Source: a virus (Duplodnaviria; Caudoviricetes). Taken from it: DNA of 64,000 bases. Shown here piece after piece: positions 1 through 64,000 of the stretch. Where the stretch lies: the IMG/VR virus record IMGVR_UViG_3300033069_001247, positions 1-64,000 of that record; one strand, given 5' to 3'. How positions within the stretch are numbered: the first letter of the stretch is position 1; each line of letters opens with the position of its first letter. The notes under the pieces were generated by a model. It was not told the origin of the DNA. It made no database searches and worked only from the letters and a program-made list of their open reading frames with translations. Both the position numbers and the translations under genes were made by a program.

Positions 1-4
1 TCGC

Positions 5-196
5 GTGAAACTGGTAGATATCGATTTTGATGAGGAAACAGCAGCCGTTGCGAAGTACAAGGTCACAACATTGCCCACGTGCATTTTGGTGAAGGTCAAC
101 GCCAAGAATGAGGCAGTTGTGATCCGCAGAAAGACAGGAACATTGACCACAACGCAGCTGGTTGAACTGGTACAGCCAGCCAAATCAACGGAGTGA
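5..196 (+). CDS. Thioredoxin-like protein, C-terminal part (5'-truncated by window edge)
   Basis: KLVDIDFDEE...KYKVTTLPTCILVK...RRKTG resembles the C-terminal half of the Trx fold (cis-Pro 'LPT' motif); a CxxC would lie upstream of the window. Confidence 0.55.
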   Translation: MKLVDIDFDEETAAVAKYKVTTLPTCILVKVNAKNEAVVIRRKTGTLTTTQLVELVQPAKSTE

Positions 197-206
197 GGAG
201 CGTCGC

Positions 207-593
207 GTGTATATTTCTATCGATGTGTCGCCAGGGGAACTGCTCGACAAGATCACAATCCTGGAGATCAAAACGCAGCGGATTACTGATCCGCAGAAGT
301 TGAAGCACGTAAAGCAGATGCTGGACATGCTTCAACGGTCACGGACCGGTGTGCTTCCGACCAACGGACAGATCACCACGTTGGAGAAGAAGTTACTGCA
401 GATCAACTCCAGACTCTGGGACATCGAAGACATCATTCGCGGTCATGAACGGGTCGGTGATTTTGGTGAAGTGTTCGTGAGTCTGGCAAGATCGGTTTAC
501 CGACTTAACGACGAACGGGCTGCTGTGAAGCGGAAGATTGACCTGGCCCTTGGGGCTACCTACCTGGAAGAGAAGGCATATAGTGACGCGTAA
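207..593 (+). CDS. DUF6165-like protein
   Basis: IDVSPGELLDKITILEIK...LWDIEDIIR...LARSVYRLNDERAAVKRKID...LEEKAY pattern; GTG start at 207 preceded by GAGGAG. Confidence 0.75.
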   Translation: MYISIDVSPGELLDKITILEIKTQRITDPQKLKHVKQMLDMLQRSRTGVLPTNGQITTLEKKLLQINSRLWDIEDIIRGHERVGDFGEVFVSLARSVYRLNDERAAVKRKIDLALGATYLEEKAYSDA

Positions 594-681
594 CGCGGGT
601 TGACAGCCGCGATGCTTGATACCCACAATGGTGCATTCACAGTCCGTGAAACTGACCACAATCTGTTTGAGGAGCGTAAAA

Positions 682-1365
682 ATGCGTCTGTTGACCGCAG
701 CCACCATCACTATCATTTTGGGTCTGTTGGCCGTCTCGATGTCTGCTGTGTGCTCGGCGGAGTCTACGCCGACGCCAGTCGATGTTTCTGATGCGGCAGG
801 GACCGCAAGGCCCCTACCGACACCGCAACCAGAGGCAGATGTGCCTTCTGAAGTGCAGATTGTGCCTGCGTTCGAACCTGGCACCGTGATCGTTGAACCG
901 ACGGGCAGAGCGAAACAATTGGCATGTGCGATCACCGAAAGGGTTAAAGCCAAGTACCCGAACTGCGACGTACAAACGACCGTTTGCGAACAGAAAAGAA
1001 AGACACGGGTACGGCTTGTGATGGCCTACCCCGGTGCCGACCCTGTATTACTGACGTACGTCTCGAATTGCTCGATCAATTCGCAGTTTCGGGTAAGTCC
1101 GTCACAGTTCACGGAGTTGGCTGATCCCGATAAGCATGAGATACGCCCTAACCTGGAAGACCAGCTCGTAACATTGATTTGTGCGGACTGGACCCAGTTG
1201 AATCACGACTGGACAGACACCGTGGCTGTGGTACCTAAAAAGTACGCTGTCACGGTGCATGACAAGACTGTCGATATCAGTTATGACGTACGCCAGGTAC
1301 TGAAGTACAACCAGGTACTCGTGAGCAAGCGACGACTGGATCTACGTCGAGTGGCCACACGCTGA
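682..1365 (+). CDS. Hypothetical exported protein with N-terminal signal/anchor
   Basis: ATG 682 after GAGGAG; MRLLTAATITIILGLLAVSMSAVCSA hydrophobic leader followed by a Pro/Thr-rich linker. Confidence 0.6.
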   Translation: MRLLTAATITIILGLLAVSMSAVCSAESTPTPVDVSDAAGTARPLPTPQPEADVPSEVQIVPAFEPGTVIVEPTGRAKQLACAITERVKAKYPNCDVQTTVCEQKRKTRVRLVMAYPGADPVLLTYVSNCSINSQFRVSPSQFTELADPDKHEIRPNLEDQLVTLICADWTQLNHDWTDTVAVVPKKYAVTVHDKTVDISYDVRQVLKYNQVLVSKRRLDLRRVATR

Positions 1366-1426
1366 CTGCATCTGTACCCCGCCGACAACAGTGTCGGCGG
1401 GTTCTTGTTCGACACGGAGCGTCATC

Positions 1427-1807
1427 ATGACACCTGCAGACTTTGGCACAAAGATAGCCTACGTGCAGCTGACGCCGAGTAAACCAGTTGCGTCCGCCAA
1501 GAAGGCGACTGTACCTGCAAAAACACCGGCCTCTCCGGCACCGCCTGCGGCGGCACCAACGCAGTGGGTAATGCGAGCGGCCCCTTCCGTACCGAACCCG
1601 ATCGCACCGCCACCCAAGCCTACAAAGATCCAGTCGCCGACGGTAAAGTCGGCTGAATGTGCGAAGGCACCCAACTACACGGCCATGGGTAAAGGCGGAC
1701 GACGGGTGATGCCACAGCCGCACGCGAAACGGACGATCCGTGTGCAGACACAACGAACCGCGCAGTCGCCTGTCGACTTCGGGAAAGCGATCGCGGAAAA
1801 CAATTGA
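1427..1807 (+). CDS. Hypothetical Pro/Ala/Lys-rich basic protein
   Basis: ATG 1427 after GGAG; low-complexity PAK-rich sequence; stop overlaps next start. Confidence 0.5.
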   Translation: MTPADFGTKIAYVQLTPSKPVASAKKATVPAKTPASPAPPAAAPTQWVMRAAPSVPNPIAPPPKPTKIQSPTVKSAECAKAPNYTAMGKGGRRVMPQPHAKRTIRVQTQRTAQSPVDFGKAIAENN

Positions 1808-2661
1808 AAGCAGCTGCAGTGAAAAAATTTTCATTTCCGCAGATCTCCATCAAGCCCCCAGTTGTAAATCACGAACCGGTGTTGGAACTCGCCGCACAGG
1901 CAGATCTGACACCGGTCGTTGCGTTGGGTGACATCGAACTGGATCCAGAGATCGAAGTGTTCCTGATCATGGAAGCGGACGCAGATACTGCCGAAGCGGT
2001 ACGAACACTGCAGCAACTGCGAATCCCACATACGGTTGTCGTTATCGAAGAAGCAGCGTTACCTGCCGATCATCCGGAACTGTTGTTTGAACGGGAGAAG
2101 CATGTACGGGCTTACGCCGAAAGGCAGTATCGTAAATTTCATACCCACCAATCCGTACTGAGGTGTGCATGCTCCGAAAAGACGACGTTGATTCTAACTC
2201 CGTATTTCACGCGGATACCGGATATCGACCGTAACGAAATTCTGCAGCACATCAATGCAGCCCCGCGTTTCCTGCAGACTACGCATCGCCCTTATGACGC
2301 AGTCAGCTTGTGCAGTTGCTTTCAGTCGCAGCCTTGTCATTCGATCACCCGCTACCTTCGGGAATACGCAGAGCTGACAACGATCAAACAGGTGGACCCG
2401 ATTGCCGTCGAGACCCTTCGTCCGATTATGACGGGTTTTGACGGACGGTACCGAGAATACAATATGAAGTGGCATCTCGGATGTGCCGCTTACATTATTG
2501 GTGAGGTGGGGCGGCGTAAATGGCAGGTGGCAGGTCACGGTTACGGGATGCCAGTGGATTTGTTCCTGGTGAATGAGTTGAACACGCTGGTGATGCAAAA
2601 TACGATCTTCCAAGCGATCCCTGTAGATCTGGACATGCTGACTCAACTAACGGACGAGTGA
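1804..2661 (+). CDS. Hypothetical protein, possibly GT25-like glycosyltransferase
   Basis: C-terminal CAAYIIGEVGRRKW...MPVDLFL loosely resembles the GT25 'xxYIISxxGAxKL...PVD' pattern; adjacent to GT2 gene. Confidence 0.35.
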   Translation: MKAAAVKKFSFPQISIKPPVVNHEPVLELAAQADLTPVVALGDIELDPEIEVFLIMEADADTAEAVRTLQQLRIPHTVVVIEEAALPADHPELLFEREKHVRAYAERQYRKFHTHQSVLRCACSEKTTLILTPYFTRIPDIDRNEILQHINAAPRFLQTTHRPYDAVSLCSCFQSQPCHSITRYLREYAELTTIKQVDPIAVETLRPIMTGFDGRYREYNMKWHLGCAAYIIGEVGRRKWQVAGHGYGMPVDLFLVNELNTLVMQNTIFQAIPVDLDMLTQLTDE

Positions 2662-3395
2662 TGAACCCTGCCACGACCGTTACTGGTGTCTTGATCACCG
2701 GTAAAACTGACGAACGGTTCCCGTTGGCGAAGCGGGCGGTACATGCCTGGCAGCGACAGTTATTCAATTCCAGGCATGAATTGCTGGTTATCAATGATCA
2801 TCCGTATCAGGCGTTGTTCCCAGCCGGAACGCCCGTCGGCATTCGCGAGATTCGTGTACCTGGGCCTCTGTCATTGGGTGCATTACGGAACATCGGGATT
2901 GCGGAGGCTCGCAGCGACTACCTCGTACAGTGGGATGACGATGATTTCTCTCATCCTTCCCGGTTACTGTGGCAGATGGAGCATACAAAAACAGGACGAG
3001 CGTCAATCCTGAAATATGAGGTGCATTGTGATCTCACAGGTAAGCATCCGGCATTCGTAAACAATGGACAGGTGTGTCGTTGTCGAGGCTTCGCCGGAAC
3101 GATGTTGTGGCCTCGTTCAGTCAGTTGTCGTTTTCCGGATAAGGGCCGACACGAAGACACGGAATTTGTGCTGCAACTGCAAAAAAACTGTGGTGTGGAT
3201 GTTTTGGAGAATGATCCGACCATGTACTGTCGGTTCTTTCACGGTTACAACACGTGGACACAGGACCACATCATGAAACCGAAGCCCGGTTCACGAAAGA
3301 TGTCCGCCGCGGAACAGCGGTACATCCAGCAGTTGGTGGGACAGACCACCGAATTCCTTGCCCAGGAGAAGCAGCGCTGTGTTGAGAAAAATTGA
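2658..3395 (+). CDS. Glycosyltransferase family 2 (GT-A fold)
   Basis: ELLVIND, LGALRNIGIAEARSDYLVQWDDDDFSHPSRL (DxD motif region typical of GT2). Confidence 0.85.
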   Translation: MMNPATTVTGVLITGKTDERFPLAKRAVHAWQRQLFNSRHELLVINDHPYQALFPAGTPVGIREIRVPGPLSLGALRNIGIAEARSDYLVQWDDDDFSHPSRLLWQMEHTKTGRASILKYEVHCDLTGKHPAFVNNGQVCRCRGFAGTMLWPRSVSCRFPDKGRHEDTEFVLQLQKNCGVDVLENDPTMYCRFFHGYNTWTQDHIMKPKPGSRKMSAAEQRYIQQLVGQTTEFLAQEKQRCVEKN

Positions 3396-4365
3396 GGCCG
3401 GTATTGTCGGTGAAGCACAGCATCGCAGCGGGTGGCCCTACTGTCTGGAGCAGTTAAAGCCATTGTTCAACCCGCAGTCACCTGTGTTATTTGACGACTT
3501 CATTGAGCGGACATTCTTGTATCGCAAGAGCAAGTTTAACCGTGTCTATAAGGAGCCCTGGATCGGGGTGATGCATCATCCTCCGGATCTACCAAGCTGG
3601 TACATGCAATACATGACAATGAGCGCCTTGTTTCGGAATACCTGCTGGCAGCAAAGTCTGGACAAACTCAAGCTGCTGATTGTCCTCAGTGACAATGTGA
3701 AACAGTGGTGGAAGATGCAGCATCCGCATATTCCTTGCGTGGTCATCAAACACCCGACAGGAAAACCGTTATTGGAATGGTCTCCGGCGGCATACCAATC
3801 GCACCCAAAACCGATTCTGATGCAGGTAGGCTGGTTTCTGCGAAACCCATTCGCCATCTCGCAGGTCGAGGTGGGCGATCGGTTTCACAAAATCAAATTG
3901 ATTGCGTCTGACATGGATAATTACGTTCTACCTCAGTGCCGAAAGTATTACGCGGAGCATCACCCGGACCGGCAGAAGCACAATGACGTGCAGCTCATAG
4001 GATGGGTCCCTCACGACGAGTACGATGTACGCATGTCTGAAGCTGTCGTATTGATGGAGGTGATATCTGCAGCGGCCAACAATACCGTGGTTGAATGCAT
4101 CATCAGGAACACACCCCTGTGCATCAATCGGCACCCTGGACCTGCCTGCTATCTCGGGAACGACTACCCGTTGTTCTATGATGACTTTGACGAAATCAAC
4201 GATCTTCTTACAATCGAAAACATTCTTGCCGCCCATCAGTATCTGAAGAAGATGGACAAATGGTGGATCACCGGTGAGATGTTCAGAGAGCAGTTGCAGG
4301 CAGCGTGCATGCAATTCGTACCAGAGTGTCGGGTACCATTGACGTTACCCGTGCAGGAGCATTGA
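3358..4365 (+). CDS. Glycosyltransferase-associated (GT-B-like) protein; start uncertain
   Basis: WIGVMHHPP and AANNTVVECIIRNTPLCINRHPGPACYLGNDYPLFY motifs recalled from GT-linked proteins of bacteria and large viruses. Confidence 0.5.
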   Translation: MPRRSSAVLRKIEAGIVGEAQHRSGWPYCLEQLKPLFNPQSPVLFDDFIERTFLYRKSKFNRVYKEPWIGVMHHPPDLPSWYMQYMTMSALFRNTCWQQSLDKLKLLIVLSDNVKQWWKMQHPHIPCVVIKHPTGKPLLEWSPAAYQSHPKPILMQVGWFLRNPFAISQVEVGDRFHKIKLIASDMDNYVLPQCRKYYAEHHPDRQKHNDVQLIGWVPHDEYDVRMSEAVVLMEVISAAANNTVVECIIRNTPLCINRHPGPACYLGNDYPLFYDDFDEINDLLTIENILAAHQYLKKMDKWWITGEMFREQLQAACMQFVPECRVPLTLPVQEH

Positions 4366-4366
4366 C

Positions 4367-4573
4367 GTGGAAAACACAGGGACTGTGAAGCAGCTGAGCG
4401 AACGCGGTTATGGATTCATCGCTCGCGGTGAAGAAAAGGATTTGTTCTTTCACGTCACCGGCATGCAGGTAAAGGGGGCCTTCGACGCCTTGTCGCTGGG
4501 TGACAAGGTTCGATTCGAGATCGATAACAGTGGTGACAAACCACGGGGTATCGAAGTCTGCAAGATCGACTGA
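4367..4573 (+). CDS. Cold-shock domain protein
   Basis: 68 aa; GTVK, RNP1 GYGFI, RNP2 LFFH, GDKVRFEI. Confidence 0.92.
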   Translation: MENTGTVKQLSERGYGFIARGEEKDLFFHVTGMQVKGAFDALSLGDKVRFEIDNSGDKPRGIEVCKID

Positions 4574-4640
4574 TTTGGTGTGGGTTGGCGGTTGAAGCTG
4601 TGACGCATTATCCTATGGGTATCCCGGTTATCGCCGCGAA

Positions 4641-4654
4641 TCTCATGGAGGAGG
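4641..4654 (+). promoter_or_regulatory. RBS hairpin with CA-N-GGA-GG (CsrA/Rsm-like) element
   Basis: TCTC-ATGGAG-GAGG: 4-bp stem (one G-U) around an ANGGAN loop, just upstream of ATG 4659. Confidence 0.45.
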
Positions 4655-4658
4655 CGTC

Positions 4659-6674
4659 ATGGCTACAACGATCGCTGAAAAACTTGCATCGCAGCTGCTC
4701 TGTAAGTTGGATATTACGCAAAGCGATTTCGTTCGTGGCTTCCTGATGAAGTGTGCGTCTGTAGAATACAACGCAAGCGACACCGTCCGAGCCATCAACG
4801 ATGCAGTCAGTATCAGTCCGCACATCAGCCACGAGTTTGAGGTTTGCGGTTTCGAGAAGACGAGCAGTCGTTTGTTTGGGAGTGCTCCGAAGGCACCGGG
4901 AGCCCCGGCTGCTCCGATTAAAGCACCCGCAGCCGCTGCCGCCCCGGCGGCACCGTTCAAACCTGTGGGTTCGCTGTTCGGTAAAGGTCCACGACCGACC
5001 CCGCCAAAGATGCCAGCGACGTTTAACCCCGGCGGCGATAGCCCGTCGCCTTCAATGTTGGGTAGTGCTGCTCGTGGCTTGGGGCAGGGGGCCTTGAACG
5101 TGTTCAACGTACCTTGGGGTATGGCCAAGGGTGTAGCCGGTCGAACGCTGCAGGGTGTCGGTGCCGCCGCAAAACCGCTGGCATGGGCAACCGACACATT
5201 AGGCATCACACAGCACGCGACGCCAGCTGTGGGTGCATTTACAGACAGTCTGGCGGGTGATGCAGCGGCGGGTTTTGCAGACGTAGGTAAGGCCTTCAAC
5301 CCTGCTGAAGCTGCGTTGCCAGGTAGCCACAATACCGCCCGTGTACATCAGCATCAGCAAGAGATGCTCAGTCGCGGACAGAACTGGTCATCTGGTTTTA
5401 CCGGTGCTTTTGACAACGGCGGAAAGATGCTGACCAACATGCTACTTGGTGGCGGCGTTCTTGGTGCTGCAAGCAAGCTCGGACCTGTCAGTAACATGCT
5501 GCAGAAGGCGGCTCCGGTTATGGACAAAGTCGGACCGTTGCTGAATTATGGTGGACAGACGCTAGGGGCCGGGGCAGCGCAGTGGGCGGCACAGCCTGTC
5601 GCTGCCGAATCCGCAACGCCACCAGTCGCCACGCAAGAGAACCCGGTTGTAACCGATCAGCAACCTCCCGAGATGCAGCCCAGTGTGTCTGCCGCACCGG
5701 GAGCAGCCCCACCCGCTCCAACCGCACCGCCGCCGTCGCCAGAGGCACAACCTGCGGCAGCAGGCCAGCAACCGGCACCACAACCGGCGAGTCTGCTGAC
5801 GCAGACACCAGAGTACAAAGAAGTCAGTACGTTGGTGCAGAATGATCCAGAAACAGCGACGCAGCTCGGGCAGCAGGCCGTAGGGCAGATCAAGCAATCG
5901 CTGGACACTCCGGAAGGGGCCGCTGAACTAGGAGCATTGAAAAACACTGGGAAGCTCAGCCCTGACGGGCAACAAAAAGCCATGACGGCTTTGACCGAGA
6001 ACGGGTATGACTGGGACCATGCTCAAAATACCATCATGAACATGGATGGCTGGGAGCAGCTCGGCCTCTGGGGCGGGTTGTCATTGACGGCCTTGGGGCT
6101 CTTGCATGCATTGGGCGGCGAAGGCGGCGTAGGGTCACTACTGATTGGTATGCTGGGTCTTGGCGCGGCCGGATTTACGGCAGCCAAGACGGGCCTGCTC
6201 GATCAGGGTAGCCAGGACATGGCAAACAGCATGCAAACTGCTGTGATGGGTGAACCTTCAGCAGCTCCTCCAGCTACCCCTGCCGCACCTCCGGCTGCCG
6301 CCTCTGCCGGGGCACCCGGTATGATCGATCAGTTGAAGACGAAGGCGGTAGATACCTGGAACAATGCGAAGCCAAAATTACAGGCTGGTGCGTTCGAAGC
6401 GATCAAGCCACAGATTCCGTCAATGATCGACAAAATGCCAGATCAACCAGATCCGACTACGGCCAAAATGCTGTTGTCGCTTGTGCCGCCAGACGCCGCT
6501 GCGGAGTTAGACATGGCGATCGGGCACGGCGGAGCGGGCAATGCGATTGCGAGCTTCTTGGGCGACTTCGGAAATACCACACAGAAACGCATGACTGAAC
6601 GTCTGGGTACCACACCGGAGCAAAATGATAAGCTGCTCCGCCAGTGGGCCTACGCACGAAAGACTGGTCAATAA
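4659..6674 (+). CDS. Large Ala/Gly/Pro-rich protein with hydrophobic Gly-zipper segments (putative internal virion/ejection protein)
   Basis: 671 aa; N-terminal GFLMKCAS module and KxA motifs; Pro/Ala/Gln linker; WGGLSLTALGLLHALGG...LLIGMLGLGAAGFTAAK hydrophobic hairpin. Confidence 0.55.
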   Translation: MATTIAEKLASQLLCKLDITQSDFVRGFLMKCASVEYNASDTVRAINDAVSISPHISHEFEVCGFEKTSSRLFGSAPKAPGAPAAPIKAPAAAAAPAAPFKPVGSLFGKGPRPTPPKMPATFNPGGDSPSPSMLGSAARGLGQGALNVFNVPWGMAKGVAGRTLQGVGAAAKPLAWATDTLGITQHATPAVGAFTDSLAGDAAAGFADVGKAFNPAEAALPGSHNTARVHQHQQEMLSRGQNWSSGFTGAFDNGGKMLTNMLLGGGVLGAASKLGPVSNMLQKAAPVMDKVGPLLNYGGQTLGAGAAQWAAQPVAAESATPPVATQENPVVTDQQPPEMQPSVSAAPGAAPPAPTAPPPSPEAQPAAAGQQPAPQPASLLTQTPEYKEVSTLVQNDPETATQLGQQAVGQIKQSLDTPEGAAELGALKNTGKLSPDGQQKAMTALTENGYDWDHAQNTIMNMDGWEQLGLWGGLSLTALGLLHALGGEGGVGSLLIGMLGLGAAGFTAAKTGLLDQGSQDMANSMQTAVMGEPSAAPPATPAAPPAAASAGAPGMIDQLKTKAVDTWNNAKPKLQAGAFEAIKPQIPSMIDKMPDQPDPTTAKMLLSLVPPDAAAELDMAIGHGGAGNAIASFLGDFGNTTQKRMTERLGTTPEQNDKLLRQWAYARKTGQ

Positions 6675-6934
6675 CCTCAGTCTGTCTTAGAATGCGACCG
6701 CACCCTGTGACTGAGTCGTAACGCCGACTGGTTAGGGACCCCTGAAAACTATGGGATTGGTTGATGGGGTCGTGAGTGTCTTGCCAGATAAAATCGAACC
6801 GCAAGGCAATGGAGGTCAGATGGATGCGTTCTTGATGCCATCTACAAAGACTGTGAACACGGTCATTGGCGCCCGGCGATAGGGGATGCTGGGACGGTCA
6901 CAGGGTGTTTCAGCTTTCACAAGGATGTGACAAC

Positions 6935-7612
6935 ATGAAGCGTCGTATTTTGTTGATTTCAGCAGACAAGGCAGAACGCACGCTTGTCACGACGCAACTA
7001 CAGTCTCGCTTCCGTGCTCTCGACGTGTTTACCGCTGAGACATTGAACAAAGCCCATCAGACGTTCATCGAACACGGCTGCGACATCATACTCAGCAGCC
7101 TGCATCTACCTGATGGCGAGTCACCGCCGAACGTAGCGCATTCCCTGATGGCTATGGCACACTCGGTGCCTGTGATCGTACTTACGAAGCTGACGCATAC
7201 GGATGATGATGTGCTGGATGTCCTGACGATTGGTGTCCGTCACGTCCTCTTTTGTGAAGATCTGAAATCAGAGCCCGTCACGCTGATCAACGCCGTGATC
7301 GAAGGACTTCAGGAGGTGAATGCCCGAGAGGCGCAGTTCGCTGGTTTCGGTGAGCGGTTGCAGATGCTGTCGCAGAAGGTGTATGACGTAGACAACCGCA
7401 TGGCCACCACAGAAGGACTACTGAGCAAATTGACCACGAGCATCAACACATTGGTGGCCAGTATTGATCGACGCGGTGGACTGGAAGATCGCGTAGTTAA
7501 ACTGGAAAACACGCATGCTACTGCGATCAAGTTTGGGCTGTGGTTTGCAGGCATCTGCGGTACGGTGATTGCTGGGCTGATCGTGCATATGCTGGACATA
7601 TTCAAGAAGTGA
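6935..7612 (+). CDS. Pseudo-receiver domain + coiled coil + C-terminal transmembrane helix
   Basis: RRILLISAD...CDIILSSLHLPDG...VPVIVLT is CheY-like, with Ser where the phospho-acceptor Asp is expected; heptad region LQMLSQKVYDVDNRM...; TM FGLWFAGICGTVIAGLIVHML. Confidence 0.7.
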   Translation: MKRRILLISADKAERTLVTTQLQSRFRALDVFTAETLNKAHQTFIEHGCDIILSSLHLPDGESPPNVAHSLMAMAHSVPVIVLTKLTHTDDDVLDVLTIGVRHVLFCEDLKSEPVTLINAVIEGLQEVNAREAQFAGFGERLQMLSQKVYDVDNRMATTEGLLSKLTTSINTLVASIDRRGGLEDRVVKLENTHATAIKFGLWFAGICGTVIAGLIVHMLDIFKK

Positions 7613-7621
7613 TGGTGAGTA

Positions 7622-8497
7622 ATGGGTGACCCGGTTCGTACGTATGCCCTGAAAGGCAAGCTGGCCATTTCTCGAAGTGGCTGGCTGTTGTTGCTTGTAC
7701 CGAACGCCATTGGGAACGGGTTGTTCCAAGCACTCAGTGAACACAACATCGAACAGCCTGTGCAGGAAAGCACAGGGCAATACAACGCTCACGTCTCAGT
7801 CATGCGACCGGAAGAAGTTGAACAGGCGGGTGGGCCTGACGCAATCAAGGCCCGCGGACAGACTGTGGGATTCAACCTCGGCGGTGTGACCGAGATTGCC
7901 AATCCCGGCTCGTGGTCAGAGGTCTCGAAGTGCTGGGTGATCGGGGTGCAATCCCCGGAGTTGATGCAGATCCGCCGGGCAGCAGGTTTGGGCGAACCAA
8001 AATACCCGTTCCATATGACGTTCGCCATCCGCAAAAAGCGGACAGCCAAACAGGCGTCCTACGTCTACCAGGAGAAAGCGGCGGCCACAAACACGACTAT
8101 CAAGGAATCGCCGATTGAAGGGAAGGGGCTTTTCGCCACCAAGAATTTTCAAGCAGGTGACGTGATCAATTCACGCTTCATGGTGCGTTGGCACGACAAC
8201 GGCAAAGACTACTGGGATCAGAGCGAGGAATGCCGTTATGTGAACCATAGCGAGAATCCGAACTGCACGTTGAATACTGGCGAAGAGTATGTACAACTGG
8301 TGGCGTTGGACAACATCGTCAGCGGTACAGAGCTGACTACCGATTACGCAGAATGTCTACCTGTTCTTGGCAAAGATGCCACTTTCACTTATCGTGGTAA
8401 ACCATACGACGGGTCCAGCTCGACGAAGAAGCAAGCCAGTTCAAACCGCTCAAGAGCCACCGACGTGATCCTTCGCAACCTGTATTGTGCTGACTAG
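7622..8497 (+). CDS. 2H-phosphoesterase-like domain fused to SET-domain methyltransferase
   Basis: HVSV (7790) and HMTF (8012) 74 residues apart; SET motifs SPIEGKGLFA, RYVNHSENPNC, ELTTDY; KQAS/EKAAA between the domains and KKQASS after SET. Confidence 0.75.
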   Translation: MGDPVRTYALKGKLAISRSGWLLLLVPNAIGNGLFQALSEHNIEQPVQESTGQYNAHVSVMRPEEVEQAGGPDAIKARGQTVGFNLGGVTEIANPGSWSEVSKCWVIGVQSPELMQIRRAAGLGEPKYPFHMTFAIRKKRTAKQASYVYQEKAAATNTTIKESPIEGKGLFATKNFQAGDVINSRFMVRWHDNGKDYWDQSEECRYVNHSENPNCTLNTGEEYVQLVALDNIVSGTELTTDYAECLPVLGKDATFTYRGKPYDGSSSTKKQASSNRSRATDVILRNLYCAD

Positions 8498-8506
8498 GGG
8501 TGAACT

Positions 8507-9730
8507 GTGGATGTCCTCGGCAGCCTTCAGCGATTGAGTGAACTGGCACCCTGGAAGCAGGTCCCAGAACTGGTACGCACACGATACAAGGAGGCGTCGG
8601 CAATCCAGCGGGACGTGACACGGCTGGTAAAAGCACTGCCCGCGATGGCGTCTGGTTACGGCCACGTCTACTGGAACCCCAAAGAGAAAAGCCTGTGGGG
8701 TGTTGTTGGTGACAGTGACGAAGTGCAGGATGTCCAGCGATTCGAGAATGCACTCAATGCTGTTCACGGGGTAGCCAATGTCCGTGTGGAGTCAGAACAC
8801 GGACCATTCGACGACCCGAACTGGATTCGGATCAAGCGATCGTCAGCGCTGTCGTGGCTCAACGAACCATATCGGGTGGCGGGCTCGTTGCTGAGTGGTC
8901 CGTCACCGTTGTCGAACTCGATCGTCTCGGGGTTACTGGGTAGCGGGGCAGGGTATACCGTTGGTACCGTGGCCGAGAATATGCTGCCTGAGCGATACGT
9001 TGAACGTGGTAAGTTACGTCGCAATCTGGCAATGTTGGGTGGTGCTGCTGGTGTGGCTGCTCACGTACCAGCCGCGATGGCAAACGCCCAGATGAACCGG
9101 AAAGCCACTGGTGACCCACACTGGCAGCGTTCGATTATGGGATCTGATGCCGATCAGCAGCTGGCCCCAAATGAGTCCGACTGGCAGAACCATTATCAGG
9201 CAGGTCATTTCAAACAATCGGTGGCTGCACGTTTGGAATTGGCGAAGAAACATTTGCCAATCCCTGCGGAGTCCACATTACGGATGATTGAAGAGTTCAC
9301 GAAGAAAGCCAGCGGGTACATGACGATGGATTCGGACGTACTGCGACCGGTACCTGTGGACGCATTCAACAATGCTATCTGGAACGACGTGCATAACGGT
9401 GTTCATTCATCACAGTCCAACCCTTACGGGACACGGAGCCCATACGGCGACAACAGCGAATCATTTCGGACACCTGCAATCAATGCGGCGGCAGCTGTTG
9501 GGTTGGTTACTGGTGTGCAGCAGATGTATGGCGGGTCGTCTGTCCTTTCGCCGAAGCACTTTGTCAAAGGACTGGCTGCCGCAGGTGTGGACGCCGCGAC
9601 CGCACATATCGCCGGGGGTGTACTCGGGGCTCTCGGCGGACTGACACCGGAAGCTCAGCAGCAGCTGCAGCAAATGGGGCTGTGGAGTGGTATGATTCGC
9701 GGCGTAACCAGTTCTGTTCTTGGGTTGTAG
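8507..9730 (+). CDS. Gly-zipper, KxA-containing hypothetical protein (putative internal virion protein)
   Basis: GTG start; SGLLGSGAGYTVG, MLGGAAGVAAH, GGVLGALGG segments; YKEAS, TKKAS motifs. Confidence 0.55.
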   Translation: MDVLGSLQRLSELAPWKQVPELVRTRYKEASAIQRDVTRLVKALPAMASGYGHVYWNPKEKSLWGVVGDSDEVQDVQRFENALNAVHGVANVRVESEHGPFDDPNWIRIKRSSALSWLNEPYRVAGSLLSGPSPLSNSIVSGLLGSGAGYTVGTVAENMLPERYVERGKLRRNLAMLGGAAGVAAHVPAAMANAQMNRKATGDPHWQRSIMGSDADQQLAPNESDWQNHYQAGHFKQSVAARLELAKKHLPIPAESTLRMIEEFTKKASGYMTMDSDVLRPVPVDAFNNAIWNDVHNGVHSSQSNPYGTRSPYGDNSESFRTPAINAAAAVGLVTGVQQMYGGSSVLSPKHFVKGLAAAGVDAATAHIAGGVLGALGGLTPEAQQQLQQMGLWSGMIRGVTSSVLGL

Positions 9731-9740
9731 CGAGGAAGCA

Positions 9741-10580
9741 ATGGCGATTGACACGGATGCAAAGACCTTGAGCTGGTTACGGCGGTTTGGCTACCTGACC
9801 AGTGACACGCCAACTCCAGCACAACTGGAAGCGGCAGTCGTCAAGATGCAAGAGATCTATGGTTTGACTACTGATGGCTGGGCCGGTCCGGTTACACGTA
9901 AAGCCATGAATATGTTTCGCTGTTCGCAGCGCGATGCAAACATTCTCATGGTAACCAATCCAAATGCGGTTACCGATGTGACGACACGATGGCAGAAAAC
10001 CGAGATCACATACGCTGTCGATCCCGGGATGATCTTGGCAGACAACAGGGCGGAGTGTCTTAGTATCATCCGTGCCGGGTTCAACTATTTCGCACCACTG
10101 ACTGGGCTGACGTTCAACGAAGAGGATGACTACGACGCTGCTGACATCAAGATTACGGCAGAGACGAAAGCGTCGGGTATGGACGGCGTCGGTAACATCC
10201 TGGCACTGTCTGGTATGCCCAACGGGATAACTGATCGTCCGTTACGGACAATCTTCGACAAGGACGAACCGTGGCAGCTGCAACCCAATGGTCCGGGAAT
10301 CATATTCCAGGCAGTCTGGATGCATGAGCTGGGGCACCTTCTCGGATTATCCCACAGCAGTAGTCCGGATGACCTGATGTCGCCGTACTACTCACCCACC
10401 ATGCTGTTTCCGCAAAAGCACGACAAACAAAGACTTGCTCTGCTTTACGGGATCCCGTATGTCGAGGGGTCTGACAACGTACAGCTACCTGTAGGGGCCT
10501 ACTCCACCAGTGGTATATTTGTGGTTCGCCACGATGGCGGAATTGCCATAAATCTGCGGGAGATTGTGCCCACAACCTGA
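9741..10580 (+). CDS. Matrixin-like (M10) zinc metalloprotease with PG-binding-like prodomain
   Basis: WLRRFGYL...MQEIYGLTTDG...AMNMFRCSQRD prodomain; RWQKTEITY; HELGHLLGLSH (HExxHxxGxxH at 10323); Met-turn LMSPYY. Confidence 0.9.
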   Translation: MAIDTDAKTLSWLRRFGYLTSDTPTPAQLEAAVVKMQEIYGLTTDGWAGPVTRKAMNMFRCSQRDANILMVTNPNAVTDVTTRWQKTEITYAVDPGMILADNRAECLSIIRAGFNYFAPLTGLTFNEEDDYDAADIKITAETKASGMDGVGNILALSGMPNGITDRPLRTIFDKDEPWQLQPNGPGIIFQAVWMHELGHLLGLSHSSSPDDLMSPYYSPTMLFPQKHDKQRLALLYGIPYVEGSDNVQLPVGAYSTSGIFVVRHDGGIAINLREIVPTT

Positions 10581-10636
10581 TGTCGATAGCATAGGTCGGG
10601 CTTCAGCAGTGTTGCGATTACAAGGATGAACGCATC

Positions 10637-11032
10637 ATGGTTGATAAAGACCGCCCAATTGCAAAATTTATTGTGTCGCACGTACGCGTCAAATCCCCAA
10701 AGAAAAAGGTGGATTTTCGCGATCAAGTGGTGGCCTGGGGTACCAGTGCGATCGCAACGTTGGTGGCTTTTTCCTCTTCGCTCATCAAACTGATCAGCAG
10801 TATGCTGGATGCAATTGCTGATTACTTGTTACCGTACCTGCAACAGGTTCCGCGACAAGATCGACCGGCGTGGTTGGCAGTCGCAGCTTTTATCGGTATG
10901 GGGTTGATTGTACTGAACAAGCGACGGCTCTCTGGGCCGTACAACTTGCCTCCAGCTCAGCCGCCTGCCGGTACTCCCGTTCAACCGCCGCCACCAGCGG
11001 GTACGGCGGACACTTCGAAATCAGCATTTTGA
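10637..11032 (+). CDS. Two-TM membrane protein (holin-like candidate)
   Basis: Basic N-terminus, two hydrophobic stretches (WGTSAIATLVAFSSSLI; AWLAVAAFIGMGLIVLN), Pro-rich tail. Confidence 0.45.
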   Translation: MVDKDRPIAKFIVSHVRVKSPKKKVDFRDQVVAWGTSAIATLVAFSSSLIKLISSMLDAIADYLLPYLQQVPRQDRPAWLAVAAFIGMGLIVLNKRRLSGPYNLPPAQPPAGTPVQPPPPAGTADTSKSAF

Positions 11033-11042
11033 AAGGTGTGTC

Positions 11043-11531
11043 ATGTCTTTTCCAATGATTTTGGCCGCAGACGATCAGATGAGTGCTTTCCTGGGTTCTG
11101 GGTTCTTCAAAAGTCTGCTCACCGGGGCACTGGTGATCATCGCCATCATGTGGCTGGTTGCACCAACCGTCGCAATGATGCTCAAGAACAAGTTCACCAC
11201 ATTCATCTCCGCCCAGCTCAAGTCACTCCTTGGTCTCGAGGCGAACGCAGCAGTACCGAGCATCGGGGCGCTGCTGGCTCCGAAAGTCGACCCGGCTACG
11301 CCAGTCACCGTGCAGATTACACCGGATATCAACAAGGTCGTTACGGAACGGGCTGCAGAACTCAAGACCGCTTGCCCGATGGCTCCGTCGGATCTACTGT
11401 TGAAGTGGTTGTCACAGGGTTACGACTCCAGCAAGGCCCAGGCCGACTACATCAGTGTGCTGGAAGCGAAGATCAGCAGCGGCACCGGGACTGTGCCAAG
11501 TGCGACTACGTCGTCCTCTCCAACGGCGTAG
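11043..11531 (+). CDS. Single-pass membrane protein
   Basis: LLTGALVIIAIMWLVAPTVAMML TM segment; helical C-terminal domain. Confidence 0.6.
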   Translation: MSFPMILAADDQMSAFLGSGFFKSLLTGALVIIAIMWLVAPTVAMMLKNKFTTFISAQLKSLLGLEANAAVPSIGALLAPKVDPATPVTVQITPDINKVVTERAAELKTACPMAPSDLLLKWLSQGYDSSKAQADYISVLEAKISSGTGTVPSATTSSSPTA

Positions 11532-11571
11532 TCGTGCCAACAGCTTCGTGGTTTTGATGAGGGTGTAGATC

Positions 11572-11985
11572 GTGAACAATAAACTCGTTGCCGTTCTGTT
11601 TTTGGCTGCCGCCTACTGGATCAACACGTCCGGAAGTGGCGGCGGCATTTTACCGATCGGCGACGATTCACCAGTCCCCGGGACTGGTTTCCACGTTCTC
11701 ATCGTAGAGGATCGTCCGAACCGGCAGAAACTGCCACCAGAGAAGTTTGACGCCATCATGTCGATCGAGATCGACGACATCATCAAGAAGGCCGGTGGTC
11801 GGAAGTATCTTTACGACCAGAGTCAGGACGTTAGCAACAAAAAAGACCCCTGGATTACGGCGGCCATGAAGGTACCCCGTAAATCACTGCCGTGGGCAGT
11901 CATTGACAATGACGGGCGGGGTACGTCAGCAGCCGTAGAAGGAAAAGCAGAGTTTCAAAAACTTGTGCAGGAGTACGCAAAATAA
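11572..11985 (+). CDS. N-terminally anchored/exported hypothetical protein
   Basis: GTG start; MNNKLVAVLFLAAAYWINTSG leader; VLIVED...SLPWAV core. Confidence 0.6.
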   Translation: MNNKLVAVLFLAAAYWINTSGSGGGILPIGDDSPVPGTGFHVLIVEDRPNRQKLPPEKFDAIMSIEIDDIIKKAGGRKYLYDQSQDVSNKKDPWITAAMKVPRKSLPWAVIDNDGRGTSAAVEGKAEFQKLVQEYAK

Positions 11986-11995
11986 AGCGTACGAA

Positions 11996-12005
11996 ACAGG
12001 GAGGT
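11996..12005 (+). promoter_or_regulatory. RBS with ACAGGGAGGT (CsrA/Rsm consensus match)
   Basis: Exact A-C-A-N-G-G-A-N-G-T match 5 nt before ATG 12010. Confidence 0.45.
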
Positions 12006-12009
12006 TGAG

Positions 12010-12852
12010 ATGCCGTCGAACATTGGAAGTATGCCCGTCATTGATGACAACAACAGCCAGCAGTTCATCAATCCGATAATTGACGGGCATCAGCGGATGT
12101 GTTCGCTGATGCCTCGTGACATGATCAAGTACCCGCAAGGGGGCTGTGGATTCGCGGCCCTACGTCCGTTTAACACCTACACCAAGGCAGAACTGCTACA
12201 ACGCATCCGTGAAAAGGAAGCGGCCAAGTCGGGGCTCAAACACATCCTCGACGCTAAGGGTGTGCCTGTGAAAGATCAGGACGGTATCCCGTACTGCTGG
12301 ATCTACTCCACAGTCCACACTGTCGAGATCGCCTACGTCGTACAGGGTGACAACGAGGTTTACATTCCGTTGTCGGCGACGGCGGCTGGTACGATTATCA
12401 CCGGCGGGGTCAGCCGCGGCGGGTACGGCGCTGAGGCAATTGACTTCCTGTCCAAACACGGTGTCTGTCGAGAGATCGATTGGCCGGAACACCAGATCAA
12501 TCTGCGTCGGCGTACGCCACAAATTGACGCGATGGCGAAGAACAGCATCATCACCGACTGGGGTGAACTCCCCAGCGGTGACTTGAATCAGTTGGCAGCT
12601 GCCGTGCTGAACAACTTTCCTGTCACGATTGGTCTGCCGTGGTGGGGGCATCAGGTCACAATCATCGACCTGGTTATTCTGCCTGGCGACGTGATCGGAT
12701 TTGTGTTCAACAACAGCTGGGGGATGTCGTGGGGTGATCGTGGTCGTGGTATTCTGACCCCGAACAAGGCTCACGGCGATATGTTCTACCCGATTTCGGT
12801 ACGTCCTCGCTCCGAAGACGTACGCACACTTGGTCCTCTGATTGCGGCGTAA
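12010..12852 (+). CDS. Papain-like (C1A-type) cysteine protease
   Basis: KDQDGIPYCW (oxyanion Gln, catalytic Cys), WGHQVTII (His), FNNSWGMSWGDRG (Asn, NSWG). Confidence 0.88.
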   Translation: MPSNIGSMPVIDDNNSQQFINPIIDGHQRMCSLMPRDMIKYPQGGCGFAALRPFNTYTKAELLQRIREKEAAKSGLKHILDAKGVPVKDQDGIPYCWIYSTVHTVEIAYVVQGDNEVYIPLSATAAGTIITGGVSRGGYGAEAIDFLSKHGVCREIDWPEHQINLRRRTPQIDAMAKNSIITDWGELPSGDLNQLAAAVLNNFPVTIGLPWWGHQVTIIDLVILPGDVIGFVFNNSWGMSWGDRGRGILTPNKAHGDMFYPISVRPRSEDVRTLGPLIAA

Positions 12853-12878
12853 CGCAACAGCTTTGAAGGCATGAAATC

Positions 12879-13874
12879 ATGAAGACGAATCCCATGACGG
12901 TTATCATCGTCTGCCTGGCAATTGTCTGGTGGGTGAACAGTAGCGGGAACACGATGCCCATCGTGGCCCAGGCTGCAGAGTCTGCAGCACCAGCAGTCGA
13001 ATCGGAATCGACGGTTGATTATGGTGACGTACCGGCGACAGGGGCTGTGGGTGCTACGCCTGTGATCGACGGTGTAGGTGACCTGGCTAAAGCCCAGCCT
13101 GACGCGTTCGGCGATGTACCAGCTCCGCCAGAAGCCGGTTCCGCGTTTGCCAACATCCCGCCGGGTGTCGCGTCGACACCACCGGCGTCAGACTGGGTCA
13201 ATAACGTCGTGCCCGTCTTGAGTAACAACTCAGGAACGTGTGCAGTAGCAGTTGGTCCCGAGACGCTGCTGGGTGTCTACCACGGGGTCAAGTACAACCG
13301 GGCACGTGTAACGCTCAACGGGGCGGAGGTGATTACGGCTGTGCAGCATCCACCCGGTGTCAATGATTACGACCATGATGCGGCATTGCTGAAGATCCCC
13401 AACGGAAAACTGTCGTTTATGCCGACACGGGCACCGATGTACTACGAGCCTGTTACCGTTTACGGATTGGCCACCAAAACAAAGATGCGTGGCTTCGTGT
13501 CCGCTTATCGCTACGTCAGCTTGCTTCCCGAAACGCCGGGCGTGCGTAGCGGTGATTCTGGCGGAGCCGTAGTGGCCGACGATGGTTGTCTGGTCGGGGT
13601 TATCAGCGGTCTCGTCAAGGGCTTTGACGGGCTACCAGATAACCCCAGGATTGTGTCGTTCACCCGCGCCGATTACGTGATGCCCTATCTTCCACGTAGC
13701 GGAATGTCAGCAGCTAACCAGTCAATTCCTAACCCGGTGGGACCTGTGGACGGGCCAGCGTTCCCAGACACCCAACCAGCGGTAAATAAGAACCAGTCAG
13801 CCAACGTTCCTTCATACAGTTACCAGTGGCAATGGCAGGGGTATGGCTCTCCTCGCCGCCGCATGTTCCGGTAA
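12879..13874 (+). CDS. Trypsin-like serine protease with N-terminal membrane anchor
   Basis: TM VIIVCLAIVWWV; acidic Pro/Ala linker; triad YHGV, DAALL, GDSGG; LVGVISG. Confidence 0.85.
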   Translation: MKTNPMTVIIVCLAIVWWVNSSGNTMPIVAQAAESAAPAVESESTVDYGDVPATGAVGATPVIDGVGDLAKAQPDAFGDVPAPPEAGSAFANIPPGVASTPPASDWVNNVVPVLSNNSGTCAVAVGPETLLGVYHGVKYNRARVTLNGAEVITAVQHPPGVNDYDHDAALLKIPNGKLSFMPTRAPMYYEPVTVYGLATKTKMRGFVSAYRYVSLLPETPGVRSGDSGGAVVADDGCLVGVISGLVKGFDGLPDNPRIVSFTRADYVMPYLPRSGMSAANQSIPNPVGPVDGPAFPDTQPAVNKNQSANVPSYSYQWQWQGYGSPRRRMFR

Positions 13875-13909
13875 CTGTCTCTTTTCCGTCGCCTGTTCGA
13901 GGATAAATC

Positions 13910-14206
13910 ATGGACTCCAGTGGAGCAACAAAAGTGGGTGATGTCGATACTGCACGTATCGGCGTAGTGGCGATTGTGGCGATCGTCGTCGCAATTGTGG
14001 TGACGTGGAAGGTGGCGATCTATTACACCGACAACGAACGTACACGTACGCTGTACGCTTCTGCCCTCACACGAATCACTGACCTGGAAAAGGAAGTCGC
14101 TCGCTGTTCGGGCGGTCCTGTTCCTGGTTGGCGACCAGGTACACCGATCGGGCGACCTGCAGGTGCAGCACCCGAACCGACACCCGTCGGTAGCGAACCC
14201 AAGTAA
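13910..14206 (+). CDS. TM + coiled-coil protein (i-spanin-like candidate)
   Basis: IGVVAIVAIVVAIVVTWKVAIYY then LTRITDLEKEVARC; Pro-rich tail. Confidence 0.45.
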   Translation: MDSSGATKVGDVDTARIGVVAIVAIVVAIVVTWKVAIYYTDNERTRTLYASALTRITDLEKEVARCSGGPVPGWRPGTPIGRPAGAAPEPTPVGSEPK

Positions 14207-14223
14207 ACCCAGGACGTACTGCC

Positions 14224-14490
14224 ATGGACAGCTCACAGAAGCAACCGTTCGACATCATGCGGGTCATTATCATCGGACTGTTGCTGTACGTGGGTAACGC
14301 CCTGACCAGTTATGCCCCGATGGTCCCCAAGGCTGTCACATTCATGGATGATGTCCATGCACTGCGGCAGAAGTCTGCAGACTGGGAGCAGACAGCAGCC
14401 AGTATCCAGAAGTCACTATCCGTCATCGAAAAGCTGGCATCCTACTTCGAGCGGGAGGCTAGGCGGGAGGGTAAGACATGGCCGAAGTAG
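14224..14490 (+). CDS. TM + coiled-coil small protein
   Basis: IMRVIIIGLLLYVGNAL TM; WEQTAASIQKSLSVIEKL heptads. Confidence 0.55.
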   Translation: MDSSQKQPFDIMRVIIIGLLLYVGNALTSYAPMVPKAVTFMDDVHALRQKSADWEQTAASIQKSLSVIEKLASYFEREARREGKTWPK

Positions 14491-14714
14491 CAGAAGAGCC
14501 GGATGTACGGGCCTGGGCAGATCAATACATCGCGAACTATCGAGCCCGCATGAATGCAGAGCGTGCTCGCGGTGTCCGTCCCGCAAGGCCGAATCGTGAT
14601 GAAGTGAAGCGAGCGGTGGCTGCCAGATTTCTGAATGGTGACGGGCGTGGCGGATCTGTTCTGACATGGATCCGCATCCTGTACTGGGTGATGATCATTA
14701 TGGCTGCCCTTTAA
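14478..14714 (+). CDS. Small protein with C-terminal TM
   Basis: VLTWIRILYWVMIIMAAL at the C-terminus; last gene before a terminator. Confidence 0.55.
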   Translation: MAEVAEEPDVRAWADQYIANYRARMNAERARGVRPARPNRDEVKRAVAARFLNGDGRGGSVLTWIRILYWVMIIMAAL

Positions 14715-14716
14715 TC

Positions 14717-14745
14717 AAAAGCCCTGTCCTATCGACAGGGCTTTT
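14717..14745 (+). terminator. Intrinsic terminator (possibly bidirectional)
   Basis: AAAAGCCCTGTC-CTATC-GACAGGGCTTTT perfect inverted repeat with T-tract. Confidence 0.85.
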
Positions 14746-14816
14746 GCATTGAGGTATGACTATATGCAACGATCGCAGTAGCTGCGGTCAACGAATGTCC
14801 CGCAGGAGCATGACAG

Positions 14817-15374
14817 ATGAAACCCGCCTGGTCCCTCAGTGCAAAAACCGGCAAGGTGTACCGCTACAATCAGCTGGTACTTTTCGCCATCAATGGATTG
14901 ATTTGTATCATTGATGAACGACCGGGTATCAAAGAAGGCGAACACACGATGTTGACATGCAAGGACCTGGAAGAACGGGTCAGGGCCATGAACATCGCTT
15001 ACCGGGGCCAGACCCGTGTGGATCAGCCGAGACGAAACCAGGAATTGTACGACATCCGGTTGCGGGGCAGTCAGGACTGCATGGAATGCATCAAGGAAGC
15101 CAAGGCCCAGGGAGACCCTAACGAACCAAAGGTTCAGGCGTATTGGCGTCGGCACAAATCCAATTTCCGTACGATCGTATCATTCAGCAAAGCAGCTGAT
15201 CCGGAGAATTATCCGGAGCTGCCGCCGCTGGACCTGGGGTCGATTACTGGACGCACCAGCGATGTGGATGCTAATCTGATGACCGCGGCAAGGGATCCGT
15301 TCGACACGGTTCCGCTGCTGTACAAGCCCCCGACGAGAAAGAATCGTTCGGGAATCGTGCTGCTCAACGATTAG
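14817..15374 (+). CDS. Hypothetical protein
   Basis: 185 aa ORF filling the gap between the terminator and the next gene; no motif recognised. Confidence 0.55.
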   Translation: MKPAWSLSAKTGKVYRYNQLVLFAINGLICIIDERPGIKEGEHTMLTCKDLEERVRAMNIAYRGQTRVDQPRRNQELYDIRLRGSQDCMECIKEAKAQGDPNEPKVQAYWRRHKSNFRTIVSFSKAADPENYPELPPLDLGSITGRTSDVDANLMTAARDPFDTVPLLYKPPTRKNRSGIVLLND

Positions 15375-15394
15375 TCAGCCGTAGGAGGGAATGG

Positions 15395-15814
15395 ATGTCC
15401 CAGCTCACTCGCAACGAATGTTTTCGCCTCGGCTTCTTGCTGCGTTGTGCGGAAGAGGGTTGCGACATGGATGAAGTCGCTGAACGGGTCAAGCTGGCCC
15501 ACGATCGCACCAAAATCGCAGCAGGCGGTGTGATGGATCGTGTAGCGGGGATTGTCAGTCCGCTGTGGAATACCGCCAAGACAGTGGGATATATCCCGCT
15601 GCAGTTGTCAGCATTGGGTATCGCCGGGTCAGCACTGACAGGTATGGCTGGCGGCTACGGGCTGGCAAAAATGCAAAACGAACAACTTGACCCCGAGGAA
15701 GCGAAGCAGCAGGAATTGATTAGCATCTATCGCCTGCAAGCAGACCTGGCCCGCCGTAAGGCACAGCAGCACTCGTATCGAACTGCAGTTCCCACACTAC
15801 CACGTCTCATGTAG
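15395..15814 (+). CDS. KxA/Gly-zipper protein with GFLxxCA N-terminal module
   Basis: FRLGFLLRCAEEG, TKIAAGG, ALGIAGSALTGMAGGYGLA. Confidence 0.6.
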   Translation: MSQLTRNECFRLGFLLRCAEEGCDMDEVAERVKLAHDRTKIAAGGVMDRVAGIVSPLWNTAKTVGYIPLQLSALGIAGSALTGMAGGYGLAKMQNEQLDPEEAKQQELISIYRLQADLARRKAQQHSYRTAVPTLPRLM

Positions 15815-15823
15815 GAGATCTCG

Positions 15824-16033
15824 ATGTCTTTCGCCGCTACGAATCGTGTTAAGGTGACCAATCAGTCGTCACAGTTCCGTAACAAGCTCGGCACCGTGCT
15901 GACCGCTGCTGCAGATACACCGTCGAACCTGAACGCTGTTCGGCTCGATGGGTACCCTGCCAATCACTCGGTGCAGCTGGCCGATGGTGATTTGCACCTG
16001 ACCGGCTTTGCTTCACCTGTCACCTATGGCTGA
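15824..16033 (+). CDS. Small SH3/KOW-like beta protein (paralog A)
   Basis: RVKVTNQSSQFRNKLGTV...VRLDGYP; similar to the next ORF. Confidence 0.6.
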   Translation: MSFAATNRVKVTNQSSQFRNKLGTVLTAAADTPSNLNAVRLDGYPANHSVQLADGDLHLTGFASPVTYG

Positions 16034-16088
16034 TCGCTGCCGTCGTTCTTCCGTTTCCGCCGCTCATTACACCCAGGGAGGGTTTGTC

Positions 16089-16301
16089 GTGGCAACTTAC
16101 AACGCAGACACTGCGGTCCGCGTGGCCGATCAGAGTTCCCAGTTTCGTGGCGGTCGCGGTGTCGTCAAGACCCGTGACGGGGACAAGCACTATGTTCGTC
16201 TGGAGGGGCACCCAAACAACAGCGTACAGCTGTTCCTGGGTACGCAACTGCAGACTGACGGACGCCCCGCCCGCGTGGATTACTCGCAAGCAGAGGCATA
16301 G
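16089..16301 (+). CDS. Small SH3/KOW-like beta protein (paralog B)
   Basis: GTG 16089 after CAGGGAGG; VRVADQSSQFRGGRGVV...VRLEGHP. Confidence 0.6.
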   Translation: MATYNADTAVRVADQSSQFRGGRGVVKTRDGDKHYVRLEGHPNNSVQLFLGTQLQTDGRPARVDYSQAEA

Positions 16302-16308
16302 GTGAAGC

Positions 16309-16680
16309 ATGCGGGTCGGCAGTCTGCAGAAGTATTATGCTGACCATGGTGGCCCCCAGCACGGGGGCCATCTGTCATGGCCAGGAACGCAAGAAGGCTT
16401 CCCGGTTCGCGGCGAGCCTGCTCATCTCCGCCAGTCAGAATATCAAGGCCTGACACACGTACTGGATTACAAGTCCGGTGCGTTTCGCATGTGGGTGCCG
16501 GAAGAGAAGGCCGCTTTTGATGATGTCATGGATCACATCGTCAATGGGTGGTACGCACAGCATAAACGCATAGACCACTTCAGTCTCGAATACGGGGCGC
16601 CATTGATCTGGCTGGAATGGCTGCAGATCTACGGCGAGATCCCCAACAGCAAAGCACCAGGAGCGCCCAATGTCGTCTAG
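16309..16680 (+). CDS. Hypothetical protein
   Basis: 123 aa, aromatic-rich, tightly packed with its neighbours. Confidence 0.6.
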   Translation: MRVGSLQKYYADHGGPQHGGHLSWPGTQEGFPVRGEPAHLRQSEYQGLTHVLDYKSGAFRMWVPEEKAAFDDVMDHIVNGWYAQHKRIDHFSLEYGAPLIWLEWLQIYGEIPNSKAPGAPNVV

Positions 16681-17674
16681 TCCGGTGTACAACGATCCGA
16701 CTTCTCAGGCAATGGCTAAAGAAGTTGCCGTCCGAAACGTGATGAAGATGCTGGGGGTTGGAGCCGCGGCAGGTGTTGGTATCCGCGGTGTCATGGGGCT
16801 GGGTGCGATGATGAGCAACCAAGATCTGCCTGTGATGCCCAGTAATAACCTGCCGCATACTTTGCGAATCCAGCGCAGGCCACAAGAGCGACAAAGCAAC
16901 GGTTTGCCTGCCATGCCGAAGTTCGCAATGGCCTTGCCGCCTATGTTGCAGTCCGGGATAGATATGGCCCGGACCGGACTCAACAACGTCAGCAACAGTG
17001 TGCAGACGGCAGCGGGTAAGGCAGGTGATTTTCTGGGTAAACTCCCGGAGAAGATCGTCAAGACTGTTGCCCCGCATACACCGGATACGCATACACGGAA
17101 CCCTTCGCTGGATGAATGGAGCATGCCTGCAGGGGCACTGGCGCTTGGCGGCGGTGGTTACGCCGGATACAAAGCATTGGATTGGCTGCTCGGTAAAGAG
17201 CGAAGCAGCACAGGGGCTCGCGAACTGCAGGATGCCGAGGACGAGTACCATCAAGCACTGGCCGCACAGTATCAGGCCGCCATGATGGGAAAGCAGGCTG
17301 GGGATGATCTCGGGCTGACCGCGTTGGCTGACCAGTACATCAATGACCCTGATAGTCTGAAACCGGTTGATACCGGTATGCAGAAGGAGGCGTTCCTGCC
17401 ATCCATCCTGGGCAAAATTTTCCCGCAGTTGGATTCGGCTTATGCCAATATGCCGTTTGTTGGTCATGATCGCTGGCAGGCATTCAAGGGGGCGGTTAAC
17501 ACCGCGTCAACGGCAGCTCTGTTGGGCGCCGGAAAAGTAACGTATGATTGGGCCAAGGGGCAGAACCGACAGGAGCTGCTACGTAAAGCACTGGCTCAAC
17601 GGCAAATGGCCCGCCAACGGCTTTCACCGCCACCACTCGTAGCGATCAACGAGGACGACCAGGATGGAACCTGA
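16670..17674 (+). CDS. KxA/Gly-zipper protein immediately upstream of RNAP
   Basis: MLGVGAAAGVGIRGVMGLG, ALALGGGGYAGY; PKFAM, GKQAG, QKEAF motifs; overlaps the RNAP start. Confidence 0.6.
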   Translation: MSSSPVYNDPTSQAMAKEVAVRNVMKMLGVGAAAGVGIRGVMGLGAMMSNQDLPVMPSNNLPHTLRIQRRPQERQSNGLPAMPKFAMALPPMLQSGIDMARTGLNNVSNSVQTAAGKAGDFLGKLPEKIVKTVAPHTPDTHTRNPSLDEWSMPAGALALGGGGYAGYKALDWLLGKERSSTGARELQDAEDEYHQALAAQYQAAMMGKQAGDDLGLTALADQYINDPDSLKPVDTGMQKEAFLPSILGKIFPQLDSAYANMPFVGHDRWQAFKGAVNTASTAALLGAGKVTYDWAKGQNRQELLRKALAQRQMARQRLSPPPLVAINEDDQDGT

Positions 17675-20600
17675 AAGCAGCATTCTCGGATCACTCCCTG
17701 ATCCGACAACTGAACTGCCTGCGGCTCAGCATCAGCAAATTACCCCTGCGTTACCACCGGCCACTAAGCCGGTGGTACCGTCGTTTCGTAACTTCGGCGA
17801 TACGCAGCGAACGCGGCAATTGATTTTTGACAACGTGCTGAAGGCCGCTCAGGAAATTGAACCTGTCCAGAACCAGCGACACAGTTTGTCGATCGAGAAC
17901 CCCCGGTGGGCAGGTGCAGACAGCTATTCCATTGCTGAGCAGAAGCAAGCAATTCTCAGCCGCGGTACGCTGGGGCGAAAGCTGGTTGGTGATTTTGTCA
18001 TGCGTGATCTGAACGGTGCCGAAATCGGTCGTCGCAGCACGCAGTTGGCTCGTGTCCCTTACATGACAGATAGAGGTACATTCATCGTTGGCGGCAACGA
18101 ATATACGATGGCTCATCAGATGCGGCTTCGTCCTGGCGTGTTCACCCGTAAAAAGCAAAATGGGGAGCTTGAAAGCCATGTCAACGTGTCCAAAGGTGCC
18201 GGTCATCACGTCTACATCGACCCTGCCTCGGGTGTGTTTCGAATTGCCATCGGGCAAGCCAAAATCCCGCTGGTCCCACTCTTACGAGCTATGGGTGTCA
18301 GCGACGGACAGCTTCGCGAAGCCTGGGGGAATTCACTTACAGCGGTGAACATGCAGCATGCCGATCCACAGGCCATCAAAAAGCTGCACGACCGACTCTT
18401 TCGGTATGGACGTAAAAATGAAGCCGGAGAGGCAGCAGACGCCGCGGTCGCGAGGGCATTTAGCGAAATGACACTGGACCCCGAGGTGACCAAGCGAACC
18501 CTGGGGCAGCCATTTTCAAATGCCAACGCCGATATGCTACTGGCTGTGACCAAGAAACTACTGCGTGTATCTCACGGTGAAGATGAAACAGACGATCGTG
18601 ACGCACTGGCCTATCAAAAGCTGGTCGGTCCGGAAGACATCTTTGCAGAGCGACTTCGACGAGCAAAGAATGTCACGCGACAGTTGCTTTGGAAAGCCTC
18701 CGCACGGGGTAATCTGGACAACATGGGATCGAATCCGTACGACGATTCGATTCGCGACGGGTTACTGGGCTCCGGACTTGGGCAACCACTCGGTGAAATC
18801 AATCCTGCCGACATCTTTGACCAACAGGTACGCGTCACACGGATGGGGCAAGGCGGTATCACCAACATGGACGCCGTGCCTGACGAGGCCCGGTCAGTTC
18901 AGCCGTCACAATTTGGGTTTGTGGACTTCCTCCGGACGCCTGAGTGCTATGATTACGAAACTGAAGTCATGACCAGGCAGGGTTGGAAATACTGGCCTGA
19001 TGTTGTCGCGACTGATGAGCTGGCTTGTCAGGTTGATGGGCGGTTGGAGTATCACGTACCACACAAGCTGCATTGTTATCCGTATATCGGTGAACTTTGT
19101 GGTGTGGACACTGGTCGTATTCGGTACCTCGTAACGCCGAACCACCGGGTCTGGGTTCGCAGTTTCCATAAAACTGCTACATATCATTTCGAAGATGCCG
19201 ATCGTGTAAAGAATTTCCGGAAGGTTCAATCTGGCGGCTTCCTGCCGTACATCGGCAGTGATGAGACTGTGTTCCGATTGCCGAAGGTCGCGATCGCACA
19301 CAACCCGCAACAAGTTGCAATGTCAACCACGCTTAACGCTGTCGATTCAATTGATATCGACGACTGGGCTGAGTTTATGGGTTGGTGGCTGGGCGAAGGA
19401 TCATCTTGTTACAAAGAAAGTGACGGCAACGGCAATGTGCTTTACCGCGTCCGTATTTCGCAAAGTCTTGAAGCTAATCCAGCGAACTACGCACAGATTG
19501 ACCTGTTGCTTTCACGCTTACCGTTCAAGTCGTACAAAGACTCGGACAACTGCGGATTTACGATTCCAGGTAAACAGCTAACAGCTTACCTGCGACAGTT
19601 TGGTGGAAGTCACGAACGACACATTCCAGAATCATTGCTACGATCGCGAGTATCTGCGAGACGTAGACTGTTCGAAGCGTTACTGCTGGCTGAGGGTCGC
19701 CGTGATCGTCGCGATGTACGCACACAGTTCTGTACGACAAGCAGGCAGCTCGCAACCGATTTTCAGCGATTGGCGTTCTCACTCGGCTACTCGACGCAGT
19801 ACGCATGGGAGCCTGACGACCGGGAACAATCAAATCATGGCGGGGCACATATTATCCATGTGCATAAGCTAAATGAGCATCAAGTGTTTACCAAACGATC
19901 ACCGTCACAAGGTGGTTGTGGTGATCATTACCGGCAGGCGTATAACGACAATGTGTATTGTGCCACTGTCCCTGGTGGGTTGCTTTACGTGCGGCGTCAG
20001 AACGGACTTGGTCACTGGTCTGGTAATAGTGGCAAGGTCGGCGTGGACGCTCGCCTGGCCGGTGGTGCTGTCAAAGGTGATGATGGTCAGATCTATACCA
20101 AGGTCCGTATGACCGACGGCACAGAGGCCTACAAGAACCCACAGGAGATGGCTGATGCTGTCGTAGCTTTTCCGGGTGAAATCAATCAGAACTCCTCCCA
20201 CGTAGCAGCACTGGTCAAGGGTAAAGTCCGAATGGTTCCCCGCGAAAGCGTGGACTTCGAGATCCCTGATATGGAGCACACGTTCTCGCCACTCGGGAAC
20301 ATGGTACCCAACAAGTCTGCCGTAAAGGGTCAACGCGCAGTGATGGCTGCCCGTATGATTACGCAGGCCTTGCCGCTGCGGAATGCAGAGGCCCCGCATG
20401 TACAAAGCGGCATGCCAGGGCGGACGGACCGGTCGTTTGAAGAGGAATACGCCAAGCATATGGGCGCTGTCCATGCGGACACAGCAGCCCGTATCGAAAG
20501 CGTCGACAGCGACAGCATCAACATGGTGACTGCTGATGGGCAGCGGAAGACAATCCAATTGTACAACAACTTCCCGTACAACCAGAAGACGTTCCAGCAC

Positions 20601-23600
20601 CAGACGGCGACTGTAAAGCCAGGAGATATCGTACAACCAGGACAACTCCTGGCCCGGTCAAATTTCACAGACGCCAATGGCGTCACTGCGTTGGGACTCA
20701 ATGCGCGGGTGGCCTACATTCCCTGGGGCGGGCTCAACTTCGAAGACGCCAACCTGGTCAGCGAGTCATTTGCTAAACGGGCTACGTCCGAGCATATGTA
20801 CCAGCATCAGCATGAGTGGGAGAGTAACGATCAGACGGGTAAAAATGCCTTTGTCTCGATCTTCCCATCCACGTATGACAAGAAGATGCTGGAGAATTTT
20901 GATGACAGCGGTGTGATCAAACCCGGGACTACCGTGAAGCACGGAGATCCATTGATCCTGATCGCCCGGCAGAAAGAGCGGAACAAGAAATCACTGCTGC
21001 AGGGTACCAAGCCCAGCTTTCAGGATATGACGCAGACTTGGGACCATGAAGACGACGGTGTCGTTACCGATGTGGTGCATACCGATAAGGGTGTCTCCGT
21101 GGTGGTGAAGGCCAGCGTTCCGATGCAGGTCGGCGATAAGCTGTGTTTCGATGAAGACACAGAGGTACTTACACGCCGAGGCTGGATACGTGTTGGTGAA
21201 CTGACATTCGATGATGAGATCTGTACGTTGCAGCGTGGTGATAACATTGTGTATCACCACCCGACGGCACTGCATCAGTACGCCGTCGGCGGAGATATGT
21301 ATCGCATCAAGAGCCAACAAATTGATCAATTTGTGACTGTTGATCATGCGCAGTATGTGCAGCATCGCGGTAGCGACGACTTTGTACCAACACGTGCGTC
21401 ATCTGTGCTCGGTAAACGGGTGCGATATAAGAAGAATGGTAACTGGCGAGGCAGAAGTCCTGCGTGCGTTATCATTCCTGGTGTCGACGTACGTGCGGGT
21501 CAATCCGGTAACGGTACACGTCGATTATCAGACATCACACTTACGACTGAGACATATTTGACAATTCTGGGTGCGTTCATTTCTGAAGGTAATCTTGTAG
21601 ATAACCCACAGAGTGGGTCCTACGGGATTGACATCACACAGATCAAGCAGCCAAATCGATCACAGATTATGGCTGAACTCGAACGTCTCGGCATCAAGTT
21701 CAATGAACACGGTGTAGGTACAAAATTGCGTATCTACAGCAAAGTATTGTTGAAACATTTTGAACAATTTGGACGAACCGCCAGTGAGAAACATCTACCA
21801 GCGACTATCTTTGACTGGTCGAAATCTGATTTGCAGATTCTGTTCCGTTGGTTGATGTGGGGCGACGGGTATAGGCACCATACACAACGACCGGTGAACT
21901 ATACGACGACATCACCGCAACTGGCGGATGACGTTCAACGCTTATGTCTGCACATTGGTTATGCAGCCAATGTGGTCAATGATATGCCCGCTACGGTACA
22001 AACAATCAAAGGTAAACAATATGAGTGTTTACCAAGATACAGTGTGCGTGTTGTGACGACTAAGCTCACACCAATGGTGAACCACGGACATACAAAAAAA
22101 CAACGTGTGCAAGAGGAGTACATTGTCAAAGATTACGATCGTCCGGTGTTCTGCGTTACTGTACCTGGGCATGTGTTGTATGTACGTCGGAATGGTAAGC
22201 CTTGCTGGAGTGGCAACTGTGGTCGTTATGGCGATAAAGGTATCATTTCTCACATCATTCCTGATGATCAGATGCCTGTTGGCGCTGACGGCAAACCTTT
22301 CGAAATTTTGTTAAATCCTTTGGGCGTAATATCAAGAACCAATCCTGCACAGATGATTGAAGCCGCCCTTGGAAAGATTGCTGCTCAGCGGGGGCAGGCT
22401 TACAAGATGCCGGACTTCCAGAACCAGGACGATCTGGTCGAGTACGCACTGAGCGAACTGCAGAAGGCTGGAATGAGCGATACGGAGAGCATCACAGATC
22501 CGACCAACGATCGGAAGATTCCAGATGTATTTACCGGTAATCGCTGGTTTATGAAGCTCCATCACACCTCGGAGTCCAAGGCCCAGGGCCGCGGACTCGG
22601 AGCATACACCGCAGAAGGTGTCCCGGCGAAGGGGGGACCAGAAGGGGCTAAACGTATCGGGATGCTGGAGACGAACGCTTTGCTGTCTCACGGGGCCACA
22701 GAAGTGCTGCGTGGTGGTAGTCTGGTGCGTGGGCAGTCAAATCCACAGTTCTGGGCACAGTACATGAGCGGTTTCAAGCCGCCGACACCAGAGGTCCCTG
22801 GGGTTTACCACAAGCTGGTTAACAATCTGCGGGCGTCAGGTATAAATGTCATCCGGGACGGTACGCGGACGCATATCATGGCCCTGACAGACAAAGACAT
22901 CGACCAGATGGCAAGTAACCGTGAACTTCGGAACGTGGAAACGGTCGATTGGAAGAACATGGAGCCCGTCAAGGGTGGGTTGTTCGATCAAGAGTTGACC
23001 GGTGGGCACTCGACATCAGCAGGCGGCGGTAACCGCTGGAGCTACATCAAGCTGCACGAACCGTTGCCAAGCCCCGTGATGGCGGAGCCTATTCGCCGAG
23101 TGCTTGGTATCACCGAAAAGAAGTTTGAGGATGTACTGGCCGGGCGTGAGCAGCTCAACGGTAGCACTGGTCCTGGCGCGATTGGTCACGCGTTGAAGTC
23201 CATCAACGTGGACAATGAGATCGCACGCGCCCGTGAAGAGATCAAGAGCAACAAGCGGACTGCTCGAGATGCGGCAGTCCGCCGGTTGGGTTACCTCAAG
23301 AACGCCAAGCGGTTGAATATCCATCCGGGCGACTGGATGTTGTCCAAGGTTCCTGTGTTGCCGCCCGCATTTCGACCTGTATCAACGATGGGCGCAAATA
23401 AGCTGCCACTGGTAGCCGACGCGAACTACCTGTACAAAGAACTCTGGGACGCCAATCAAAGTCTGAAAGACCTATCGTCCCACCTGGACGAGAATGACAT
23501 CGGTGACGAACGATTGAACGTCTACAAGGCATTCAAGGCAGTGACGGGTCTTGGTGATCCGACGCATGCCAAGAATCAAGAACGAAAAGTGAAAGGGATC

Positions 23601-24281
23601 CTCCAGCATGTCTTTGGATCATCGCCCAAACTCGGACTTGTCCAACGTCGGCTCCTGGGTTCGACGACCGATCTCGTCGGTCGTGCGGTTATTGCACCTG
23701 ATCCTGATCTCGATATGGACCAGGTGGGTATCCCTGAAAACCAAGCCTGGACAATCTATCGCCCAGTGCTCATCCGAAACCTTGTCCGAAAAGGCGTCCC
23801 TCGCCTGCAGGCCGCTAAAGCCGTTGAAGAGAAAACCCCGCTCGCTCGGCAGGCACTCCTCTCGGAAATGGATGAAGGCGTGGTAGTGATCAACCGGGCT
23901 CCGACGCTGCATCGTTATGGGATGATGGCAGCGAGACCCCGTCTGGTGAAAGGAAACGTACTCAAGATCAGCCCGCTTGTGGTTGGCGGTTTCGGGGCTG
24001 ATTTTGATGGCGATGCCATGCAGTATCACGTCCCTGTCGGTGACGATGAGAAGAAGGAAGCCATCGAGAAGATGCTACCCAGCAGAAATCTGTTGTCGGC
24101 TGCCACGTTTAAGGTTCACATATTACCTACACAAGAGTATATTGGTGGGCTGTACGAAGCGACGGCACGTAAAGACTTGATGAACAAGCCTATCGTGTTC
24201 CGTACGAAACGTGACGCCATACGTGCCTACAAAGAAGGACGCATCAATGTCGACAGACAAATCCACATCATCGAAGACTAG
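17664..24281 (+). CDS. rpoB: Phage multisubunit RNA polymerase: beta subunit fused to N-terminal (RpoC1-like) part of beta', with two inteins
   Basis: beta motifs RGTFIVGGNE, NFEDANLVS, GDKL|CGRYGDKG, LNPLGVISR, MKLHH, KRIGMLETNAL; then beta' motifs GGLFD, VPVLPPAFRP, GRAVI, NRAPTLHR, GADFDGDAM, PTQEYIGGLY in one frame. Confidence 0.95.
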   Translation: MEPESSILGSLPDPTTELPAAQHQQITPALPPATKPVVPSFRNFGDTQRTRQLIFDNVLKAAQEIEPVQNQRHSLSIENPRWAGADSYSIAEQKQAILSRGTLGRKLVGDFVMRDLNGAEIGRRSTQLARVPYMTDRGTFIVGGNEYTMAHQMRLRPGVFTRKKQNGELESHVNVSKGAGHHVYIDPASGVFRIAIGQAKIPLVPLLRAMGVSDGQLREAWGNSLTAVNMQHADPQAIKKLHDRLFRYGRKNEAGEAADAAVARAFSEMTLDPEVTKRTLGQPFSNANADMLLAVTKKLLRVSHGEDETDDRDALAYQKLVGPEDIFAERLRRAKNVTRQLLWKASARGNLDNMGSNPYDDSIRDGLLGSGLGQPLGEINPADIFDQQVRVTRMGQGGITNMDAVPDEARSVQPSQFGFVDFLRTPECYDYETEVMTRQGWKYWPDVVATDELACQVDGRLEYHVPHKLHCYPYIGELCGVDTGRIRYLVTPNHRVWVRSFHKTATYHFEDADRVKNFRKVQSGGFLPYIGSDETVFRLPKVAIAHNPQQVAMSTTLNAVDSIDIDDWAEFMGWWLGEGSSCYKESDGNGNVLYRVRISQSLEANPANYAQIDLLLSRLPFKSYKDSDNCGFTIPGKQLTAYLRQFGGSHERHIPESLLRSRVSARRRLFEALLLAEGRRDRRDVRTQFCTTSRQLATDFQRLAFSLGYSTQYAWEPDDREQSNHGGAHIIHVHKLNEHQVFTKRSPSQGGCGDHYRQAYNDNVYCATVPGGLLYVRRQNGLGHWSGNSGKVGVDARLAGGAVKGDDGQIYTKVRMTDGTEAYKNPQEMADAVVAFPGEINQNSSHVAALVKGKVRMVPRESVDFEIPDMEHTFSPLGNMVPNKSAVKGQRAVMAARMITQALPLRNAEAPHVQSGMPGRTDRSFEEEYAKHMGAVHADTAARIESVDSDSINMVTADGQRKTIQLYNNFPYNQKTFQHQTATVKPGDIVQPGQLLARSNFTDANGVTALGLNARVAYIPWGGLNFEDANLVSESFAKRATSEHMYQHQHEWESNDQTGKNAFVSIFPSTYDKKMLENFDDSGVIKPGTTVKHGDPLILIARQKERNKKSLLQGTKPSFQDMTQTWDHEDDGVVTDVVHTDKGVSVVVKASVPMQVGDKLCFDEDTEVLTRRGWIRVGELTFDDEICTLQRGDNIVYHHPTALHQYAVGGDMYRIKSQQIDQFVTVDHAQYVQHRGSDDFVPTRASSVLGKRVRYKKNGNWRGRSPACVIIPGVDVRAGQSGNGTRRLSDITLTTETYLTILGAFISEGNLVDNPQSGSYGIDITQIKQPNRSQIMAELERLGIKFNEHGVGTKLRIYSKVLLKHFEQFGRTASEKHLPATIFDWSKSDLQILFRWLMWGDGYRHHTQRPVNYTTTSPQLADDVQRLCLHIGYAANVVNDMPATVQTIKGKQYECLPRYSVRVVTTKLTPMVNHGHTKKQRVQEEYIVKDYDRPVFCVTVPGHVLYVRRNGKPCWSGNCGRYGDKGIISHIIPDDQMPVGADGKPFEILLNPLGVISRTNPAQMIEAALGKIAAQRGQAYKMPDFQNQDDLVEYALSELQKAGMSDTESITDPTNDRKIPDVFTGNRWFMKLHHTSESKAQGRGLGAYTAEGVPAKGGPEGAKRIGMLETNALLSHGATEVLRGGSLVRGQSNPQFWAQYMSGFKPPTPEVPGVYHKLVNNLRASGINVIRDGTRTHIMALTDKDIDQMASNRELRNVETVDWKNMEPVKGGLFDQELTGGHSTSAGGGNRWSYIKLHEPLPSPVMAEPIRRVLGITEKKFEDVLAGREQLNGSTGPGAIGHALKSINVDNEIARAREEIKSNKRTARDAAVRRLGYLKNAKRLNIHPGDWMLSKVPVLPPAFRPVSTMGANKLPLVADANYLYKELWDANQSLKDLSSHLDENDIGDERLNVYKAFKAVTGLGDPTHAKNQERKVKGILQHVFGSSPKLGLVQRRLLGSTTDLVGRAVIAPDPDLDMDQVGIPENQAWTIYRPVLIRNLVRKGVPRLQAAKAVEEKTPLARQALLSEMDEGVVVINRAPTLHRYGMMAARPRLVKGNVLKISPLVVGGFGADFDGDAMQYHVPVGDDEKKEAIEKMLPSRNLLSAATFKVHILPTQEYIGGLYEATARKDLMNKPIVFRTKRDAIRAYKEGRINVDRQIHIIED
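18945..20027 (+). mobile_element. Intein 1 with LAGLIDADG endonuclease (361 aa) in beta at TPE|SGKVG
   Basis: Starts CYDYETEV, ends YVRRQNGLGHWSGN, +1 Ser; blocks FMGWWLGEG and LFEALLLAEG; removal restores an ETPE-G-x-x-G-like motif. Confidence 0.93.
21144..22217 (+). mobile_element. Intein 2 with LAGLIDADG endonuclease (358 aa) in beta at GDKL|CGRYG
   Basis: Starts CFDEDTEV, ends YVRRNGKPCWSGN, +1 Cys; blocks ILGAFISEG and LFRWLMWGDG. Confidence 0.93.
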
Positions 24282-24843
24282 CACTTGTAAATGGTGTGGT
24301 GTGAATAAGTGCCAACCGTTGGCCAGCCGTTGTCGGTCGTGTCAGGATAGGGTCAATGCCCGCCAGAAGGAGTTGCGGGCAGCAAGAACAGCAGCAGGTC
24401 TCTGTAAGTGCGGTCGCGAGTCGCCGCGAGAAGGGAAGGCTGATTGTCAGCTATGTTTTTCTGAAATGAGTGTGTCACAGAACGTCACGTATCGGAAACG
24501 CAAGCTGGCTGGTCTTTGTAGTTGTGGTGCTGAACCAGACAAAGGATACAAATCGTGCGGCATATGTCGCAACAACTGGAAACGCAAAGGCGAAGTACTT
24601 CGTAGACGCGTGTTCAATCATTACGGGCTGAAGTGCGCCTGCTGTGACGAGGAAACCTATGAGTTCTTGGAGCTTGATCACATTGATGGCGGCGGCAATG
24701 ATCACAGGCGTAGTGTGGGTGCTACATACAGGTGGGTGATACGCAACAACTTCCCACCCGGCTTCCAGACATTGTGTTCCAACTGCAACCGAGCCAAGTT
24801 TCGTTACGGGGTATGCCCACACCAGAAACAGAAAAAGAAGTGA
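24247..24843 (+). CDS. Free-standing HNH endonuclease with N-terminal Cys-rich zinc-finger repeats
   Basis: HYGLKCACC...LELDHIDGGG...FQTLCSNCNRAK; repeats GLCKCG..CQLC, GLCSCG..CGIC; overlaps the 3' end of the RNAP gene (alternative ATG 24211). Confidence 0.85.
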   Translation: MSTDKSTSSKTSTCKWCGVNKCQPLASRCRSCQDRVNARQKELRAARTAAGLCKCGRESPREGKADCQLCFSEMSVSQNVTYRKRKLAGLCSCGAEPDKGYKSCGICRNNWKRKGEVLRRRVFNHYGLKCACCDEETYEFLELDHIDGGGNDHRRSVGATYRWVIRNNFPPGFQTLCSNCNRAKFRYGVCPHQKQKKK

Positions 24844-24925
24844 CAGCTTTCGTTGCACAACCGCATTCGATAGTATTTCAGTCGACATTCGTGGCTGATC
24901 AGGAAGATTGAAACGGAGATCAATT

Positions 24926-25630
24926 ATGGCAAGGATCAACCCAGCATTGATGGAGCTGGCCAAACACAAGACGTGGTCGTTGATTAAGTCAGCGGCTGTG
25001 CCACCCGGTGGTGCTCCGATGGATCCTGCTGCAGGCGGTGCTCCTCCGATGGATCCTTCCATGATGGGCGGTGCCCCTCCTGGCGGCGCCCCAGCAGGAA
25101 TGCCCCCTGCCGGTGCCCCTCCGATGGATCCATCCATGATGGCTGGTGGCGGTGCCCCGATGGCACCTCCGATGGATCCTTCCATGATGGGTGCGCAGCC
25201 CGGAATGATGCCAGGAGCAGCCCCCCAAAAGCTGAAGCCCGAGCAAATGATGCAGATGCTCGACTTCCGCCTGTACAACATGCAGCAGCAAGTGACTGCT
25301 ATTATGAATCACCTCGGCATCACCGTACCAGCTGGTGCGTTGGTAACACCTCCCGGGTCGCCCACACCGGTTGCTGAAGCTGCTTTACCGGGTGGTCCGC
25401 AAGATCCAGGCCCGCCACAGGCGGCGGGCGGTGGTGGTGATGCGGGCGGCGGGGCTTCGGCGATTTCATCGATCGCACCTATTCAAGGGGCCAGCCCGGA
25501 AACCGCGAAGCAGGCCAGTGTTTCTGTGGGTTCACCATACCGGGCAGTGGCATCAAACGATTTCTCCACAAGTGGCACGATCACGGATCGCATCGCAGCT
25601 GTCCGGGCCTTGCTGGCATTGCAGAGCTAA
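24926..25630 (+). CDS. Pro/Gly/Met-rich low-complexity protein with KxA motifs
   Basis: IKSAA and AKQAS flank PPMDPSMMGG repeats and a helical segment (MMQMLDFRLYNMQQQV). Confidence 0.65.
   Translation: MARINPALMELAKHKTWSLIKSAAVPPGGAPMDPAAGGAPPMDPSMMGGAPPGGAPAGMPPAGAPPMDPSMMAGGGAPMAPPMDPSMMGAQPGMMPGAAPQKLKPEQMMQMLDFRLYNMQQQVTAIMNHLGITVPAGALVTPPGSPTPVAEAALPGGPQDPGPPQAAGGGGDAGGGASAISSIAPIQGASPETAKQASVSVGSPYRAVASNDFSTSGTITDRIAAVRALLALQS
25013..25191 (+). repeat. Imperfect coding repeats CTCCGATGGATCC(TTCCATGATGG), four copies
   Basis: Copies near 25014, 25043, 25118 and 25166 encode PMDP/PPMDPSMM. Confidence 0.8.
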
Positions 25631-25633
25631 CCC

Positions 25634-25885
25634 ATGAAGATTCAGATCCACCGCAATCTGCGTGACGTTCAGACACTGGATGTCACGCGGGTTGTGGTGC
25701 TCGACGAATACGATAACCCTGTCGCCCTGGCCATTGCCCTAGATGACGGAATCATCCTGGCCGAGACGGCAGGTAACCCAGTCGAGTTCAATTCCTTACT
25801 GCGAAGCGTAGGGATCAACAAGACAGTAGTTGTTCACGGTGTCAAGCAAGACCCGCTTCCTACGATCAAACTTTCCGGGCCGTGA
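25634..25885 (+). CDS. Small hypothetical protein between RNAP genes
   Basis: 83 aa, beta-rich; its stop lies 1 nt before the beta'-C ATG. Confidence 0.6.
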   Translation: MKIQIHRNLRDVQTLDVTRVVVLDEYDNPVALAIALDDGIILAETAGNPVEFNSLLRSVGINKTVVVHGVKQDPLPTIKLSGP

Positions 25886-25886
25886 C

Positions 25887-28800
25887 ATGCTCAATACGAC
25901 ATTGGGACAGTTGATGGTCAACCAGGCTTTACCTGCGGAATTACAAGACCATCAACGTGTCTTGGATAAGAAGGGGATCAAGGCACTGCTGCAGCAGGTC
26001 GCCGATAAACACCCAGACAAGTACAGAGAAATTGCCAAAAGACTTTCTGATATCGGACGTGATGCAGCATTTACGACCGGCGGGTATTCTTTCGGACTGG
26101 GTTCGCTGCGACAATCTGTGGCCGCCCGTAAGATGCGACATGAACTGACATCCAAGCTGCAGGAGATTTACGCATCTCAAGAGCCGGACGATGTCAAAGA
26201 ACAAAAAATCCTGATGACAGTGGGCGGATATCAGAAGCAACTGTCGCAGGATGTAATGAAAGAATCACTCGATGTCCGCAACCCGCTGGCCCTGCAAGTC
26301 TTATCCGGTGCGCGGGGTAATCACACGAATCTGAACTCGCTTCGCGGTGCCGACCTGCTGTACACCGACCATCGTGGTCGAGCAATGCCGATTCCGGTCA
26401 CCCGTAGCTATTCCATGGGGCTCCGCCCGTACGAATACTTTGCGGGTGCCTTCGGTGCCCGCAAAGGTGTGATCGATTTGAAATGCCTTGGTGGTGATAC
26501 ACCAGTGGTTATGGCAGATTGGTCAGTTAAAAAAATCTGCGATATCAAGCAAGGTGATTACGTGATGGGTTCGGATACAGCTGGACGTCTGCGACCTGTC
26601 AAAGTACTCAATGTTTTCGATAACGGAAAACGTGAATGTTACAATTGGCGTTTTCGTGTTGGATCATGTCGCAAACGATTTGCTGATGTTGTGGCAACTG
26701 CTGACCACAAAATTCTCGCACAGGTTCGTGCTGGTCGACCTGGATCAACATATGCGTATCGCTCAAGCTATACGCCGTTGCCCTTGCCGTTACATACCGC
26801 AAAATTGCAAAAGAAGGCAACCAAAAATGCATTCGTGGCGTGGCCGGCTCGCGGAGAAGTCAATTCCGAAAACGGTATTGCGGAGCCGCGAGCGATGCTG
26901 CTTGGGTTGCTACTTGGTGACGGTTACACACCGGAGAAAACAGGCCATACATTGTCATGCGCTGATCAGTGTTTGATTGACGACACTGCTACGTACCTCG
27001 CATCATTGAATCTGAAACTGAATCCTCCAAAAGATGGGTACAGTCATCGACTTGTTGAGATCGTTAGATCAAAACAAAAAATGGAAGTCCGTAACAACAG
27101 AAACACATTTGCCGGGACGGGTAATCCGGTGCGACAATGGTTGCACGATGTCGGATGTACCGGAAAACTTGCACACGAAAAACAATTGCCAGCTGTCGTT
27201 TGGCAGTGGAATCGTGACTCCATCTGTCAGCTGATTGGTGGGTTGATCGCAACAGACGGCACAATTGAAGTGCGAAATGATGGTTGTACTGTCAAATTCA
27301 AATTGACAAGTCTGCAAATTGTTTCACAGGTTCAACGACTGTTGGAGTTGCGGTTGGGTATCTGGTGTACACCAATACGTCGTATTCCTGTTGAGACAAT
27401 ACCGCTAGGTAACTATGACCAGTGGGAGATTACGTTCTCACACCCAGAGGCCATTCGTCGTTTTATTGACTTGGTGTATGTGCCAGGTATCAAACATCAC
27501 CAGTTGCAAGAAGGGTTGCGGAAACTGTCTGCTGAACCGCGTAGTGCAGAGATTGGGTTTAAGATTCAATCACGCGAAGCTGTAGGTATGATTCAAACAT
27601 ACGACATTGAAGTTGATCATCCTGACCATCTCTTCTTATTAGAGAATGGTCTTGTCGTATCAAACTCGGCAACACAGGACGCCGGTTTCTTTGCTAAACA
27701 GCTGGTGCAGGCTGCACATCGATTGTTGGTGTCACAGATTGATGACGAACGCGAGTATGATCATTCAAACCCGCGTGGTTACCCAGTCGATACAGGGGAT
27801 AATGATACCGAAGGTGCATTACTGGCTCATCCTATTGGTGGTTACAAACGCAATACTGTGCTCACGCCAAAGATCCTGAAAGAATTGCGGGCCAATGGTA
27901 TGCGTGAAATTCTGGTGCGTAGTCCTACCGTCGGCGGGCCTGCCGATGGTGGTGTTTACGCACGTGATGTTGGCGTCCGTGAACGTGGTGGTATCGCACC
28001 TCTCGGTGATTATGTCGGCGTCGCAGGGGCGCAGGCTTTAGCTGAGCCAGTTACCCAAAGTCAAATTTCAAGTAAGCATAGCGGCGGAGTGGTCGGTGCG
28101 TCTGCTGGGGCTATTTCTGGGTTCAAGTACATCAATCAGCTGGTGCAGTCCCCCAAGGTGTTTCAGGGCGGGGCCGTGCATTCACAGAAAGACGGTCGCA
28201 TCACCAACGTACGACCGGCCCCGCAGGGCGGCACCTATGTCACTGTGGAAAATGAGGACCATTACATCCCACACGGTATTCAGATCCAGGTCAAACGTGG
28301 CGACACGATCGAAGCTGGTGACGTACTGACGGAAGGGACACCGCAACCGGCGGAGATCGCCAAACACAAGGGTGTAGGTGAAGCCCGGTACTACTTCACC
28401 AATACTTTTCGAAAGGCCCTTACCGATTCGGGCACATACGGGAACCGCCGGAATATCGAACTACTGGCCCGAGGGTTGATCAACCATGTGCGGCTGACGG
28501 ACGAGGTCGGTGACGGGATCCCTGGTGACGTTGTACCATACCAGTTACTGGAATCACGATGGCAGCCCAGGGAAGGCCACACGATCAATGCACCAGAACG
28601 GGCAGTCGGTCAGTATCTGGAACGCCCCGTGCTGCATTACACTGTTGGTACGCGTGTGCGACCGTCTATGCTGTCGAAGTTCAAGCAGTACGGCGTAGCC
28701 AATCTGGCTGTACATAAAGACCCACCACCGTTCGAACCCGAGATGATTCGTGGAATGGCGAACGCAGCTAACGATCCCGACTGGATGACAAGGATGCTTG

Positions 28801-28949
28801 GCAGCTATCAGAAGAACAGTATTCTGGATGCTGCACACAACGGCGCAGTCTCTGACGAAGCAGGTAGCAGCTTTGTTCCAGCGCTGGCCCGCGGCGTGGA
28901 TTTCGGGCGTGTTGGACTAACCAAAGGATGGAAGCCGCAGACACCGTAA
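25887..28949 (+). CDS. rpoC: Phage RNA polymerase beta' C-terminal (RpoC2-like) subunit with intein
   Basis: SGARGN, FGARKGVIDLK|SATQDAGF (bridge helix), VRSP, GVAGAQALAEPVTQSQISSKHSGG (trigger loop), VKRGDTIEAGDVLTEG, RRNIELLARG. Confidence 0.92.
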   Translation: MLNTTLGQLMVNQALPAELQDHQRVLDKKGIKALLQQVADKHPDKYREIAKRLSDIGRDAAFTTGGYSFGLGSLRQSVAARKMRHELTSKLQEIYASQEPDDVKEQKILMTVGGYQKQLSQDVMKESLDVRNPLALQVLSGARGNHTNLNSLRGADLLYTDHRGRAMPIPVTRSYSMGLRPYEYFAGAFGARKGVIDLKCLGGDTPVVMADWSVKKICDIKQGDYVMGSDTAGRLRPVKVLNVFDNGKRECYNWRFRVGSCRKRFADVVATADHKILAQVRAGRPGSTYAYRSSYTPLPLPLHTAKLQKKATKNAFVAWPARGEVNSENGIAEPRAMLLGLLLGDGYTPEKTGHTLSCADQCLIDDTATYLASLNLKLNPPKDGYSHRLVEIVRSKQKMEVRNNRNTFAGTGNPVRQWLHDVGCTGKLAHEKQLPAVVWQWNRDSICQLIGGLIATDGTIEVRNDGCTVKFKLTSLQIVSQVQRLLELRLGIWCTPIRRIPVETIPLGNYDQWEITFSHPEAIRRFIDLVYVPGIKHHQLQEGLRKLSAEPRSAEIGFKIQSREAVGMIQTYDIEVDHPDHLFLLENGLVVSNSATQDAGFFAKQLVQAAHRLLVSQIDDEREYDHSNPRGYPVDTGDNDTEGALLAHPIGGYKRNTVLTPKILKELRANGMREILVRSPTVGGPADGGVYARDVGVRERGGIAPLGDYVGVAGAQALAEPVTQSQISSKHSGGVVGASAGAISGFKYINQLVQSPKVFQGGAVHSQKDGRITNVRPAPQGGTYVTVENEDHYIPHGIQIQVKRGDTIEAGDVLTEGTPQPAEIAKHKGVGEARYYFTNTFRKALTDSGTYGNRRNIELLARGLINHVRLTDEVGDGIPGDVVPYQLLESRWQPREGHTINAPERAVGQYLERPVLHYTVGTRVRPSMLSKFKQYGVANLAVHKDPPPFEPEMIRGMANAANDPDWMTRMLGSYQKNSILDAAHNGAVSDEAGSSFVPALARGVDFGRVGLTKGWKPQTP
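26484..27665 (+). mobile_element. Intein 3 with LAGLIDADG endonuclease (394 aa) in the beta' bridge helix
   Basis: Starts CLGGDTPV, ends HLFLLENGLVVSN, +1 Ser; blocks LLGLLLGDG and LIGGLIATDG. Confidence 0.93.
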
Positions 28950-29020
28950 GAGTCGTTAGTCTCGCGTTCACACGGCAGCTAAGCTAACCTGTGGATAGCC
29001 ATAACGGCGCAGACGACCTG

Positions 29021-29030
29021 ACATGGAGGT
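29021..29030 (+). promoter_or_regulatory. RBS with ACATGGAGGT (CsrA/Rsm consensus match)
   Basis: The same 10-mer occurs at 39707 and 41930; 7 nt before ATG 29038. Confidence 0.5.
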
Positions 29031-29037
29031 TATTCGG

Positions 29038-31515
29038 ATGCTCACAGCACTACCCGCCGGTAAGGCATACTGGTTGGATATTTGCCGCAGTTACTCAGAC
29101 CGTGACTGGCTGACGAAGTCTGCGTCCCTGGGCGGCGACGGTCAAGACACGTCATTCGAACAAGCATTCAGTAACCTGGCCCACGCCTATTTACGGGACA
29201 AGGCCCCAACACTCCTCGATCACGAGCTGGGTTTCCAGCTGATCGATCGGAACCAGGAAAACACCAAGGCCATTGGTGTCTTTGCATTCAAGGTAGGCAG
29301 CCAGCGGCTGTTCGCCCCGGTATTCTTCCTGCGAGGCGAACTCAAGGGGCACGAGCTGCTGTACCTGCGTAATCAAGACGCGTTCGTACCGCTCAAGGAA
29401 AACCGGATCAATGATATTCTGAACCGGAAGCCAAACATTCTGGGTAACGGGGTGGCCCGGCAAACATCGCAACTTGGTGTTCGCTTCCCGGATTTGAACC
29501 GCATATCACAGTCGCCCAGCAAGATGGCGTCTGACCGGTTCAGTCAGAGCGTTCAGCCGTTTTTGCCTGTGATGGCTCACCTGGCAACGCAGGACATGCA
29601 GGAATCGATTTCTGAGTTCCAGAAACACTGCAGTGAGCGATTAAACCTGGCACACTTCATGAAGCAGGCGTCACTGCCAGCGCTGGAAGCCGTTGTGGAC
29701 CTTATGCACCGCAAACCAGCGATCGGGGAAGCCTTTGATCGTTGGTACGGAATGAGCGTCATCAGCGACGCCATCAAGGAAGCCTCTGCGCGGTTGTCGA
29801 TGCACTCGATCACCGACAACCCGTACGTCGCGGTAAATAGGAACCAACCCATCTGGGGGTCATTGCTGTCGCACCTGGAGAAGACAGCCGCTGATGACGA
29901 CAATGGGCCAGATTACCAGCAGAAACTGGAGATCATCACTCCAGAGAGTACGCGGGTGCAGGGTTCTATCATTGCCCTCACGGAAGACGACCAAGAGAAG
30001 CTGCTGAACGACAACGTCTTGATCAAGGACCATCGCAAGGGTGATGAGGTCTCTGTACCTGTCAACCTGCAGGTCGAGGAGAAGTTGTCGAATCCAACAG
30101 ACACCGGCATCTACCAGATGCTGTGCAAGTCGAATGACTTTGAGAAGTGTCTGGTGGTGACGAACCCACACGGACCAAACGGACGCAAAAACGTCAGTAC
30201 CGTTGTGCGGTTGGACGACTCACAACGGAACTGGGCCAACTTCACCCCGCAAGGGATTTTCACGTTGGGTCAGGACGAAAGCCTGCTCGGCGGCGAAGAG
30301 TCGTGGCGGGAATGGTTCGACAGCCTGCCGGACATCACCACCATCTCGGATACGTCCAACGGTGTTTACATGGCGGTTGGCCCACGCCGAAACGCCACGT
30401 TGCCGTTTACGGTGCGTCGTAAGATCGGCACCAACGGCGATACCAAGACCTACGAAGTCCGGTTCTTCTCCGACACAACAGACTCTCAGCCATTCGGTGT
30501 CTCGCGGTCCATGGACAGCTACTCGAATTACGACAGCTGGCGGGATGGTGAACGGCTACACCTGGATGCCAAGATCGGAACGCAGATCCGGTCAGCTGCA
30601 GGTGACGTGTACCTGCCTGTGGGTTACAAGCTGCTGAAGCTAACTGCCACCAAAAAGGTCAGTGACGGGGATGACGACGGTCCGGACATGGAGTGCTCTT
30701 GCAGCGAGACGCTGCCTATCACCCCTGGTAACCTGCTGGACGCCCGGCGGATGCTGCTGGAGAAGACAGCAGCGCTGAAGGTGACACATGATGGCGTGCG
30801 TTACCACATCAACGAGCGTGATAACCTGACCCCTGTGAACTCGTTGATCCATTTGGTCCGTGATCATGGTCTGACTGAAGCGGATAGCCGCTTCATCCTG
30901 AAAGAGGCTGCGGCCCAGAGTCACAAGGGCTCCTCGTTTAGTTGTCGGGTGAAATACGCCAATCCATTCTTGTCGCAGGGTGGGCCGACGGCACCAGGCT
31001 TCAACGATGATGCTGCGATGAACGGCTTTAACCCTATGGGTTTTGCGGGGCAGTCGCAGCAAGGTTACGAACAGGATCTGCCTGTTCCGGATATGTCCGG
31101 ACGTAACACTGACCCCAATATCTACAACGTCAATCCGGCCAACATGCCGGAGCCGATGGACGCCAACGGTGTCAATCGAGCAATCCAGTCAGGTCAACGT
31201 GAGGTATTTGATGTTTCCATGATCGGCTCTATGCTACGGGCCGTGCGTGACGACACGATGATTGATCGTTACCTGCCTGACCTGCTGAAGGCAGTGGACC
31301 GTCTTGGGCGTATCCTGTTCCAGTTCTACTGGCACCAGGATAAGTTTGCAGAACGGTACGGTAAGCAGGACATGCCTGAGTTGGAAGACTCGCTGCGTAA
31401 CGCCTTCGAGATGCTCGATGACGTTGAACTGTTCCTGCAACAGAAGACGATTCAGCCGTACCCGGAAGAAGATGTCCGTGACATCGATCTCGCCAACTCG
31501 GACGACCATAATTAA
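29038..31515 (+). CDS. Large KxA-rich head-module protein (unknown function)
   Basis: 825 aa; TKSAS, SKMAS, MKQAS, IKEAS, EKTAA x2, LKEAA, VKYAN; the ATG at 29023 lies within the RBS, so 29038 is preferred. Confidence 0.65.
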   Translation: MLTALPAGKAYWLDICRSYSDRDWLTKSASLGGDGQDTSFEQAFSNLAHAYLRDKAPTLLDHELGFQLIDRNQENTKAIGVFAFKVGSQRLFAPVFFLRGELKGHELLYLRNQDAFVPLKENRINDILNRKPNILGNGVARQTSQLGVRFPDLNRISQSPSKMASDRFSQSVQPFLPVMAHLATQDMQESISEFQKHCSERLNLAHFMKQASLPALEAVVDLMHRKPAIGEAFDRWYGMSVISDAIKEASARLSMHSITDNPYVAVNRNQPIWGSLLSHLEKTAADDDNGPDYQQKLEIITPESTRVQGSIIALTEDDQEKLLNDNVLIKDHRKGDEVSVPVNLQVEEKLSNPTDTGIYQMLCKSNDFEKCLVVTNPHGPNGRKNVSTVVRLDDSQRNWANFTPQGIFTLGQDESLLGGEESWREWFDSLPDITTISDTSNGVYMAVGPRRNATLPFTVRRKIGTNGDTKTYEVRFFSDTTDSQPFGVSRSMDSYSNYDSWRDGERLHLDAKIGTQIRSAAGDVYLPVGYKLLKLTATKKVSDGDDDGPDMECSCSETLPITPGNLLDARRMLLEKTAALKVTHDGVRYHINERDNLTPVNSLIHLVRDHGLTEADSRFILKEAAAQSHKGSSFSCRVKYANPFLSQGGPTAPGFNDDAAMNGFNPMGFAGQSQQGYEQDLPVPDMSGRNTDPNIYNVNPANMPEPMDANGVNRAIQSGQREVFDVSMIGSMLRAVRDDTMIDRYLPDLLKAVDRLGRILFQFYWHQDKFAERYGKQDMPELEDSLRNAFEMLDDVELFLQQKTIQPYPEEDVRDIDLANSDDHN

Positions 31516-31527
31516 GCGGAGTGACTC

Positions 31528-31953
31528 ATGAGCAAGCCTTGGAGCTATGGTCCAAAGCAGTTTACGATCCCGGCTGGTGCAGCCTCTGTGATCCAGCTGG
31601 ACGTGCCGCACCGTGCGGTATTGCGACGGTTGGGTATCCGCACCACTGTGGACAGTATCACTGGACCGTTCGAGATCTACACCAGCGAGGACGCTGCATT
31701 GGCTGCGAAGGCCAGCGGCGTTACAGCGACGACCTCGTACAGAGGAATGGTTGTCCCGGCTGCCAGTTTCGTGATGCACAGCGGAGCACTGGTTGGCGGT
31801 GTTTACTCCAGTGCATTGGATGTCCCGTACGAAAATGCCGATGGTTCGCCGTCAAATTGCATCCAACGGTTGTGGTTGCGAATCGTGCCGTCTGGTACGG
31901 GTAACCTGACGTTCACAATCAACATGACGATGCAAACACCGTCCATGATGTAA
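31528..31953 (+). CDS. Hypothetical beta-rich protein
   Basis: 141 aa, co-oriented, GGAG upstream. Confidence 0.6.
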   Translation: MSKPWSYGPKQFTIPAGAASVIQLDVPHRAVLRRLGIRTTVDSITGPFEIYTSEDAALAAKASGVTATTSYRGMVVPAASFVMHSGALVGGVYSSALDVPYENADGSPSNCIQRLWLRIVPSGTGNLTFTINMTMQTPSMM

Positions 31954-31986
31954 TTGACAGTCGGTCTCCAGTGAAGCGAGCAGAGC

Positions 31987-32982
31987 ATGTCGTTGTTGAC
32001 CTCCGCAAGTAACCCGTTCCGCCCGGCAGACTGGAGGTGGCAACGAGCCCAAGCGATTGCAGACAGGTCCCGGGACAGTATGCCACCATCACGACAACGT
32101 GATGGTGTGGAGAGCTTCAAGTGGATCACAACGGCTGTTCGTTTTCTGCGAGAGTTCAACAACGCCCGTACTGATGTCGCTAAAGAACTACTCTCTGTCC
32201 GTCGCCCCGGGATATTCTGGGCACACCACATCTGGACACAGACCAGCAACCCGCTGCGATACAGCATCGAAGCCCAGATCCTAGCCCGTTGTGATAATCA
32301 TCTCATCGGGTACAAATGCAATGTGCATCCGGATGTCATCGCCAACTACGAGGCTTTGTTCTTCAATGTCCGGGAGAAGTTGCAACACCGCAGTTACATC
32401 CTGAATGTCGTGATGGGGCCTGCCGTCCATCAGGGTTTGTCAGAACGGGACTACGGGTTGTTGTGGAAGCTGTACGGTTACTTCCTGGGACCGCACGTTG
32501 TTGATGCGCTGGAAGGAAAGTTCGTCAATCCGGTCTGGTGTAACTCTGCGGCAGGTGTCGGTGCCGCCATCATGGACGACTCAGTGGCAACGCTGAAGTT
32601 CAAAGCAGCCCTGGCCTCGAAGACAGTGCCCGTCAACCAATACACGCAGTTGCAGATCCTGGACGCATTCACAAAGTTCGTGGAGATCGAACGCAACACA
32701 GACAGCGCAGGCAAGGCGCAAGACCAGATTCTGGACCACATCTCGGCCATGATGACGACGCTGCCGTTCAGTGTCGGTGGTCGAGCTGCAGAAAAACTGG
32801 TACAACGTGATGTACAGCCGATTGAAGTTTTCGAACGTACTGCATTGGAACTGACGTTCGAAGAGACGCTTCGTATGTCGGCTTACCAGCCGATTGCTCA
32901 CAAGCAGATTCTGGAATCGCTACAGTTTCCCGCACTTCCAGCACCGACACTGTCGCCGACGCCACAGACCAGGGAGGGTTAG
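31987..32982 (+). CDS. Hypothetical protein, possible HTH-like region
   Basis: NPFRPADWRWQRA and IEAQILAR...VIANYEALFFNV segments; no clear function. Confidence 0.55.
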   Translation: MSLLTSASNPFRPADWRWQRAQAIADRSRDSMPPSRQRDGVESFKWITTAVRFLREFNNARTDVAKELLSVRRPGIFWAHHIWTQTSNPLRYSIEAQILARCDNHLIGYKCNVHPDVIANYEALFFNVREKLQHRSYILNVVMGPAVHQGLSERDYGLLWKLYGYFLGPHVVDALEGKFVNPVWCNSAAGVGAAIMDDSVATLKFKAALASKTVPVNQYTQLQILDAFTKFVEIERNTDSAGKAQDQILDHISAMMTTLPFSVGGRAAEKLVQRDVQPIEVFERTALELTFEETLRMSAYQPIAHKQILESLQFPALPAPTLSPTPQTREG

Positions 32983-32987
32983 TCAGC

Positions 32988-34361
32988 ATGCCCAGTATCA
33001 CTCCAGCCACCGAGCAGCGGCTGTTGTCTGTCATTGAGAAGACTGCGGCGTTGGTGAACGAAGGACTTGCACCAAACGACGCGATTGTTAAAGCCGCATC
33101 GTCTGCCGATATCCGACCCACCGAGATCCCGTTGATTGTGCATGCGTACAACACCGGGGCCACCAATCGGCATCGGCAGGATAGCAACGACCCGTTTCAC
33201 AAAGCGGCGTCTTTCGAGTTGGCCGATTCAGAACGTATCCTGGAAGCGTTGTACCCGACAAACGTCAAGACGGCGGCAGTGATCGAACAGGAGACAGCTG
33301 TCTCTGACGAATACGCTCACAGTCCGTTACACCTTGTCGCCCGGCGGGACATGCAGCTCAAGTTGGCCGCCGCAAAGGTGGACTGGCGCAACTTCAATGG
33401 CGAAGAGATCAAAGCCCCTGCTCCGCTGCCTGTCGACGAAGGGTTTCGACAGAAGAAGGCATTTGATCAGCTGTCTCGGGCGTGTGACGCTGCTTCAGAG
33501 ACTCGTCGCAAGGTCGCGGCCGCGCAGATGCAGGCTGCCGACCTGTACGACAGCCTCCTGGGTTACTTCCGGCAGACAGACGCTTACCCGATGCACGTGG
33601 TGAAGGAAGCGGCGGTACTACTGCATGGTCGACCAGGTGAAGTGCTGTTCGATCAGATTGCCGCCACGATGCCGCAGCTCGTGAAACTGGCCAGCAGCAA
33701 TGTCGGGGCCAGCACGGTGACTGTGCATGATCTGGACTGCACGCAGCACCCATTCACGCTCATCAACAAGTTCCTGCAGAAAGTCGCAGAATACACTGAC
33801 CTGGTTGCACAGGATGCACAGTCGCAAGCTGCTTACGAAAAGCAAGCTGCGGAGACCCGCCACCCTTTTCCCGTGTCCGCGAGCCGATCGATCTTGGATA
33901 TCTCCAACTCGGCTGACTCGCGGACCAAGCAGGCAGAATTCGGTGACCCCGTGAAAATGTTGGGGGCCTACTCCATTATGAAGAACACGCTGGGTCCTGC
34001 TGTGCAGAAGCTAAAAGGTCCTGACGACGATACACGTCTGCAGCAGGCCGTTAGCCAGCTCAACGACCCACAGCACGAACTGAAGATGCGAGAGATCAAC
34101 ACGCACGCCATGCTGTCAGATCTGCTGACGAATGACCCGGTGGTGTCTGGCTACAGCAGCCCCGAGGTGATGGAAGCATTCAACCACATCTCGCAGCTTG
34201 CACCGTCGGTATCTGACAACCGCTTGATCATGCAAGGTGCTTTGCGAAAGTATCTGCAGCAAGGTGTGCTGGATCCATTCGACCAGAGCCAACTGCTTGA
34301 TTTTGAAACCCGTCGCCGCAACCAAACTCAACTCGGGGCTGGCCATGCCAATTACGCTTGA
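32988..34361 (+). CDS. KxA-rich helical head-module protein (putative core/internal protein)
   Basis: About 12 K-x-A motifs counted by eye in 457 aa (EKTAA, VKAAS, HKAAS, VKTAA, LKLAA, VKEAA, VKLAS, EKQAA...). Confidence 0.65.
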   Translation: MPSITPATEQRLLSVIEKTAALVNEGLAPNDAIVKAASSADIRPTEIPLIVHAYNTGATNRHRQDSNDPFHKAASFELADSERILEALYPTNVKTAAVIEQETAVSDEYAHSPLHLVARRDMQLKLAAAKVDWRNFNGEEIKAPAPLPVDEGFRQKKAFDQLSRACDAASETRRKVAAAQMQAADLYDSLLGYFRQTDAYPMHVVKEAAVLLHGRPGEVLFDQIAATMPQLVKLASSNVGASTVTVHDLDCTQHPFTLINKFLQKVAEYTDLVAQDAQSQAAYEKQAAETRHPFPVSASRSILDISNSADSRTKQAEFGDPVKMLGAYSIMKNTLGPAVQKLKGPDDDTRLQQAVSQLNDPQHELKMREINTHAMLSDLLTNDPVVSGYSSPEVMEAFNHISQLAPSVSDNRLIMQGALRKYLQQGVLDPFDQSQLLDFETRRRNQTQLGAGHANYA

Positions 34362-35460
34362 CCTTTCGCAGGTATCACTGGAGTCCGCTGCCAAGTTGCT
34401 GGAAATGCAACTTGGCATTTCTGGTATCCGGGCACGTCGCGAAAAGATGGCGATGAGTGCGGGTATGCAAGGTGCGTTGATTGGCGGTATTGGCGGGCTC
34501 GGAACCGGCCTGATGAGTTCGGCCCTGTCCACCGACGAGCGAAAGCGATGGCTGCGTAACGCCCTGGTCGGTACAGCTCTGGGTGCGGGCGTCGGCGGGG
34601 CTGTCGGGTACGGTTCTGACTTGGTGAAGCAGCTACAGAAACCGAGCCCGATTGAGGAAAACCTGAACAAGACAGAGGCAATACAAGCCCGGCAGGCAGC
34701 AGAATCGCAGCCGAATGATCCTATCCGTAACTGGCTCTACGGGAAACCAGCAGTACCCGCTCCGACGGCAGCACCCGCTCCGACGGCAGCACCCGCTCCG
34801 ACGGCAGCACCTACAGCGTCCGCTGGTCCTGCTAAGGTACCATCAGTTAGCGACCTGCAGCCGTCTAACGCTGAAGTCGGTAAAGAGCTGGTGAATCAAT
34901 ACACCGGCAGGCCATACGTAACAGGTGCTACGACTGCTACGGGCGTCGCGATAGGTCATGGCGCAGATAAATTGCGGCAGTACCGTATTACACCTTACGA
35001 CGTGTCCCATCCAGGTAAAGCGCGCTGGGAAGGTATGGTACCGGAAGAACAAGCAGCCGTTAAAGCATTTCAGACGCAAGCTAAGGCCGTACGTGCCGCC
35101 GGGGGTCGCGTCACGCAGCCATTTTTAGGTGGGGCTCCTACGTTCGTAACACCACCACCAAAACCGAACACAGCCAACCGCCGTATCGAATACAGACCCT
35201 CAGTTGCAGAGCAGGCGAGTGCGTTACCGCAACCAGCTCCATTGATCGCAAAGATGGTCAATAAAGCAAAGCAGACATTGAACCCACCAGGTACAGCCCG
35301 AACACAATTTTCACCGCAGACGTGGGATGAAGATATCGTTCCCGCTATGCGACAGAACATGCCGCGTAAGTGGGGCGGGAAGCTCACTGGCGGTGTACTT
35401 GGACTGGCGGCTGCCCCGCTTGCAGAAAGTATTTGGAGCGGTTGGAACGGAACCAACTAA
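34345..35460 (+). CDS. Gly-zipper protein with Pro/Ala/Thr linker
   Basis: EKMAMSA followed by GALIGGIGGLGTGLM and ALVGTALGAGVGGAVGYG; C-terminal LTGGVLGLAAAPLA. Confidence 0.6.
   Translation: MPITLDLSQVSLESAAKLLEMQLGISGIRARREKMAMSAGMQGALIGGIGGLGTGLMSSALSTDERKRWLRNALVGTALGAGVGGAVGYGSDLVKQLQKPSPIEENLNKTEAIQARQAAESQPNDPIRNWLYGKPAVPAPTAAPAPTAAPAPTAAPTASAGPAKVPSVSDLQPSNAEVGKELVNQYTGRPYVTGATTATGVAIGHGADKLRQYRITPYDVSHPGKARWEGMVPEEQAAVKAFQTQAKAVRAAGGRVTQPFLGGAPTFVTPPPKPNTANRRIEYRPSVAEQASALPQPAPLIAKMVNKAKQTLNPPGTARTQFSPQTWDEDIVPAMRQNMPRKWGGKLTGGVLGLAAAPLAESIWSGWNGTN
34755..34811 (+). repeat. 18-bp tandem repeat ACCCGCTCCGACGGCAGC x3
   Basis: Three perfect copies plus ACC; encodes (P)APTAA linker units. 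Confidence 0.9.
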
Positions 35461-35495
35461 GCCATTGTCAATTGCAGTCAGGGAGGCTGCGACAC

Positions 35496-37016
35496 ATGAG
35501 CATCATCAAGACAACTGCATCGTGGGGCGATAAGTTTGAAGGCCCTACCGCGCAGATCGTTGGGCTGTCCAGCAGAGGACTGATGGTCAACGATTACCGA
35601 CAGCTCGTGAAACGGGCCTCGGCAGATATCCTGCATGACATCCAGAGTATTCGGGAAAAGGTAGCGGCGGACGAAACGCTGATCCACCTTCTGGCTATTG
35701 GGGCCACTGAAGACTTTGGCTGTAACCGCAACGGTGACGGCTTCCGACGGGCCACGTGTCGGGCCTACCATCCCACATTCATGAAGCATGCGATGTTCTA
35801 TCGCAATCACGAAAACAAGGATCCCCGAAAGTCGTACGGGCGGCTCGTCAAGTCTGCCTGGAACAACGACATGAAACGGGTAGAGCTGCTGGTTGCGCTA
35901 AACAGCACCGCAGCAGCAGCTCACCGCAACAACGGACTGGTCGCTGATCGCGAGATGGAGAAACTCGCCAGCGGGAAAGACATCCCGGTCAGCATGGCGT
36001 GCAAGGTTCCGTACGACATTTGTTCGTACTGCGGCAATCAGGCCACGACCAGCGACGACTACTGTATGGGTACCTCCGAAGGCGGTATGTGTAAGGCAGG
36101 CGGGCTCAAGAACAACATCGGAGCATTGGTCGAAGTGGATGGCGGTGTGCATCAGCTGCATGCTGACAACGACCGACCATTGTTCTTTGATATTTCCAAC
36201 GTGTTTCGGCCCGCAGACCGTATCGCCTACACCACTGGTGCCCTGTTGAAGTCAGCCAGTGAACACGGTCGCGTAATCAAAAGTGCAGACCTGGCGCGAC
36301 AATTGGGAGTGGTCGTCCCGTTCGAACTGGCGATTGATAACGGGGAACAACCTGCCAACGTGCAGCGGATGCTGAAGATTGCGTACCAGCTGTCTCAGTT
36401 GGAAACAGACATTGAAAACGGTGCCCCGCCTGTTGCGGCAACGTATGCTCCGGCCTTCAAGCCATTGGTACAGGATGGCGACAAGGCCATGCATATTCCT
36501 GTCCCGACACATACGAAGTTCGCGATGGCAATGCGTGCCTTGGCAGATCAGAAGATTTGTTTACCGTTGGCCCGCTTTATCGAGCTGACGACCGACAATG
36601 ACTTTGAGAAGGCTGCAGAGATAGCAGCCGTCGTAGCACACAAGCTGCCGGGTGTGTTTACACGACTGCTATCTCGCAGCGACGTGGCAGAGCGGATTAA
36701 GACCAGCAACTACAACCCAGCTGATACCGAGGCATCGACCTTGTTTGCAGGCTGGGCATATAAGTTGGCGGCTTCAATGTCCCTGCATGCCGAGCATGTT
36801 CAACGTCGTGCAATTCGTGCGGCGTTGTATGACGAAACCGCTGTGCTACGCCGTGCGACACCGCACGAGAAAACAGCAGCATCACGTGATGCTGCGGGTC
36901 AACTGGTCGAAGAGTATGCTCTTTATCAGTTGTCCTTCCTTGGCTCTATCCCTGACGCTGACCCGTGTTCAGCGTTGACACGTTCCCTGTCCGTTGTTCA
37001 GAATTATGCAGCATAA
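35496..37016 (+). CDS. Prohead maturation protease (assemblin/HK97-like fold) with KxA-rich C-terminal extension
   Basis: YRNHENKD (His), RVELLV, PVSMACKV (Ser), CSYCGN zinc-like insert, FFDISNVFRPADRIA (cf. ExSxVxxPA); position upstream of scaffold and capsid genes. Confidence 0.8.
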   Translation: MSIIKTTASWGDKFEGPTAQIVGLSSRGLMVNDYRQLVKRASADILHDIQSIREKVAADETLIHLLAIGATEDFGCNRNGDGFRRATCRAYHPTFMKHAMFYRNHENKDPRKSYGRLVKSAWNNDMKRVELLVALNSTAAAAHRNNGLVADREMEKLASGKDIPVSMACKVPYDICSYCGNQATTSDDYCMGTSEGGMCKAGGLKNNIGALVEVDGGVHQLHADNDRPLFFDISNVFRPADRIAYTTGALLKSASEHGRVIKSADLARQLGVVVPFELAIDNGEQPANVQRMLKIAYQLSQLETDIENGAPPVAATYAPAFKPLVQDGDKAMHIPVPTHTKFAMAMRALADQKICLPLARFIELTTDNDFEKAAEIAAVVAHKLPGVFTRLLSRSDVAERIKTSNYNPADTEASTLFAGWAYKLAASMSLHAEHVQRRAIRAALYDETAVLRRATPHEKTAASRDAAGQLVEEYALYQLSFLGSIPDADPCSALTRSLSVVQNYAA

Positions 37017-37060
37017 AAATTCCGGACAGGGATTTCAGTTTGACAAAGGAGTTGTCGCAA

Positions 37061-38446
37061 ATGGGCAGTAAACCACAGGCGTCGTTTCTCACGGCCCTCA
37101 CTGAGCTGACCGCCACCATCGGACAGGCGAAGCAAGCAGCTGCAAATGGCGGACGCCAGAAAGCGGCTGGGGACCCTATTCCTGCTGACCCCGGCGGATA
37201 CTCTGGCAGCTCTTCGCACCCAACTGCCCACGTGGACAACCACGGGCAGAATGTGCAAGAGGGCGCACGTAGTGCCGAGAACGAGCGAGATGTCAAGGAA
37301 GATCAGGGTGCCCCAAGCGTGAATAACGCTTCGGACATGAAGCCTGGTATTCAGGATGATGTCCAGCTCAACATCGGAACCAAGCAGACCGCTACGGGTG
37401 AAGACCCTGCGGTCGAAGATGACTACAAGGGCGGAAAGGACGACCCCGGGTCGACCCACCCAGCCCGTACTGACAACAATGCACTGGATGGCGAAAAGTA
37501 CGCCAGTGCTACGATTGGTCAGTGCCGCGATTTCCACGGTGAACTCGCGAACTCGATCCTCGCTGACCTTGCTATGGGTCGGGGATCTCAGTTGGGAAAG
37601 CAGGCAGCAGCACAAGCTGCCCCCGCTAAGCCTGCGTCGGAACTGGACACCGCGATCAAGCAGGCAGCAGCTCGGGCGAAAGCCGGTGCCGCTGGCGCTG
37701 ATCACCCTGCCACTGGCAATGCCGATCTGCAGGCCGGTTATGATCTGGCTGCCGCGATCGGTATTGAGAAGCAGGCCGCTCAGTCTGCTGTTGCCGGTAT
37801 GATCGAAACCGCGATCACCGAAGCCCAGGAAGACGCAGACCGTTATGGTGCGTTCTTCACCGGCATCCTCAAGAAGGCTGCCGAAGCCGGGGCATCTGCT
37901 GAAGGTGAAGACCACAGCAGCGACGGCGATGACACCTCCGGAGCTAACGATGCCGAAGGGACCAGCGGTGGTTCCGGAGGCGGACCTGGCGGCGAGCACG
38001 TGAGTGCTGCTGGTGACCCTCCTCCTGGCAGTGATGCTGGCGGGCCTCCCGGTGCTGGCGGGCCTCCTGGTGGCGGCGGGGCTCCTGACGAAGCTGCACT
38101 GATGCAGCTGGTCGCCGCACTGGATGAAGCTGGTATCCCGATCGAAACGCTGATTCAGGCGCTGTCTGGTGGCGGCGGGCCTCCCGGCGCCGGTGGCCCT
38201 CCTGGTGCTGGCGGGCCTCCTCCAGCCGATCCGATGGGCGGCGGAATGGGTGGGCCTCCTCCAGCCGATCCGATGGGCGGCGGTGCCCCTCCAATGGGTG
38301 ACGGCATGAAGCTGGCTTCAGCGGTCAACCGGCTGCGTCGATCCGGTAAGTACCAGTTCAAGGTCGCGTACGCTGGTACCCCTGAGCGTGCTCTGCGGGA
38401 CCAGATGAAGAGCCACGTCGGCGAGATTCTCGGTCGCAAGATCTAG
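37061..38446 (+). CDS. Scaffold-like acidic/Gly-Pro-rich protein
   Basis: Between protease and capsid genes; about 10 KxA motifs; GGPPG and PPADPMGGG repeats; RBS in hairpin GACAA-AGGAG-TTGTC. Confidence 0.6.
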   Translation: MGSKPQASFLTALTELTATIGQAKQAAANGGRQKAAGDPIPADPGGYSGSSSHPTAHVDNHGQNVQEGARSAENERDVKEDQGAPSVNNASDMKPGIQDDVQLNIGTKQTATGEDPAVEDDYKGGKDDPGSTHPARTDNNALDGEKYASATIGQCRDFHGELANSILADLAMGRGSQLGKQAAAQAAPAKPASELDTAIKQAAARAKAGAAGADHPATGNADLQAGYDLAAAIGIEKQAAQSAVAGMIETAITEAQEDADRYGAFFTGILKKAAEAGASAEGEDHSSDGDDTSGANDAEGTSGGSGGGPGGEHVSAAGDPPPGSDAGGPPGAGGPPGGGGAPDEAALMQLVAALDEAGIPIETLIQALSGGGGPPGAGGPPGAGGPPPADPMGGGMGGPPPADPMGGGAPPMGDGMKLASAVNRLRRSGKYQFKVAYAGTPERALRDQMKSHVGEILGRKI

Positions 38447-38506
38447 TTCCGCCGGTTGTTTCCTTTCCCAAAATTAACCGCTGACTCTGTCACGGAGGAG
38501 TCTCTG

Positions 38507-38932
38507 ATGAAAACCCCGAATCTGGCAAACATGACGTTGCCGGAAAAGGTGATTGAGCAAATCACCCTGTCCAACGTTGCCTTGGAAAAGGCAGCCAGCA
38601 TCGAGCAACGTGCTGCTACCAAGCAGGCGTCGGTCGATGCGTTGATTCCGAAAGTTGTGGACGCCCTTGTCGACAACGATCGGATCCATCCGAACGAGCG
38701 CGAAAAGGCCGCTTCGATGCTGCGGGATCCTGTTCAGGCTCTCAATCTGCTGATGAGCTGTGCCCAGCATCACGTCGGCAACGACGGTGGTCGACTTGGC
38801 AGCCCGCTGCAGAAGGAAGCCGCTGCGAAGCCACAAGCACCTGCACGGTCTCCGTTCGTGGGTGTTCGCGGTCAGCACAGCGAAGCATCCGATCGACTGT
38901 TGGCCGGACTGGGTCTCCCAGTCAACTCGTAG
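38507..38932 (+). CDS. Small KxA-rich helical protein (scaffold/core-like)
   Basis: EKAAS x2, TKQAS, QKEAA in 141 aa; RBS TCACGGAGGA. Confidence 0.6.
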   Translation: MKTPNLANMTLPEKVIEQITLSNVALEKAASIEQRAATKQASVDALIPKVVDALVDNDRIHPNEREKAASMLRDPVQALNLLMSCAQHHVGNDGGRLGSPLQKEAAAKPQAPARSPFVGVRGQHSEASDRLLAGLGLPVNS

Positions 38933-39025
38933 TTCTGATCTGCAGCGACTTGTAGCAACCATGGTTGGTTGCTGTTCTTTCACGATGTACGCTCATTATG
39001 AGCGACTGAAATATGGAGGTTTCCC

Positions 39026-39607
39026 ATGCCTGGTCAGGCTCCCTCGCTTCAAGCAGAACACTGCCTGAATCACCTGAAAGGGTGGTTCGATATGTCGGCA
39101 CTGGACTACAGCGCTAAGCTGTCCAGTGCGGTTACGTTGCAGGCCTTTGGTGGCCGCGTTGCTCACTTGAACGCCAATGGCGAATTCGAGATGGGTATCT
39201 CCGGCACCAAGATGGCCATCTTCTTGCTGCAAGCTGACACCGACCTCGATGTCAGCAATCCTGGTATCACCGGTGCCGGTAACTTCATGCACCAGGCCAT
39301 CGCTCCTGCCGGAAATATGTCCGGACTGGTGGCGACCGGTGGTTACGAACTCGATACTACCGAGTTCGACAAGACTCCTGCTGTGGCTTATGCCCCGAAT
39401 CAGTTGCTGACTGCTAAGGCGAGCAACACGGTACAGGCCACCGGTGGTGTGCTCAGCAACGACCGTAACGGCGCAGGTGGAAGCGCTGGTTCGGTTCGTC
39501 CGTACCAGGATGCTGCGTGCGGTGTGGTCTCCCGAGGCCAGTACCGTAACGAGCACAACGTCGAAATGCTGGCCTTCTGGTCAATCTACCTGCCAGGCAC
39601 CGTCTAA
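39026..39607 (+). CDS. Capsid decoration/cement-like protein
   Basis: 193 aa Gly-rich beta protein directly upstream of the major capsid gene. Confidence 0.55.
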   Translation: MPGQAPSLQAEHCLNHLKGWFDMSALDYSAKLSSAVTLQAFGGRVAHLNANGEFEMGISGTKMAIFLLQADTDLDVSNPGITGAGNFMHQAIAPAGNMSGLVATGGYELDTTEFDKTPAVAYAPNQLLTAKASNTVQATGGVLSNDRNGAGGSAGSVRPYQDAACGVVSRGQYRNEHNVEMLAFWSIYLPGTV

Positions 39608-39706
39608 CAGCCTGACGCTTCTGCTTGTCACCATCGTTTGTCCCGGGGTGGTCTATGATGGCCACCCCTCTTTCGCACCATCACCGAGCAGGCGGATAAA
39701 CCTGCG

Positions 39707-39716
39707 ACATGGAGGT
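39707..39716 (+). promoter_or_regulatory. RBS with ACATGGAGGT (CsrA/Rsm consensus match) of major capsid gene
   Basis: Exact consensus match 5 nt before ATG 39722. Confidence 0.5.
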
Positions 39717-39721
39717 TACAA

Positions 39722-40654
39722 ATGGCTGCTTCGCAAGCCGAAACTGTGTTGCTGAACGAGACGCTGTTCGATCAGCTGCTCACTCCGGGTATGGAGAAGA
39801 AGGCTGTTGACGCTGTCAACGACTTCACCCGTACCAAGATGCGTGAAGACGGGTTCTTCCGTCGGATCATGCCACCGGTCAAGATTTCGAATGACGAACT
39901 CGATCGTCAGTCGGATACTCCCAAGCCGGTCAAGATCATCGACAAGGAACCAGACAGCCCTGCGGCTGTCTCGATCCCATTTGGTACGCTGCCCACCAGC
40001 GTGTACATCAAGGGTCCCAGGTACCGCGTGAGCTTCGACCGAATCGTGACCCCGCGGTTCCAGGTCGACGTGGAAGAGATGCGAACCTGGGTCATGGATA
40101 TTCGGCAAGTCCTTTCGGACAATGCACTTAAAGACGTTTTGGCAGAGGAAGACGGCAAGTTCATCGCGGGCTGTAACCAGCTCATGATCGGACCCGATGT
40201 TCCTGTGCCATACAACGGCAACCAGGTGCAGTGGAAGACGCTGGACGGCGGCCTGACTCGCGAGACTCTCCAAGAGGCTCGCAAGATCATGCCACGCGGT
40301 CCTTCGCATCTCGAGGCTCACACCGCCCTGATCAACAACGTCACCGTGAAGGAACTGGAGAAGTTCCCACGCGACGAAATGGGTGGTGACTTCAGCCAGG
40401 ACGTTCTCAAGAACGGATGGGCTGAAGCGAACTTCGCAGGCATGAACTGGATCATCAGTATCAAGCGCGACCTGATCCCTGACGACAGCATGTTCATGTT
40501 CTCGGACCCTCGGTTTATCGGGAAGGCGTTTCTTCTCGAAGACACCACAATGTACGTGAAACGCGAAGCGTTCATGATTGAGTTCTTCGCATACCAGACC
40601 ATGGGTGCGACGATCGGTCATCCTGGCGGCATCGCCCGGGCAGACTTCGCGTAA
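39722..40654 (+). CDS. Major capsid protein (HK97 fold)
   Basis: 310 aa; REDGFFRRIMPP, IVTPRFQVDVEEMR...DIRQVLSDNALKDVLAEEDGKF pattern; position after protease/scaffold/decoration genes; strong RBS; followed by a terminator. Confidence 0.8.
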   Translation: MAASQAETVLLNETLFDQLLTPGMEKKAVDAVNDFTRTKMREDGFFRRIMPPVKISNDELDRQSDTPKPVKIIDKEPDSPAAVSIPFGTLPTSVYIKGPRYRVSFDRIVTPRFQVDVEEMRTWVMDIRQVLSDNALKDVLAEEDGKFIAGCNQLMIGPDVPVPYNGNQVQWKTLDGGLTRETLQEARKIMPRGPSHLEAHTALINNVTVKELEKFPRDEMGGDFSQDVLKNGWAEANFAGMNWIISIKRDLIPDDSMFMFSDPRFIGKAFLLEDTTMYVKREAFMIEFFAYQTMGATIGHPGGIARADFA

Positions 40655-40677
40655 GTTGTACTTGCTTGAAGACTTCG

Positions 40678-40724
40678 CCTCTGGTAGGGTAGGGCTTGAC
40701 AGCTCTCCCTACCAGAGGATTTTT
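40678..40724 (+). terminator. Intrinsic terminator after major capsid gene
   Basis: CCTCTGGTAGGG...CCCTACCAGAGG 12-bp stem, inner AGGGC/GCTCT stem, TTGACA loop, then ATTTTT. Confidence 0.75.
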
Positions 40725-40726
40725 CG

Positions 40727-41428
40727 ATGACCGAAAGCATCTACCAGCGACGAATCAAAGCAGGCAATTGCGGGAAGTGTGGCGATCCACGCGAAGACAA
40801 AGACGCCAAGATGTGCCACGACTGTGCCGGTAAGGAAAGAGCCCGGTCAGCAGCCAGACGTGTGAAAACAGCAGCCAACGGAATGTGCAGTGCGTGTGCT
40901 GCACGGCCCCGCCTACCGAACAGCAGTCGTTGTGAGAAGTGCAAGCAGACATCGGCGGCGTCCACAAAACGCCGCCAGGACAGGTTGAAAGCAGCCGGTC
41001 TCTGTGTTCACTGCGGTGTACCAGTGCCTGCCGGACGCGTGACGTGTGAAGTCCACAGTCAACAGATGAGCAAACGGGCAACAGACAAGTACCACGAACG
41101 AAAAGCCGCCGGTACCTGTTGTCGCTGTGACGAGCCTGTTGTGAATGGGCAGCCCACCTGTGAACGCCACACGGCTATGGCCGCGGCCAACCGCAAAGCA
41201 CTCCGCAACAAAGTCCTGAAGCGATACGGTGGCAAATGCCGCCGGTGCAAGGAAACCAGAATCGACCAGCTGGGAATGTCCCGCATTCCCAGCAAAGCAG
41301 ATCCAGCAACGAAGGGGATGGGTGGTCACCATCTCAACTGGTGGTTGAAGAAGAATGGGTTCCCTAAAGGATTCAGGATTCTTTGCCAGACGTGCAAGGC
41401 GACTCTCCGACAAGCAAAGAAGGGGTAG
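40727..41428 (+). CDS. Zinc-finger repeat protein with degenerate HNH-like C-terminus
   Basis: Four G-x-C-x2-C...C-x2-C/H repeats; RYGGKCRRC...GFPKGFRILCQTC parallels the 24247 HNH but lacks the DH motif and the final Asn. Confidence 0.7.
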   Translation: MTESIYQRRIKAGNCGKCGDPREDKDAKMCHDCAGKERARSAARRVKTAANGMCSACAARPRLPNSSRCEKCKQTSAASTKRRQDRLKAAGLCVHCGVPVPAGRVTCEVHSQQMSKRATDKYHERKAAGTCCRCDEPVVNGQPTCERHTAMAAANRKALRNKVLKRYGGKCRRCKETRIDQLGMSRIPSKADPATKGMGGHHLNWWLKKNGFPKGFRILCQTCKATLRQAKKG

Positions 41429-41487
41429 CCCGCTGTCGGATTCAAATACCATCTTCGATCGCAAGATCAGTTCTCATGGAGGCGAAC

Positions 41488-41871
41488 ATGCCGCAGCAAA
41501 TGCTCACAGCTCAGGAAGCTCACACCGTTTTCCACAACAAGGTGTACGCACCAGTCTTCTTCGAGAAGCTGGCCCAGGATTACAACATCCGACCCACCAG
41601 CGAAACAGAGGCGCAAGAGATGCTGGTGATGGCATCGCAGTTGCGATCGCTGCATGAAGCAGAAAACGAAAAGCGGGCTGCCAGCCGACCTGATCCAATG
41701 GCGATGGCCCGCAACATCCTCGACAACCAGCTGGCCCAGTATGGTTTCAGCAAGCAGGCTGGTACCGTACAGAACCAGAACCGCGTCAAGCAGTCCGCTG
41801 CTGCCGCGTCGTTTGACTCCGAACTGGCTCACGCCGCCCTGTCCGTGCTGGCACAGCACAACGCGGCGTAA
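41488..41871 (+). CDS. Small KxA-containing head-module protein
   Basis: EKLAQ, EKRAA, SKQAG; RBS TCATGGAGG. Confidence 0.6.
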   Translation: MPQQMLTAQEAHTVFHNKVYAPVFFEKLAQDYNIRPTSETEAQEMLVMASQLRSLHEAENEKRAASRPDPMAMARNILDNQLAQYGFSKQAGTVQNQNRVKQSAAAASFDSELAHAALSVLAQHNAA

Positions 41872-41944
41872 CCCCATTCGCGACACACGCAACCGCAGTT
41901 CCTGATCGAGATACTCGTGGTACTCAGCCACATGGAGGTTCAAA

Positions 41945-42307
41945 GTGCCTGTTAACCCATCTGCTGAAGAACTCTACACGACCGTAGAGAATATGACCGA
42001 CTCCGAGCGGACCTGTGGGTTCCTCGGGCCTCGCGGAATGACCCTGGCGCCCGGTGAGATCGTTCTCATTCCGGGTAACCTTGTTGCGACTCTGGGTGCC
42101 GAAGCGGCTCGCGGCAAGCGACGCCGGTTCGATGGACTGGAGCGTTCGATGAAGGCGGGCCGCATCCGCATCAACAGTACGCCTGCTCCTGTACTGTACG
42201 ACGCGGAAGATGGCGTACCCAAGTCGCTGGCGATTGCTGGCGGTGTCCTGGGTACCGTGGATCCCGACTACAACGAACACGGATCAGTCGCGTACACCCC
42301 GGTTTAA
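41945..42307 (+). CDS. Hypothetical virion-associated protein
   Basis: GTG start after ACATGGAGGT (41930); ends before a terminator. Confidence 0.6.
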   Translation: MPVNPSAEELYTTVENMTDSERTCGFLGPRGMTLAPGEIVLIPGNLVATLGAEAARGKRRRFDGLERSMKAGRIRINSTPAPVLYDAEDGVPKSLAIAGGVLGTVDPDYNEHGSVAYTPV

Positions 42308-42339
42308 CCACCGTCGCCGTACGATCCTGCTTGTTCATG

Positions 42340-42372
42340 CGGCGATCCGAAACTTTCGGGTCGCCGTTTCTA
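42340..42372 (+). terminator. Intrinsic terminator
   Basis: CGGCGATCCGAA-ACT-TTCGGGTCGCCG followed by TTTC. Confidence 0.7.
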
Positions 42373-42397
42373 TTTACCGCGATAACCGGATACCGCT

Positions 42398-43438
42398 ATG
42401 CCCGTCACAGCCACGCCGATCGCTGATAACGCACCAGGCATCTGCACCAATGAACCGGTGCTTCCTGGCGGCCGCGCTCCAGCCCCGCTACCTGTGACCT
42501 GTCTGAACCAGCACATCATCGTCCCGCGGATTCCCGCTGACGCCGGGACCGGTAAGACGATCCTCACCAGGACGATGGCGATCGAGATCCGCGGCGAACA
42601 GTTCGCCACGATCCAGTACGTGATGCGTGACCGCAATGGTAACCCTGTCGACCTGACACACTGTCTGTGTATGCCCGACGGTAGTTTGAGCGCCTCTGCC
42701 AGTCTTTCGGTGGGAGACTGCCCTTGTCAGTACAAACTGGTCTTTCGCCTTAACGAGTACCTCACCGGCGGGCGGGGCAAAGAGTTTAACGTACGCGCTG
42801 TTACCCCTGCGGCGGGTGAAGTTGAAGTCGACCTGCAGCCAGAAGATACCAGGCTCCCTGGTATCTACTTTGGCGAATTCGCCATGATTGAGTGTCATGA
42901 CGGCGAAGATACCTGCGACTCAACAGTGATATTCTCCAATCGCGTGTATGTGCATATCGGACGCAACCTGTGGAACAACCGCATGAACTGCGGTGCCCCA
43001 GCTGGCCCTCCGTCTATCTCGGAAGTCCGCCTGCATTTGCGAGACACGCGGCCCGAGGAGAGCTACCTGCTCGACAACGTAGCGTTCAGTGACGAGGAGA
43101 TCGCACAGGCCACTATCCTTCCTGTAGAATACTGGAACGAGGTGCCACCGCCGATCGGCATTTACACTACCGCAACGTTCCCATATCGCTACCATTGGCT
43201 CATGGCGATCGCTGGTTATCTGTTCCTCATCGTGGCGGAGCAGCAGCGACGCAACAACTTGGCCTACTCCGCGGGCGGAGTACAGGTCAATGACCAGAAC
43301 CGCGAACCGAACTACGAGCAGGCGGCCCAGCGCCGCATCACGGAGTTCAAAGACTTCGTCCGGGCCAAGAAAGTGTCAATCAACGTTTCTCAGGCCATGG
43401 GCTCCGTCGGTTCGTCCTACGGTCATCGTCGATTGTGA
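42398..43438 (+). CDS. Head-tail adaptor-like protein with N-terminal beta-sandwich
   Basis: C-terminal ISEVRLHLRD...FSDEEIAQA...RNNLAYSAGGVQV helical adaptor pattern; position after the capsid genes. Confidence 0.55.
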   Translation: MPVTATPIADNAPGICTNEPVLPGGRAPAPLPVTCLNQHIIVPRIPADAGTGKTILTRTMAIEIRGEQFATIQYVMRDRNGNPVDLTHCLCMPDGSLSASASLSVGDCPCQYKLVFRLNEYLTGGRGKEFNVRAVTPAAGEVEVDLQPEDTRLPGIYFGEFAMIECHDGEDTCDSTVIFSNRVYVHIGRNLWNNRMNCGAPAGPPSISEVRLHLRDTRPEESYLLDNVAFSDEEIAQATILPVEYWNEVPPPIGIYTTATFPYRYHWLMAIAGYLFLIVAEQQRRNNLAYSAGGVQVNDQNREPNYEQAAQRRITEFKDFVRAKKVSINVSQAMGSVGSSYGHRRL

Positions 43439-43451
43439 CAGGGAGGCTATC

Positions 43452-43652
43452 ATGCGTTCTGTGCAAGTTCAGTTCTGTACCGAGCGTGCTTCGGCGAAGT
43501 CATTTCGGTTCCCGCTGCAGACGATCAGGGCGGCAGTCACGGATCTGCGATCACAGGTCCACAGAGCATTGAAAAACTGCTACATCGGTTTCGGCCCCGG
43601 TCACAAGGTCCGAACCCGTCAGCTGGGAGTCCAGGGGCATGCCTCAGAGTGA
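43452..43652 (+). CDS. Small hypothetical protein
   Basis: ATG 43452 preceded by ACAGGGAGG; 66 aa. Confidence 0.45.
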   Translation: MRSVQVQFCTERASAKSFRFPLQTIRAAVTDLRSQVHRALKNCYIGFGPGHKVRTRQLGVQGHASE

Positions 43653-44904
43653 AAGCTGGCCGTTTCGACGGCTGATGGTTGATCACCTCTTTCGGGGTAC
43701 GACACGGGTGTGGTGGTCATTGGACCCTCAGTTCAATGACCCGGGTCCACACCTGTTTCAATTGCAGGCCGGATACACCGGCAACAATAACGCCCTTGAC
43801 TGGGTCAATATCGGTACGTCGGCGGTTAATGCTTACTACCTGAACGATGATACGGGTCGTGAACCAACCGGCAAACGGTTGATGACGCATTATCGCGTCG
43901 TGCTGACCACTCCCCGGCAGCGGTATATCTCCGGCCCACAGGGCATCAACGGTGCTATGCCGGAGAAGGACTGGTTACTGTCTCGCGAGATCCTTCGGAA
44001 GGAACGACTGCGACTAGGACTGGTCAGCCAGAGTGGGTACCTGATCCGCCGTATGCGGTATGGCGTCATCAATCCGGCGAATACGGATTACCTGACACAG
44101 GAGATCACCGACAGTACGCACCCTGCGTCCTGGGGGACGGCCTACAAGGTCGGCTATCATCCACCGGTACTGATCCAGGTCGACTTTGACCCGATCGCCA
44201 TTACTGAACGTCGAGGCGGGGCAGATATCGCGACGAACAACTCGCGACCTGCGGAATTCAATGCTCGGGTGCTGGGGTTCCCTGATCTGGCAAAGGAAGA
44301 CGTGTGGGTGGATGCCGCGACCGACCAGCGGTGGGGCGTCGGGGACATCAAGGTGGTGACAGCCATTCGCGGTATCCCGTTGATCTACTCCGTACGGTTC
44401 AGCCTACTGCCGTTCTCGGATGTGGTGTATCACATCCCGGTGACGCAGCTGTCCAGTGATCCGACTGACACCAACAAATTTCAACCCACCGTCGGCACCG
44501 GATGCGTACGTGTTGATCACGACTACCCGACTGATTCCAACATGGTCTATCAGGCCGGTGATTGCTGTGGAATCACCGGTGCGACCGTCACTGCTTTCTT
44601 GAAAAGTGACTGGGACAACGGCAACCGGGTTCCTGGTGCTGCCAAGGCAATCAGCCAGACGACGACCAACGGAACCTGGGCGTGGGCGATGATGCTCAAC
44701 CCCGGGGATTATGTGATTCAGTTTGAAAAGCTGGGTGAATTCGGCCCGGATACAATGGAACTGACCGTCGAAACAGCACCGCCACCAACGTTCACTTCAC
44801 TGGGTAGTTCGTCAGTCAGTTCCCTCGGTTCGGAGTGGGGCAGCGACTCCGTTCCTGCGAATGTAGACCCCAATCCAGCGGAGAACCAGTTCGGTGATTT
44901 CTAG
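43639..44904 (+). CDS. Neck/head-closure-like protein with C-terminal extra domain
   Basis: Position between adaptor and tail terminator; CVRVDHDY...GDYVIQFEK C-terminal beta domain. Confidence 0.45.
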   Translation: MPQSESWPFRRLMVDHLFRGTTRVWWSLDPQFNDPGPHLFQLQAGYTGNNNALDWVNIGTSAVNAYYLNDDTGREPTGKRLMTHYRVVLTTPRQRYISGPQGINGAMPEKDWLLSREILRKERLRLGLVSQSGYLIRRMRYGVINPANTDYLTQEITDSTHPASWGTAYKVGYHPPVLIQVDFDPIAITERRGGADIATNNSRPAEFNARVLGFPDLAKEDVWVDAATDQRWGVGDIKVVTAIRGIPLIYSVRFSLLPFSDVVYHIPVTQLSSDPTDTNKFQPTVGTGCVRVDHDYPTDSNMVYQAGDCCGITGATVTAFLKSDWDNGNRVPGAAKAISQTTTNGTWAWAMMLNPGDYVIQFEKLGEFGPDTMELTVETAPPPTFTSLGSSSVSSLGSEWGSDSVPANVDPNPAENQFGDF

Positions 44905-44955
44905 GCAGGGTTGCTCATCTGACCCGTGCCCCATATCCTATTTACGAGGTCGAGC

Positions 44956-45144
44956 ATGTCCGACAACCCGCGCAGTACGCAGCAACGCCAGACACACAAG
45001 GCGTTTTATCCGACGTTGTCGATGCGTGACTATCGACCTGATGAGCAGCAAGTCATGGAAGCACTTGGGAAGGCTCCGATAACGCAAGGAGGCGTCAGTG
45101 ACCACCACGCCGGACTGTCCGCAAGGACCCGAAAACCCGGATGA
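44956..45144 (+). CDS. Small hypothetical protein
   Basis: ATG after GAGG; overlaps the next gene by 47 nt. Confidence 0.3.
   Translation: MSDNPRSTQQRQTHKAFYPTLSMRDYRPDEQQVMEALGKAPITQGGVSDHHAGLSARTRKPG
45082..45095 (+). promoter_or_regulatory. RBS hairpin ACGC-AAGGAG-GCGT
   Basis: Perfect 4-bp stem with ANGGAN hexaloop upstream of GTG 45098. Confidence 0.5.
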
Positions 45145-45820
45145 CGTGGAAGCTCTCTTTCCAGAGGGCTCAAATCCTGGTGTACGCTTCGGTAAGTTAT
45201 CAGCAGTATGTGCCTATGGGTTGACCCAGCTTGTCTGTACGGGTGCCCTACGTCATTTCCTCATCCAACACTTCTCTGACATTCGGAACATCCTGAACGC
45301 CACGTTGCGAGAGCGACTGAAACGAGAGGGTGTTTGGAGTTCGGATCGTAACGAACGCACGGGAATCGTCATTGAGTCCCTGCATCGTTGGACCCCTGAA
45401 CTCACTGAATCGCGACCAGCCATTATCATCAAAGAAGGTACATGGAACTGGGAGCGGAAAGGGATCGGTGACTCGACCGGTGTGGAGCAGCGTACAGGTA
45501 CGCGGCACTTCAGCGGTTTCTGGAACGGATCTCACGTATTTTTTGCCCTCGCACAAGAGGCGGCAGAAGCACAGCAGATTGGGACCGAAACCCTGAAATG
45601 TCTCCAGTGGTTCAGTCAGGAAATTTCTGAGCAACTGAACATGCACCGCTTTATCCCCGTCAGCATCGGGGAAGTCGCAGCCCTTCAAGAATCGAGCGAG
45701 CATTACGTCGTTCCCGTGGTCTTTGGATACACGATTGAAGACTCCTGGAAGCTGCAGCCGGAAGCACCACGCCTGAAACGGATCGTGCTCTCCACCAAAG
45801 ACGTACTCGCCGGTTACTGA
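45098..45820 (+). CDS. Tail terminator/completion-like protein
   Basis: 240 aa directly upstream of the sheath gene; PAIIIKEG...FFALAQEAAEAQQIG pattern. Confidence 0.5.
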   Translation: MTTTPDCPQGPENPDDVEALFPEGSNPGVRFGKLSAVCAYGLTQLVCTGALRHFLIQHFSDIRNILNATLRERLKREGVWSSDRNERTGIVIESLHRWTPELTESRPAIIIKEGTWNWERKGIGDSTGVEQRTGTRHFSGFWNGSHVFFALAQEAAEAQQIGTETLKCLQWFSQEISEQLNMHRFIPVSIGEVAALQESSEHYVVPVVFGYTIEDSWKLQPEAPRLKRIVLSTKDVLAGY

Positions 45821-45855
45821 ACCATTCCACTCATCGTCCGTACCCAGGGAGGGTC

Positions 45856-48777
45856 ATGATGTCGTCTTACGTGAAACCTGCTGTCCTTGTGTCCCAGGAA
45901 TTCAACCTGGCTCCGGCTGAGCTGACTGAGCCCCTGCGAGCACACATCTCCGGACCGAATGCATACCTGCATCGGTTCTCGGTCGCTACCGAAAAGGCGT
46001 TGATCGGACTGGGTCAGTACGACCGGACCGTCAACACCAATTACCCGTGGCCAGACCGCCACCCCGGTTCACTGGTGGACCAGGCAAGCGTGCGACTCTT
46101 CATCGAGAACGCACTACTGATGTACTTGGAAGACCTGATCGGTGACGCCTCTGGCGGTCGCGGTACGATCACTCCAGACGCCAACTTCCGCAATCGGATC
46201 GTTTCGGACAGTATCGCGTTCCGGTCGAACGGAACGGAATGGCCTCGCTCGGGCATCCTCAAGGATCGTGACGTGGAAGTGGGCGATATCGTCTACATCC
46301 GCGGTCTTGATGGTCCTGAAGAGGACTGCAACGAGTACGAACTCTACACAGAAGTCACCGGGTTCGTATCCGATCCACAGAGCGCCATGGTTGGTGATGT
46401 CGTGAATGACGACAGCAACCAGGCCACGATCGCGGCTGATGCGGATATCAGTTTCACTGCAGGACAAGCGAACTGTGTAAGCGCCGCCTTCCACGGTTCA
46501 TCGTCCTACTCAGGCCTGGCATCCGGTGTGATGGAAGAGACTTACACCATCGAAGTGGTTAAGTCGAGCGTATCTGGCTGTTCCGCCACGCGTCTGCGGG
46601 TCACCAGTGCCAGCGGTACTGATGATGTGGATGAATTGGATCCCGGGGTAATCGGTAGCACCGTCGCGATCGGTACACGCGGCGTGAAGCTCGTGTTCTC
46701 TGTCGGTTCCGGTATGTGTGCGACGCTGTCAGCCGAAGCGGGTGTTGCCCATGATCAGTTCCTGACTGGTCAGACATGGACGGCAGTCGTTTCGGGTACG
46801 TTCGAACGCACCTGTGCCGTTGCCAACAACACCTACACCGGTCCGGACGACGATACCTACATCGTTGAAGTGACCAAGGGTGGGCTGTGGAACGCACTCC
46901 CTGAAGTGACCGTCACCACTGTCAAGGGGCTGGATAGCTCTGGCCCGACGACCGTAACCGATGACAACCTGGCTATCCCTGTCGGGACGTACGGGACCAC
47001 TATCACCTTCAAGGACTGCGGTTCGCTGACCGGTTCACTGTCAGTCTCGTTTGATAACGAAACAGGCATGGGTAACAACACCTTGCTGGGTCTGCGTAAG
47101 GGCGACAAGTTCTACATCACTGTTACCAGTGCTGCGAACGGGCCGATCCACACACTGATCTTGCGAGACGACTTGCCGGACGCACTGGTGGGTGCCGAAG
47201 ATCTGGATCTGCGACTCTTCATCAAGAAGACCATTGAGGTGACACCTAACCGGTTGTCCGCACCTCCGCTGGTCAACTACGAATCGGAGGCCACGCAGAT
47301 CATCGTCAAGTCCGGCATCACCGCCTACGACCAGACCTGGACAGACGGTGGTACTGAACTGCCATTGCCGGTCTACAGCGGCACCGACACCAGTGAACTG
47401 TTCGTGGAATACCGCGAATGGTTGACTGACGCTACCGGTGAAGTCTACTTCATCGACAGCGTCGCAGAACTGGATCAGGTACCTGGCCAGCTCGACGAGC
47501 AGAACCCACTCAAGTGGGGCGTATACCGGGCGTTGCAGAACTCGTCGGGTACCCGCGTGGCCTACACCGCTGTGGCGGATCCGGACAGTCTGGATTCGTG
47601 GCAGGATGTGCTGGGCAAGCTGCTGGGTCGTGACGATGTGTACAACTTCTGTCCGCTGACCTACAACCGCGAGGTGCTCAACCTGTTTGCCGCGCAGGCA
47701 GGGGCTGAGTCTTCTCCGGAAGCAGGAAACTGGAAGGCCCTGGTTTGTAACCTGCAGGCCAAGACGGAGGTCAAGCTGGTCGGTAAGAGCACTGCGGATG
47801 AGCAGGCCCTCAAGCCCACGTCGACCGACGGTAACTATGTCCTGGCCACGCTGACCGACAATCCGTCGGCGACAGGGACCCAGTACACGTTGCTGCACGT
47901 CCCTGCAGGCAACTCGGGCTTCATCACCTATGGTGTCAAACCAGGTGATATCGTCCGGTACCTGTTCACGATCGACGCGTTCGGTGAGTCGAGCTACCGC
48001 GAATACATCGTGGACTCTGTGCTGTCACAGGGTTCGCTGGTGCTCTTCAGCGGCAGTTCTGCCCCGATCACCGTACCGCAGAAGGTCGAGATCTGGCGGA
48101 CACTGAGCAAGGAAGCCATGGTCGACGATCTGATCGATCAGGCCCAGAGCTTTGCTTCACGACGTGTCGTGGCTACCTGGCCTGACGTGGTGGGGACCGC
48201 CGGAAACGCCCAATCGGGTACGTTCTTCGCGGCAGCCGTGGCAGGGCTGATCTCTGGTGTGGTTCCTCATCAGGGTCTCACCAACGTGCAGATCACTGGC
48301 TTTGACGACCTGGCCTCGCGTACGAAGGACTTCTTTACGGCTGCTCAGCTTGATCGGCTGGCATCCGGAGGTATCTGGATCGGAACTGAAGACCGTGACG
48401 GTACACCGCATACGCGGCATGCACTGACCACGGACACCCTGGACCTGGTTCATCGCGAGGAAATGATTCGGCGTAACGTGGACAGTATCAGTTACCTGTT
48501 CAGCCGACGGCTGAAGGGGTTGATTGGTCGGGCCAACGCAACGCCAGCCATCCTCAAGAAGATTCGGTACGAGGTGATGCAGATCATCAAGTACCTGAAG
48601 AACAACCAGTACACCGTGGACCTGGGTCCGCAGCTGATCGATGGTGTGATCGCTACGGACAGTAATGGTGTTGAGATCCTGCGGATTCATCCGCTGGCGG
48701 CAGATCACGTCGAAATCGTGCTCAACCTGACGATGCCGAGCCCGCTGAACAACATCAGTATCCACCTGGTGGTCTGA
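45856..48777 (+). CDS. Contractile tail sheath protein (large, with inserted beta domains)
   Basis: N-terminal YVKPAVLVSQEF; C-terminal AAVAGLISG...LTNVQITGF...RRNVDSIS...VEIVLNLTMPSPLNNISIHLVV sheath pattern. Confidence 0.85.
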   Translation: MMSSYVKPAVLVSQEFNLAPAELTEPLRAHISGPNAYLHRFSVATEKALIGLGQYDRTVNTNYPWPDRHPGSLVDQASVRLFIENALLMYLEDLIGDASGGRGTITPDANFRNRIVSDSIAFRSNGTEWPRSGILKDRDVEVGDIVYIRGLDGPEEDCNEYELYTEVTGFVSDPQSAMVGDVVNDDSNQATIAADADISFTAGQANCVSAAFHGSSSYSGLASGVMEETYTIEVVKSSVSGCSATRLRVTSASGTDDVDELDPGVIGSTVAIGTRGVKLVFSVGSGMCATLSAEAGVAHDQFLTGQTWTAVVSGTFERTCAVANNTYTGPDDDTYIVEVTKGGLWNALPEVTVTTVKGLDSSGPTTVTDDNLAIPVGTYGTTITFKDCGSLTGSLSVSFDNETGMGNNTLLGLRKGDKFYITVTSAANGPIHTLILRDDLPDALVGAEDLDLRLFIKKTIEVTPNRLSAPPLVNYESEATQIIVKSGITAYDQTWTDGGTELPLPVYSGTDTSELFVEYREWLTDATGEVYFIDSVAELDQVPGQLDEQNPLKWGVYRALQNSSGTRVAYTAVADPDSLDSWQDVLGKLLGRDDVYNFCPLTYNREVLNLFAAQAGAESSPEAGNWKALVCNLQAKTEVKLVGKSTADEQALKPTSTDGNYVLATLTDNPSATGTQYTLLHVPAGNSGFITYGVKPGDIVRYLFTIDAFGESSYREYIVDSVLSQGSLVLFSGSSAPITVPQKVEIWRTLSKEAMVDDLIDQAQSFASRRVVATWPDVVGTAGNAQSGTFFAAAVAGLISGVVPHQGLTNVQITGFDDLASRTKDFFTAAQLDRLASGGIWIGTEDRDGTPHTRHALTTDTLDLVHREEMIRRNVDSISYLFSRRLKGLIGRANATPAILKKIRYEVMQIIKYLKNNQYTVDLGPQLIDGVIATDSNGVEILRIHPLAADHVEIVLNLTMPSPLNNISIHLVV

Positions 48778-48788
48778 TCATCTAAGGC

Positions 48789-48820
48789 CTCACGCAACCG
48801 GCTTCGGTCGGTTGCGTGAG
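48789..48820 (+). other. Strong hairpin with C(UUCG)G tetraloop between sheath and tube genes
   Basis: CTCACGCAACCG-GC-TTCG-GT-CGGTTGCGTGAG; only a short T-tract follows. Confidence 0.7.
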
Positions 48821-48893
48821 CGTTTCAGCAGGTAGGTGGGTGACTTAAACCGTTTTTTGGTCGCAAGACCGGTTCTCACAGGAGGTGATTCCT

Positions 48894-49331
48894 ATGTCTG
48901 TTTTCCAAGGAGCACAGACTCACAACGGCAGTTTCCGGGCAGACAGCCTGACCATGCAGATCGGTGGTCTCAGCGTGGCTGGTTGGCTCGTGCAGAACGT
49001 CCAGTTCCAGTATTCGCAGCAGGTCGCGATGCTGTACGAAATCGGTAGCGCGTTCGTGTACTACGTGGGCGGCCGCGCTCAGGGCTCTGCCAACCTGGCC
49101 CGTATCGTCGGTCCTGCAGCCCTGGCCGATATCCTGGTGACACAGTTCAGTGATCTGTGTAATCCCAAGGACATTGAACTGACTGTGGCCAGCGGTTGCG
49201 GCAGGGCGAAGAATCTCATGACGTACACCCTTGTGAACGCGGTGTTGACGACCATCTCAGCCGGGGTCACAGCCCAAGATGTGGTGGTCAACGAACAGCT
49301 GCAGTTCATTTTCATCGACCTGTACTACTAA
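48894..49331 (+). CDS. Tail tube protein
   Basis: About 145 aa directly after the sheath gene; VQNVQFQYSQQVAMLYEIGS...YYVGGR tube pattern; RBS AGGAGGTG. Confidence 0.75.
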   Translation: MSVFQGAQTHNGSFRADSLTMQIGGLSVAGWLVQNVQFQYSQQVAMLYEIGSAFVYYVGGRAQGSANLARIVGPAALADILVTQFSDLCNPKDIELTVASGCGRAKNLMTYTLVNAVLTTISAGVTAQDVVVNEQLQFIFIDLYY

Positions 49332-49376
49332 CGTACTGGTCGCTGGCTGCATCAGCTGTCATACTCGACGCAGTTT

Positions 49377-49413
49377 GGAGTCCCTGGCGAACGTCAGGGA
49401 CTCCGGGGCTTTT
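49377..49413 (+). terminator. Probable terminator after tube gene
   Basis: GGAGTCCCTG...CAGGGACTCC stem followed by GGGGCTTTT. Confidence 0.5.
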
Positions 49414-49443
49414 ATGGTCCACGATTTACGCCTTCAAAGGTGA

Positions 49444-52209
49444 GTGATGTCAAATACGCCACGAAGGTCAGGTGCTGGCCCGGACACGGGTGCTGCCGCG
49501 CGTAGGCAGGCCCGCCAAGCCCAGGAGGCCCCTTATGGGAGCCCGGGGCCATTTAATCAAACGCGACCGCTCAGCGATCCACAGAACCAGACATCGGCCT
49601 CGCTGCACAGCCTGAATCAGACCGCTCGTGTGGTCTGCGGGATGATCACCGGTGGTACCGCGATCGGAAACGCCTACCGGGTGCAGTTCGAGAAGGTCAA
49701 GCAACCCGTCATCGCTTATTTGGGCTCCCGTACGTCCTGTTCAATCTTTGGGGCGAAGGAAATCACCACCCTGCAACCAGGGACCCTGGTGACGTGTATG
49801 TGGCACGAACAGATGCCGTATGCCCAGATCCTCACGGTAATCCCTCCGGCGGGTACCAGTGCGGCCTTGGGGCAGCAGGGGATCATCCACGGGGCCACCC
49901 GATCCCGTGTTGATGCCATCCACAAACGCCCACTACAGATGTTCGACAATGGCGGGATCCCGGCCATGCTGGCAGGTCGACCTTTCGACGCCACGCTTGC
50001 GGGGGAGACAGGCTGGATCACCGAAACTGGCATCCGCTGCTTCATTGATTCGTTTATGGCCCTGATGGGTGTAGATGAAAGCTGTCAGCTGAGCTTTCAC
50101 TATCACGACCAGCTCTGCCGTCTGGCTGCTTATCAGTTCCAGCTCTGGACCAACTGCCGCGAAACGGAATCGTTCAACGATCAGGACGAAGCCCAAGACT
50201 GGACCGGTTACGCCATGTACCCCTGGGAGAACATGGGCCTGGCTGCTCGAGGCGATCCGACGGTCATCAAATCCGCGAAGGAGTGGCAGCTGGAGCAGCC
50301 ACATTACGGCAAGATGGAACCCGTCGATGATTACCTGATGCCCTGGCACCGGGAGCGGGAGTTCCACGGATACCTGGGGCAGGGTGGTAAGCGGATCATT
50401 ATCGCCCCACCGATCGAGTTCACGGATAGCGGCGACAAAGGTAACAACGGACAGCTGGGTAAAACCGCGGGCAACCGGACGCAGCACGTCTCGTACGTCG
50501 GTGGGAAGGGTACAGTTGATGCCAAGCACCCCGGTCTGTTCGACAGCTTTGTGACGGCTGACGGACGTTACTGTGTTCAGGCAGCCAAAGGGATATCGCT
50601 GGTCAAACGGAACGCGATCGTGGCCCCCACCCGGCGGCGACGACCGGAAGAGCCAGATGGCGACAACTCCGACAACTACAAGGCCAGCGGTGTTATCGGC
50701 GGCGGGAACGCCCACAAGATCACCGGTGATATCAAAACCAATGGAGAACACAGCAACTTTAACCGGGCGCTCGGCATTCAGGACATGCACGCCTATCTGT
50801 TCAACTATGTCGGGCTGCATCCGTTCTTCTATCACGCCCAAGACTATAAGGTGATTGAAGAGGAGGAAGCAGAGTGGGCTGACGGTAAGAGCGAAGAGAT
50901 CCCTGACTTCTCTGTCCTCGACAGTGAGATGTACATCACCCCGGAAAACTACCAGAAGACGTGGAAGATCGATCACCGATACGGCGAACAGACGTTCTAC
51001 ACGCTGAGCAACGGTATCGAATTGCTCGACGACGGTGGTGTGGTGATCTTCGACGGCTACGGCAGTTGTCTCCGTATGACCGGTGGGTCGGTCGAGATCT
51101 CTGCCCCTGGGGATATCTGGCTGAAATCTGGACGGGATGTGAACACCTGGGCCGGTCACGATGCTAACGTGCGGGCCAAAAACTCCTGGGACATCATTGC
51201 CACACGCGGTGACGGGCGGCTCAAGGCAGAAGCCAACATGATGATGCTGTCCGGGAACGGCGGTACAGGCGGTACGCTGATCGAAAGCCGGGGAGCAGGC
51301 CCGCAGTTCACCTTTGAGTCGCCGGGACAGGCCAGTCAGCTGTCTGGTGTTGTGATCCGGTCGACCAAGTCTCCGTTCGTCGCCTGGTCCAGTGAGATCT
51401 ACCTGCGAACGGGCGGCGGTGATATGCCAAAGGGGCCAATTGTACTGGACGCGGGTCGCGGCGAAGGCGACATCGTGACTTACTCGCAGACCCTGCAGCA
51501 TTACGTCCGGACTGGCGCAAACTGGCACTTCAACACACGGGAAGAGAACGTCAACGGCCCATCTGCCATGATCTCGGCAAACGGTGTCCTGATGCCCAGC
51601 AATATGTGCGTTAAGGGCGGGATCATTGTGGACGGCGGCGGTGAGTTCAACGGTGTGGTTGTGTCCACGAGAGCCTTTGCCGCTGTGGAGTGTCCATTCG
51701 TTGGTTGCCTGGACGGTGAAGCACTGCAGGCCGTATTTGATTCGATCACCACCTGTCAGGAGGCTATTGAGAAAAAGCTACCGCACGAAGTCGGTCAGGT
51801 GTTCATGGATGACTTGTTGAAGCCGCAGTTCTATGATCCCGAACGCCCCGGTAACGATGATGTCATCCTGAAGTCCGAGTTCAGTCTGCGGACACAGGAC
51901 GACTACAAGACACAGGATTTCCTGTTGTACGAAGACCGTTGGCAACAACTCAGTCGACTTACAGGACGTGAACATGCCAAATGGATTGAGCGACCAGTGT
52001 TGTGGCAAGGGCAGGCTACCTACCCGTATCCCGGTGCCGAAGCGTTCCAAGGCAACAAGTTTGTCCAGCAAGGACTTGAAATCTTCGATGCGACGGCAGG
52101 GCGGAGTAAGAACCGTGGCAGCCAGCCTGAACTTAGCGATGCGTACAGCGATCCGAAATTCGGAACGGCTGACAAGAAATCCCTCAACGATTACTCGGTG
52201 ATCAGGTAA
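49444..52209 (+). CDS. Baseplate central spike (gp5/VgrG-like) protein
   Basis: N-terminal OB-fold-like segment; repetitive short beta-strands (GIELLDDGGVVIFDGYGSCLRMTGGSVEISAPGDIWLKSGRDV...). Confidence 0.55.
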   Translation: MMSNTPRRSGAGPDTGAAARRQARQAQEAPYGSPGPFNQTRPLSDPQNQTSASLHSLNQTARVVCGMITGGTAIGNAYRVQFEKVKQPVIAYLGSRTSCSIFGAKEITTLQPGTLVTCMWHEQMPYAQILTVIPPAGTSAALGQQGIIHGATRSRVDAIHKRPLQMFDNGGIPAMLAGRPFDATLAGETGWITETGIRCFIDSFMALMGVDESCQLSFHYHDQLCRLAAYQFQLWTNCRETESFNDQDEAQDWTGYAMYPWENMGLAARGDPTVIKSAKEWQLEQPHYGKMEPVDDYLMPWHREREFHGYLGQGGKRIIIAPPIEFTDSGDKGNNGQLGKTAGNRTQHVSYVGGKGTVDAKHPGLFDSFVTADGRYCVQAAKGISLVKRNAIVAPTRRRRPEEPDGDNSDNYKASGVIGGGNAHKITGDIKTNGEHSNFNRALGIQDMHAYLFNYVGLHPFFYHAQDYKVIEEEEAEWADGKSEEIPDFSVLDSEMYITPENYQKTWKIDHRYGEQTFYTLSNGIELLDDGGVVIFDGYGSCLRMTGGSVEISAPGDIWLKSGRDVNTWAGHDANVRAKNSWDIIATRGDGRLKAEANMMMLSGNGGTGGTLIESRGAGPQFTFESPGQASQLSGVVIRSTKSPFVAWSSEIYLRTGGGDMPKGPIVLDAGRGEGDIVTYSQTLQHYVRTGANWHFNTREENVNGPSAMISANGVLMPSNMCVKGGIIVDGGGEFNGVVVSTRAFAAVECPFVGCLDGEALQAVFDSITTCQEAIEKKLPHEVGQVFMDDLLKPQFYDPERPGNDDVILKSEFSLRTQDDYKTQDFLLYEDRWQQLSRLTGREHAKWIERPVLWQGQATYPYPGAEAFQGNKFVQQGLEIFDATAGRSKNRGSQPELSDAYSDPKFGTADKKSLNDYSVIR

Positions 52210-52213
52210 CCCT

Positions 52214-53440
52214 ATGAACTCCCCGCTTCAACCTCGTGCCGTGCCGCGACCTGTCCCTGGGCAGCCGCAGCTCAACAAACTTCCCGACAGTGAATTGCCG
52301 GGCGAAGGCCGCCATCCATTCGTCGCCGGTCGCGTGCATATGACGGAGATGGCCCGCAAAGGTCTGGAAAGCGTTGGCTGGAAGGACGGCGACCCGATTC
52401 CCGACGATCTGGGTGTCCGACTGCGTGAAATCCAGTCAGAGGTACTCCGGGAGCGGGAAACGGTCCGGCTGCAGGACACCGAACTGGCCAAGGACTGGAA
52501 ACCGCCTGTGGCTTCGTTCGTAGACATCACAGCCTTACCTCCCGAGAAGCAGGAAGAGATCAAAGAATACCTGCAGAGCCACAAGGTCGAGGTAGCAGAG
52601 CAGGCTGAACGGCTCCGTCAAAACGAAGAGATCGATAAAGCCATCCCACCAAACATCCAAGGTGAAGAGCGGGAAGCATTGCGAGCCCAGATGATCAACA
52701 GTCAGGCCGCGGCCGCGCAACGGGCGTCAAAAGAGTCTGGGGTCGACGTTGTTGTAGTTGATGATCGCGACACGGCACCCGCTGACCCGCAACGACCAGC
52801 CCCGAAGACAACAGCCCCGGTCGCACAACCCCAGTCATCAGCTGTCACAGTCATCGACGAACCAGCCAGCACAGGGCTACCCGCATACGCAGCCAACTGC
52901 CCCCGCTGCAAATGGCCAACAGATAAACCCTGCAATGTAGAGCCTACAATCGCAGACAAGCGAACGTTCCTTGTTGCCGTTATGGGCTTGAAGCGTTTCG
53001 AGAAAACGTACACGCTCTTCGACGGACAGATCACAGTCACGTTCCGCAGCCTGTCGAGTGAAGAAACAGCGATGATTCAAACACAGCTCGGGGCAATGAA
53101 CCGAACTGGGGAAGTGATAGGTGACGCCGAGTTCTGGGCCTACCTGATTGAATACCGCCTGATTCTGTCCACGGCAGTGATCACCATGGGTGGTAATATC
53201 CTGTACCAGGTCGAGGACATCGTAAAGTGGGCCAAGGAAAACCCGCCTACCGCTGATGACAAACTCACAGCGACACCGCTTCCACGATATTGCGATCATT
53301 TCTACAAGAAGATTGCCCTGCAGGAAACGATGCGGCGGGTCATTGGTCTGCAGCACGCAGAGTTTCAGCGACTGGTGGAGGCACTTGAGGCGTTGACGAG
53401 TGTTCCGGATTTTTGGAAAGGGATCGGACCGCTCGCCTGA
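52214..53440 (+). CDS. Tail assembly chaperone-like protein (gpG-like)
   Basis: Upstream of tape measure; FEKTYTLFDGQITVTFRSLSSEE pattern; ends ...VPDFWKG over a slippery site. Confidence 0.55.
   Translation: MNSPLQPRAVPRPVPGQPQLNKLPDSELPGEGRHPFVAGRVHMTEMARKGLESVGWKDGDPIPDDLGVRLREIQSEVLRERETVRLQDTELAKDWKPPVASFVDITALPPEKQEEIKEYLQSHKVEVAEQAERLRQNEEIDKAIPPNIQGEEREALRAQMINSQAAAAQRASKESGVDVVVVDDRDTAPADPQRPAPKTTAPVAQPQSSAVTVIDEPASTGLPAYAANCPRCKWPTDKPCNVEPTIADKRTFLVAVMGLKRFEKTYTLFDGQITVTFRSLSSEETAMIQTQLGAMNRTGEVIGDAEFWAYLIEYRLILSTAVITMGGNILYQVEDIVKWAKENPPTADDKLTATPLPRYCDHFYKKIALQETMRRVIGLQHAEFQRLVEALEALTSVPDFWKGIGPLA
53407..53413 (+). promoter_or_regulatory. Predicted -1 ribosomal frameshift heptamer G GAT TTT
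   Basis: In-frame with the upstream ORF (CCG GAT TTT TGG); the -1 frame is open from 53389 into the 53440..53913 ORF. Confidence 0.6.
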
Positions 53441-53913
53441 TGGTGAGAGCTGCCACATCCGGAATGATCGATTTCGGATCGTTTGATCCCCGTGACAAGT
53501 GGTGTTGGAAACGATTGAACTGGGTGCTGGCCGAGCTGGACACCCAGCAGACGCTACGTATCGCTGAAATCGAACACCGTCACTGGGTGACGCTGGCAGC
53601 CAGCAACCGCTTGACGAATGAGTCTTTCGACAATGTCAAAGCTCACGCCACCGCAGCGATGAACCGTGTCCTGAAAGCGACATACCCGTGGAATGCCGAT
53701 AAAATCGGTGAAGCCGGGCTGCAGACAGAACGCGAAGACGCCGTCAAGACTTACCAAACTGTGTTTGGTAAACCTGGCGATCCACGTTACGAAGCGATGA
53801 TTGACACACTGCTCAGGGAATCGAAGCAGCCGCCAATGACAGCACGACAACGGGCACAGCATCGTGAACGTCGTCGTAAACAACGGGAAGAAGAACTAAA
53901 GAACAGGGGCTGA
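53440..53913 (+). CDS. Tail assembly chaperone second ORF (gpT-like)
   Basis: -1 frame relative to the upstream ORF; also has a TGATG-coupled ATG; ends 1 nt before the tape measure start. Confidence 0.55.
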   Translation: MVRAATSGMIDFGSFDPRDKWCWKRLNWVLAELDTQQTLRIAEIEHRHWVTLAASNRLTNESFDNVKAHATAAMNRVLKATYPWNADKIGEAGLQTEREDAVKTYQTVFGKPGDPRYEAMIDTLLRESKQPPMTARQRAQHRERRRKQREEELKNRG

Positions 53914-53914
53914 G

Positions 53915-56900
53915 ATGTCGGAATACGTAACAGTGTGGCCAGGGAGTGAGCCGCCGCCCGGATACGCGCCGATGTCTGCGATGCAAGCCATGCACGGGCG
54001 GCAGCCTATGTTTGCAGCAGATCCAGGACCGCGATACACCGGGCCGTTTAATACGGGGACACCTGCGGACGGCATCATGCACATGCTGTTGCCACAACTC
54101 CTACAGATGATGACGCAGGGTCGGCACATGCCAGCCCAGTTCTTCCCCCAGCAGCAGCTGTACGATCAGCGTGAAGCCACGCGATATTTCAACGCCAGTC
54201 AGCAAGCAATGGCAGTGGCTGCCCGACGGGACGCGGGTACGGTCAACGACATGCTCGGTGGTCTGACCGAGATGATGACAGGTCGACCGCTAACTGATGT
54301 GCAGCGTTCCCGTAACTTTCGCATGGCCAGCGGCGTCTCGCAATTCACGCCGCTACTGATCAACATGCTGGGTCCGGATCTGGTCGACCAGTTGCACGGT
54401 ACCCGGGGCTCCGCCACCGTGCTGTCGCAGCAGCTGCACAATGCCATGCGGACGGCAATTGACCCTATCTCCCACACCGTCGGTTACTCCGGGGAATCTG
54501 CCGGTCGACTTTCGCAGGAGATCTTCGAGCGGAATTTCGGGAAGGGTGCTGACCTGGGAGTCATGAAGGGGATGTCTGCAGGTCAGGCGGGTATCCTGGT
54601 CAACGAGCTGCAAGCCCGCGGTATGCTGGGGCGACCCATGGGTTTGCTCTCTGTGGATGAACAACGATCCTTGCTACCGCGTACATTGCGTGACGACACG
54701 ATTTCCCGGCTGGCGGAGACGCTGCCTGAGATTCAGGAGATCCTCAAAAGCGGAGGTACTCCCAACGAAAATGCATTGACGGAGGCTAAGGCCAAAATCC
54801 GGGAGACGCACAAGAAGCTGACAGATCCGACTGTCCAATTCACCGCAAAAGACCTGAAGGATTACGATAAGCTGCCGGGTGGCGAAGAGATCATCCGCGC
54901 TGGTGATGCGGACCGGATCGCCGATCGGCTGAAGAATATGTCTGGCGTTGTGCGGGCAATGCGAGACATTTTCGGCGACATGGGGAATCCGAACGCCCCG
55001 ATGCGGGACATCATCAACGGACTGGAAGAACTGACTCAGAATGGGTTGGCCACCATGTCTGCCGGACAACTGGAGATGATGGTCCGCCGAACACACAACA
55101 TCGCCAAGCAAACTGGTATCGGTGTGCAGGGGATGATGGGACTGATGGCTGGCGGTGCCGCGATGAGTGATAGACTCGGTCTCGATCGCAGCTACGTACC
55201 TATGATCGCCCAGCAGTCCGCGTTATTCGGTGCTGCTGCCGGAGATCACCTACGCCTGGATATTCCGGTATGGGGTGCCGCCTCAAAAGAACAACTGCTG
55301 CTCACTGATCAGCAGTTACGCACACACGCTTCAGCGTCACCGTTGGCTAACCAGTTGAATGCAACACTGCGCATGATGGATACCGGAATCGCAACACCAG
55401 ATGCCGGTACAGAGCTGGCAGCCATGATGCAGGCTGTAAAACTGGGACAGACAGAGTACACGCATGACGGCAAAACCAACAGCATTTTAATGTCGCACAA
55501 CCGTCTGCTGCAGATGCTGAAGCGGGATGCAGGCGTCGGGGCTACCGAAGCCTACGCCGTCATGTCTGACATCCAAGGGAATCAAGAGTACGGTCCGAAG
55601 TACAACACGCCGGATCTGGTCCGTCGGATCATGCCCCAGGAAGCAGTACGTAAGTTACTGCAGCCAATGATCGGCAGTCGGCTGCGTGGGCTGTTCAACG
55701 ACTCGGGTATGTCCGAGACGCTCAAGGAAACCGGCGTCGCAGACAACGAAAAAGAACTACGAGAGTTGACCCTGCGCCTCGGTCAGGGTGTCGGGACCGA
55801 TTGGAGAAACATGGATTCAGCCACCAATCGTGATCCTGCTGCCAAGCAGGCCTATCTGGGTGCGTCACTGCGGAAACGCTTATGGGGTGAGATCCGCGCG
55901 AAGTATCCGAATGCTACCGAAGCAGAGATCGACGCAATGACTGACCGCAACATCGAAAAGCTCGGCGGTGCCAAGGGTCTGTCTGATGCGGGTAGTGTGA
56001 TCCAGGCCACGATCAACCAGGCTGCCAGTACGAACCCAGCGTTTCGCACAGAGGTACAGATGTTCGGCGTGATGAACATGGCGACGATGGGGCAGGCAGC
56101 AGCCCGAGGACGACAGGCCGAGATTGCAGGGCTTACACAGTCAGCAATGGCGGGGTTGGGGACAGCTGATCCCATTCGCCGATTATCTGATGCGTTCCAG
56201 AACGCCAACAAGGACACGCCGTTCGGAGAGGTCGTGGTACAGGGATTGGGTGCGGTTAATGTTGACGCTGTGAATGCCGCTGACCCTCAAGGTCCGCTGG
56301 CCCAGATATTCGGTCTTGTACAGGCCAATAAAGATCTGGACGCCAATGACCCGAAGCAACTGGAGCAGGCTCGCCGGAACTCAGCAATGCTGCAAGGGCT
56401 TATCAACGGCGGAGCGACAGCAGCGGCACAATTGAAGCTACTGGATGCGGCTGAAGCTGCAGGTCAACCAAAAAATGAACTGCTCCGCCGACATCTCGAG
56501 GCGGCGTCAAAACGGGACAGTAATACCAGTCTGTTAGGGGACCTGGGTTACTCGCTCAGTGCCAACGTCTCGATAGACCAGATCGCGGCCATTCAGGACA
56601 GCGGTAAAGATATGCGTCGTGTTCTGTCCGATGATGCGGCATCTGCTGCCGACCGTACAGCGGTGGCGACAAAGTACCTGCTGGGCTCAAAGGAACGCGC
56701 GAAACAACTCCTCAATGACGAACGGTCAATGGAGATCATCGGCCAAGGCGGTTTAGCACTGGTGCAGGGTACGATTGCTGACGTAGACCGGATTCAGGAG
56801 CTGGTGAAAACCCAGTCTGAAGCGACCGGTCACGCTATCACATTTGATGACATCCTTTCTGGTAAAAATGGCGTCAGTGACGACGCTCATAGCGAAGCCA

Positions 56901-57634
56901 TGAAGATCCAGGATCGGATGGACAGTAACTGGAAGGAGATTGCCAAACGTCGCGGTTACGCCATGTTGCCCGGAAAGGGTGACGATCCGGAGAACAAGAA
57001 CCGGGCGGCAATGACCGAACAAGAAAAGGAGGACCTGGGTAAGTACAACGCGTTCAATGCGCAGTACAGCACACCGGAGGAACGGGCATCCGCCGCTGTG
57101 GAAGGGCTGCTGGCAATCGCCTCTGTGGACCAGCGGGCGAGAATGGCCACCGATGTCAACCGCAAAGAACTTGTGGATGAGATGACCAAGGGTGACCGTG
57201 GTCGATCGATGTTCCAGGCTATCCACGGACGACAAGAACTCCTGGAGCTGGGCATCAAAAAAGGTGTCTTCAACGGTAAGACCCGTCTCGATGAACTGAC
57301 AGATGCCGAAGAAGCCGAAGTAATGAAGCGACTGGAAAAGGCGAACCTGAGTGAGTCCGAACGCGCAGACATGGAACGGCATCGTCGAGACGCAGCGATT
57401 CTGGACGGATTTGGTGATGAGACACAGTCTGCCAATACCGCCACAGCCGATACCGTCAAACGAATACGGCAGGCACCGGCCAGTATGCCTGACCACGCAC
57501 CGACCAACGCCGACAAGAAAGTGGAAATGGTGATGACTGGTTCGGTCGATATCCGCGAAGATGGTAAGGCGGACATCAAGCTGGAAGGAGCAAGCCTTTG
57601 GAGTGCGTTCACTAATGCGATGGGGGTCACGTAA
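53915..57634 (+). CDS. Tape measure protein
   Basis: 1239 aa, Ala/Gly/Met-rich and helical, after the chaperone pair and before baseplate genes. Confidence 0.75.
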   Translation: MSEYVTVWPGSEPPPGYAPMSAMQAMHGRQPMFAADPGPRYTGPFNTGTPADGIMHMLLPQLLQMMTQGRHMPAQFFPQQQLYDQREATRYFNASQQAMAVAARRDAGTVNDMLGGLTEMMTGRPLTDVQRSRNFRMASGVSQFTPLLINMLGPDLVDQLHGTRGSATVLSQQLHNAMRTAIDPISHTVGYSGESAGRLSQEIFERNFGKGADLGVMKGMSAGQAGILVNELQARGMLGRPMGLLSVDEQRSLLPRTLRDDTISRLAETLPEIQEILKSGGTPNENALTEAKAKIRETHKKLTDPTVQFTAKDLKDYDKLPGGEEIIRAGDADRIADRLKNMSGVVRAMRDIFGDMGNPNAPMRDIINGLEELTQNGLATMSAGQLEMMVRRTHNIAKQTGIGVQGMMGLMAGGAAMSDRLGLDRSYVPMIAQQSALFGAAAGDHLRLDIPVWGAASKEQLLLTDQQLRTHASASPLANQLNATLRMMDTGIATPDAGTELAAMMQAVKLGQTEYTHDGKTNSILMSHNRLLQMLKRDAGVGATEAYAVMSDIQGNQEYGPKYNTPDLVRRIMPQEAVRKLLQPMIGSRLRGLFNDSGMSETLKETGVADNEKELRELTLRLGQGVGTDWRNMDSATNRDPAAKQAYLGASLRKRLWGEIRAKYPNATEAEIDAMTDRNIEKLGGAKGLSDAGSVIQATINQAASTNPAFRTEVQMFGVMNMATMGQAAARGRQAEIAGLTQSAMAGLGTADPIRRLSDAFQNANKDTPFGEVVVQGLGAVNVDAVNAADPQGPLAQIFGLVQANKDLDANDPKQLEQARRNSAMLQGLINGGATAAAQLKLLDAAEAAGQPKNELLRRHLEAASKRDSNTSLLGDLGYSLSANVSIDQIAAIQDSGKDMRRVLSDDAASAADRTAVATKYLLGSKERAKQLLNDERSMEIIGQGGLALVQGTIADVDRIQELVKTQSEATGHAITFDDILSGKNGVSDDAHSEAMKIQDRMDSNWKEIAKRRGYAMLPGKGDDPENKNRAAMTEQEKEDLGKYNAFNAQYSTPEERASAAVEGLLAIASVDQRARMATDVNRKELVDEMTKGDRGRSMFQAIHGRQELLELGIKKGVFNGKTRLDELTDAEEAEVMKRLEKANLSESERADMERHRRDAAILDGFGDETQSANTATADTVKRIRQAPASMPDHAPTNADKKVEMVMTGSVDIREDGKADIKLEGASLWSAFTNAMGVT

Positions 57635-58113
57635 TGCCAGCATTCTTCTCACAGCAGCGTGGTACCGTCGTACGCGTGGGCAACCCAGCCAACGTGCCGG
57701 GCGGCCCGACACCGTTTCGTATTGTCATCCCTGAACTGGACGGAATCACTGGCTTTGATGCCAGCGCCATCGTCACACAGGGTGGTATCATGGAACGCGG
57801 TGGGTTCCAGTTTACGCACACGCTGGCGGAGACCATCTATGCCTTCATCTTTGGTGATCGCATTGGAGAACTGCGGATTGGCGGTATCTGCTTCGCCAAT
57901 TTCTGCAATGGCAAACAAAGCGGAATGCAACAGGTGTTACAGGCTTATCACGCACATAAACTGTCGGTACGGGGCCGGGCACTGCCTGTGGACTTCGGCG
58001 GCATCATTTACAAAGGGTTCCTGACAGGTTGCAATCTGGAAGTATCAGACCCCGAGCGGAACCTCGGGCAATGGGTGATGCAGTTCAATACGTTCCCCGG
58101 GAAGGTGAAATGA
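57634..58113 (+). CDS. Tube-initiator-like baseplate protein
   Basis: 159 aa; FQFTHTLAETIYAFIFGDRIGELRIGG resembles the tube fold. Confidence 0.5.
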   Translation: MPAFFSQQRGTVVRVGNPANVPGGPTPFRIVIPELDGITGFDASAIVTQGGIMERGGFQFTHTLAETIYAFIFGDRIGELRIGGICFANFCNGKQSGMQQVLQAYHAHKLSVRGRALPVDFGGIIYKGFLTGCNLEVSDPERNLGQWVMQFNTFPGKVK

Positions 58114-58883
58114 TCAATCACGTACGCACGCTACTGATGAACCAACCACGGGGTAGCTACCGCGTCACCGATCCGGGCGAGGAGTACATCAGTCCGCGTT
58201 TCATTGCAGCGGTATGGCCCACTGCTTTACAGCTGTTTCGTAATACGCTGTTTGGCGCGCATCCTGATCGACTGTTTATCAATTTTCGCATGCGACAGCT
58301 CATGCAATTGATTCACAGTACGGAACTGGCAGATGATGTTACCAAAGACGATCTACGGCTGACTTATCTGCCGTTCAACGATGATATGTTTGCGGATGTG
58401 TTTGGTGTGACCATCGAACAGCCTGCCGAACAGAACGGCAACCTGACATTGCTGGGTCAGCCTGCGGCTGACGAGCACAACGGACGGACCACGTCGATCT
58501 GGCACTTGGCGATCGACACAACCAGTGTTGACGTAACCCCGCTGGGGGCGGGCATGGTCACAGTACCAATACAAGATTCCACTATCCTGCTACCGGGCAC
58601 ATCATTGCGTGTGACCACACATATGATGACTCCAGACATGACCGCGAAGATCACAGTACGTGCAAAGCCGATGACGGCGATCAATGCCTTGCTGGATCAG
58701 GCAATCGCCGTCATCGGTGGCCGCGGTATCGAGACTGTTTTTCCTTACCAGGCCCCGGACAGAGTACAGACCTGGAAACGGATATTCTTAAACCACCCCA
58801 GCACTATCATGCGACAAGCGGCATTCCTGCTCGGACTGGCTGCGTGCGTAAGTCGACTGTCTCGGGAGACTGCTAGTGTCTAG
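58110..58883 (+). CDS. Hypothetical baseplate-region protein
   Basis: ATGA-coupled start; position in the baseplate block. Confidence 0.5.
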   Translation: MINHVRTLLMNQPRGSYRVTDPGEEYISPRFIAAVWPTALQLFRNTLFGAHPDRLFINFRMRQLMQLIHSTELADDVTKDDLRLTYLPFNDDMFADVFGVTIEQPAEQNGNLTLLGQPAADEHNGRTTSIWHLAIDTTSVDVTPLGAGMVTVPIQDSTILLPGTSLRVTTHMMTPDMTAKITVRAKPMTAINALLDQAIAVIGGRGIETVFPYQAPDRVQTWKRIFLNHPSTIMRQAAFLLGLAACVSRLSRETASV

Positions 58884-60507
58884 TCACGCCGTCATCAAGG
58901 TAAAGAATACCCGGGCCGTGATCGGCAAGCATACGTTCAATGACGTGGTGCAGTACGTATCCGGCTGGGGATTGAACAGTATTCCGATGGCATCACTACA
59001 GGTGGCTGTTGGTCGTAATGTCAACGGCAATGCACTGGCAAAAATTCATCACGCTGCCAAGGACTTGCGGAATCAGCAAAAGGCAGAAGTCTATGTGACC
59101 TTTGAAGTCACTGATGTGGAAGATGCCGATCCAGGTGTCGAGACAGGCGAGATCAAAGTTTTTGAGGGAACTGTTGTCGGTACTGGCTGGCAGCGGGGTC
59201 CTAATGGTGGTTACTTCACGATCAACCTGTTGCATTGGTTAGGTGAACTCAACAACTCATCAGCTATCTCGGCATCGCTACATCCTGGTTGTCCGGCAGA
59301 CATGACATTCCCGGCTGTGTTTCCGGCGTTCGGATTGAACACGACAACACCGAAGGTCACACCGATTCCATCGTTCGTTCCAGATATCAGCGGTGATGTG
59401 GCTGGTGGTTTTGATGACCTCTGGGGCAATGTGTTTTTACCGTGGCTGAATACGATCGCCAGCGATGACGCTTTCGATCGGGCTTATGATGACGCCAATG
59501 CGAAAGGGAACCCTAACGTTATTGCAGCGCTTAAACGGATGGTGGTGAACGCAGACGGGACACCGTTAGCTGTTGATCTGAACGGAGCCTCTGCAGCAGT
59601 CTTTGCTGATTCGCTACGACTGGCGCTGGTCAACGAGATCGGCAGCAACTGGATCAACACGACGCTCTGGGGCAAGATTATCGGTGAATGGGCACCGGCT
59701 TACTGGTTCTCTGTTGTACCCCGCGTAGAAGACGCCTTGGTTGTACCGTTTACAGGGGGCCTGCAGGGAGCGCCATGGGCCGTCATTGGTGACGAAGATT
59801 ATGACAGCGCGGACATGAACGCACAGCTGCAGCAAGTGCTGCGTGGTGTCAGCATTGTGCATCCTATCACGACATCCACATCATTCGATCTTAATCTCGG
59901 CATACCACAAGCATCCCGCAGTGGGGCACTGGGTATCTACCAGCCCGACGATATCAAAACAGGTATGATCCTGTTCAAAGATGCACCAAAGTGGCTCTGC
60001 AATACCAACGTCGCCCACTTGATGTCGGCAGACGCTGAAGGGGTGTTGGATGCTGAAGTCACAACCGCTTTGGATGAGATCAATTCTGCTGCCGTTACAA
60101 ACCGCAGAGACGAGGCCAACGACCTGGGACTGCTTCGTAATGTAGCCTCCGCATATGCTCACCAGTGGTATGTACTGGAGTCACTGAAAGGCAGAACAGG
60201 TGAGGTTGCCGGTAAATTGCGATTCGATATCGCCCCGGGCTCCAACGTTCTGGTTGTGGCGGGAGGGGCCAAAAACGTCCCGGATGCTAAGAACGTCACG
60301 CAGAACATCTTTGCGACGGTAGTCCAGGTGTCGTACGTGATTAACGCTGAAACACGGCAAGCCGGTACGGCTTTCAGCTTGGCCCACATTCGCACAGAAG
60401 CAGAAAACGAATTGGAGTCTACGTCTGTCGCCAAGCCGCCGTTGTACCAGAAAGCCTGGTCTGGTGCTAAACTGGTCGTTGCAGCTCCTGGACCTGAAAA
60501 GGCGTAA
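58876..60507 (+). CDS. Baseplate hub-like protein (gp27/gpD-like)
   Basis: 543 aa; IKVFEGTVVG; C-terminal GEVAGKLRFDIAPGSNVLV...ATVVQVSYVI hub pattern. Confidence 0.55.
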   Translation: MSSHAVIKVKNTRAVIGKHTFNDVVQYVSGWGLNSIPMASLQVAVGRNVNGNALAKIHHAAKDLRNQQKAEVYVTFEVTDVEDADPGVETGEIKVFEGTVVGTGWQRGPNGGYFTINLLHWLGELNNSSAISASLHPGCPADMTFPAVFPAFGLNTTTPKVTPIPSFVPDISGDVAGGFDDLWGNVFLPWLNTIASDDAFDRAYDDANAKGNPNVIAALKRMVVNADGTPLAVDLNGASAAVFADSLRLALVNEIGSNWINTTLWGKIIGEWAPAYWFSVVPRVEDALVVPFTGGLQGAPWAVIGDEDYDSADMNAQLQQVLRGVSIVHPITTSTSFDLNLGIPQASRSGALGIYQPDDIKTGMILFKDAPKWLCNTNVAHLMSADAEGVLDAEVTTALDEINSAAVTNRRDEANDLGLLRNVASAYAHQWYVLESLKGRTGEVAGKLRFDIAPGSNVLVVAGGAKNVPDAKNVTQNIFATVVQVSYVINAETRQAGTAFSLAHIRTEAENELESTSVAKPPLYQKAWSGAKLVVAAPGPEKA

Positions 60508-61313
60508 TGATGCCATTCAAATCCATCATCGACCAATCACTACCATTCGCCTCCGAAGGTTCCAGCGATGCTACGCGGTTGGAGCCGGATTTCGCGGATG
60601 ATTTCCACGCATGGAAAGGCAATGACACACCAGTCACACGGGGAGCGTTGCTGAAACGAGTATCCCCGGTGATTGATCGCGCTGTGGTCTCCTACGCAGG
60701 AGCTGATGCCAGCCCTTCGGTACGCAGTCGTGCCAAGCTGATGACGCTACAGGCCTTCAAAACATACGACCCCGCCCGTGGAACTATGCGGACGCACCTG
60801 CTATCGCAATTGCAGGGTCTGCGACGTACGGCCGCGCAGAGCAATCAAATCATCTCTGTCCCTGAACGGGTAGCCCTGGATCGGCAGCATCTGCGAGAAG
60901 CAGAAGAAGAGCTACGTGATAAATTCGGGCGTGAGCCCAGCGACATGGAGGTCGCAAATTACACGGGGTTGTCGATGCGCCGTCTCGGGTACGTGCGGCA
61001 GGCCGCCCCGGGTACGAATACAGGGTCGATCCTGGACGAGGAGGGTGATGTCTACAGCCCGGCCTCTAATGTCCCGGGAGCACACAGCCAGGACGATGCA
61101 TGGGCAGACATGGTCTACTACGACCTGGGGGACACAGATCGCACGATCATGGAATACACTTTGGGTCTACGAGGGGCACCTGTGTTGTCCAACGTAGACC
61201 TTGCTGCAAAACTCGGTGTGTCACCTGGAGCCGTCAGCCAGCGGAAGGCCAAGATTCAGGCAATGCTGGACGCCAGATCTGAAATGGATCCTTTTGGAGG
61301 ACGTAATGCCTAA
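60507..61313 (+). CDS. Sigma-70 family RNA polymerase sigma factor
   Basis: Region 2 AFKTYDPARG, region 3 ISVPER...FGREPSDMEVA, region 4 LGDTDRTIMEYTLGL...LAAKLGVSPGAVSQ. Confidence 0.88.
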   Translation: MMPFKSIIDQSLPFASEGSSDATRLEPDFADDFHAWKGNDTPVTRGALLKRVSPVIDRAVVSYAGADASPSVRSRAKLMTLQAFKTYDPARGTMRTHLLSQLQGLRRTAAQSNQIISVPERVALDRQHLREAEEELRDKFGREPSDMEVANYTGLSMRRLGYVRQAAPGTNTGSILDEEGDVYSPASNVPGAHSQDDAWADMVYYDLGDTDRTIMEYTLGLRGAPVLSNVDLAAKLGVSPGAVSQRKAKIQAMLDARSEMDPFGGRNA

Positions 61314-61800
61314 CGCACCACAAGGAGGGAAGGCAGGGCAGAAACTGGGCGACATCCACGACGTATTCCGAAAACGGCTGAAAGAACTGCAATTGCAGGC
61401 GCAGCAAGCACAGAATGCGTTTCAGGGTCAGACACAACGGGAATGGCAGGTCCCTACGGAACTGCAGGGCAGCCTGCTTGACATTGCGAATCTGCATAAA
61501 CCTGCGTTCGATCGAACCAAGATCAACGACAATTACGAAGACGTGGTCAAAGATGCGTCAAAACCAGGCACGGTGGGTGATGTCATCGGTCTGCAACTAC
61601 AGGTTGACTACAACGCCTGTGAAGAGCGGGCGTTTCGCGCACGCAGTACGTCAATTTGTCGAGCAATGTGTTTAGGGCATGCCCGTCGCTTTGGGCAAGG
61701 CCACGGTAACCTGTGGGACGACAAGACAGGTATCGAAGCAGGAGTCAACGGATTTATCGCAGCTGGAGGTATCGCACCACCCGGAGGTGCCTCGTCATGA
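61306..61800 (+). CDS. Hypothetical protein
   Basis: ATG 61306 after GGAGG; helical, baseplate region. Confidence 0.55.
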   Translation: MPNAPQGGKAGQKLGDIHDVFRKRLKELQLQAQQAQNAFQGQTQREWQVPTELQGSLLDIANLHKPAFDRTKINDNYEDVVKDASKPGTVGDVIGLQLQVDYNACEERAFRARSTSICRAMCLGHARRFGQGHGNLWDDKTGIEAGVNGFIAAGGIAPPGGASS

Positions 61801-62282
61801 ACGCGGTTGATTACCTGAATCGTAAGTTCGATGTGTTGTCGTTTAATGGGGTGCAGCTGCACGGGCAACAGCCATTGCAGCAATCCCTGTTCAGCTTTGG
61901 CGACAGCGGCAGTGTGTGTACTGGAATCCAGAAGCTGGCACAACGCTGGTTGCTAGAGTTTCTGACCGAACAAGGGTCAATGGGTTTCCAGCTCAGCGGA
62001 CGTGGCAGTTCATTCATGACCTGGGTACGGCAAGGCCGTCTACGCTCTGAGTTCGACGTACAGACGTTCTTCAATTTTGCAGAGCTGCAGGTGCAGACCA
62101 ACCTGAAGGCAGAGGAAACAGACGACCAACCGGATGAAGAACGCTTCGACAGTGCAACGCTGTCGCAGATTCTTTTACTGGACGACAGTATCGGATTAGT
62201 TGTCTTGATTCGCAGTCGGGCCGGTGATACCCGAGAGATCATTCTGCCGATCAATATCACACCAGTGAACATGCAAGTATAG
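61797..62282 (+). CDS. Baseplate wedge gp25/gpW-like protein
   Basis: GIQKLAQRWLLEFLTEQGS...GSSF, and C-terminal LVVLIRSRAG pattern; directly before baseplate J. Confidence 0.7.
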   Translation: MNAVDYLNRKFDVLSFNGVQLHGQQPLQQSLFSFGDSGSVCTGIQKLAQRWLLEFLTEQGSMGFQLSGRGSSFMTWVRQGRLRSEFDVQTFFNFAELQVQTNLKAEETDDQPDEERFDSATLSQILLLDDSIGLVVLIRSRAGDTREIILPINITPVNMQV

Positions 62283-62291
62283 GAGTCTGCG

Positions 62292-63929
62292 ATGGGTTTG
62301 AAGATCGTATCAATCGACGAACTTGATCCGACCCTGGTTGCACAGGTGCAGGACGAGCTGTCACAGATGCTGCAGGAACGTTACCCAGAAGTCGAACTGA
62401 CACGGGGCGTCATTCATGACATCGTGTTGTTCTTGCATGGGGTCTGCGGTGCTATCAACCAGACAGAGATCAACCGGGTGTTGAACTCGCGATCGCTACT
62501 GGCTATCCGTCAGAATCCACAGCTGGCCGATCCGGAGCTGGTCGACCACGTACTGTCCAACTTCAAGATCAGTCGCAAAACCGGGCTGCGTGCCCGTGGG
62601 AATATCACCATTGTCGTGACTGGCAGTGCCACCATGGTGATTGCAGCCGACGCGCAGTATTCAGCAAACGGTTTGAACTTTCGGACGAATGCAGCCATCA
62701 GTGCTCGTCCGCCAGGCACAATCACCACAGACATCAATGACCGTGTGCTCGAACCTCGCGGTGATGGCACGTTTGAGTTCTCAGTACCTGCCACTGCCGA
62801 AGATGTCGGCGAATCGTACAACGTTCGTACGAACACGAAGTTTACACCGACGGTCCCGCCACAACGATTTGTTACGGCCTTCAGCGCAGACGATTTCACA
62901 GGCGGAACGCTGACTGAAACCAACGCTCAACTTGTCAGTCGTATGGAGGCAGGTATTGCTGCCCCTGTGGTTGCCGGTCGCGGGAACATCACGGCATTGA
63001 TCAAGAGTCAGCCGGTATTCGCCGATATCAAGAATGTATCGGTGATCGGTTACGGTGATCCAGAGATGACCCGTGACCAGCACAGCATCATCCCGATCTC
63101 CAGCGGTGGTCGAATCGACATCTACTGCCAGACAGACGCCCTCCCGCAAACCGTTGCCTTGCGGCGACAGGCCCGACTGATCGAGAAACGTACCAACGAC
63201 TCCATCTGGCAGTTGACCATCCACAGGGACGACGCCCCAGGGTTCTACGAAGTGGCGGCAATCCGCACATTAACTGAAGCAACTGACAGCGCTGGCTGCC
63301 AAGTCATTAGCGACCAACGCGGATGGGATCTCGGAGACGACACCTGGACGCCAGACATCGTTACTGTCCAGGAAGCCTTCTATTCCCGGTACCAGACTGC
63401 CGTTGTCAGGTTCATCGACACATTGTCTGATGTCAGCGACATGAACATCGGTGACTCACAGGAATACAGCGTCAACCTGCTGACGCAACGATTGATCGGA
63501 GAGCTGCAGGATTTCCTGTCGTCCAGGGAGCACCGAAGTCTGACATCTGACATTCTGGTAAAGAGTGCTGTGCCGTGTTTCCTTAGCATCAATTTCGACA
63601 TCATGAAGTCGGCCAGCGAGTCAGCACCAGATCTGGACGCCATTCGGGTAGCGATCGCCAGCTTTGTGAACAACCTGAACTTCCCTGGTGAGCTGTACAG
63701 TTCACAGGTGATGGACGTGATTCACAACCATCTCGTTGGCAGTCAAGCCGTGGGTAAGCTCGACATGCACGGGAATATCCGCCAACCGAATGGCGTGACC
63801 CGTATCATCCGTGATCCGCACATGCTGCAGATCCCAGCTTCCCCTAGTACACTGGTGACGGCGTACACGACGGTCTTCATTCTGCAGCCCAGCGACATTG
63901 GCATCAGTGTGGTCAATAGGAGTATCTGA
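62292..63929 (+). CDS. Baseplate J-like (wedge) protein
   Basis: RARGNITIVV, VPATAEDVGESYNV, FTGGTLTETNAQLVSR, SVIGYGDPEMTRD...GGRIDIY. Confidence 0.85.
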   Translation: MGLKIVSIDELDPTLVAQVQDELSQMLQERYPEVELTRGVIHDIVLFLHGVCGAINQTEINRVLNSRSLLAIRQNPQLADPELVDHVLSNFKISRKTGLRARGNITIVVTGSATMVIAADAQYSANGLNFRTNAAISARPPGTITTDINDRVLEPRGDGTFEFSVPATAEDVGESYNVRTNTKFTPTVPPQRFVTAFSADDFTGGTLTETNAQLVSRMEAGIAAPVVAGRGNITALIKSQPVFADIKNVSVIGYGDPEMTRDQHSIIPISSGGRIDIYCQTDALPQTVALRRQARLIEKRTNDSIWQLTIHRDDAPGFYEVAAIRTLTEATDSAGCQVISDQRGWDLGDDTWTPDIVTVQEAFYSRYQTAVVRFIDTLSDVSDMNIGDSQEYSVNLLTQRLIGELQDFLSSREHRSLTSDILVKSAVPCFLSINFDIMKSASESAPDLDAIRVAIASFVNNLNFPGELYSSQVMDVIHNHLVGSQAVGKLDMHGNIRQPNGVTRIIRDPHMLQIPASPSTLVTAYTTVFILQPSDIGISVVNRSI

Positions 63930-64000
63930 TGGCGAACTTCGAATACCCCGCCACAGATTACGATACGCCAGCGAACCTGCTGGCAGTATTAGGAAGCTGG
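63929..64000 (+). CDS. Start of next baseplate protein (3'-truncated by window edge)
   Basis: TGATG-coupled ATG after AGGAG; reads MANFEYPATDYDTPANLLAVLGSW. Confidence 0.5.
   Translation, partial: MANFEYPATDYDTPANLLAVLGSW

Follow-up and report, generated by a model that had tools for sequence, protein, structure and literature searches.

Several bacterial genes are translationally repressed by CsrA-family proteins that recognize a GGA stem-loop placed over the Shine-Dalgarno (SD) sequence, as in RsmE-hcnA and CsrA-glgC/cstA/pgaA of Pseudomonas and E. coli (PDB 2jpp family); a comparable arrangement is present in the phage DNA described here. The RsmE/CsrA consensus, in the form quoted by a later paper (PMC6849547, citing Schubert 2007), is A/U-CANGGANG-U/A. 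Judged against that quoted form, these operators and the phage sites share CANGGANG as their central eight bases, a C:G pair that closes an ANGGAN hexaloop, and flanks that pair. Another example is the CsrA-FliW-Hag partner switch of Bacillus subtilis, where the SD occupied by CsrA is that of flagellin, the structural subunit made in greatest abundance.

Records of csrA genes on phage genomes date from 2020 onward, in papers that treat these genes as tools against the host (PMC7366521; PMC8450108). CsrA/RsmA homologs occur in temperate Pseudomonas and Vibrio phages of 40–64 kb, and their proposed targets are genes of the host, for instance CRISPR-Cas (Sobrero and Valverde, 2020, PMC7366521; Campa et al., 2021, PMC8450108). 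Close relatives of the present phage resemble them in encoding a canonical CsrA family gene; unlike the temperate phages, the jumbo-phage genome itself bears an operator-like set.

T4 RegA and the MS2/Qβ coat protein are phage proteins that block the ribosome sites of their own mRNAs through a short RNA element. The likeness to RegA lies in the proposed repression of the phage's own ribosome sites; its protein family and motif are unrelated, and its sites are unstructured and AU-rich. The coat protein operator hairpin also involves an unrelated protein and motif, and that of MS2 is a single site. In Cluster K mycobacteriophages, a short start-associated sequence is common to a subset of genes; unlike these sequences, the loop considered here matches the consensus of a known protein that is encoded in the clade. 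Jumbo phages of this kind transcribe with their own polymerases and, to our knowledge, their post-transcriptional regulation is largely uncharted.

The window, the whole 64-kb stretch of DNA that was analysed, belongs to an 86.8-kb contig of an uncultured jumbo phage. Its CA-N-GGA-N-G elements are, to judge from sequence, likely RNA operators of the CsrA/RsmE type, read by a CsrA-family protein.

Motif Occurrence at Ribosome-Binding Sites

A sequence-only reading of the window had proposed operators at 13 ribosome sites. All 13 positions hold CANGGAGG on the plus strand, which is the coding strand, 5–10 nt 5′ of start codons (Table 1). With further copies at 8587, 60944 and 61321, the window contains 16 copies, 16/16 on the coding strand, and the minus strand of the window contains none. 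The longer ACATGGAGGT, previously noticed three times, is located at 29021, 39707 and 41930 and has a fourth copy at 60943, and ACCCAGGGAGGGT does occur twice (16071 and 45842). The two folds singled out by the same reading, ACGC-AAGGAG-GCGT (45082) and GACAA-AGGAG-TTGTC (37042), are present as described. Sites overlap the SD, ending 5–10 nt 5′ of the starts of genes supported by coding potential.

Table 1. CA-N-GGA-N-G elements and variants in the window, all on the plus strand. Flank pairs are those beyond the closing C:G pair, in hexaloop register.
Site	Element	Flank pairs	Distance to ATG (nt)	Downstream gene	Product or remark
4644..4651	CATGGAGG	3	7	4659-6674	671 aa, no family match
6920..6927	CAAGGATG	3 (TCA/TGA)		6935-7612	weak receiver-domain match
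10621..10628	CAAGGATG	0		10637-11032	
11997..12004	CAGGGAGG	2		12010-12852	papain-like Cys protease
16074..16081	CAGGGAGG	1		16089-16301	small gene
29022..29029	CATGGAGG	3		29038-31515	825 aa
32970..32977	CAGGGAGG	3		32988-34361	
35479..35486	CAGGGAGG	0		35496-37016	
37042..37056	GACAA-AGGAG-TTGTC			37061-38446	pentaloop variant
38491..38498	CACGGAGG	1		38507-38932	
39708..39715	CATGGAGG	2	6	39722-40654	major capsid protein
41475..41482	CATGGAGG	0		41488-41871	
41931..41938	CATGGAGG	1		41945-42307	
43439..43446	CAGGGAGG	0	6	ORF ending 43652	66 aa
45085..45092	CAAGGAGG, within ACGC-AAGGAG-GCGT	3		45098-45820	
45845..45852	CAGGGAGG	1		45856/45859-48777	tail sheath
48876..48888	TCAC-AGGAG-GTGA			48894-49331	pentaloop variant

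Shuffling the whole window gives 10.2 expected copies of CANGGAGG against the 16 seen, a comparison that is the wrong null for this motif, since the window is already poor in GGAGG (85 seen, 125 expected). At the ribosome sites of the contig, C(-3)A(-2) is present in 13/21 cases of GGAGG, whereas in the coding-sequence background no more than 8.3% of GGA triplets have CA before them (binomial p = 9.5e-10); gene starts were heuristic calls that favour SD matches and made no use of the CA prefix or of pairing. The upstream CA carries information beyond a plain SD, as had been claimed, and it covaries with the 3′ flank.

The same reading had raised a counter-explanation, in which the prefix is an extended SD complementary to the anti-SD or a general bias of host ribosome sites. 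Every site does overlap a functional-looking SD at normal spacing, and pairing of A(-2) with the usual 16S tail, CCUCCUUA/UUUCU, is conceivable. However, C(-3) and the free N(-1) are not complementary to this near-universal tail, and rRNA pairing cannot explain covariation of the prefix with the 3′ flank. Moreover, only 5–10% of genes carry the prefix, which is common to close relatives spanning 46–63% GC but not to the sister clade. The counter-explanation is extremely improbable: the CA prefix belongs to a covarying stem-loop and is not an anti-SD complement.

A Covarying Stem-Loop

On the mRNA, the C would pair with the G at the eighth position (the final G of GGAGG), the stem would be lengthened by up to three flanking pairs and at least one, and the A-N-G-G-A-N hexaloop would be displayed directly over the SD. 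The ANGGAN hexaloop folding suggested earlier is supported for most sites of the contig. Among its ribosome-site CANGGANG sites, 13/16 have at least one pair beyond C:G (38% expected, p = 5e-4) and 8/16 at least two (15% expected, p = 1e-3). A flank pair in hexaloop register is missing at 4/15 CANGGANG sites of the window, namely at three of these 16 contig sites and at 43439. Across 141 ribosome-site CANGGANG sites in 11 genomes, the -4:+5 positions pair in 76.6% (37.8% expected), at least two outward pairs form in 51.8% (15.1% expected) and at least three in 29.8% (5.8% expected). Non-CA NGGAGG ribosome sites show no pairing signal (35.9% paired, 34.4% expected).

Taken one by one, the hairpins have little stability (-3 to -10 kcal/mol) and for the most part are no better than shuffles, so the weight of the structural evidence lies in covariation across sites and genomes. 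In alignment A1, which comprises 139 of the 141 sites (the analysed phage plus 10 relatives), the covariation score is 0.403, compared with 0.151 ± 0.015 in shuffles (0/500) and 0.09–0.20 with slid partners. The first variable pair occurs as all four Watson-Crick types (AU 32, UA 25, GC 23, CG 21). The second tolerates G.U and is depleted of A.C (19 against 6), as for sense-strand RNA.

This pattern bears on the possibility that a phage multisubunit RNA polymerase uses CA-N-G as a compact late promoter or initiator that overlaps the SD, in which case late mRNAs would have very short leaders. The late promoters of phiKZ, T(-3)ATG(+1), and AR9, A(-11)ACA-N6-U-A/G(+1), serve for comparison. Known jumbo-phage late promoters are equally short, with motifs of 4 nt that coincide with the start site or lie close to it (PMC7598289), and no further conserved bases are found between -30 and -5 at the phage sites. 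However, the covarying stem has its left arm 5′ of CA, and a sense-strand-RNA pairing pattern at that place means that transcripts must start upstream of the motif. The motif is also anchored to GGA and the start codon instead of intergenic positions, with several sites inside the coding sequence of the upstream gene, and a promoter would have no use for the eighth-position G or the hexaloop register. A promoter is therefore very unlikely; the covarying stem bases 5′ of the motif speak against the phiKZ TATG/AR9 AACA-N6-TR class.

Sequence Constraints and the CsrA Consensus

Constraint was assessed without preselection, by comparing 3-bp hairpins in hexaloop register at ribosome sites with those in coding sequence. 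The closing pair is C:G in 56% of the ribosome-site hairpins and 26% of those in coding sequence, and A occupies loop position 1 in 70% and 23%, respectively. Among sites with a base other than G at position 7, position 8 is G at 51% of those with CA compared with 31% of those without it (p = 4e-4). Loop and closing pair of the phage sites match the RsmE/CsrA consensus base for base in its quoted form, in keeping with the earlier assignment to (A/U)CANGGANG(U/A). The outer flank pair of the phage sites is any Watson-Crick pair and is not restricted to the A/U of the consensus.

In characterised CsrA targets, two or more GGA motifs per leader, bridged by a dimer, are common but not strictly required. 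At the phage sites, a second GGA or ANGGA within about 50 nt is no commoner than at other ribosome sites. Some capsid leaders do have an upstream GGA, including that of the analysed phage, in which it lies ~15 nt upstream of the 39708 site.

csrA Genes and Conservation in Related Phages

Canonical CsrA is encoded by 7/10 close relatives, with Pfam PF02599 scores of 50–81 bits against a cut-off of 27 bits and two copies in two relatives, and a divergent CsrA-like protein is encoded by 2/10. In G007, which is 78% complete, sites are present and a profile search found no csrA. The relatives' proteins are similar to E. coli CsrA (about 50% identity) and match solved CsrA/RsmE chains in the PDB (E about 1e-13). 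Nine of these CsrA sequences were aligned with that of E. coli, and none deviates at the positions of R6, R31, the A-P pair or R44. Several of the relatives' csrA genes bear a motif site at their own ribosome-binding site, which fits the autoregulation known from bacterial CsrA. The search for csrA that had been recommended found no csrA or CsrA-like frame on the 86.8-kb contig (about 43% complete); synteny with G001, the nearest relative with a complete genome, predicts csrA ~3.5 kb beyond the right-hand end of the contig.

Ribosome-site CANGGANG is found at 5–10% of genes in genomes with canonical CsrA and at 0.8–2.5% where CsrA is divergent-only or absent (107/1413 vs 15/827, p about 1e-9), an association that rests on one or two evolutionary events and not on many independent ones. 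None of the 14 records of the distant sister clade has either csrA or the motif. The capsid-gene ribosome site is CA-N-GGAGG, where N is T, C or A, in 11/11 close-clade genomes, and this is absent from the sister clade. Carriage of csrA alone does not predict a self-regulon, as Vibrio phage 431E45.1 carries the gene and its own ribosome sites lack such hairpins. Regarding antagonists, a FliW homolog was not found in five relatives, and the proposed search for Csr sponges returned neither an Rfam Csr/Rsm sponge RNA nor a clear GGA-rich noncoding cluster; thus there is no known antagonist.

These observations bear on the ligand. The hairpins may be real and act only in cis, on SD accessibility or mRNA stability, or be bound by another RNA-binding protein or nuclease of phage or host: covariation shows structure and not partner, the contig and G007 yielded no csrA, second sites are not enriched and no antagonist was found. 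A purely structural element, however, needs neither C:G closure nor an A at loop position 1, both of which are strongly preferred. Furthermore, loop and closing pair equal an independently derived consensus, as quoted, and site density follows canonical csrA among genomes. A purely cis-acting role or a ligand other than CsrA is thus unlikely, and we infer that CsrA is the partner.

A Putative Private Csr Circuit

A CsrA-family dimer would most likely bind the loops and control 30S access. It would probably be a phage product, with its gene just past the incomplete contig, although host CsrA is possible, and control would probably be repression, setting timing or dosage. Predicted targets are the capsid protein, the upstream neighbor of the capsid gene, the sheath and around twelve further genes. 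The CsrA-operator reading, as first proposed, is favoured by all computational tests capable of refuting it. Besides structural genes such as capsid and sheath, the predicted targets comprise a papain-like protease, a protein with a weak receiver-domain match and many genes of no known function.

Since csrA is present in complete genomes of relatives, a translational control circuit private to the phage is probable. On balance, we lean toward a clade of uncultured ~150–230-kb jumbo phages with such a Csr circuit, comprising an own, probably autoregulated CsrA and putative operators on capsid, capsid-neighbor, sheath and about 10–20 other mRNAs, through which timing or dose of virion proteins would be independent of the host. 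Unlike RsmE-hcnA and CsrA-glgC, the phage sites concern the phage's own genes under a regulator that is probably phage-encoded; their flanks are any Watson-Crick pair, multi-site leaders are not enriched, and no sponge RNA was found. The putative site on the capsid SD, kept in all 11 genomes, parallels CsrA-FliW-Hag and, by analogy with flagellin, suggests dosage control tied to assembly. Unlike in that system, FliW is missing from the five relatives searched, and no assembly feedback is indicated.

If this is true, CsrA would be a translational regulator of phage late genes, which is a new role for an RNA-binding module that is well understood, and a bacterial global regulator would set the timing or the amount of virion protein made, free of host control. 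The new element is a phage genome that itself has a conserved, covarying operator-like set on virion genes. Defined 20-nt RNAs and a 60-aa protein would provide a directly testable model of post-transcriptional control in jumbo phages, and the 139 aligned sites, among which each loop N and all stem pair types occur, are a set of natural variants that bear on CsrA site recognition.

Variation Among Individual Sites

The hexaloop appears in the minimum-energy fold at 11997, 32970 and 45085. At 35479 the alternative fold is strong, an 8-bp stem closed by the loop AGGGA (-10.2 kcal/mol, z -3.2), the CAAGGATG at 6920 fits CANGGANG but is no GGAGG SD, and 43439 is a weak member of the set. Orthologs of gene 29038-31515 have CAAGGACG, CACGGACG or CACGGAAG at the site, and those of 41945-42307 have CACGGAGG, CAGGGATG or CACGGAAG. 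In orthologs of 38507-38932, CATGGAGG is found with three pairs, and tail sheath orthologs in G002, G007 and G012 carry CATGGAGG or CACGGAGG. The pentaloop stem at 37042 keeps its pairing in orthologs through compensatory changes (TGTCA/TGACA, GCCA/TGGC, GAGA/TCTC and GCA/TGC). At the other pentaloop variant, orthologs of gene 48894-49331 in G001, G008 and G012 have CANGGAGG in hexaloop hairpins, the stems of which gain as many as 6 additional pairs.

The phage and its relatives

The contig is an 86,809-bp linear IMG/VR virus record, about 43% complete by CheckV, the first 64 kb of which form the window; our own coding-potential gene calls place 85 of its 86 genes on the + strand. A megablast search of the record against GenBank phages returned no match, and a tRNA scan of the window found none. 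Relatives of its major capsid protein in IMG/VR (their genomes labelled G001, G002 and so on) split into two groups: a close clade at 53-81% identity, with contigs of up to 226 kb and GC contents of 46-63%, and a far clade, a distant sister group, at ~30%. Full records of ten close-clade and two far-clade members were compared. Capsid relatives are also found in bacterial assemblies, with ten matches in MAGs assigned to eight unrelated lineages and in two unclassified bins (loci L166-L175; labels Nanopelagicales, Nannocystaceae, Phycisphaerae, Gemmataceae, Zixiibacteriota, Methylococcales, Bdellovibrionales and Saccharibacteria). This spread indicates mis-binning; the clade contigs in these MAGs are likely binning contamination, unfit for host calls, and the host is therefore not called from them.

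Coordinates of features in the window and in two close relatives
Coordinates	Feature	Context
8587-8594	CAAGGAGG copy	within coding sequence; unpaired flanks; no usable downstream start
17664-24281	frame	element absent
25914-28949	frame	element absent
34750-34811	in-frame tandem repeat (18-nt)	within gene 34396-35460
38035-38293	in-frame tandem repeat (39-nt)	within gene 37061-38446
39640-39676	GC-rich hairpin, then T-rich run	~50-80 nt upstream of capsid start
39722-40654	major capsid protein gene	weak match to major head protein
45856-48777	tail sheath gene	weak match to tail sheath
60939-60956	GCGAC-AUGGAG-GUCGC, perfect 5-bp hexaloop hairpin (-7.9 kcal/mol, z -2.2)	within gene 60507-61313; no start codon downstream
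61321-61328	CAAGGAGG copy	within coding sequence; unpaired flanks; no usable downstream start
G013 ~51,540-51,720 (+)	three to four CANGGA motifs within 200 nt	noncoding
G012 ~174,930-175,170 (- strand coordinates)	three to four CANGGA motifs within 200 nt	noncoding

A CA-prefixed element at ribosome sites

The sequence-only reading held that CA-N-GGA-type elements lying over the Shine-Dalgarno sequence are CsrA/Rsm-like operators, that is, sites for the bacterial translation regulator CsrA. All 13 copies of CANGGAGG that it reported are present; the window contains 16 in total, each on the coding strand. Its repeated strings and two hairpins match their description. A whole-window shuffle test of CANGGAGG (16 copies vs 10.2 expected) was discarded: GGAGG itself is rarer in the window than expected (85 seen vs 125 expected), so this null is the wrong one and makes the signal look weaker than it is. 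At ribosome sites, C(-3)A(-2), counted from GGA, is found in 13 of the 21 GGAGG sites of the contig (p = 9.5e-10), the background being CA before GGA in 8.3% of cases within coding sequence. In 20-kb capsid neighbourhoods, 58% of the close clade's GGAGG ribosome sites have C at -3 and 56% have A at -2; in the far clade these shares are 31% and 40%, and the two bases occur together only as often as chance predicts. The share of GGAGG ribosome sites that read CANGGAGG is 20-33% in every one of the ten close-clade genomes except G005, where it is 12%; in two far-clade genomes it is 4% and 0%.

The element is retained between orthologues. The capsid-gene site is CA-N-GGAGG in 11/11 close-clade genomes, where N is T, C or A and the flanks are unrelated. 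Gene 29038 (genes are named by start coordinate) has orthologues with CAAGGACG, CACGGACG or CACGGAAG, so that the Shine-Dalgarno core varies while CANGGANG is kept, and the AGGAG-loop hairpin of gene 37061 is maintained by compensatory stem changes. The relatives G005 and G010 have few hexaloop ribosome sites, and their capsid site is retained in a shifted heptaloop register. The minus-strand GGAGG cluster arises because the CCTCC runs of the two tandem repeats read GGAGG on that strand. Both CAAGGAGG copies in the table are probably not operators.

A covarying hairpin

Pairing was assessed at 141 ribosome-site CANGGANG sites from 11 genomes, with expectations drawn from permuted flanks. Positions -4 and +5 pair in 76.6% of these sites vs 37.8% expected; at least two outward pairs are formed in 51.8% (15.1% expected) and at least three in 29.8% (5.8% expected). 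At NGGAGG ribosome sites without CA, pairing is 35.9% vs 34.4% expected. With an independent pair-counting tool, a gap-free alignment of 139 sequences gives a covariation score of 0.403 vs 0.151 +/- 0.015 for shuffles (0/500), and of 0.09-0.20 with shifted partners. At its first variable pair, the alignment has AU in 32, UA in 25, GC in 23 and CG in 21 sequences; at the next, G.U occurs at its expected frequency and A.C is depleted (19 vs 6), as expected of sense-strand RNA. In hexaloop-register hairpins at ribosome sites taken without CA preselection, C:G closes 56% and the loop starts with A in 70%, vs 26% and 23% in coding sequence. Among sites lacking G at position 7, those with CA have G at position 8 in 51% of cases and the others in 31% (p = 4e-4). 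Pairing together with these closing-pair and loop constraints thus defines the element as stem / C-[A-N-G-G-A-N]-G / stem. Judged by sequence, this predicted stem-loop is the RsmE/CsrA consensus A/U-CANGGANG-U/A, as given in PMC6849547, citing Schubert et al. 2007.

On the contig, 13 of the 16 CANGGANG ribosome sites form one or more extra pairs, and 8 of 16 two or more; taken one at a time, the folds are weak and for the most part not significant. Hairpins with GGA in any loop are not enriched over all ribosome sites (43% vs 41.5% shuffled), and the whole capsid leader folds no better than shuffles. Only the CANGGANG hexaloop register gives the hairpin signal. The perfect hairpin at the right of the window (see table) may represent a CsrA-type site internal to its gene, or may have arisen by chance.

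Complementarity to the anti-Shine-Dalgarno sequence, or a general bias of host ribosome sites, fails as an explanation of the CA prefix: the usual 16S tail is not complementary to C(-3) and a free N(-1), the prefix covaries with the 3' flank, and it stands on only a subset of genes. The phiKZ TATG and AR9 AACA-N6 motifs (PMC7598289) suggest instead a compact late promoter, a reading disfavoured by the paired left arm upstream of CA, which behaves as RNA. Promoter-like conservation from -30 to -5 was sought in the capsid neighbourhoods, and none was seen.

csrA genes in the clade

No CsrA-like frame is present on the 86,809-bp contig (about 43% complete). Among its relatives, Pfam CsrA scores above cut-off in G001, G003, G008, G012 and G013, and in two copies each in G002 and G004. 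Divergent, C-terminal matches are found in G005 and G010, whose 127-aa proteins (L042 and L048, respectively) consist of an N-terminal extension followed by CsrA-resembling strands only at the C-terminus (13-20 bits). There is no csrA match in G007 (78% complete), in three fragments of ~40-50% completeness, or in any of the 14 far-clade records, one of them 95% and one 80% complete. Residues aligned with R6, R31, the A-P pair and R44 of E. coli are invariant in the clade CsrA proteins, one of which matches E. coli CsrA chains at E ~3e-13 with about half of its residues identical; from such alignments the relatives' proteins are read as canonical CsrA. The csrA loci (L038, L039, L040, L045 and L047) often lie on the minority strand, in genomes with ~95% of genes on one strand.

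Where canonical csrA is present (seven genomes), 5-10% of genes have a CANGGANG ribosome site; in the four genomes with only divergent csrA or none, the figure is 0.8-2.5% (107 sites in 1413 genes vs 15 in 827, p ~1e-9). The comparison comprises no more than two independent evolutionary contrasts. At their own ribosome site, several csrA genes carry a CANGGANG or AAGGAG-loop hairpin. Gene order is collinear between the contig and G001, whose csrA lies ~3.5 kb past the point matching the contig's right end. Searches for the missing part of the phage and its own csrA gave no match, either by exact-end pattern in viral and metagenome contigs or with the G001 CsrA as query against metagenome contigs.

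The operator claim is thus supported at the computational level by the covarying stem-loop, the consensus match and the presence of csrA in relatives. The main alternative is a hairpin that acts only in cis or binds a ligand other than CsrA, since covariation proves structure, not the binding partner. On balance, we consider it fairly probable that the sites, as candidates defined by sequence, are CsrA operators. Bacterial repression by CsrA/RsmE has the same operator anatomy and protein family as the phage clade. Phage csrA alleles were catalogued in 2020-2021, with a proposed action on host genes (PMC7366521, PMC8450108). Examples of csrA-carrying phages in GenBank infect Pseudomonas and Vibrio and have genomes of 40-64 kb. 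One csrA-carrying Vibrio phage has no hairpin sites of this kind at its own ribosome sites; the candidate operator set is therefore a property of the clade, not of csrA-positive phages generally. A literature search found no report of a phage with a CsrA operator set on its own virion-gene ribosome sites.

Genes carrying the element

Genes with a homologue on the contig, the virion-rich genome part, make up 18% of the genes of five relatives and hold 33 of their 82 sites (odds ratio 3.4, p ~9e-7). Within the window, the set takes in the capsid gene, orthologues of its upstream neighbour, the sheath and, from 29 to 49 kb, several unknown proteins; a protein with a weak receiver-domain match and a papain-like protease also belong to it. 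The capsid, sheath, protease and receiver domain are the only site-bearing genes recognised by PHROGs and Pfam. Besides the two frames in the table, most genes past 49 kb lack the element. The feature just upstream of the capsid gene looks terminator-like, and the gene may thus have its own short leader.

Second or extra GGA sites are not enriched near the candidate operators; the capsid leader of the contig has one further GGA ~15 nt upstream. FliW is absent in five relatives, Rfam families including Csr/Rsm sponges gave no match in the window, across the whole of G002 or in the part of G003 that was scanned, and de novo scans for ANGGA-dense windows yielded no clear sponge and no convincing GGA-rich noncoding cluster; these searches thus turned up no antagonist. 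One of the two CANGGA-rich stretches in the table (in G013 and G012) is a leader that ends with a Shine-Dalgarno sequence, and both may represent CsrA leaders with multiple sites, or else small sponge RNAs.

Follow-up and report, generated by a model that had tools for sequence, protein, structure and literature searches.

A K-x-A motif at the domain joints of a predicted 2H phosphoesterase-SET methyltransferase protein is shared with head proteins of an uncultured jumbo phage

The Alt protein of phage T4 is an enzyme that is packaged and injected. Alt and the internal proteins of T4 (L/I-x-E↓, the arrow marking the cut) and the substrates of phiKZ and SPN3US (A/S/G-x-E↓) share a recurrent P3-x-P1 motif in head proteins. 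In T4 and the giant phages the motif is found in proteins of the head, in portal-like proteins and in ejection proteins; the residue at P1' is small, and many of the substrates have a short N-terminal leader. In giant phages, numerous proteins of the head and of the ejection set are cleaved by the head protease at such P3-x-P1 sites, with Ser preferred at P1' (PMC10052503). Enzyme domains of phages are also found in the so-called polyvalent proteins, for which 2H and InPase were named as phage-only domains and which were predicted to be packaged, injected and directed against nucleotide-based defence (Iyer, Burroughs, Anand, de Souza, Aravind 2017, J Bacteriol, PMC5512222). An embedded zincin-like peptidase (MPTase) is present in about 36% of the described polyvalent proteins and is not obligatory (PMC5512222).

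The protein described here has features of both groups. Its source is an uncultured jumbo phage of about 200 kb, and genes for an RNA polymerase, a sheath and a capsid protein are present on the contig, which is a viral record; the window is the whole stretch of 64,000 nucleotides that was analysed. The open reading frame P0001 (7622..8497, + strand) runs from an ATG start to a TAG stop and encodes 291 aa, and a longer form is excluded because two codons before the start there is an in-frame TGA. Pfam and an AlphaFold2 model with two folded domains divided the product into a 2H phosphoesterase, a SET methyltransferase and a short C-terminal tail. All the motifs listed in the earlier note were found in the protein: HVS at aa 57-59 and HMT at aa 131-133, 74 aa apart; AKQAS at aa 142-146, EKAAA at aa 151-155 and KKQASS at aa 269-274; and the SET motifs GKGLFA (aa 167-172), NHS (aa 208-210) and ELTTDY (aa 237-242). 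Like the polyvalent proteins, it joins unrelated enzyme domains (2H and SET) in one phage polypeptide and draws on a shared domain repertoire, with 2H here and InPase, NUDIX and SNF2 helicase in its relatives. Unlike them, it contains SET, a domain absent from PMC5512222, and it is very short, with two domains, a constant N-terminal 2H and a variable C-terminus. It also differs in having no self-processing zincin, as Pfam detected no peptidase domain of any kind in it, embedded zincin-like ones included; its joints share a motif with the head proteins instead, which would imply a protease acting in trans.

The N-terminal domain (aa 1-140; 7622..8041, + strand) carries HVS at nt 7790-7798 and HMT at nt 8012-8020. 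It matched the Pfam family 2H-SAK (PF22547) with 29.3 bits, a narrow margin over the cut-off of 27, and the same profile was matched by 80 of 81 relatives with a best E-value of 4.7e-15. H57, H131 and T133 were invariant in the family alignments A1 and A2, and S59 was nearly invariant in A1. In the AlphaFold2 model of the domain (pLDDT 94.9), HVS and HMT are located on strands 57-61 and 131-138. When the domain was compared with 48,161 chains by VIA-align, the top 21 matches were all 2H enzymes (Z 3.7-6.7), the best being Acb1 (Z 6.7, rmsd 3.4 Å over 104 residues), drCPDase (6.4), Usb1 (5.9), CNPase (5.9) and LigT (5.8). These Z-scores are modest for the 2H fold (5-6.7 for the best). Foldseek with the same model returned nothing at E ≤ 1e-3; its best match had an E-value of 8.8e-3 and the best-ranked entries were mostly 2H proteins. 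A profile of the N-domain family had no match among PDB sequences, Acb1 included. The fold was assigned because VIA-align and Pfam both pointed to it. With a Pfam score above the cut-off, conserved His motifs and best structure matches that are exclusively 2H enzymes, the earlier proposal of an N-terminal 2H phosphoesterase was borne out.

Acb1 (the T4 gene 57B product), MHV ns2, rotavirus VP3 and the poxvirus cGAMP PDE are, like the domain of about 140 aa studied here, small viral 2H proteins with two HxT/S motifs. However, no relationship to Acb1 was found at the sequence level by Pfam or among PDB sequences, and Acb1 is a free cytoplasmic protein, whereas the 2H domain here is the N-terminal module of multidomain proteins. 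The suggestion of an Acb1-like anti-CBASS role has the top structure match in its favour, but CPDase, Usb1, CNPase and LigT followed within 1 Z unit. Because of this near tie the substrate could not be read from the structure matches, and an anti-CBASS function like that of Acb1 would be one of several 2H activities that the fold allows.

The second domain (aa ~156-262; 8087..8407, + strand) is a minimal SET domain with the motifs GKGLFA, RYVNHSxNPN and ELTTDY. It matched the Pfam SET family (PF00856) with 42.7 bits against a cut-off of 22.4, and its sequence matched MLL1 (E 1.7e-6) and vSET in the PDB. Foldseek also found MLL1 (E 2e-6), together with vSET (3kma) at a target-normalised TM-score of 0.68 and an rmsd of 3.3 Å. 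The SAM-binding G167 and G169, N208-H209, N214, E237 and the catalytic Y242 are all present; G167, G169, N208, N214, E237 and Y242 were kept across 37 SET domains of the family, with Tyr in 33 of 33 aligned sequences. The domain resembles PBCV-1 vSET and the bacterial and archaeal SET proteins in having a core of about 100 aa with GxG, NH and the catalytic Tyr and without pre-SET or post-SET Zn modules, and it differs from these in being encoded by a tailed phage, in its fusion to a phosphoesterase and in having only about 20-24% identity to any solved SET structure. A profile match, a fold match and a full set of catalytic motifs agreed with the complete SET domain described before, and the domain appears to be a catalytically intact, putative lysine methyltransferase. 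A literature search for a SET methyltransferase in phage virions found nothing relevant.

Three K-x-A-[AS] sites were observed in the protein against 0.23 expected from its composition (Poisson P(≥3) = 0.0017). Two of them lie in the linker of aa 141-155 (8042..8086, + strand), with KQAS at nt 8048-8059 and KAAA at nt 8075-8086, and the third is KQAS at aa 270-273 (8429..8440, + strand). All three fall within the two main disordered stretches of the AlphaFold model, aa 141-155 and 269-281, where the pLDDT is below 50. In this respect the protein is like the prohead-protease substrates, as it carries the head-protein motif in predicted disordered segments. Unlike in the T4 and giant-phage substrates, the sites here separate entire enzyme domains, which goes beyond propeptide removal. 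The enzymes had been described as bracketed by putative maturation sites; this was correct for the positions after 2H and after SET, but no site was found at the N-terminus. The 291-aa protein also differs from many prohead-protease substrates in having no N-terminal leader. The tail behind the third site (aa 274-291; 8441..8494, + strand), with a helix predicted at 277-288, is a divergent remnant of a conserved C-terminal module of the family. This module is about 90 aa long, ends in '..RQP.V.HP.D..L.G' and was present in 24 of 163 representatives. With an HMM of the module, the best match among the other proteins of this genome had an E-value of 0.002 over 32 residues and was not a convincing copy, and the module was rejected on this ground as a general packaging tag in the genome.

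The joints were conserved in the family. Over 136 representatives, the density of K-x-A per 1000 aa was 15.9 in the N-terminal leader, 0.05 inside the 2H domain, where the motif occurred once in 18,281 aa, and 16.9 in the 35 aa that follow. K143 was kept in at least 90% of alignment A1, the double linker site was conserved among the 2H-SET relatives, and equivalent K-x-A-S sites precede the tail in the relatives P0004 and P0013. Most relatives have an N-terminal leader of the form 'Y-D/E-L/I-G-x-A...L...K-x-A', which the 291-aa protein lacks. A K.[AS][AGS] site was present in 99 leader-bearing members, and in the majority of these the Lys precedes the domain anchor by 11 residues. The leaderless members, about 12 with the 291-aa protein among them, start with M-(G/S/A)-D/E, which corresponds exactly to the residue after K-x-A, so the 291-aa protein begins at the position of the predicted mature N-terminus of its relatives. 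A syntenic SET-InPase gene without 2H starts with M-T-SLIHF, at the residue after the first linker site. Judged by these comparisons, the K-x-A-type motif is a real, conserved and non-random signal at the domain joints.

The motif was also enriched in the proteome as a whole. There were 47 occurrences of K.A[AS] (16.3 ± 4.0 expected) and 20 of K.AS (6.0 ± 2.2 expected), and neither count was reached in any of 300 shuffles. In an unbiased scan of the proteome for short motifs, K-x-A-[A/S] ranked first among the non-repeat motifs. Thirty of the 47 K-x-A-[AS] sites are located in four head-module proteins (ORFs 29023, 32988, 35370 and 36965; 29023..38446, + strand), which adjoin the probable major capsid gene. 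The density per 1000 aa was 12.9 in these four proteins, 5.1 in the genes at 4659, 7622 and 8507, and 0.44 elsewhere; the sheath protein has no K-x-A-[AS] site at all. In the head modules of five relatives, the observed and expected numbers were 25/4.1, 28/4.6, 21/4.5, 15/4.7 and 4/1.2, the last from only seven ORFs, and site positions were retained among the orthologous head proteins. The enrichment in the head module is repeated in at least four of the five relatives. Within ±10 kb of 78 related loci, K.A[AS] was modestly enriched (568 against 393), because these flanks rarely extend to the head module. The motif shares its P3-x-P1 form with those of T4, phiKZ and SPN3US and differs from them in being K-x-A-[A/S]; the [SAG]-x-E of the phiKZ/SPN3US type showed no enrichment in this proteome (267 against 298 expected) and was rejected as a cleavage code of this clade. 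Herpesvirus assemblin cleaves at (V/L/I)-x-A↓S, and the sites here likewise have Ala at P1 and Ser at P1', but Lys at P3. The assemblin fold is common to phage prohead proteases according to Cheng et al. 2004, as cited in PMC10052503.

A candidate for the head-maturation protease was found within the head module itself. ORF 35370-37016 (+ strand) has six K-x-A-[AS] sites of its own and is conserved in five of five relatives tested, and its nearest named clusters in a language-model protein atlas were Peptidase_S78, S77 and S80 (scores 0.88-0.90). It had no match among PDB sequences, either singly or as a profile of four sequences, and Pfam at E ≤ 1 gave no match for eight head-module proteins. 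This candidate comes from the protein atlas and is a lead, not a confident identification.

On balance, and by a narrow measure, we consider it probable that the 291-aa protein is a short 'polyvalent' cargo protein whose joints are cut by the head protease and which is packaged and injected. The precursor 2H-SET protein would be incorporated in the prohead, where the head-maturation protease would cut after Ala in K-x-A↓A/S/G, with Lys as P3 and Ala as P1. Cuts at aa 145/146, 154/155 and 272/273 would yield a 2H enzyme of ~16 kDa, a SET enzyme of ~13 kDa and a C-terminal peptide of ~19 residues, and the two freed enzymes would go into the host along with the DNA. There the 2H enzyme may hydrolyse a 2',3'-cyclic-phosphate, 2'-5' or cyclic-oligonucleotide substrate, that is, an immune signal or a damaged RNA end, and SET may methylate a lysine on a host or co-injected protein. 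The evidence for cleavage, which the earlier note had proposed, is comparative: the bracketing of 2H in the 136 representatives, the gene starts and the sharing of the motif with head proteins. Packaging and delivery are suggested by the motif shared with the head proteins and by the linkage of the 2H gene to the phage RNA polymerase block, which was seen in 44 of 78 loci. The motif as a protease site, the cut positions, the protease, packaging, injection and both substrates are all put forward here as predictions.

The relatives showed that the partners behind the constant 2H vary. Among 81 relatives analysed by Pfam, InPase was found in 30 and SET in 24, NUDIX, SNF2, LigD_N and C39 were also found, and Peptidase_C39 was limited to 2-4 of the 81. 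The architectures included 2H-SET-InPase, 2H-SET-SNF2, 2H-NUDIX-InPase and 2H-SET joined to the next gene. This next gene (8507..9730, + strand) encodes a Gly/Ala-rich protein of 407 aa whose two K-x-A-S sites are at aa 28 and 266. Its homologue in the relative P0029 is part of one ORF with 2H-SET (53% identity over the full length, P0029 aa 325-724), and at 60 of 78 viral loci a homologue is the neighbour of the 2H gene. On the upstream side, an Ala/Pro-rich protein of 671 aa (4659..6674, + strand) with K-x-A-S at aa 8 and 31 is likely a co-substrate. Searching 50,697 cultured-phage records by tblastn with the 291-aa protein gave no match, and the long relative P0041 matched cultured phages through its helicase part only, so the family of this 2H N-domain was seen in none of the cultured phages. 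The 2H-SET gene is located about 20 kb from the head module, with a receiver-like membrane protein gene and three peptidase genes as neighbours, and with this position the timing and location of a packaged cargo are not obvious. If the leader is a capsid-targeting signal, as in T4, the leaderless 291-aa protein may not reach the head in this way.

The position of the gene outside the head module and the absence of an N-terminal leader would also fit an uncut intracellular enzyme of two domains, in which K-x-A-[AS] serves in docking or assembly, binds a chaperone or forms a mobile lid over the 2H active site. The sequence 'K-A-A-S-L-I-H' (K-A-A-S-L/F-I-H) is conserved at a fixed distance after the 2H core and could belong to the enzyme, in place of a cleavage site or in addition to one. 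As for the lid, Acb1-type phosphodiesterases have one, and PDB titles name both an 'open lid' and a 'closed lid' state for the 2H phosphodiesterase of a Burkholderia phage; a literature search on the phosphodiesterase of Burkholderia phage BCSR5 gave no relevant paper. However, head-module proteins that are unrelated show a strong enrichment of the motif, both here and in the relatives, the motif also occurs in N-terminal leaders and between other domains, and ORFs start exactly after K-x-A, which is unexpected for a lid or a docking role. We therefore regard the uncut enzyme as unlikely.

Instead of the head protease, a neighbouring peptidase of the cytoplasm or membrane could cut at K-x-A, in the manner of a polyprotein and with effectors that are not packaged. 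Three peptidase genes are found 1-5 kb downstream (matrixin, 9720-10580; papain-like, 12010-12852; trypsin-like, 12879-13874), a matrixin gene was found together with the 2H gene at 50 of 78 loci, and a trypsin-like enzyme could in principle recognise the Lys. This explanation seems quite improbable, as the four head-module proteins hold 30 of the 47 sites, a distribution like that of the prohead-protease substrates of phiKZ/SPN3US, and the trypsin-like and other neighbouring peptidases begin with a membrane anchor or a signal-like segment, suggesting that they are located in the envelope. The idea that SET methylates the Lys of K-x-A and so regulates cleavage draws on the ability of SET domains to methylate Lys within short linear motifs, on vSET as a structural neighbour and on the H3K27 site methylated by viral vSET, K-S-A-P, which is compatible with K-x-A; it is very improbable and found no support as a general mechanism, because four relatives that are 93-100% complete (CheckV) have no SET anywhere, at least three of these keep the enrichment in their head proteins, and SET is carried by a minority of the family (24 of 81 by Pfam; 37 of 163 by phmmer), so that the motif works without it.

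The reading as a packaged cargo cut at its joints can be extended beyond this protein, although we hold the extension only tentatively. Across a large clade of uncultured jumbo phages, K-x-A↓ might be a universal joint, with the enzymes between joints taken up into the head, freed there by its protease and injected, and SET the first protein lysine methyltransferase to be injected by a phage. It is possible, if rather doubtful, that the same holds for the enzymes behind the constant 2H in general, even inside the virion RNA polymerase, and that the locus is a plug-and-play cassette of 2H, SET, InPase, NUDIX, SNF2 and others. An injected SET that modifies a nucleoid, translation or defence protein of the host at the onset of infection is an equally speculative part of it.

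If the protein is cytoplasmic and uncut, it would be a rare phage SET fusion and otherwise ordinary. If the reading as a cut and injected cargo is true, the protein would show, in a small and tractable form, how finished enzymes are sent into the host together with the DNA of large phages: the cleavage code (K-x-A↓) would be defined, the phosphoesterase module constant and its partners exchangeable. Protein lysine methylation would then join ADP-ribosylation, acetylation and the hydrolysis of nucleotide signals among the chemistries known for effectors that phages inject. The 2H enzyme would be a candidate anti-defence hydrolase, acting on cyclic oligonucleotides or 2',3'-cyclic phosphates, that is in place before phage gene expression. 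For hundreds of genomes of uncultured phages, the motif would also make it possible to predict from sequence which proteins are carried in the capsid and where mature proteins begin and end.

The 2H-SET protein is encoded on the + strand at 7622-8497 by an ORF running from ATG to TAG (291 aa), and an in-frame TGA two codons upstream rules out a longer N-terminus. Every motif named in the earlier note was found in place: HVS at residues 57-59, HMT at 131-133, AKQAS at 142-146, EKAAA at 151-155, GKGLFA at 167-172, NHS at 208-210, ELTTDY at 237-242 and KKQASS at 269-274. AlphaFold2, run with an alignment of relatives, predicted two folded domains (aa 1-140, pLDDT ~90; aa 157-250, ~80) and a short helix at aa 277-288, and pLDDT was below 50 at aa 141-155, 269-281 and the last three residues. 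Pfam placed 2H-SAK (PF22547; 29.3 bits, cut-off 27) and SET (PF00856; 42.7 bits, cut-off 22.4) in the protein. Folded alone, the N-domain reached a pLDDT of 94.9 and a pTM of 0.86. When this model was compared exhaustively with 48,161 PDB representatives, the first 21 places were all 2H phosphoesterases, which together with the Pfam match bears out the 2H identity proposed earlier. The structural Z-scores were 6.7 for Acb1, 6.4 for Deinococcus CPDase, 5.9 for both Usb1 and CNPase, 5.8 for LigT and 5.7 for MHV ns2, followed at lower ranks by poxvirus cGAMP PDE, Burkholderia phage PDE, AKAP18, Appr>p CPDase, rotavirus VP3 and ASCC1. These scores are modest and tied, and therefore the 2H fold can be assigned but a specific substrate cannot. 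The C-domain matched MLL1-type SET domains and minimal viral vSET by both sequence and fold, and the GxG, N-H, N214, E237 and catalytic Tyr positions are conserved across 37 family SET domains, in agreement with a complete SET domain. Given these matches and conserved catalytic positions, both enzymes look active.

An exhaustive profile-free search with the 2H-SET protein returned 815 relatives at E <= 1e-3. In nearly all of the best 150 of these, which are 166 to 2046 aa long, the match spans aa ~2-145 and sits at the relative's N-terminus or close to it. Pfam assigned 2H-SAK to 80 of 81 relatives, InPase to 30 and SET to 24, along with NUDIX, DUF5661, SNF2 helicase, LigD 3'-phosphoesterase, Peptidase_C39, acylphosphatase and others. 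Among the domain orders resolved explicitly are 2H-SET-InPase (six cases), 2H-SET-SNF2 and 2H-NUDIX-InPase (2046 aa). Irrespective of their middle domains, 24 of 163 family representatives finish with the same conserved C-terminal module of ~90 aa, '..Y.NA...TP..WD...G...N...H....K.RGD..I.EA....R.QNA.DP.R...Q...YL.G.RQP.V.HP.D..L.G'; it is seen in P0005, P0023, P0025, P0030 and other relatives, usually preceded by K-x-A-A, and the tail of the 2H-SET protein is a divergent remnant of it. The next gene, 8507-9730, starts with GTG at 8507 in the same reading frame and is parted from the 2H-SET ORF only by TAG-GGG-TGA-ACT. Since the relative P0029 (724 aa) is a single ORF in which 2H-SET is fused to a full-length homologue of this gene (53% identity), a recent split or fusion at 8495-8509 is suggested. 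On a related ~52-kb contig, a SET-InPase gene without 2H (L095:3001-4179) occupies the syntenic slot, in the order receiver-like gene, SET-InPase, ~400-aa gene and matrixin. There, SNF2 helicase is a separate upstream gene, and these arrangements therefore indicate module shuffling at this locus.

Three K-x-A-[A/S] motifs, the putative head-protease site, occur in the 2H-SET protein against 0.23 expected (P = 0.0017), all three within disordered segments of the AlphaFold2 model. Across 136 family representatives (clusters at 50% identity), site density is 15.9 per 1000 aa in the leader before the 2H domain, 0.05 inside the domain (1 site in 18,281 aa), 16.9 in the 35 aa after it and 2.9 in the rest of the proteins. 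In the 2H-SET subfamily, a pair of sites is retained between the two domains (K-x-A-S-[LFI]-I-H-x-x-K-x-A-A), and more sites follow SET. Most members carry an N-terminal leader of ~20-45 aa, 'Y-D/E-L/I-G-x-A-x-x-x-L ... K-x-A-[AGS]-D', whose Lys is usually exactly 11 residues ahead of the domain anchor; this leader is a candidate capsid-targeting propeptide. About a dozen leaderless representatives, including the 2H-SET protein (M-GDP...), begin precisely at the residue after K-x-A, and the 2H-less SET-InPase gene begins with M-T-S-L-I-H-F, at the position that directly follows the first linker site. Such coincidences are expected if the polypeptide is cut after K-x-A, where modules could then be gained or lost harmlessly in evolution. 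Because natural ORF starts coincide with this residue, the scissile bond likely follows Ala, with P3 = K, P1 = A and P1' = A/S/G. The 'K-A-A-S-L-I-H' segment after the 2H domain could also serve the enzyme as a lid, which weakens this reading.

The motif is not confined to this family. In the 79 + strand proteins of this genome, K-x-A-[A/S] occurred 47 times (16.3 ± 4.0 expected from within-protein shuffles) and K-x-A-S 20 times (6.0 ± 2.2 expected), counts reached by none of 300 shuffles. When all 3- and 4-residue patterns were scanned, KTAA, KQAA, K.AS and EK.A were outranked only by the collagen-like repeats of a single fibre protein. The four head-module proteins starting at 29023, 32988, 35370 and 36965 hold 30 of the 47 sites (12.9 per 1000 aa), the neighbouring proteins 4659, 7622 and 8507 hold seven (5.1 per 1000 aa), and the other 22,964 aa hold ten (0.44 per 1000 aa), with none in the tail sheath and one in the 2205-aa polymerase. 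The phiKZ-type [SAG]-x-E showed no enrichment in the genome's proteins. In five relatives of 184-229 kb, the head modules fetched through the orthologue of ORF 35370 gave observed/expected counts of 25/4.1, 28/4.6, 21/4.5, 15/4.7 and 4/1.2, the last from only 7 ORFs. In three of the five, K.AA or K.AS ranked near the top of all patterns, and site positions recur between head-module orthologues just 40-55% identical. The motif is a real signal. The alternative in the earlier note, that the SET enzyme methylates the motif Lys, does not hold up as a general mechanism: no SET domain was found in four relatives rated 93-100% complete, yet the enrichment persists in at least three of these four.

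ORF 35370-37016, which has six K-x-A-[A/S] sites of its own and is conserved in all five relatives, is a candidate head-maturation protease. In a language-model atlas, the named clusters closest to it are those of prohead serine proteases (S78, S77 and S80; scores 0.88-0.90), and it had no match in Pfam or PDB sequence searches; the assignment is only a lead. Two relatives' orthologues (G003:C1:148065-150653 and G004:C1:134561-137173; 865-880 aa) contain a large insert, which is probably an intein, since the match is split in two and the atlas structural neighbours carry LAGLIDADG/Hint domains.

The 64-kb window opens an 86.8-kb IMG/VR viral contig. Rated 43% complete by CheckV, this contig points to a phage of about 200 kb, and nearly all its genes are on the + strand. 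Even the closest cultured phages are remote, with Salmonella phage Arash matching half of the sheath at 27% identity. A multisubunit RNA polymerase gene at 17664-24281 (2205 aa) combines beta and beta' N-terminal domains, as judged by Pfam on its orthologue, and the beta'-C-terminal gene at 25830-28949 has an intein-like insert (LAGLIDADG_3 and Hint matches). The probable major head protein lies at 39722-40654 and the tail sheath at 45856-48777. Beyond the window, G000:C1:74312-75790 encodes a 492-aa protein with ~75 overlapping PTGP/GSGP-type collagen-like repeat words, which top the unbiased motif scan. Just upstream of 2H-SET, the gene at 6866-7612 encodes a receiver-like domain (Response_reg, below cut-off), a coiled region and a C-terminal transmembrane helix, and its position is kept in relatives. 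Directly downstream of the 2H-SET region come three peptidase genes, each of another class: a matrixin M10 peptidase with a PG_binding_1 domain (9720-10580), a papain-like peptidase classed by its orthologue (12010-12852) and a trypsin-like peptidase with an N-terminal hydrophobic segment (12879-13874). Among 78 viral loci, the 2H gene stands in a conserved block, followed by a homologue of 8507-9730 in 60, accompanied by a matrixin-type peptidase in 50 and linked to a giant RNA polymerase gene in 44.

Most likely, the 2H-SET protein is a capsid-cargo precursor. Cuts by the head protease at 145/146, 154/155 and 272/273 would free the 2H and SET enzymes and leave a short C-terminal peptide, and the released enzymes would be delivered with the phage DNA. 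For the earlier proposal of a precursor cut in the head into two injected effectors, the cleavage step gains support from the family-wide sites flanking 2H, the head-protein motif and the ORF starts at P1'; the missing N-terminal leader and the distance between the gene and the head module weaken the proposal. In its geometry, K-x-A| equals the T4 L/I-x-E| and SPN3US A-x-E| sites, with Ser at P1' (PMC10052503). The mixed architectures of the 2H family match the pattern of polyvalent proteins, in which 2H and InPase are phage-only domains predicted to be carried in the virion, to be injected and to target RNA or nucleotide signals (Iyer et al. 2017, PMC5512222). SET is mentioned neither there nor in the same authors' jumbo-phage survey, and literature searches found no paper on a phage virion SET enzyme. 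The herpesvirus assemblin site, V/L-x-A|S, likewise resembles K-x-A|.

The 2H-SET protein is best placed among the polyvalent or cargo proteins, with a SET domain and with joints that a protease would cut in trans, and the interpretation in the earlier note is partly supported. The partner domains of its relatives, namely InPase, NUDIX and LigD 3'-phosphoesterase, suggest that the 2H enzyme acts on nucleotides or RNA ends, and its substrate could be defence second messengers, as for Acb1, or 2',3'-cyclic phosphate ends.

Follow-up and report, generated by a model that had tools for sequence, protein, structure and literature searches.

A bacterial-type phage RNA polymerase with beta fused to the N-terminal half of beta' and a separate C-terminal half

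The window, a 64,000-nucleotide stretch of the IMG/VR virus record IMGVR_UViG_3300033069_001247, carries two RNA polymerase genes and a gene for a sigma-70-family factor (Table 1). The first polymerase gene encodes beta and the N-terminal half of beta' (beta'N) as one chain and the second encodes the C-terminal half of beta' (beta'C). Three inteins interrupt them, two in the fused gene and one in the beta'C gene.

Table 1. Features of the polymerase locus and the sigma gene in window coordinates; a slash in a motif marks the point of insertion
Feature	Coordinates	Strand	Site or evidence
Fused gene, beta + N-half of beta'	17664..24281	+	Pfam, BLASTP, tblastn
Intein 1, 361 aa	18945..20027	+	In beta at TPE/SGKVG (E. 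coli beta ~565, adjoining the rifampicin pocket)
Intein 2, 358 aa	21144..22217	+	In the beta catalytic barrel at GDKL/CGRYGDKG (E. coli beta ~1066)
Beta-to-beta' join	22848..22868	+	SGINV, final conserved motif of beta, with the beta' N-terminus a few residues on
Free-standing HNH endonuclease	24247..24843	+	PHROG 2255 'HNH endonuclease', 4.8e-8; H-N-N motif in translation
Pro/Met/Gly-rich conserved protein, 234 aa	24926..25630	+	Spacer homologue in 61/67 related loci
Conserved 83-aa protein	25634..25885	+	Spacer homologue in 49/67 loci
C-half of beta' gene	25887..28949	+	Pfam Rpb1_5, PDB alignments, homologue starts
Intein 3, 394 aa	26484..27665	+	In the bridge helix at DLK/SATQDAGF (E. coli beta' ~790)
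Sigma-70-family factor, 268 aa	60507..61313	+	Pfam Sigma70_r3, profile against PDB, Foldseek

The fused gene is a single reading frame in which Pfam identifies Rpb2 domains 2 and 6 of beta followed by Rpb1 domains 1 and 2 of beta' (Rpb2_6, 3e-47; Rpb1_2, 4.8e-24). Its 2205 aa precursor comes to 1486 aa once the two inteins are removed, with the beta part extending to residue ~1729 and the beta'N part occupying residues ~1735-2205. By BLASTP, the piece following intein 2 first matches E. coli beta, at residues 1067-1337 of 1342 (E = 3e-18), and from there on E. coli beta' 160-550 (E = 4e-45), indicating that beta and beta' are joined directly at about residue 1729 (nt ~22848); E. coli beta residue 1337 falls at residue 1729, and a further 20 residues on stands the counterpart of B. 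subtilis beta' residue ~20. Both beta active-site lysines are present, in GDKL and GRYGDKG, with intein 2 between them, and the beta' double-psi barrel contains the catalytic loop GADFDGD at residues 2110-2116 of the ORF; of 68 sequences, the window and 67 related loci, 66 keep ADFDGD. The stop codon lies 31 residues past the P-x-Q-x-x-x-x-G-L-Y stretch, so the preliminary description of one ORF running from beta through the beta' clamp and catalytic loop to just beyond this motif was accurate. The beta flap, where sigma region 4 binds, is far smaller than in bacteria, with 43 aa in place of E. coli 885-1047, which tells against the holoenzyme proposed below, and a short Gly-rich loop of about 28 residues replaces the zinc-binding domain of beta'. 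Neither of the beta' zinc sites is present, and beta'N and beta'C contain no Cys after intein removal.

The second ORF encodes a precursor of 1020 aa, or 626 aa without its intein. It had been credited with the bridge helix and trigger loop; both were found, together with the beta' C-terminal domains (Rpb1_5, 7e-16). PDB alignments run from residue 663 of M. tuberculosis beta' and from the N-termini of cyanobacterial and plastid RpoC2, PDB beta' chains align through the bridge helix, and BLASTP matches E. coli beta' 699-939. A trigger-loop motif with K-H can be read, and the loop lacks an SI3 insertion. The start had been placed at TTG 25830, but homologues favour ATG 25887: in almost all of the 66 related loci with both genes, beta'C begins within 4 residues of this Met, mostly with a start codon exactly there. 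Only a hairpin of ~15 residues (E. coli beta' 554-568) is missing at the split.

All three inteins possess Cys1, a TxxH block, a terminal Asn and Cys or Ser at the +1 position, and homologues are continuous across the sites. The penultimate residues are Gly, Gly and Ser, instead of His. For intein 1 itself, Pfam and PDB gave no match; Cys1, the TPNH block, a C-terminal Asn with Ser after it and motifs like LAGLIDADG were read from its sequence, and in its C-terminal block it is similar to intein 2. It is absent at exactly its site from 64/67 related loci, and in run X1 position 18945 is connected with 20037 in a minor contig. Intein 2 (Cys1, TVDH, Asn then Cys) matches Pfam LAGLIDADG_3 at 1.1e-10 and the intein parts of the NCBIfam models for intein-bearing DnaB, PolII and RpoA''; its site is uninterrupted in related loci. 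Intein 3 matches LAGLIDADG_3 (2.5e-11) and Hom_end_hint, NCBIfam intein_Cterm above cut-off, and the models for intein-bearing DnaB and RecA. It is missing from most related loci, while in L059 this site likewise carries an insertion, and many inteins occur across the polymerase family. From these motifs, all three would be expected to splice.

The two polymerase ORFs are not adjacent; they lie 1605 nt apart, with an HNH gene and two small conserved genes between them, a gap on which the preliminary description was silent. The 234-aa gene is part of a conserved four-gene block; its product has no Pfam or PHROG match, and its protein-atlas matches are viral clusters only. The 83-aa gene stops one base ahead of the beta'C start codon. 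The AlphaFold model of its product (pLDDT 85) has five strands and one helix, and structure comparison of this model found no solved fold above Z 2.5; being beta-rich and without a fold match, the modelled protein seems not to be an omega subunit. A highly divergent assembly factor may be present, and either of these two spacer proteins would be a candidate for it.

The HNH gene directly follows the fused-gene stop, where the two genes share 35 nt, and mobile elements are rife in these polymerase genes. It is conceivable that an HNH homing endonuclease split beta' recently by insertion, as with the genes split by homing endonucleases in T4-like phages, but this is very improbable. The HNH gene occupies this place in 2/68 sequences only (the window and L065), whereas beta' is split at the same residue in every sequence with both genes, in Arash and in Vibrio phage D69; the split without HNH across the clade contradicts a recent HNH-caused event. 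Furthermore, the polymerases of the window and L065 share 74% identity but their HNH proteins only 37%, as would fit mobile genes that entered an existing gap separately or long ago. As the split is ancestral in the clade, the HNH gene would not be its cause and appears to be a later mobile passenger. The split may alternatively descend from an ancient mobile element that has left no trace.

The layout, with identical stop and restart points, is found in 66/66 IMG/VR viral contigs that hold both genes, at 50-69% identity. In most related loci tblastn matches the whole spliced fused sequence without a break other than insertions the size of an intein, the end of a contig or, in L052, an apparent frame shift, and the same C-terminus is present in 261/268 family proteins. 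The best 120 word-index matches, and the best 150 cluster representatives at 50% clustering of a library of 1.8 billion proteins, all belong to the fused family; complete proteins among these best matches measure 1440-3350 aa, the shorter ones being apparently partial. The window's record is incomplete, a single metagenome contig with an estimated CheckV completeness of 43%, as could be expected if the layout had arisen through faulty assembly or gene calling, or if the genes were host rpoB and rpoC, captured and now decaying. Nevertheless, contigs from three samples of two studies bridge the junctions (stop, gap and restart) without difference, and this bridging together with the conservation excludes chance and assembly error; the artefact raised in the preliminary description as a possible refutation was not borne out. 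The reading frames are intact, the catalytic motifs are conserved, cultured phage genomes have the same layout and the genes are not near any sampled bacterium in the tree, all of which contradict either explanation and leave it scarcely credible.

In the beta'-barrel tree, the window clade, Arash and D69 fall on one side of a branch with 100/99 support and bacteria on the other with 98/98, in a narrow sampling of bacteria (E. coli, two Clostridia and nine MAG bacteria, possibly CPR/Patescibacteria) and with long phage branches. By its sequence the enzyme reads clearly as one of bacterial type, ~30% identical to bacterial beta and beta' and with catalytic motifs intact, as had been proposed.

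The enzyme had also been credited with a sigma-70 of its own, and a sigma-70-family gene does lie 31 kb downstream of the polymerase genes, inside a baseplate gene block. Pfam recognises region 3 (Sigma70_r3, 8e-6; 26.3 bits against a cut-off of 25.3). There is no Pfam match to region 2 or region 4 in the window's record, but SigA is covered by the family profile from region 2.3/2.4 up to and including region 4, the profile matches PDB sigma factors at E = 1.6e-10 and the protein has a helix-turn-helix at residues 223-250. The top Foldseek matches of a structural model with a pLDDT of only 67 are all sigma-70-family chains, aligned over their whole length (E down to 8e-8, 240-280 columns). The gene is conserved in 5/5 complete relatives (197-235 kb) and is homologous to gp10 of phage Arash. 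Each of these five genomes has one polymerase set and one beta' barrel, and none has an alpha N-terminal domain by Pfam models (PF01000, PF01193, E <= 0.1), a search that matched 14/14 control genomes.

It is likely that the locus encodes the catalytic core of a two-chain, two-barrel RNA polymerase of bacterial type that works with the divergent phage sigma and is probably packaged. Chain 1 would comprise all of beta joined directly to the clamp, clamp helices and catalytic barrel of beta', with its Mg-binding DFDGD loop, and chain 2 would supply the bridge helix, trigger loop and C-terminal domains. Both precursors would first have to splice out three homing-endonuclease inteins sited in the most conserved active-site motifs. 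The beta-beta' tether may take the place of alpha as assembly platform, and chain 2 would dock on chain 1 across a surface hairpin, comparable to gamma and beta' in cyanobacteria. The beta C-terminus and beta' N-terminus are close together in the enzyme, beta-beta' fusions are functional (naturally in Helicobacter and Wolbachia, and engineered in E. coli) and E. coli beta' split in this region reassembles. The phage sigma is predicted to bind the conserved clamp helices and direct the enzyme to phage promoters, and the holoenzyme would be packaged and delivered with the DNA, allowing phage transcription without the host polymerase.

In the window as in Arash, the polymerase genes lie inside the late head/tail (virion) gene block, all on one strand, and synteny is shared: the fused gene corresponds to gp206 and beta'C to gp216, followed by gp218, gp222, the capsid gene gp226 and gp236, while the Arash sigma gene gp10 stands beside baseplate gp13, likewise matching the window's arrangement. 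Mass spectrometry of Arash virions recovered both chains and sigma, with 3516 spectra for gp206 (the most of any protein, above the capsid protein), 1210 for gp216 and 467 for gp10, the latter at 100% coverage (PMC10585845). Late placement, synteny and virion proteomics together suggest that the holoenzyme is probably packaged in the window clade too, by analogy with a relative at ~30% identity. An unlikely alternative is that the same two-chain enzyme stays out of the virion and is made after infection, acting as a middle or late polymerase like the non-virion enzymes of phiKZ/AR9 and leaving early genes to a host polymerase that the phage sigma could instead redirect. The virion proteomics are from Arash only, outside the window clade, and by the Arash authors' own account abundant, highly expressed enzymes may end up in virion preparations as contaminants or by co-purification (PMC10585845); with the host enzyme unused, a single polymerase set would also have to cover every stage. 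However, placement in the late head/tail block suits a late protein made for packaging, and neither the abundance of gp206 nor the full coverage of sigma favours an enzyme that remains outside.

Among known systems, the cyanobacterial and plastid polymerase (beta, gamma/RpoC1 and beta'/RpoC2) resembles the phage enzyme in that the cut in beta' falls past the catalytic barrel, within one and the same variable surface linker, the halves must reassemble and initiation is of the sigma-70 type. The proposal that RpoC1/RpoC2 are split at a similar point is right as to region but not residue: the phage split lies ~15 residues upstream (RpoC2 residues 6-14 align to beta'C residues 23-26), placing the TT-x-G motif in the C-half. 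The phage enzyme differs further in that beta is fused to the N-half and in lacking the large SI3 of the trigger loop, the zinc sites and alpha. The PDB score of cyanobacterial gamma (166.6 bits) is no higher than those of Bacillus (168.4) or Thermus (166.9), and thus no special kinship is indicated. Helicobacter and Wolbachia have natural full fusions in which, as in the phage, the beta C-terminus is in frame with the beta' N-terminus, but there beta' is whole and alpha, omega and the zinc sites are retained.

The phiKZ/AR9 polymerases, too, are two-barrel enzymes encoded by phages and lacking alpha and omega, with one set packaged in the virion. They differ from the window clade, with its one set, intact and fused beta and sigma-70-family factor, in having two sets (virion and non-virion), beta in 2-3 chains and no sigma homologue, and in being far more diverged. 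The statement that they are split differently holds for beta but not for beta': according to Sokolova et al. 2020 (PMC7598289), their beta' is cut beyond the catalytic barrel at the cyanobacterial position, and hence in the region where the window's beta' is split too. Bacterial-like beta' genes also occur in Rhizobium phage RHph_Y65, Vibrio phage Va2, Cobetia phage Carin-5 and Ralstonia phage RP13 (128-207 kb), none of which has a fused beta and in which the polymerase genes lie in replication modules, unlike the virion module of the window. Their beta' is unsplit in Y65 (1127 aa), Va2 (1192 aa) and Carin-5, where the order is sigma, beta', beta with the sigma gene adjacent, and split in RP13 (annotated 517 + 486 aa); Y65 and Va2 fall across the 100/99 branch from the fused lineage.

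The closest counterparts in layout are Arash, with gp206 (1525 aa), gp216 (606 aa) and sigma gp10, and Vibrio phages D69/D148/D181 (1527 + 609 aa), in which a beta-beta'N fusion and a separate beta'C are arranged as in the window. Identity to this group is only ~30%, about as far as to bacterial enzymes, and Arash-type genomes have other intervening genes, no detectable homologue of the two window spacer proteins and no inteins seen in the polymerase genes. Their published records name the two genes 'beta' and 'beta-prime', or 'hypothetical', without describing the layout, and the Arash paper neither notes the fusion and split nor characterises the enzyme (PMC10585845). No paper describing the fused-and-split layout was found in the literature, nor any biochemically characterised relative, whose existence would have overturned the claim of a distinct phage system. 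That claim stands in so far as the lineage is apart from phiKZ/AR9, with one set, unsplit beta and sigma, but the system is not unique to the window: the layout is common to many environmental phages and to a few cultured ones.

The RNA polymerase genes of the window encode beta fused to the N-terminal half of beta' (beta'N, chain 1) and, as a separate chain, the C-terminal half of beta' (beta'C, chain 2). This is the arrangement that the preliminary description had read at 17664-28949, and it is confirmed by the Pfam domain matches (see table) and by alignment to the E. coli subunits. The window covers the opening 64 kb of an IMG/VR record of 86.8 kb (CheckV completeness 43%) and nearly all of its long ORFs lie on the + strand. 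The first 211 residues after intein 2, the second of two inteins in the fused ORF, match E. coli beta 1067-1337 of 1342 (E 3e-18), residues 298-684 after it match E. coli beta' 160-550 (E 4e-45), and in PDB alignments B. subtilis beta' residue ~20 falls 20 residues past the end of beta; on these alignments the beta-beta' fusion reads as direct and practically linker-free. Chain 1 ends at about E. coli beta' 553, and the start of chain 2 is placed at ~569-570 because its TT-x-G motif corresponds to E. coli beta' 572; between the chains a beta' surface hairpin of ~15 residues is absent and nothing else is missing. The conserved set of catalytic elements is complete, albeit spread over two chains. 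Furthermore, 43 residues stand in for E. coli beta 885-1047 (the flap and beta-i9 insertion), the SI3 insertion is absent from the trigger loop, and a Gly-rich stretch of ~28 residues replaces the ~90 bacterial beta' residues that hold the N-terminal zinc-binding domain. With inteins removed there is one cysteine in beta and none in either beta' part, so the second zinc site is also lost and both bacterial zinc sites are missing.

Features of the window, with Pfam, PHROG and Arash phage protein matches; intein positions are amino acids of the host ORF
Feature	Position	Strand	Description
Response-regulator receiver-like domain	6866-7612		weak/moderate Pfam match
2H-phosphoesterase and SET domain protein	7622-8497		weak/moderate Pfam match
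Matrixin and peptidoglycan-binding domain	9720-10580		weak/moderate Pfam match
Papain-like protease	12010-12852		weak/moderate Pfam match
Trypsin-like protease	12879-13874		weak/moderate Pfam match
Fused beta-beta'N ORF	17664-24281	+	2205 aa; Rpb2 domains 2 and 6, then Rpb1 domains 1 and 2
Intein 1	aa 428-788 of fused ORF		between TPE and SGKVG; Cys first, TxxH block, Asn then Ser/Cys
Intein 2	aa 1161-1518 of fused ORF		between GDKL and CGRYGDKG; Cys first, TxxH block, Asn then Ser/Cys
HNH endonuclease gene	24247-24843		PHROG 2255, 4.8e-8; 35-nt overlap with end of fused gene
Pro/Met/Gly-rich protein	24926-25630		234 aa
83-aa protein	25634-25885		stop one base ahead of beta'C start
beta'C ORF	25830/25887-28949	+	Rpb1 domains 4 and 5
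Intein 3	aa 200-593 of beta'C from M at 25887		between DLK and SATQDAGF, within bridge helix; Cys first, TxxH block, Asn then Ser/Cys
ORF	29023-31515		matches Arash gp218
ORF	35370-37016		matches Arash gp222
ORF	39722-40654		matches Arash major capsid protein gp226
ORF	45856-48777		matches Arash gp236
Sigma-like ORF	60507-61313		matches Arash sigma gp10, likewise among tail and baseplate genes
Baseplate_J	62292-63929		matches Arash gp13

The preliminary description had raised the possibility that the junctions are assembly artefacts. Within the same study, another sample gave contigs that run across the stop of the fused gene and the start of the HNH gene; contigs of an independent river metagenome span the beta'C start, and an artefact of this kind is excluded. 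When IMG/VR was scanned with the C-terminal portion of beta'C, 67 related loci emerged on contigs of up to 235 kb. Both genes are present in 66 of these, and in every one the spliced beta-beta'N stops at the same residue and beta'C starts no more than 4 residues from the same methionine (66/66). The fused part stays in a single frame, the only interruptions being insertions of intein size, contig ends and one apparent frame shift (locus L052). The 120 top hits of a word-index search were without exception fusions, 1440-1510 aa in length or more where inteins are present, and the 150 top hits of a HMMER search against 1.84 billion cluster representatives all fell in the fused family (E <= 1e-190), the complete ones reaching 3350 aa and some shorter entries resembling fragments. 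No GenBank phage matched the complete region by megablast. Short identical contigs on the polymerase genes in RNA run X12 were considered as a sign of expression and discounted, since DNA carry-over is possible.

Comparison by tblastn with GenBank phages identified four cultured phages, Salmonella phage Arash and the Vibrio phages D69, D148 and D181, in which a single match runs across the junction of beta and beta'. In Arash the two chains are gp206 (1525 aa, preceded by the portal gene) and gp216 (606 aa), both annotated 'RNA polymerase subunit beta', and in D69 they are 'hypothetical proteins' of 1527 aa and 609 aa. Synteny between the window and Arash extends well past the polymerase genes (see table). 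In a maximum-likelihood tree of the beta' barrel (27 rows, LG+C20), from which phiKZ-type subunits were left out owing to divergence and long-branch attraction, eleven members of the environmental clade group with Arash and D69 (branch support 100/99) opposite twelve bacteria (98/98), with narrow bacterial sampling and long phage branches. Pairwise identity to the clade is 30% for Arash and 31% for E. coli; since Arash is about as far from the clade as E. coli is, the shared layout and virion-module synteny are the stronger argument for common descent with Arash.

Several contigs of the clade (L079-L088, up to 175 kb) have been binned in MAGs that carry Gemmataceae, Nanopelagicales, Aquaspirillum, Methylococcales, Planctomycetales or Pacearchaeota labels. 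These contigs are evidently mis-binned phage DNA and host assignment through the bins was dropped, because labels that contradict one another make such an assignment unsafe. In the window, the stretch 5' of the polymerase (6866-13874) has weak to moderate Pfam matches that are unusual in phage.

The gap between the two polymerase genes measures 1605 nt and holds three genes; across related loci it ranges from 850 to 5400 nt. In 61 loci the gap contains a homologue of the Pro/Met-rich protein and in 49 one of the 83-aa protein, and since gaps of ~960-980 nt contain exactly these two spacer genes, the conserved unit is read from gene content as four tightly packed genes. An HNH gene as the cause of the beta' split was rejected, because the split is fixed in the related loci and the HNH gene occurs only in the window and in locus L065, in the same place after the stop of the fused gene. 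Identity between the two HNH proteins is 37%, against 74% for the flanking polymerases, a pattern indicating that the HNH gene is a late arrival in the gap, and the position may be a recurrent homing target. The 83-aa protein appears to be translationally coupled to beta'C. Its AlphaFold model (pLDDT 85) has five strands and one helix, and a role as an omega-like or other known subunit was rejected after a wide VIA-align search of 48,161 chains gave none above Z 2.5; an HMM of its family matched none of the small ORFs that separate the polymerase genes in Arash and D69. The Pro/Met/Gly-rich protein has no Pfam or PHROG match and the Atlas returns unnamed viral clusters only. An upstream ORF (16670-17674) was considered as a sigma or polymerase factor and set aside, having no Pfam, PHROG or PDB match.

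The three inteins were located by reading the sequence, and both polymerase ORFs contain LAGLIDADG endonuclease domains (Pfam). Models of intein-bearing proteins match inteins 2 and 3; intein 1 is without any profile match and has a C-terminal block in common with intein 2. Without inteins the chains measure 1486 (fused) and 626 (beta'C) residues. The fused family is an intein hot spot: 129 of 268 proteins have one or more insertions of >=120 aa (maximum four per protein), spread over at least 15 distinct sites, most commonly GQGG/TPE of beta (51 proteins), the DFDGD loop of beta' (41) and the junction of GDKL and CGR (16), and in beta'C of related loci the bridge helix and trigger loop contain insertions too. 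The family thus offers an unusually rich set of inteins in polymerase active-site motifs. In sequencing run X1 a 106-nt minor contig (depth 2.9 vs ~11) links 18945 to 20037 with 8 other letters between; it is an intein-1-free allele from a related strain of the same sample, and therefore suggests presence/absence polymorphism of intein 1.

A single beta' barrel is present in each of five relatives with complete or near-complete genomes (197-235 kb; terminal repeats in two), and models of the alpha N-terminal domain gave no match in any of the five while matching all control genomes. The sigma-like ORF of the window is kept in all five (43-48% identity) and clears the Pfam Sigma70_r3 cut-off; its family profile matches SigA, RpoD and RpoS in PDB from region 2.3/2.4 to region 4 (E 1.6e-10), and Foldseek with its AlphaFold model (pLDDT 67) retrieves sigma-70-family chains only (E down to 8e-8, 240-280 columns). 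Sequence conservation extends to the beta' clamp-helix segment, the docking site of sigma region 2. One complete relative, G005, encodes a further sigma gene, clearly matched by Sigma70_r2 (1.1e-9; G005:C1:124048-124242), beside its homologue of the window's sigma (G005:71826-72536). The classical rifampicin-pocket residues D516, H526 and S531 of E. coli are replaced by G, Q and T (window ~18770-18860, beta aa 369-399) in a 29%-identity alignment anchored at GPGG/GQGG, and because these three positions differ the enzyme is predicted to be insensitive to rifampicin.

Host-type promoters and terminators near the polymerase genes occur at chance level. In another complete relative, G002, TTTAGATATCA is present in 10 copies, all on the strand of the downstream genes (reversed control 0), and its 8-base core TAGATATC in 23 copies over both strands, where base composition would give ~3.5. 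Of the 10 copies, six are clustered among small genes in a 4-kb stretch (G002 places include L108:18998-20000 and L109:494-2842), and copies often stand behind a hairpin and T-run, with CTAAATA and GCATAT boxes coming next, making TTTAGATATCA a candidate phage promoter in G002. G003 has 4 copies and G001, G004 and G005 none, and the window has 9 matches at <=2 mismatches vs 6.2 expected, which is no enrichment; as evidence of a phage-specific promoter in the window's phage TTTAGATATCA was rejected on these grounds.

The polymerase genes sit in the late virion module; there is one polymerase set, and a sigma-70-family gene is present. A functional two-chain core is very probable, in which the beta-beta' tether would take over alpha-guided assembly, the chains would rejoin across the cut hairpin and the phage sigma would steer the enzyme; the holoenzyme is probably packaged and injected. 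Virion mass spectrometry of Arash recorded 3516 spectra for gp206, the highest of all proteins, 1210 for gp216 and 467 for sigma gp10 at 100% coverage, and its authors weigh packaging for early transcription against co-purification (PMC10585845). That the enzyme is carried in the virion is somewhat favoured. A bolder reading, of a third major class of phage multisubunit polymerase beside phiKZ/AR9 and YonO/crAss, is unlikely; the class would be a minimal zinc-free, alpha-free holoenzyme of two catalytic chains and a sigma-70-type factor, virion-carried, injected and rifampicin-insensitive. As part of the same doubtful reading, the lineage could be the missing intermediate from bacterial polymerases to the diverged many-chain jumbo-phage enzymes, because its beta' cut shares a linker with phiKZ-type enzymes and cyanobacteria.

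If the proposed mechanism is right, the enzyme is a natural experiment in which a bacterial-type core assembles and works without alpha and zinc by means of the beta-beta' tether, and a compact two-chain-plus-sigma holoenzyme useful in structural and synthetic biology; Arash on Salmonella would be a tractable model of packaging and ejection of a 240-kDa enzyme, and the lineage would bear on the origin of phiKZ-type enzymes. An intermediate would allow two hypotheses on the jumbo-phage enzymes, 'pre-LUCA relic' and 'captured from bacteria', to be tested. Published work already includes cultured members and the proteomics of their virions, without analysis of the layout there, so the interest is good and not exceptional. 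The window contributes three inteins in one enzyme, the family-wide intein survey, the four-gene block and the HNH passenger, as well as exact mapping of the cut, the tree and read-level confirmation. Literature searches of open-access sources, jumbo-phage reviews and the 'moraphage' and marine jumbo-phage papers among them, turned up no description of the fusion with the split.

Reviews of jumbo phages confine phage multisubunit polymerases essentially to phiKZ/AR9: one recognises no RNAP encoded by jumbo phages beyond the phiKZ-type group 1 and two YonO-type phages (PMC7824862), and RNAP-less jumbo phages are said to depend on the host polymerase with phage sigma factors (PMC7598289, PMC13282480). 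The present enzyme is far more bacteria-like and comes, in an apparently undescribed layout, from a very large environmental lineage with cultured members. Residues 6-14 of cyanobacterial and plastid RpoC2 align to phage chain 2 residues 23-26, so the phage beta' is cut ~15 residues upstream of the cyanobacterial cut, in a variable linker common to both; PDB scores (cyanobacterial gamma 166.6 bits, Bacillus 168.4, Thermus 166.9) reveal no special cyanobacterial affinity. The preliminary interpretation of a distinct transcription system holds in part; its statement that phiKZ/AR9 enzymes are split differently fails for beta', which in both phiKZ-type enzymes is split after the catalytic barrel, coincident with the cyanobacterial split (PMC7598289). 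Bacterial-like polymerases in other layouts, outside the coverage of the reviews, are carried by the cultured phages RHph_Y65 of Rhizobium and Va2 of Vibrio (beta' unsplit), Cobetia phage Carin-5 (sigma, beta' of 1083 aa and beta of 927 aa consecutively) and Ralstonia phage RP13 (split beta', with annotated parts of 517 and 486 aa separated by 2.7 kb), and the layout of the window is therefore one variant among a poorly charted diversity of phage polymerases.
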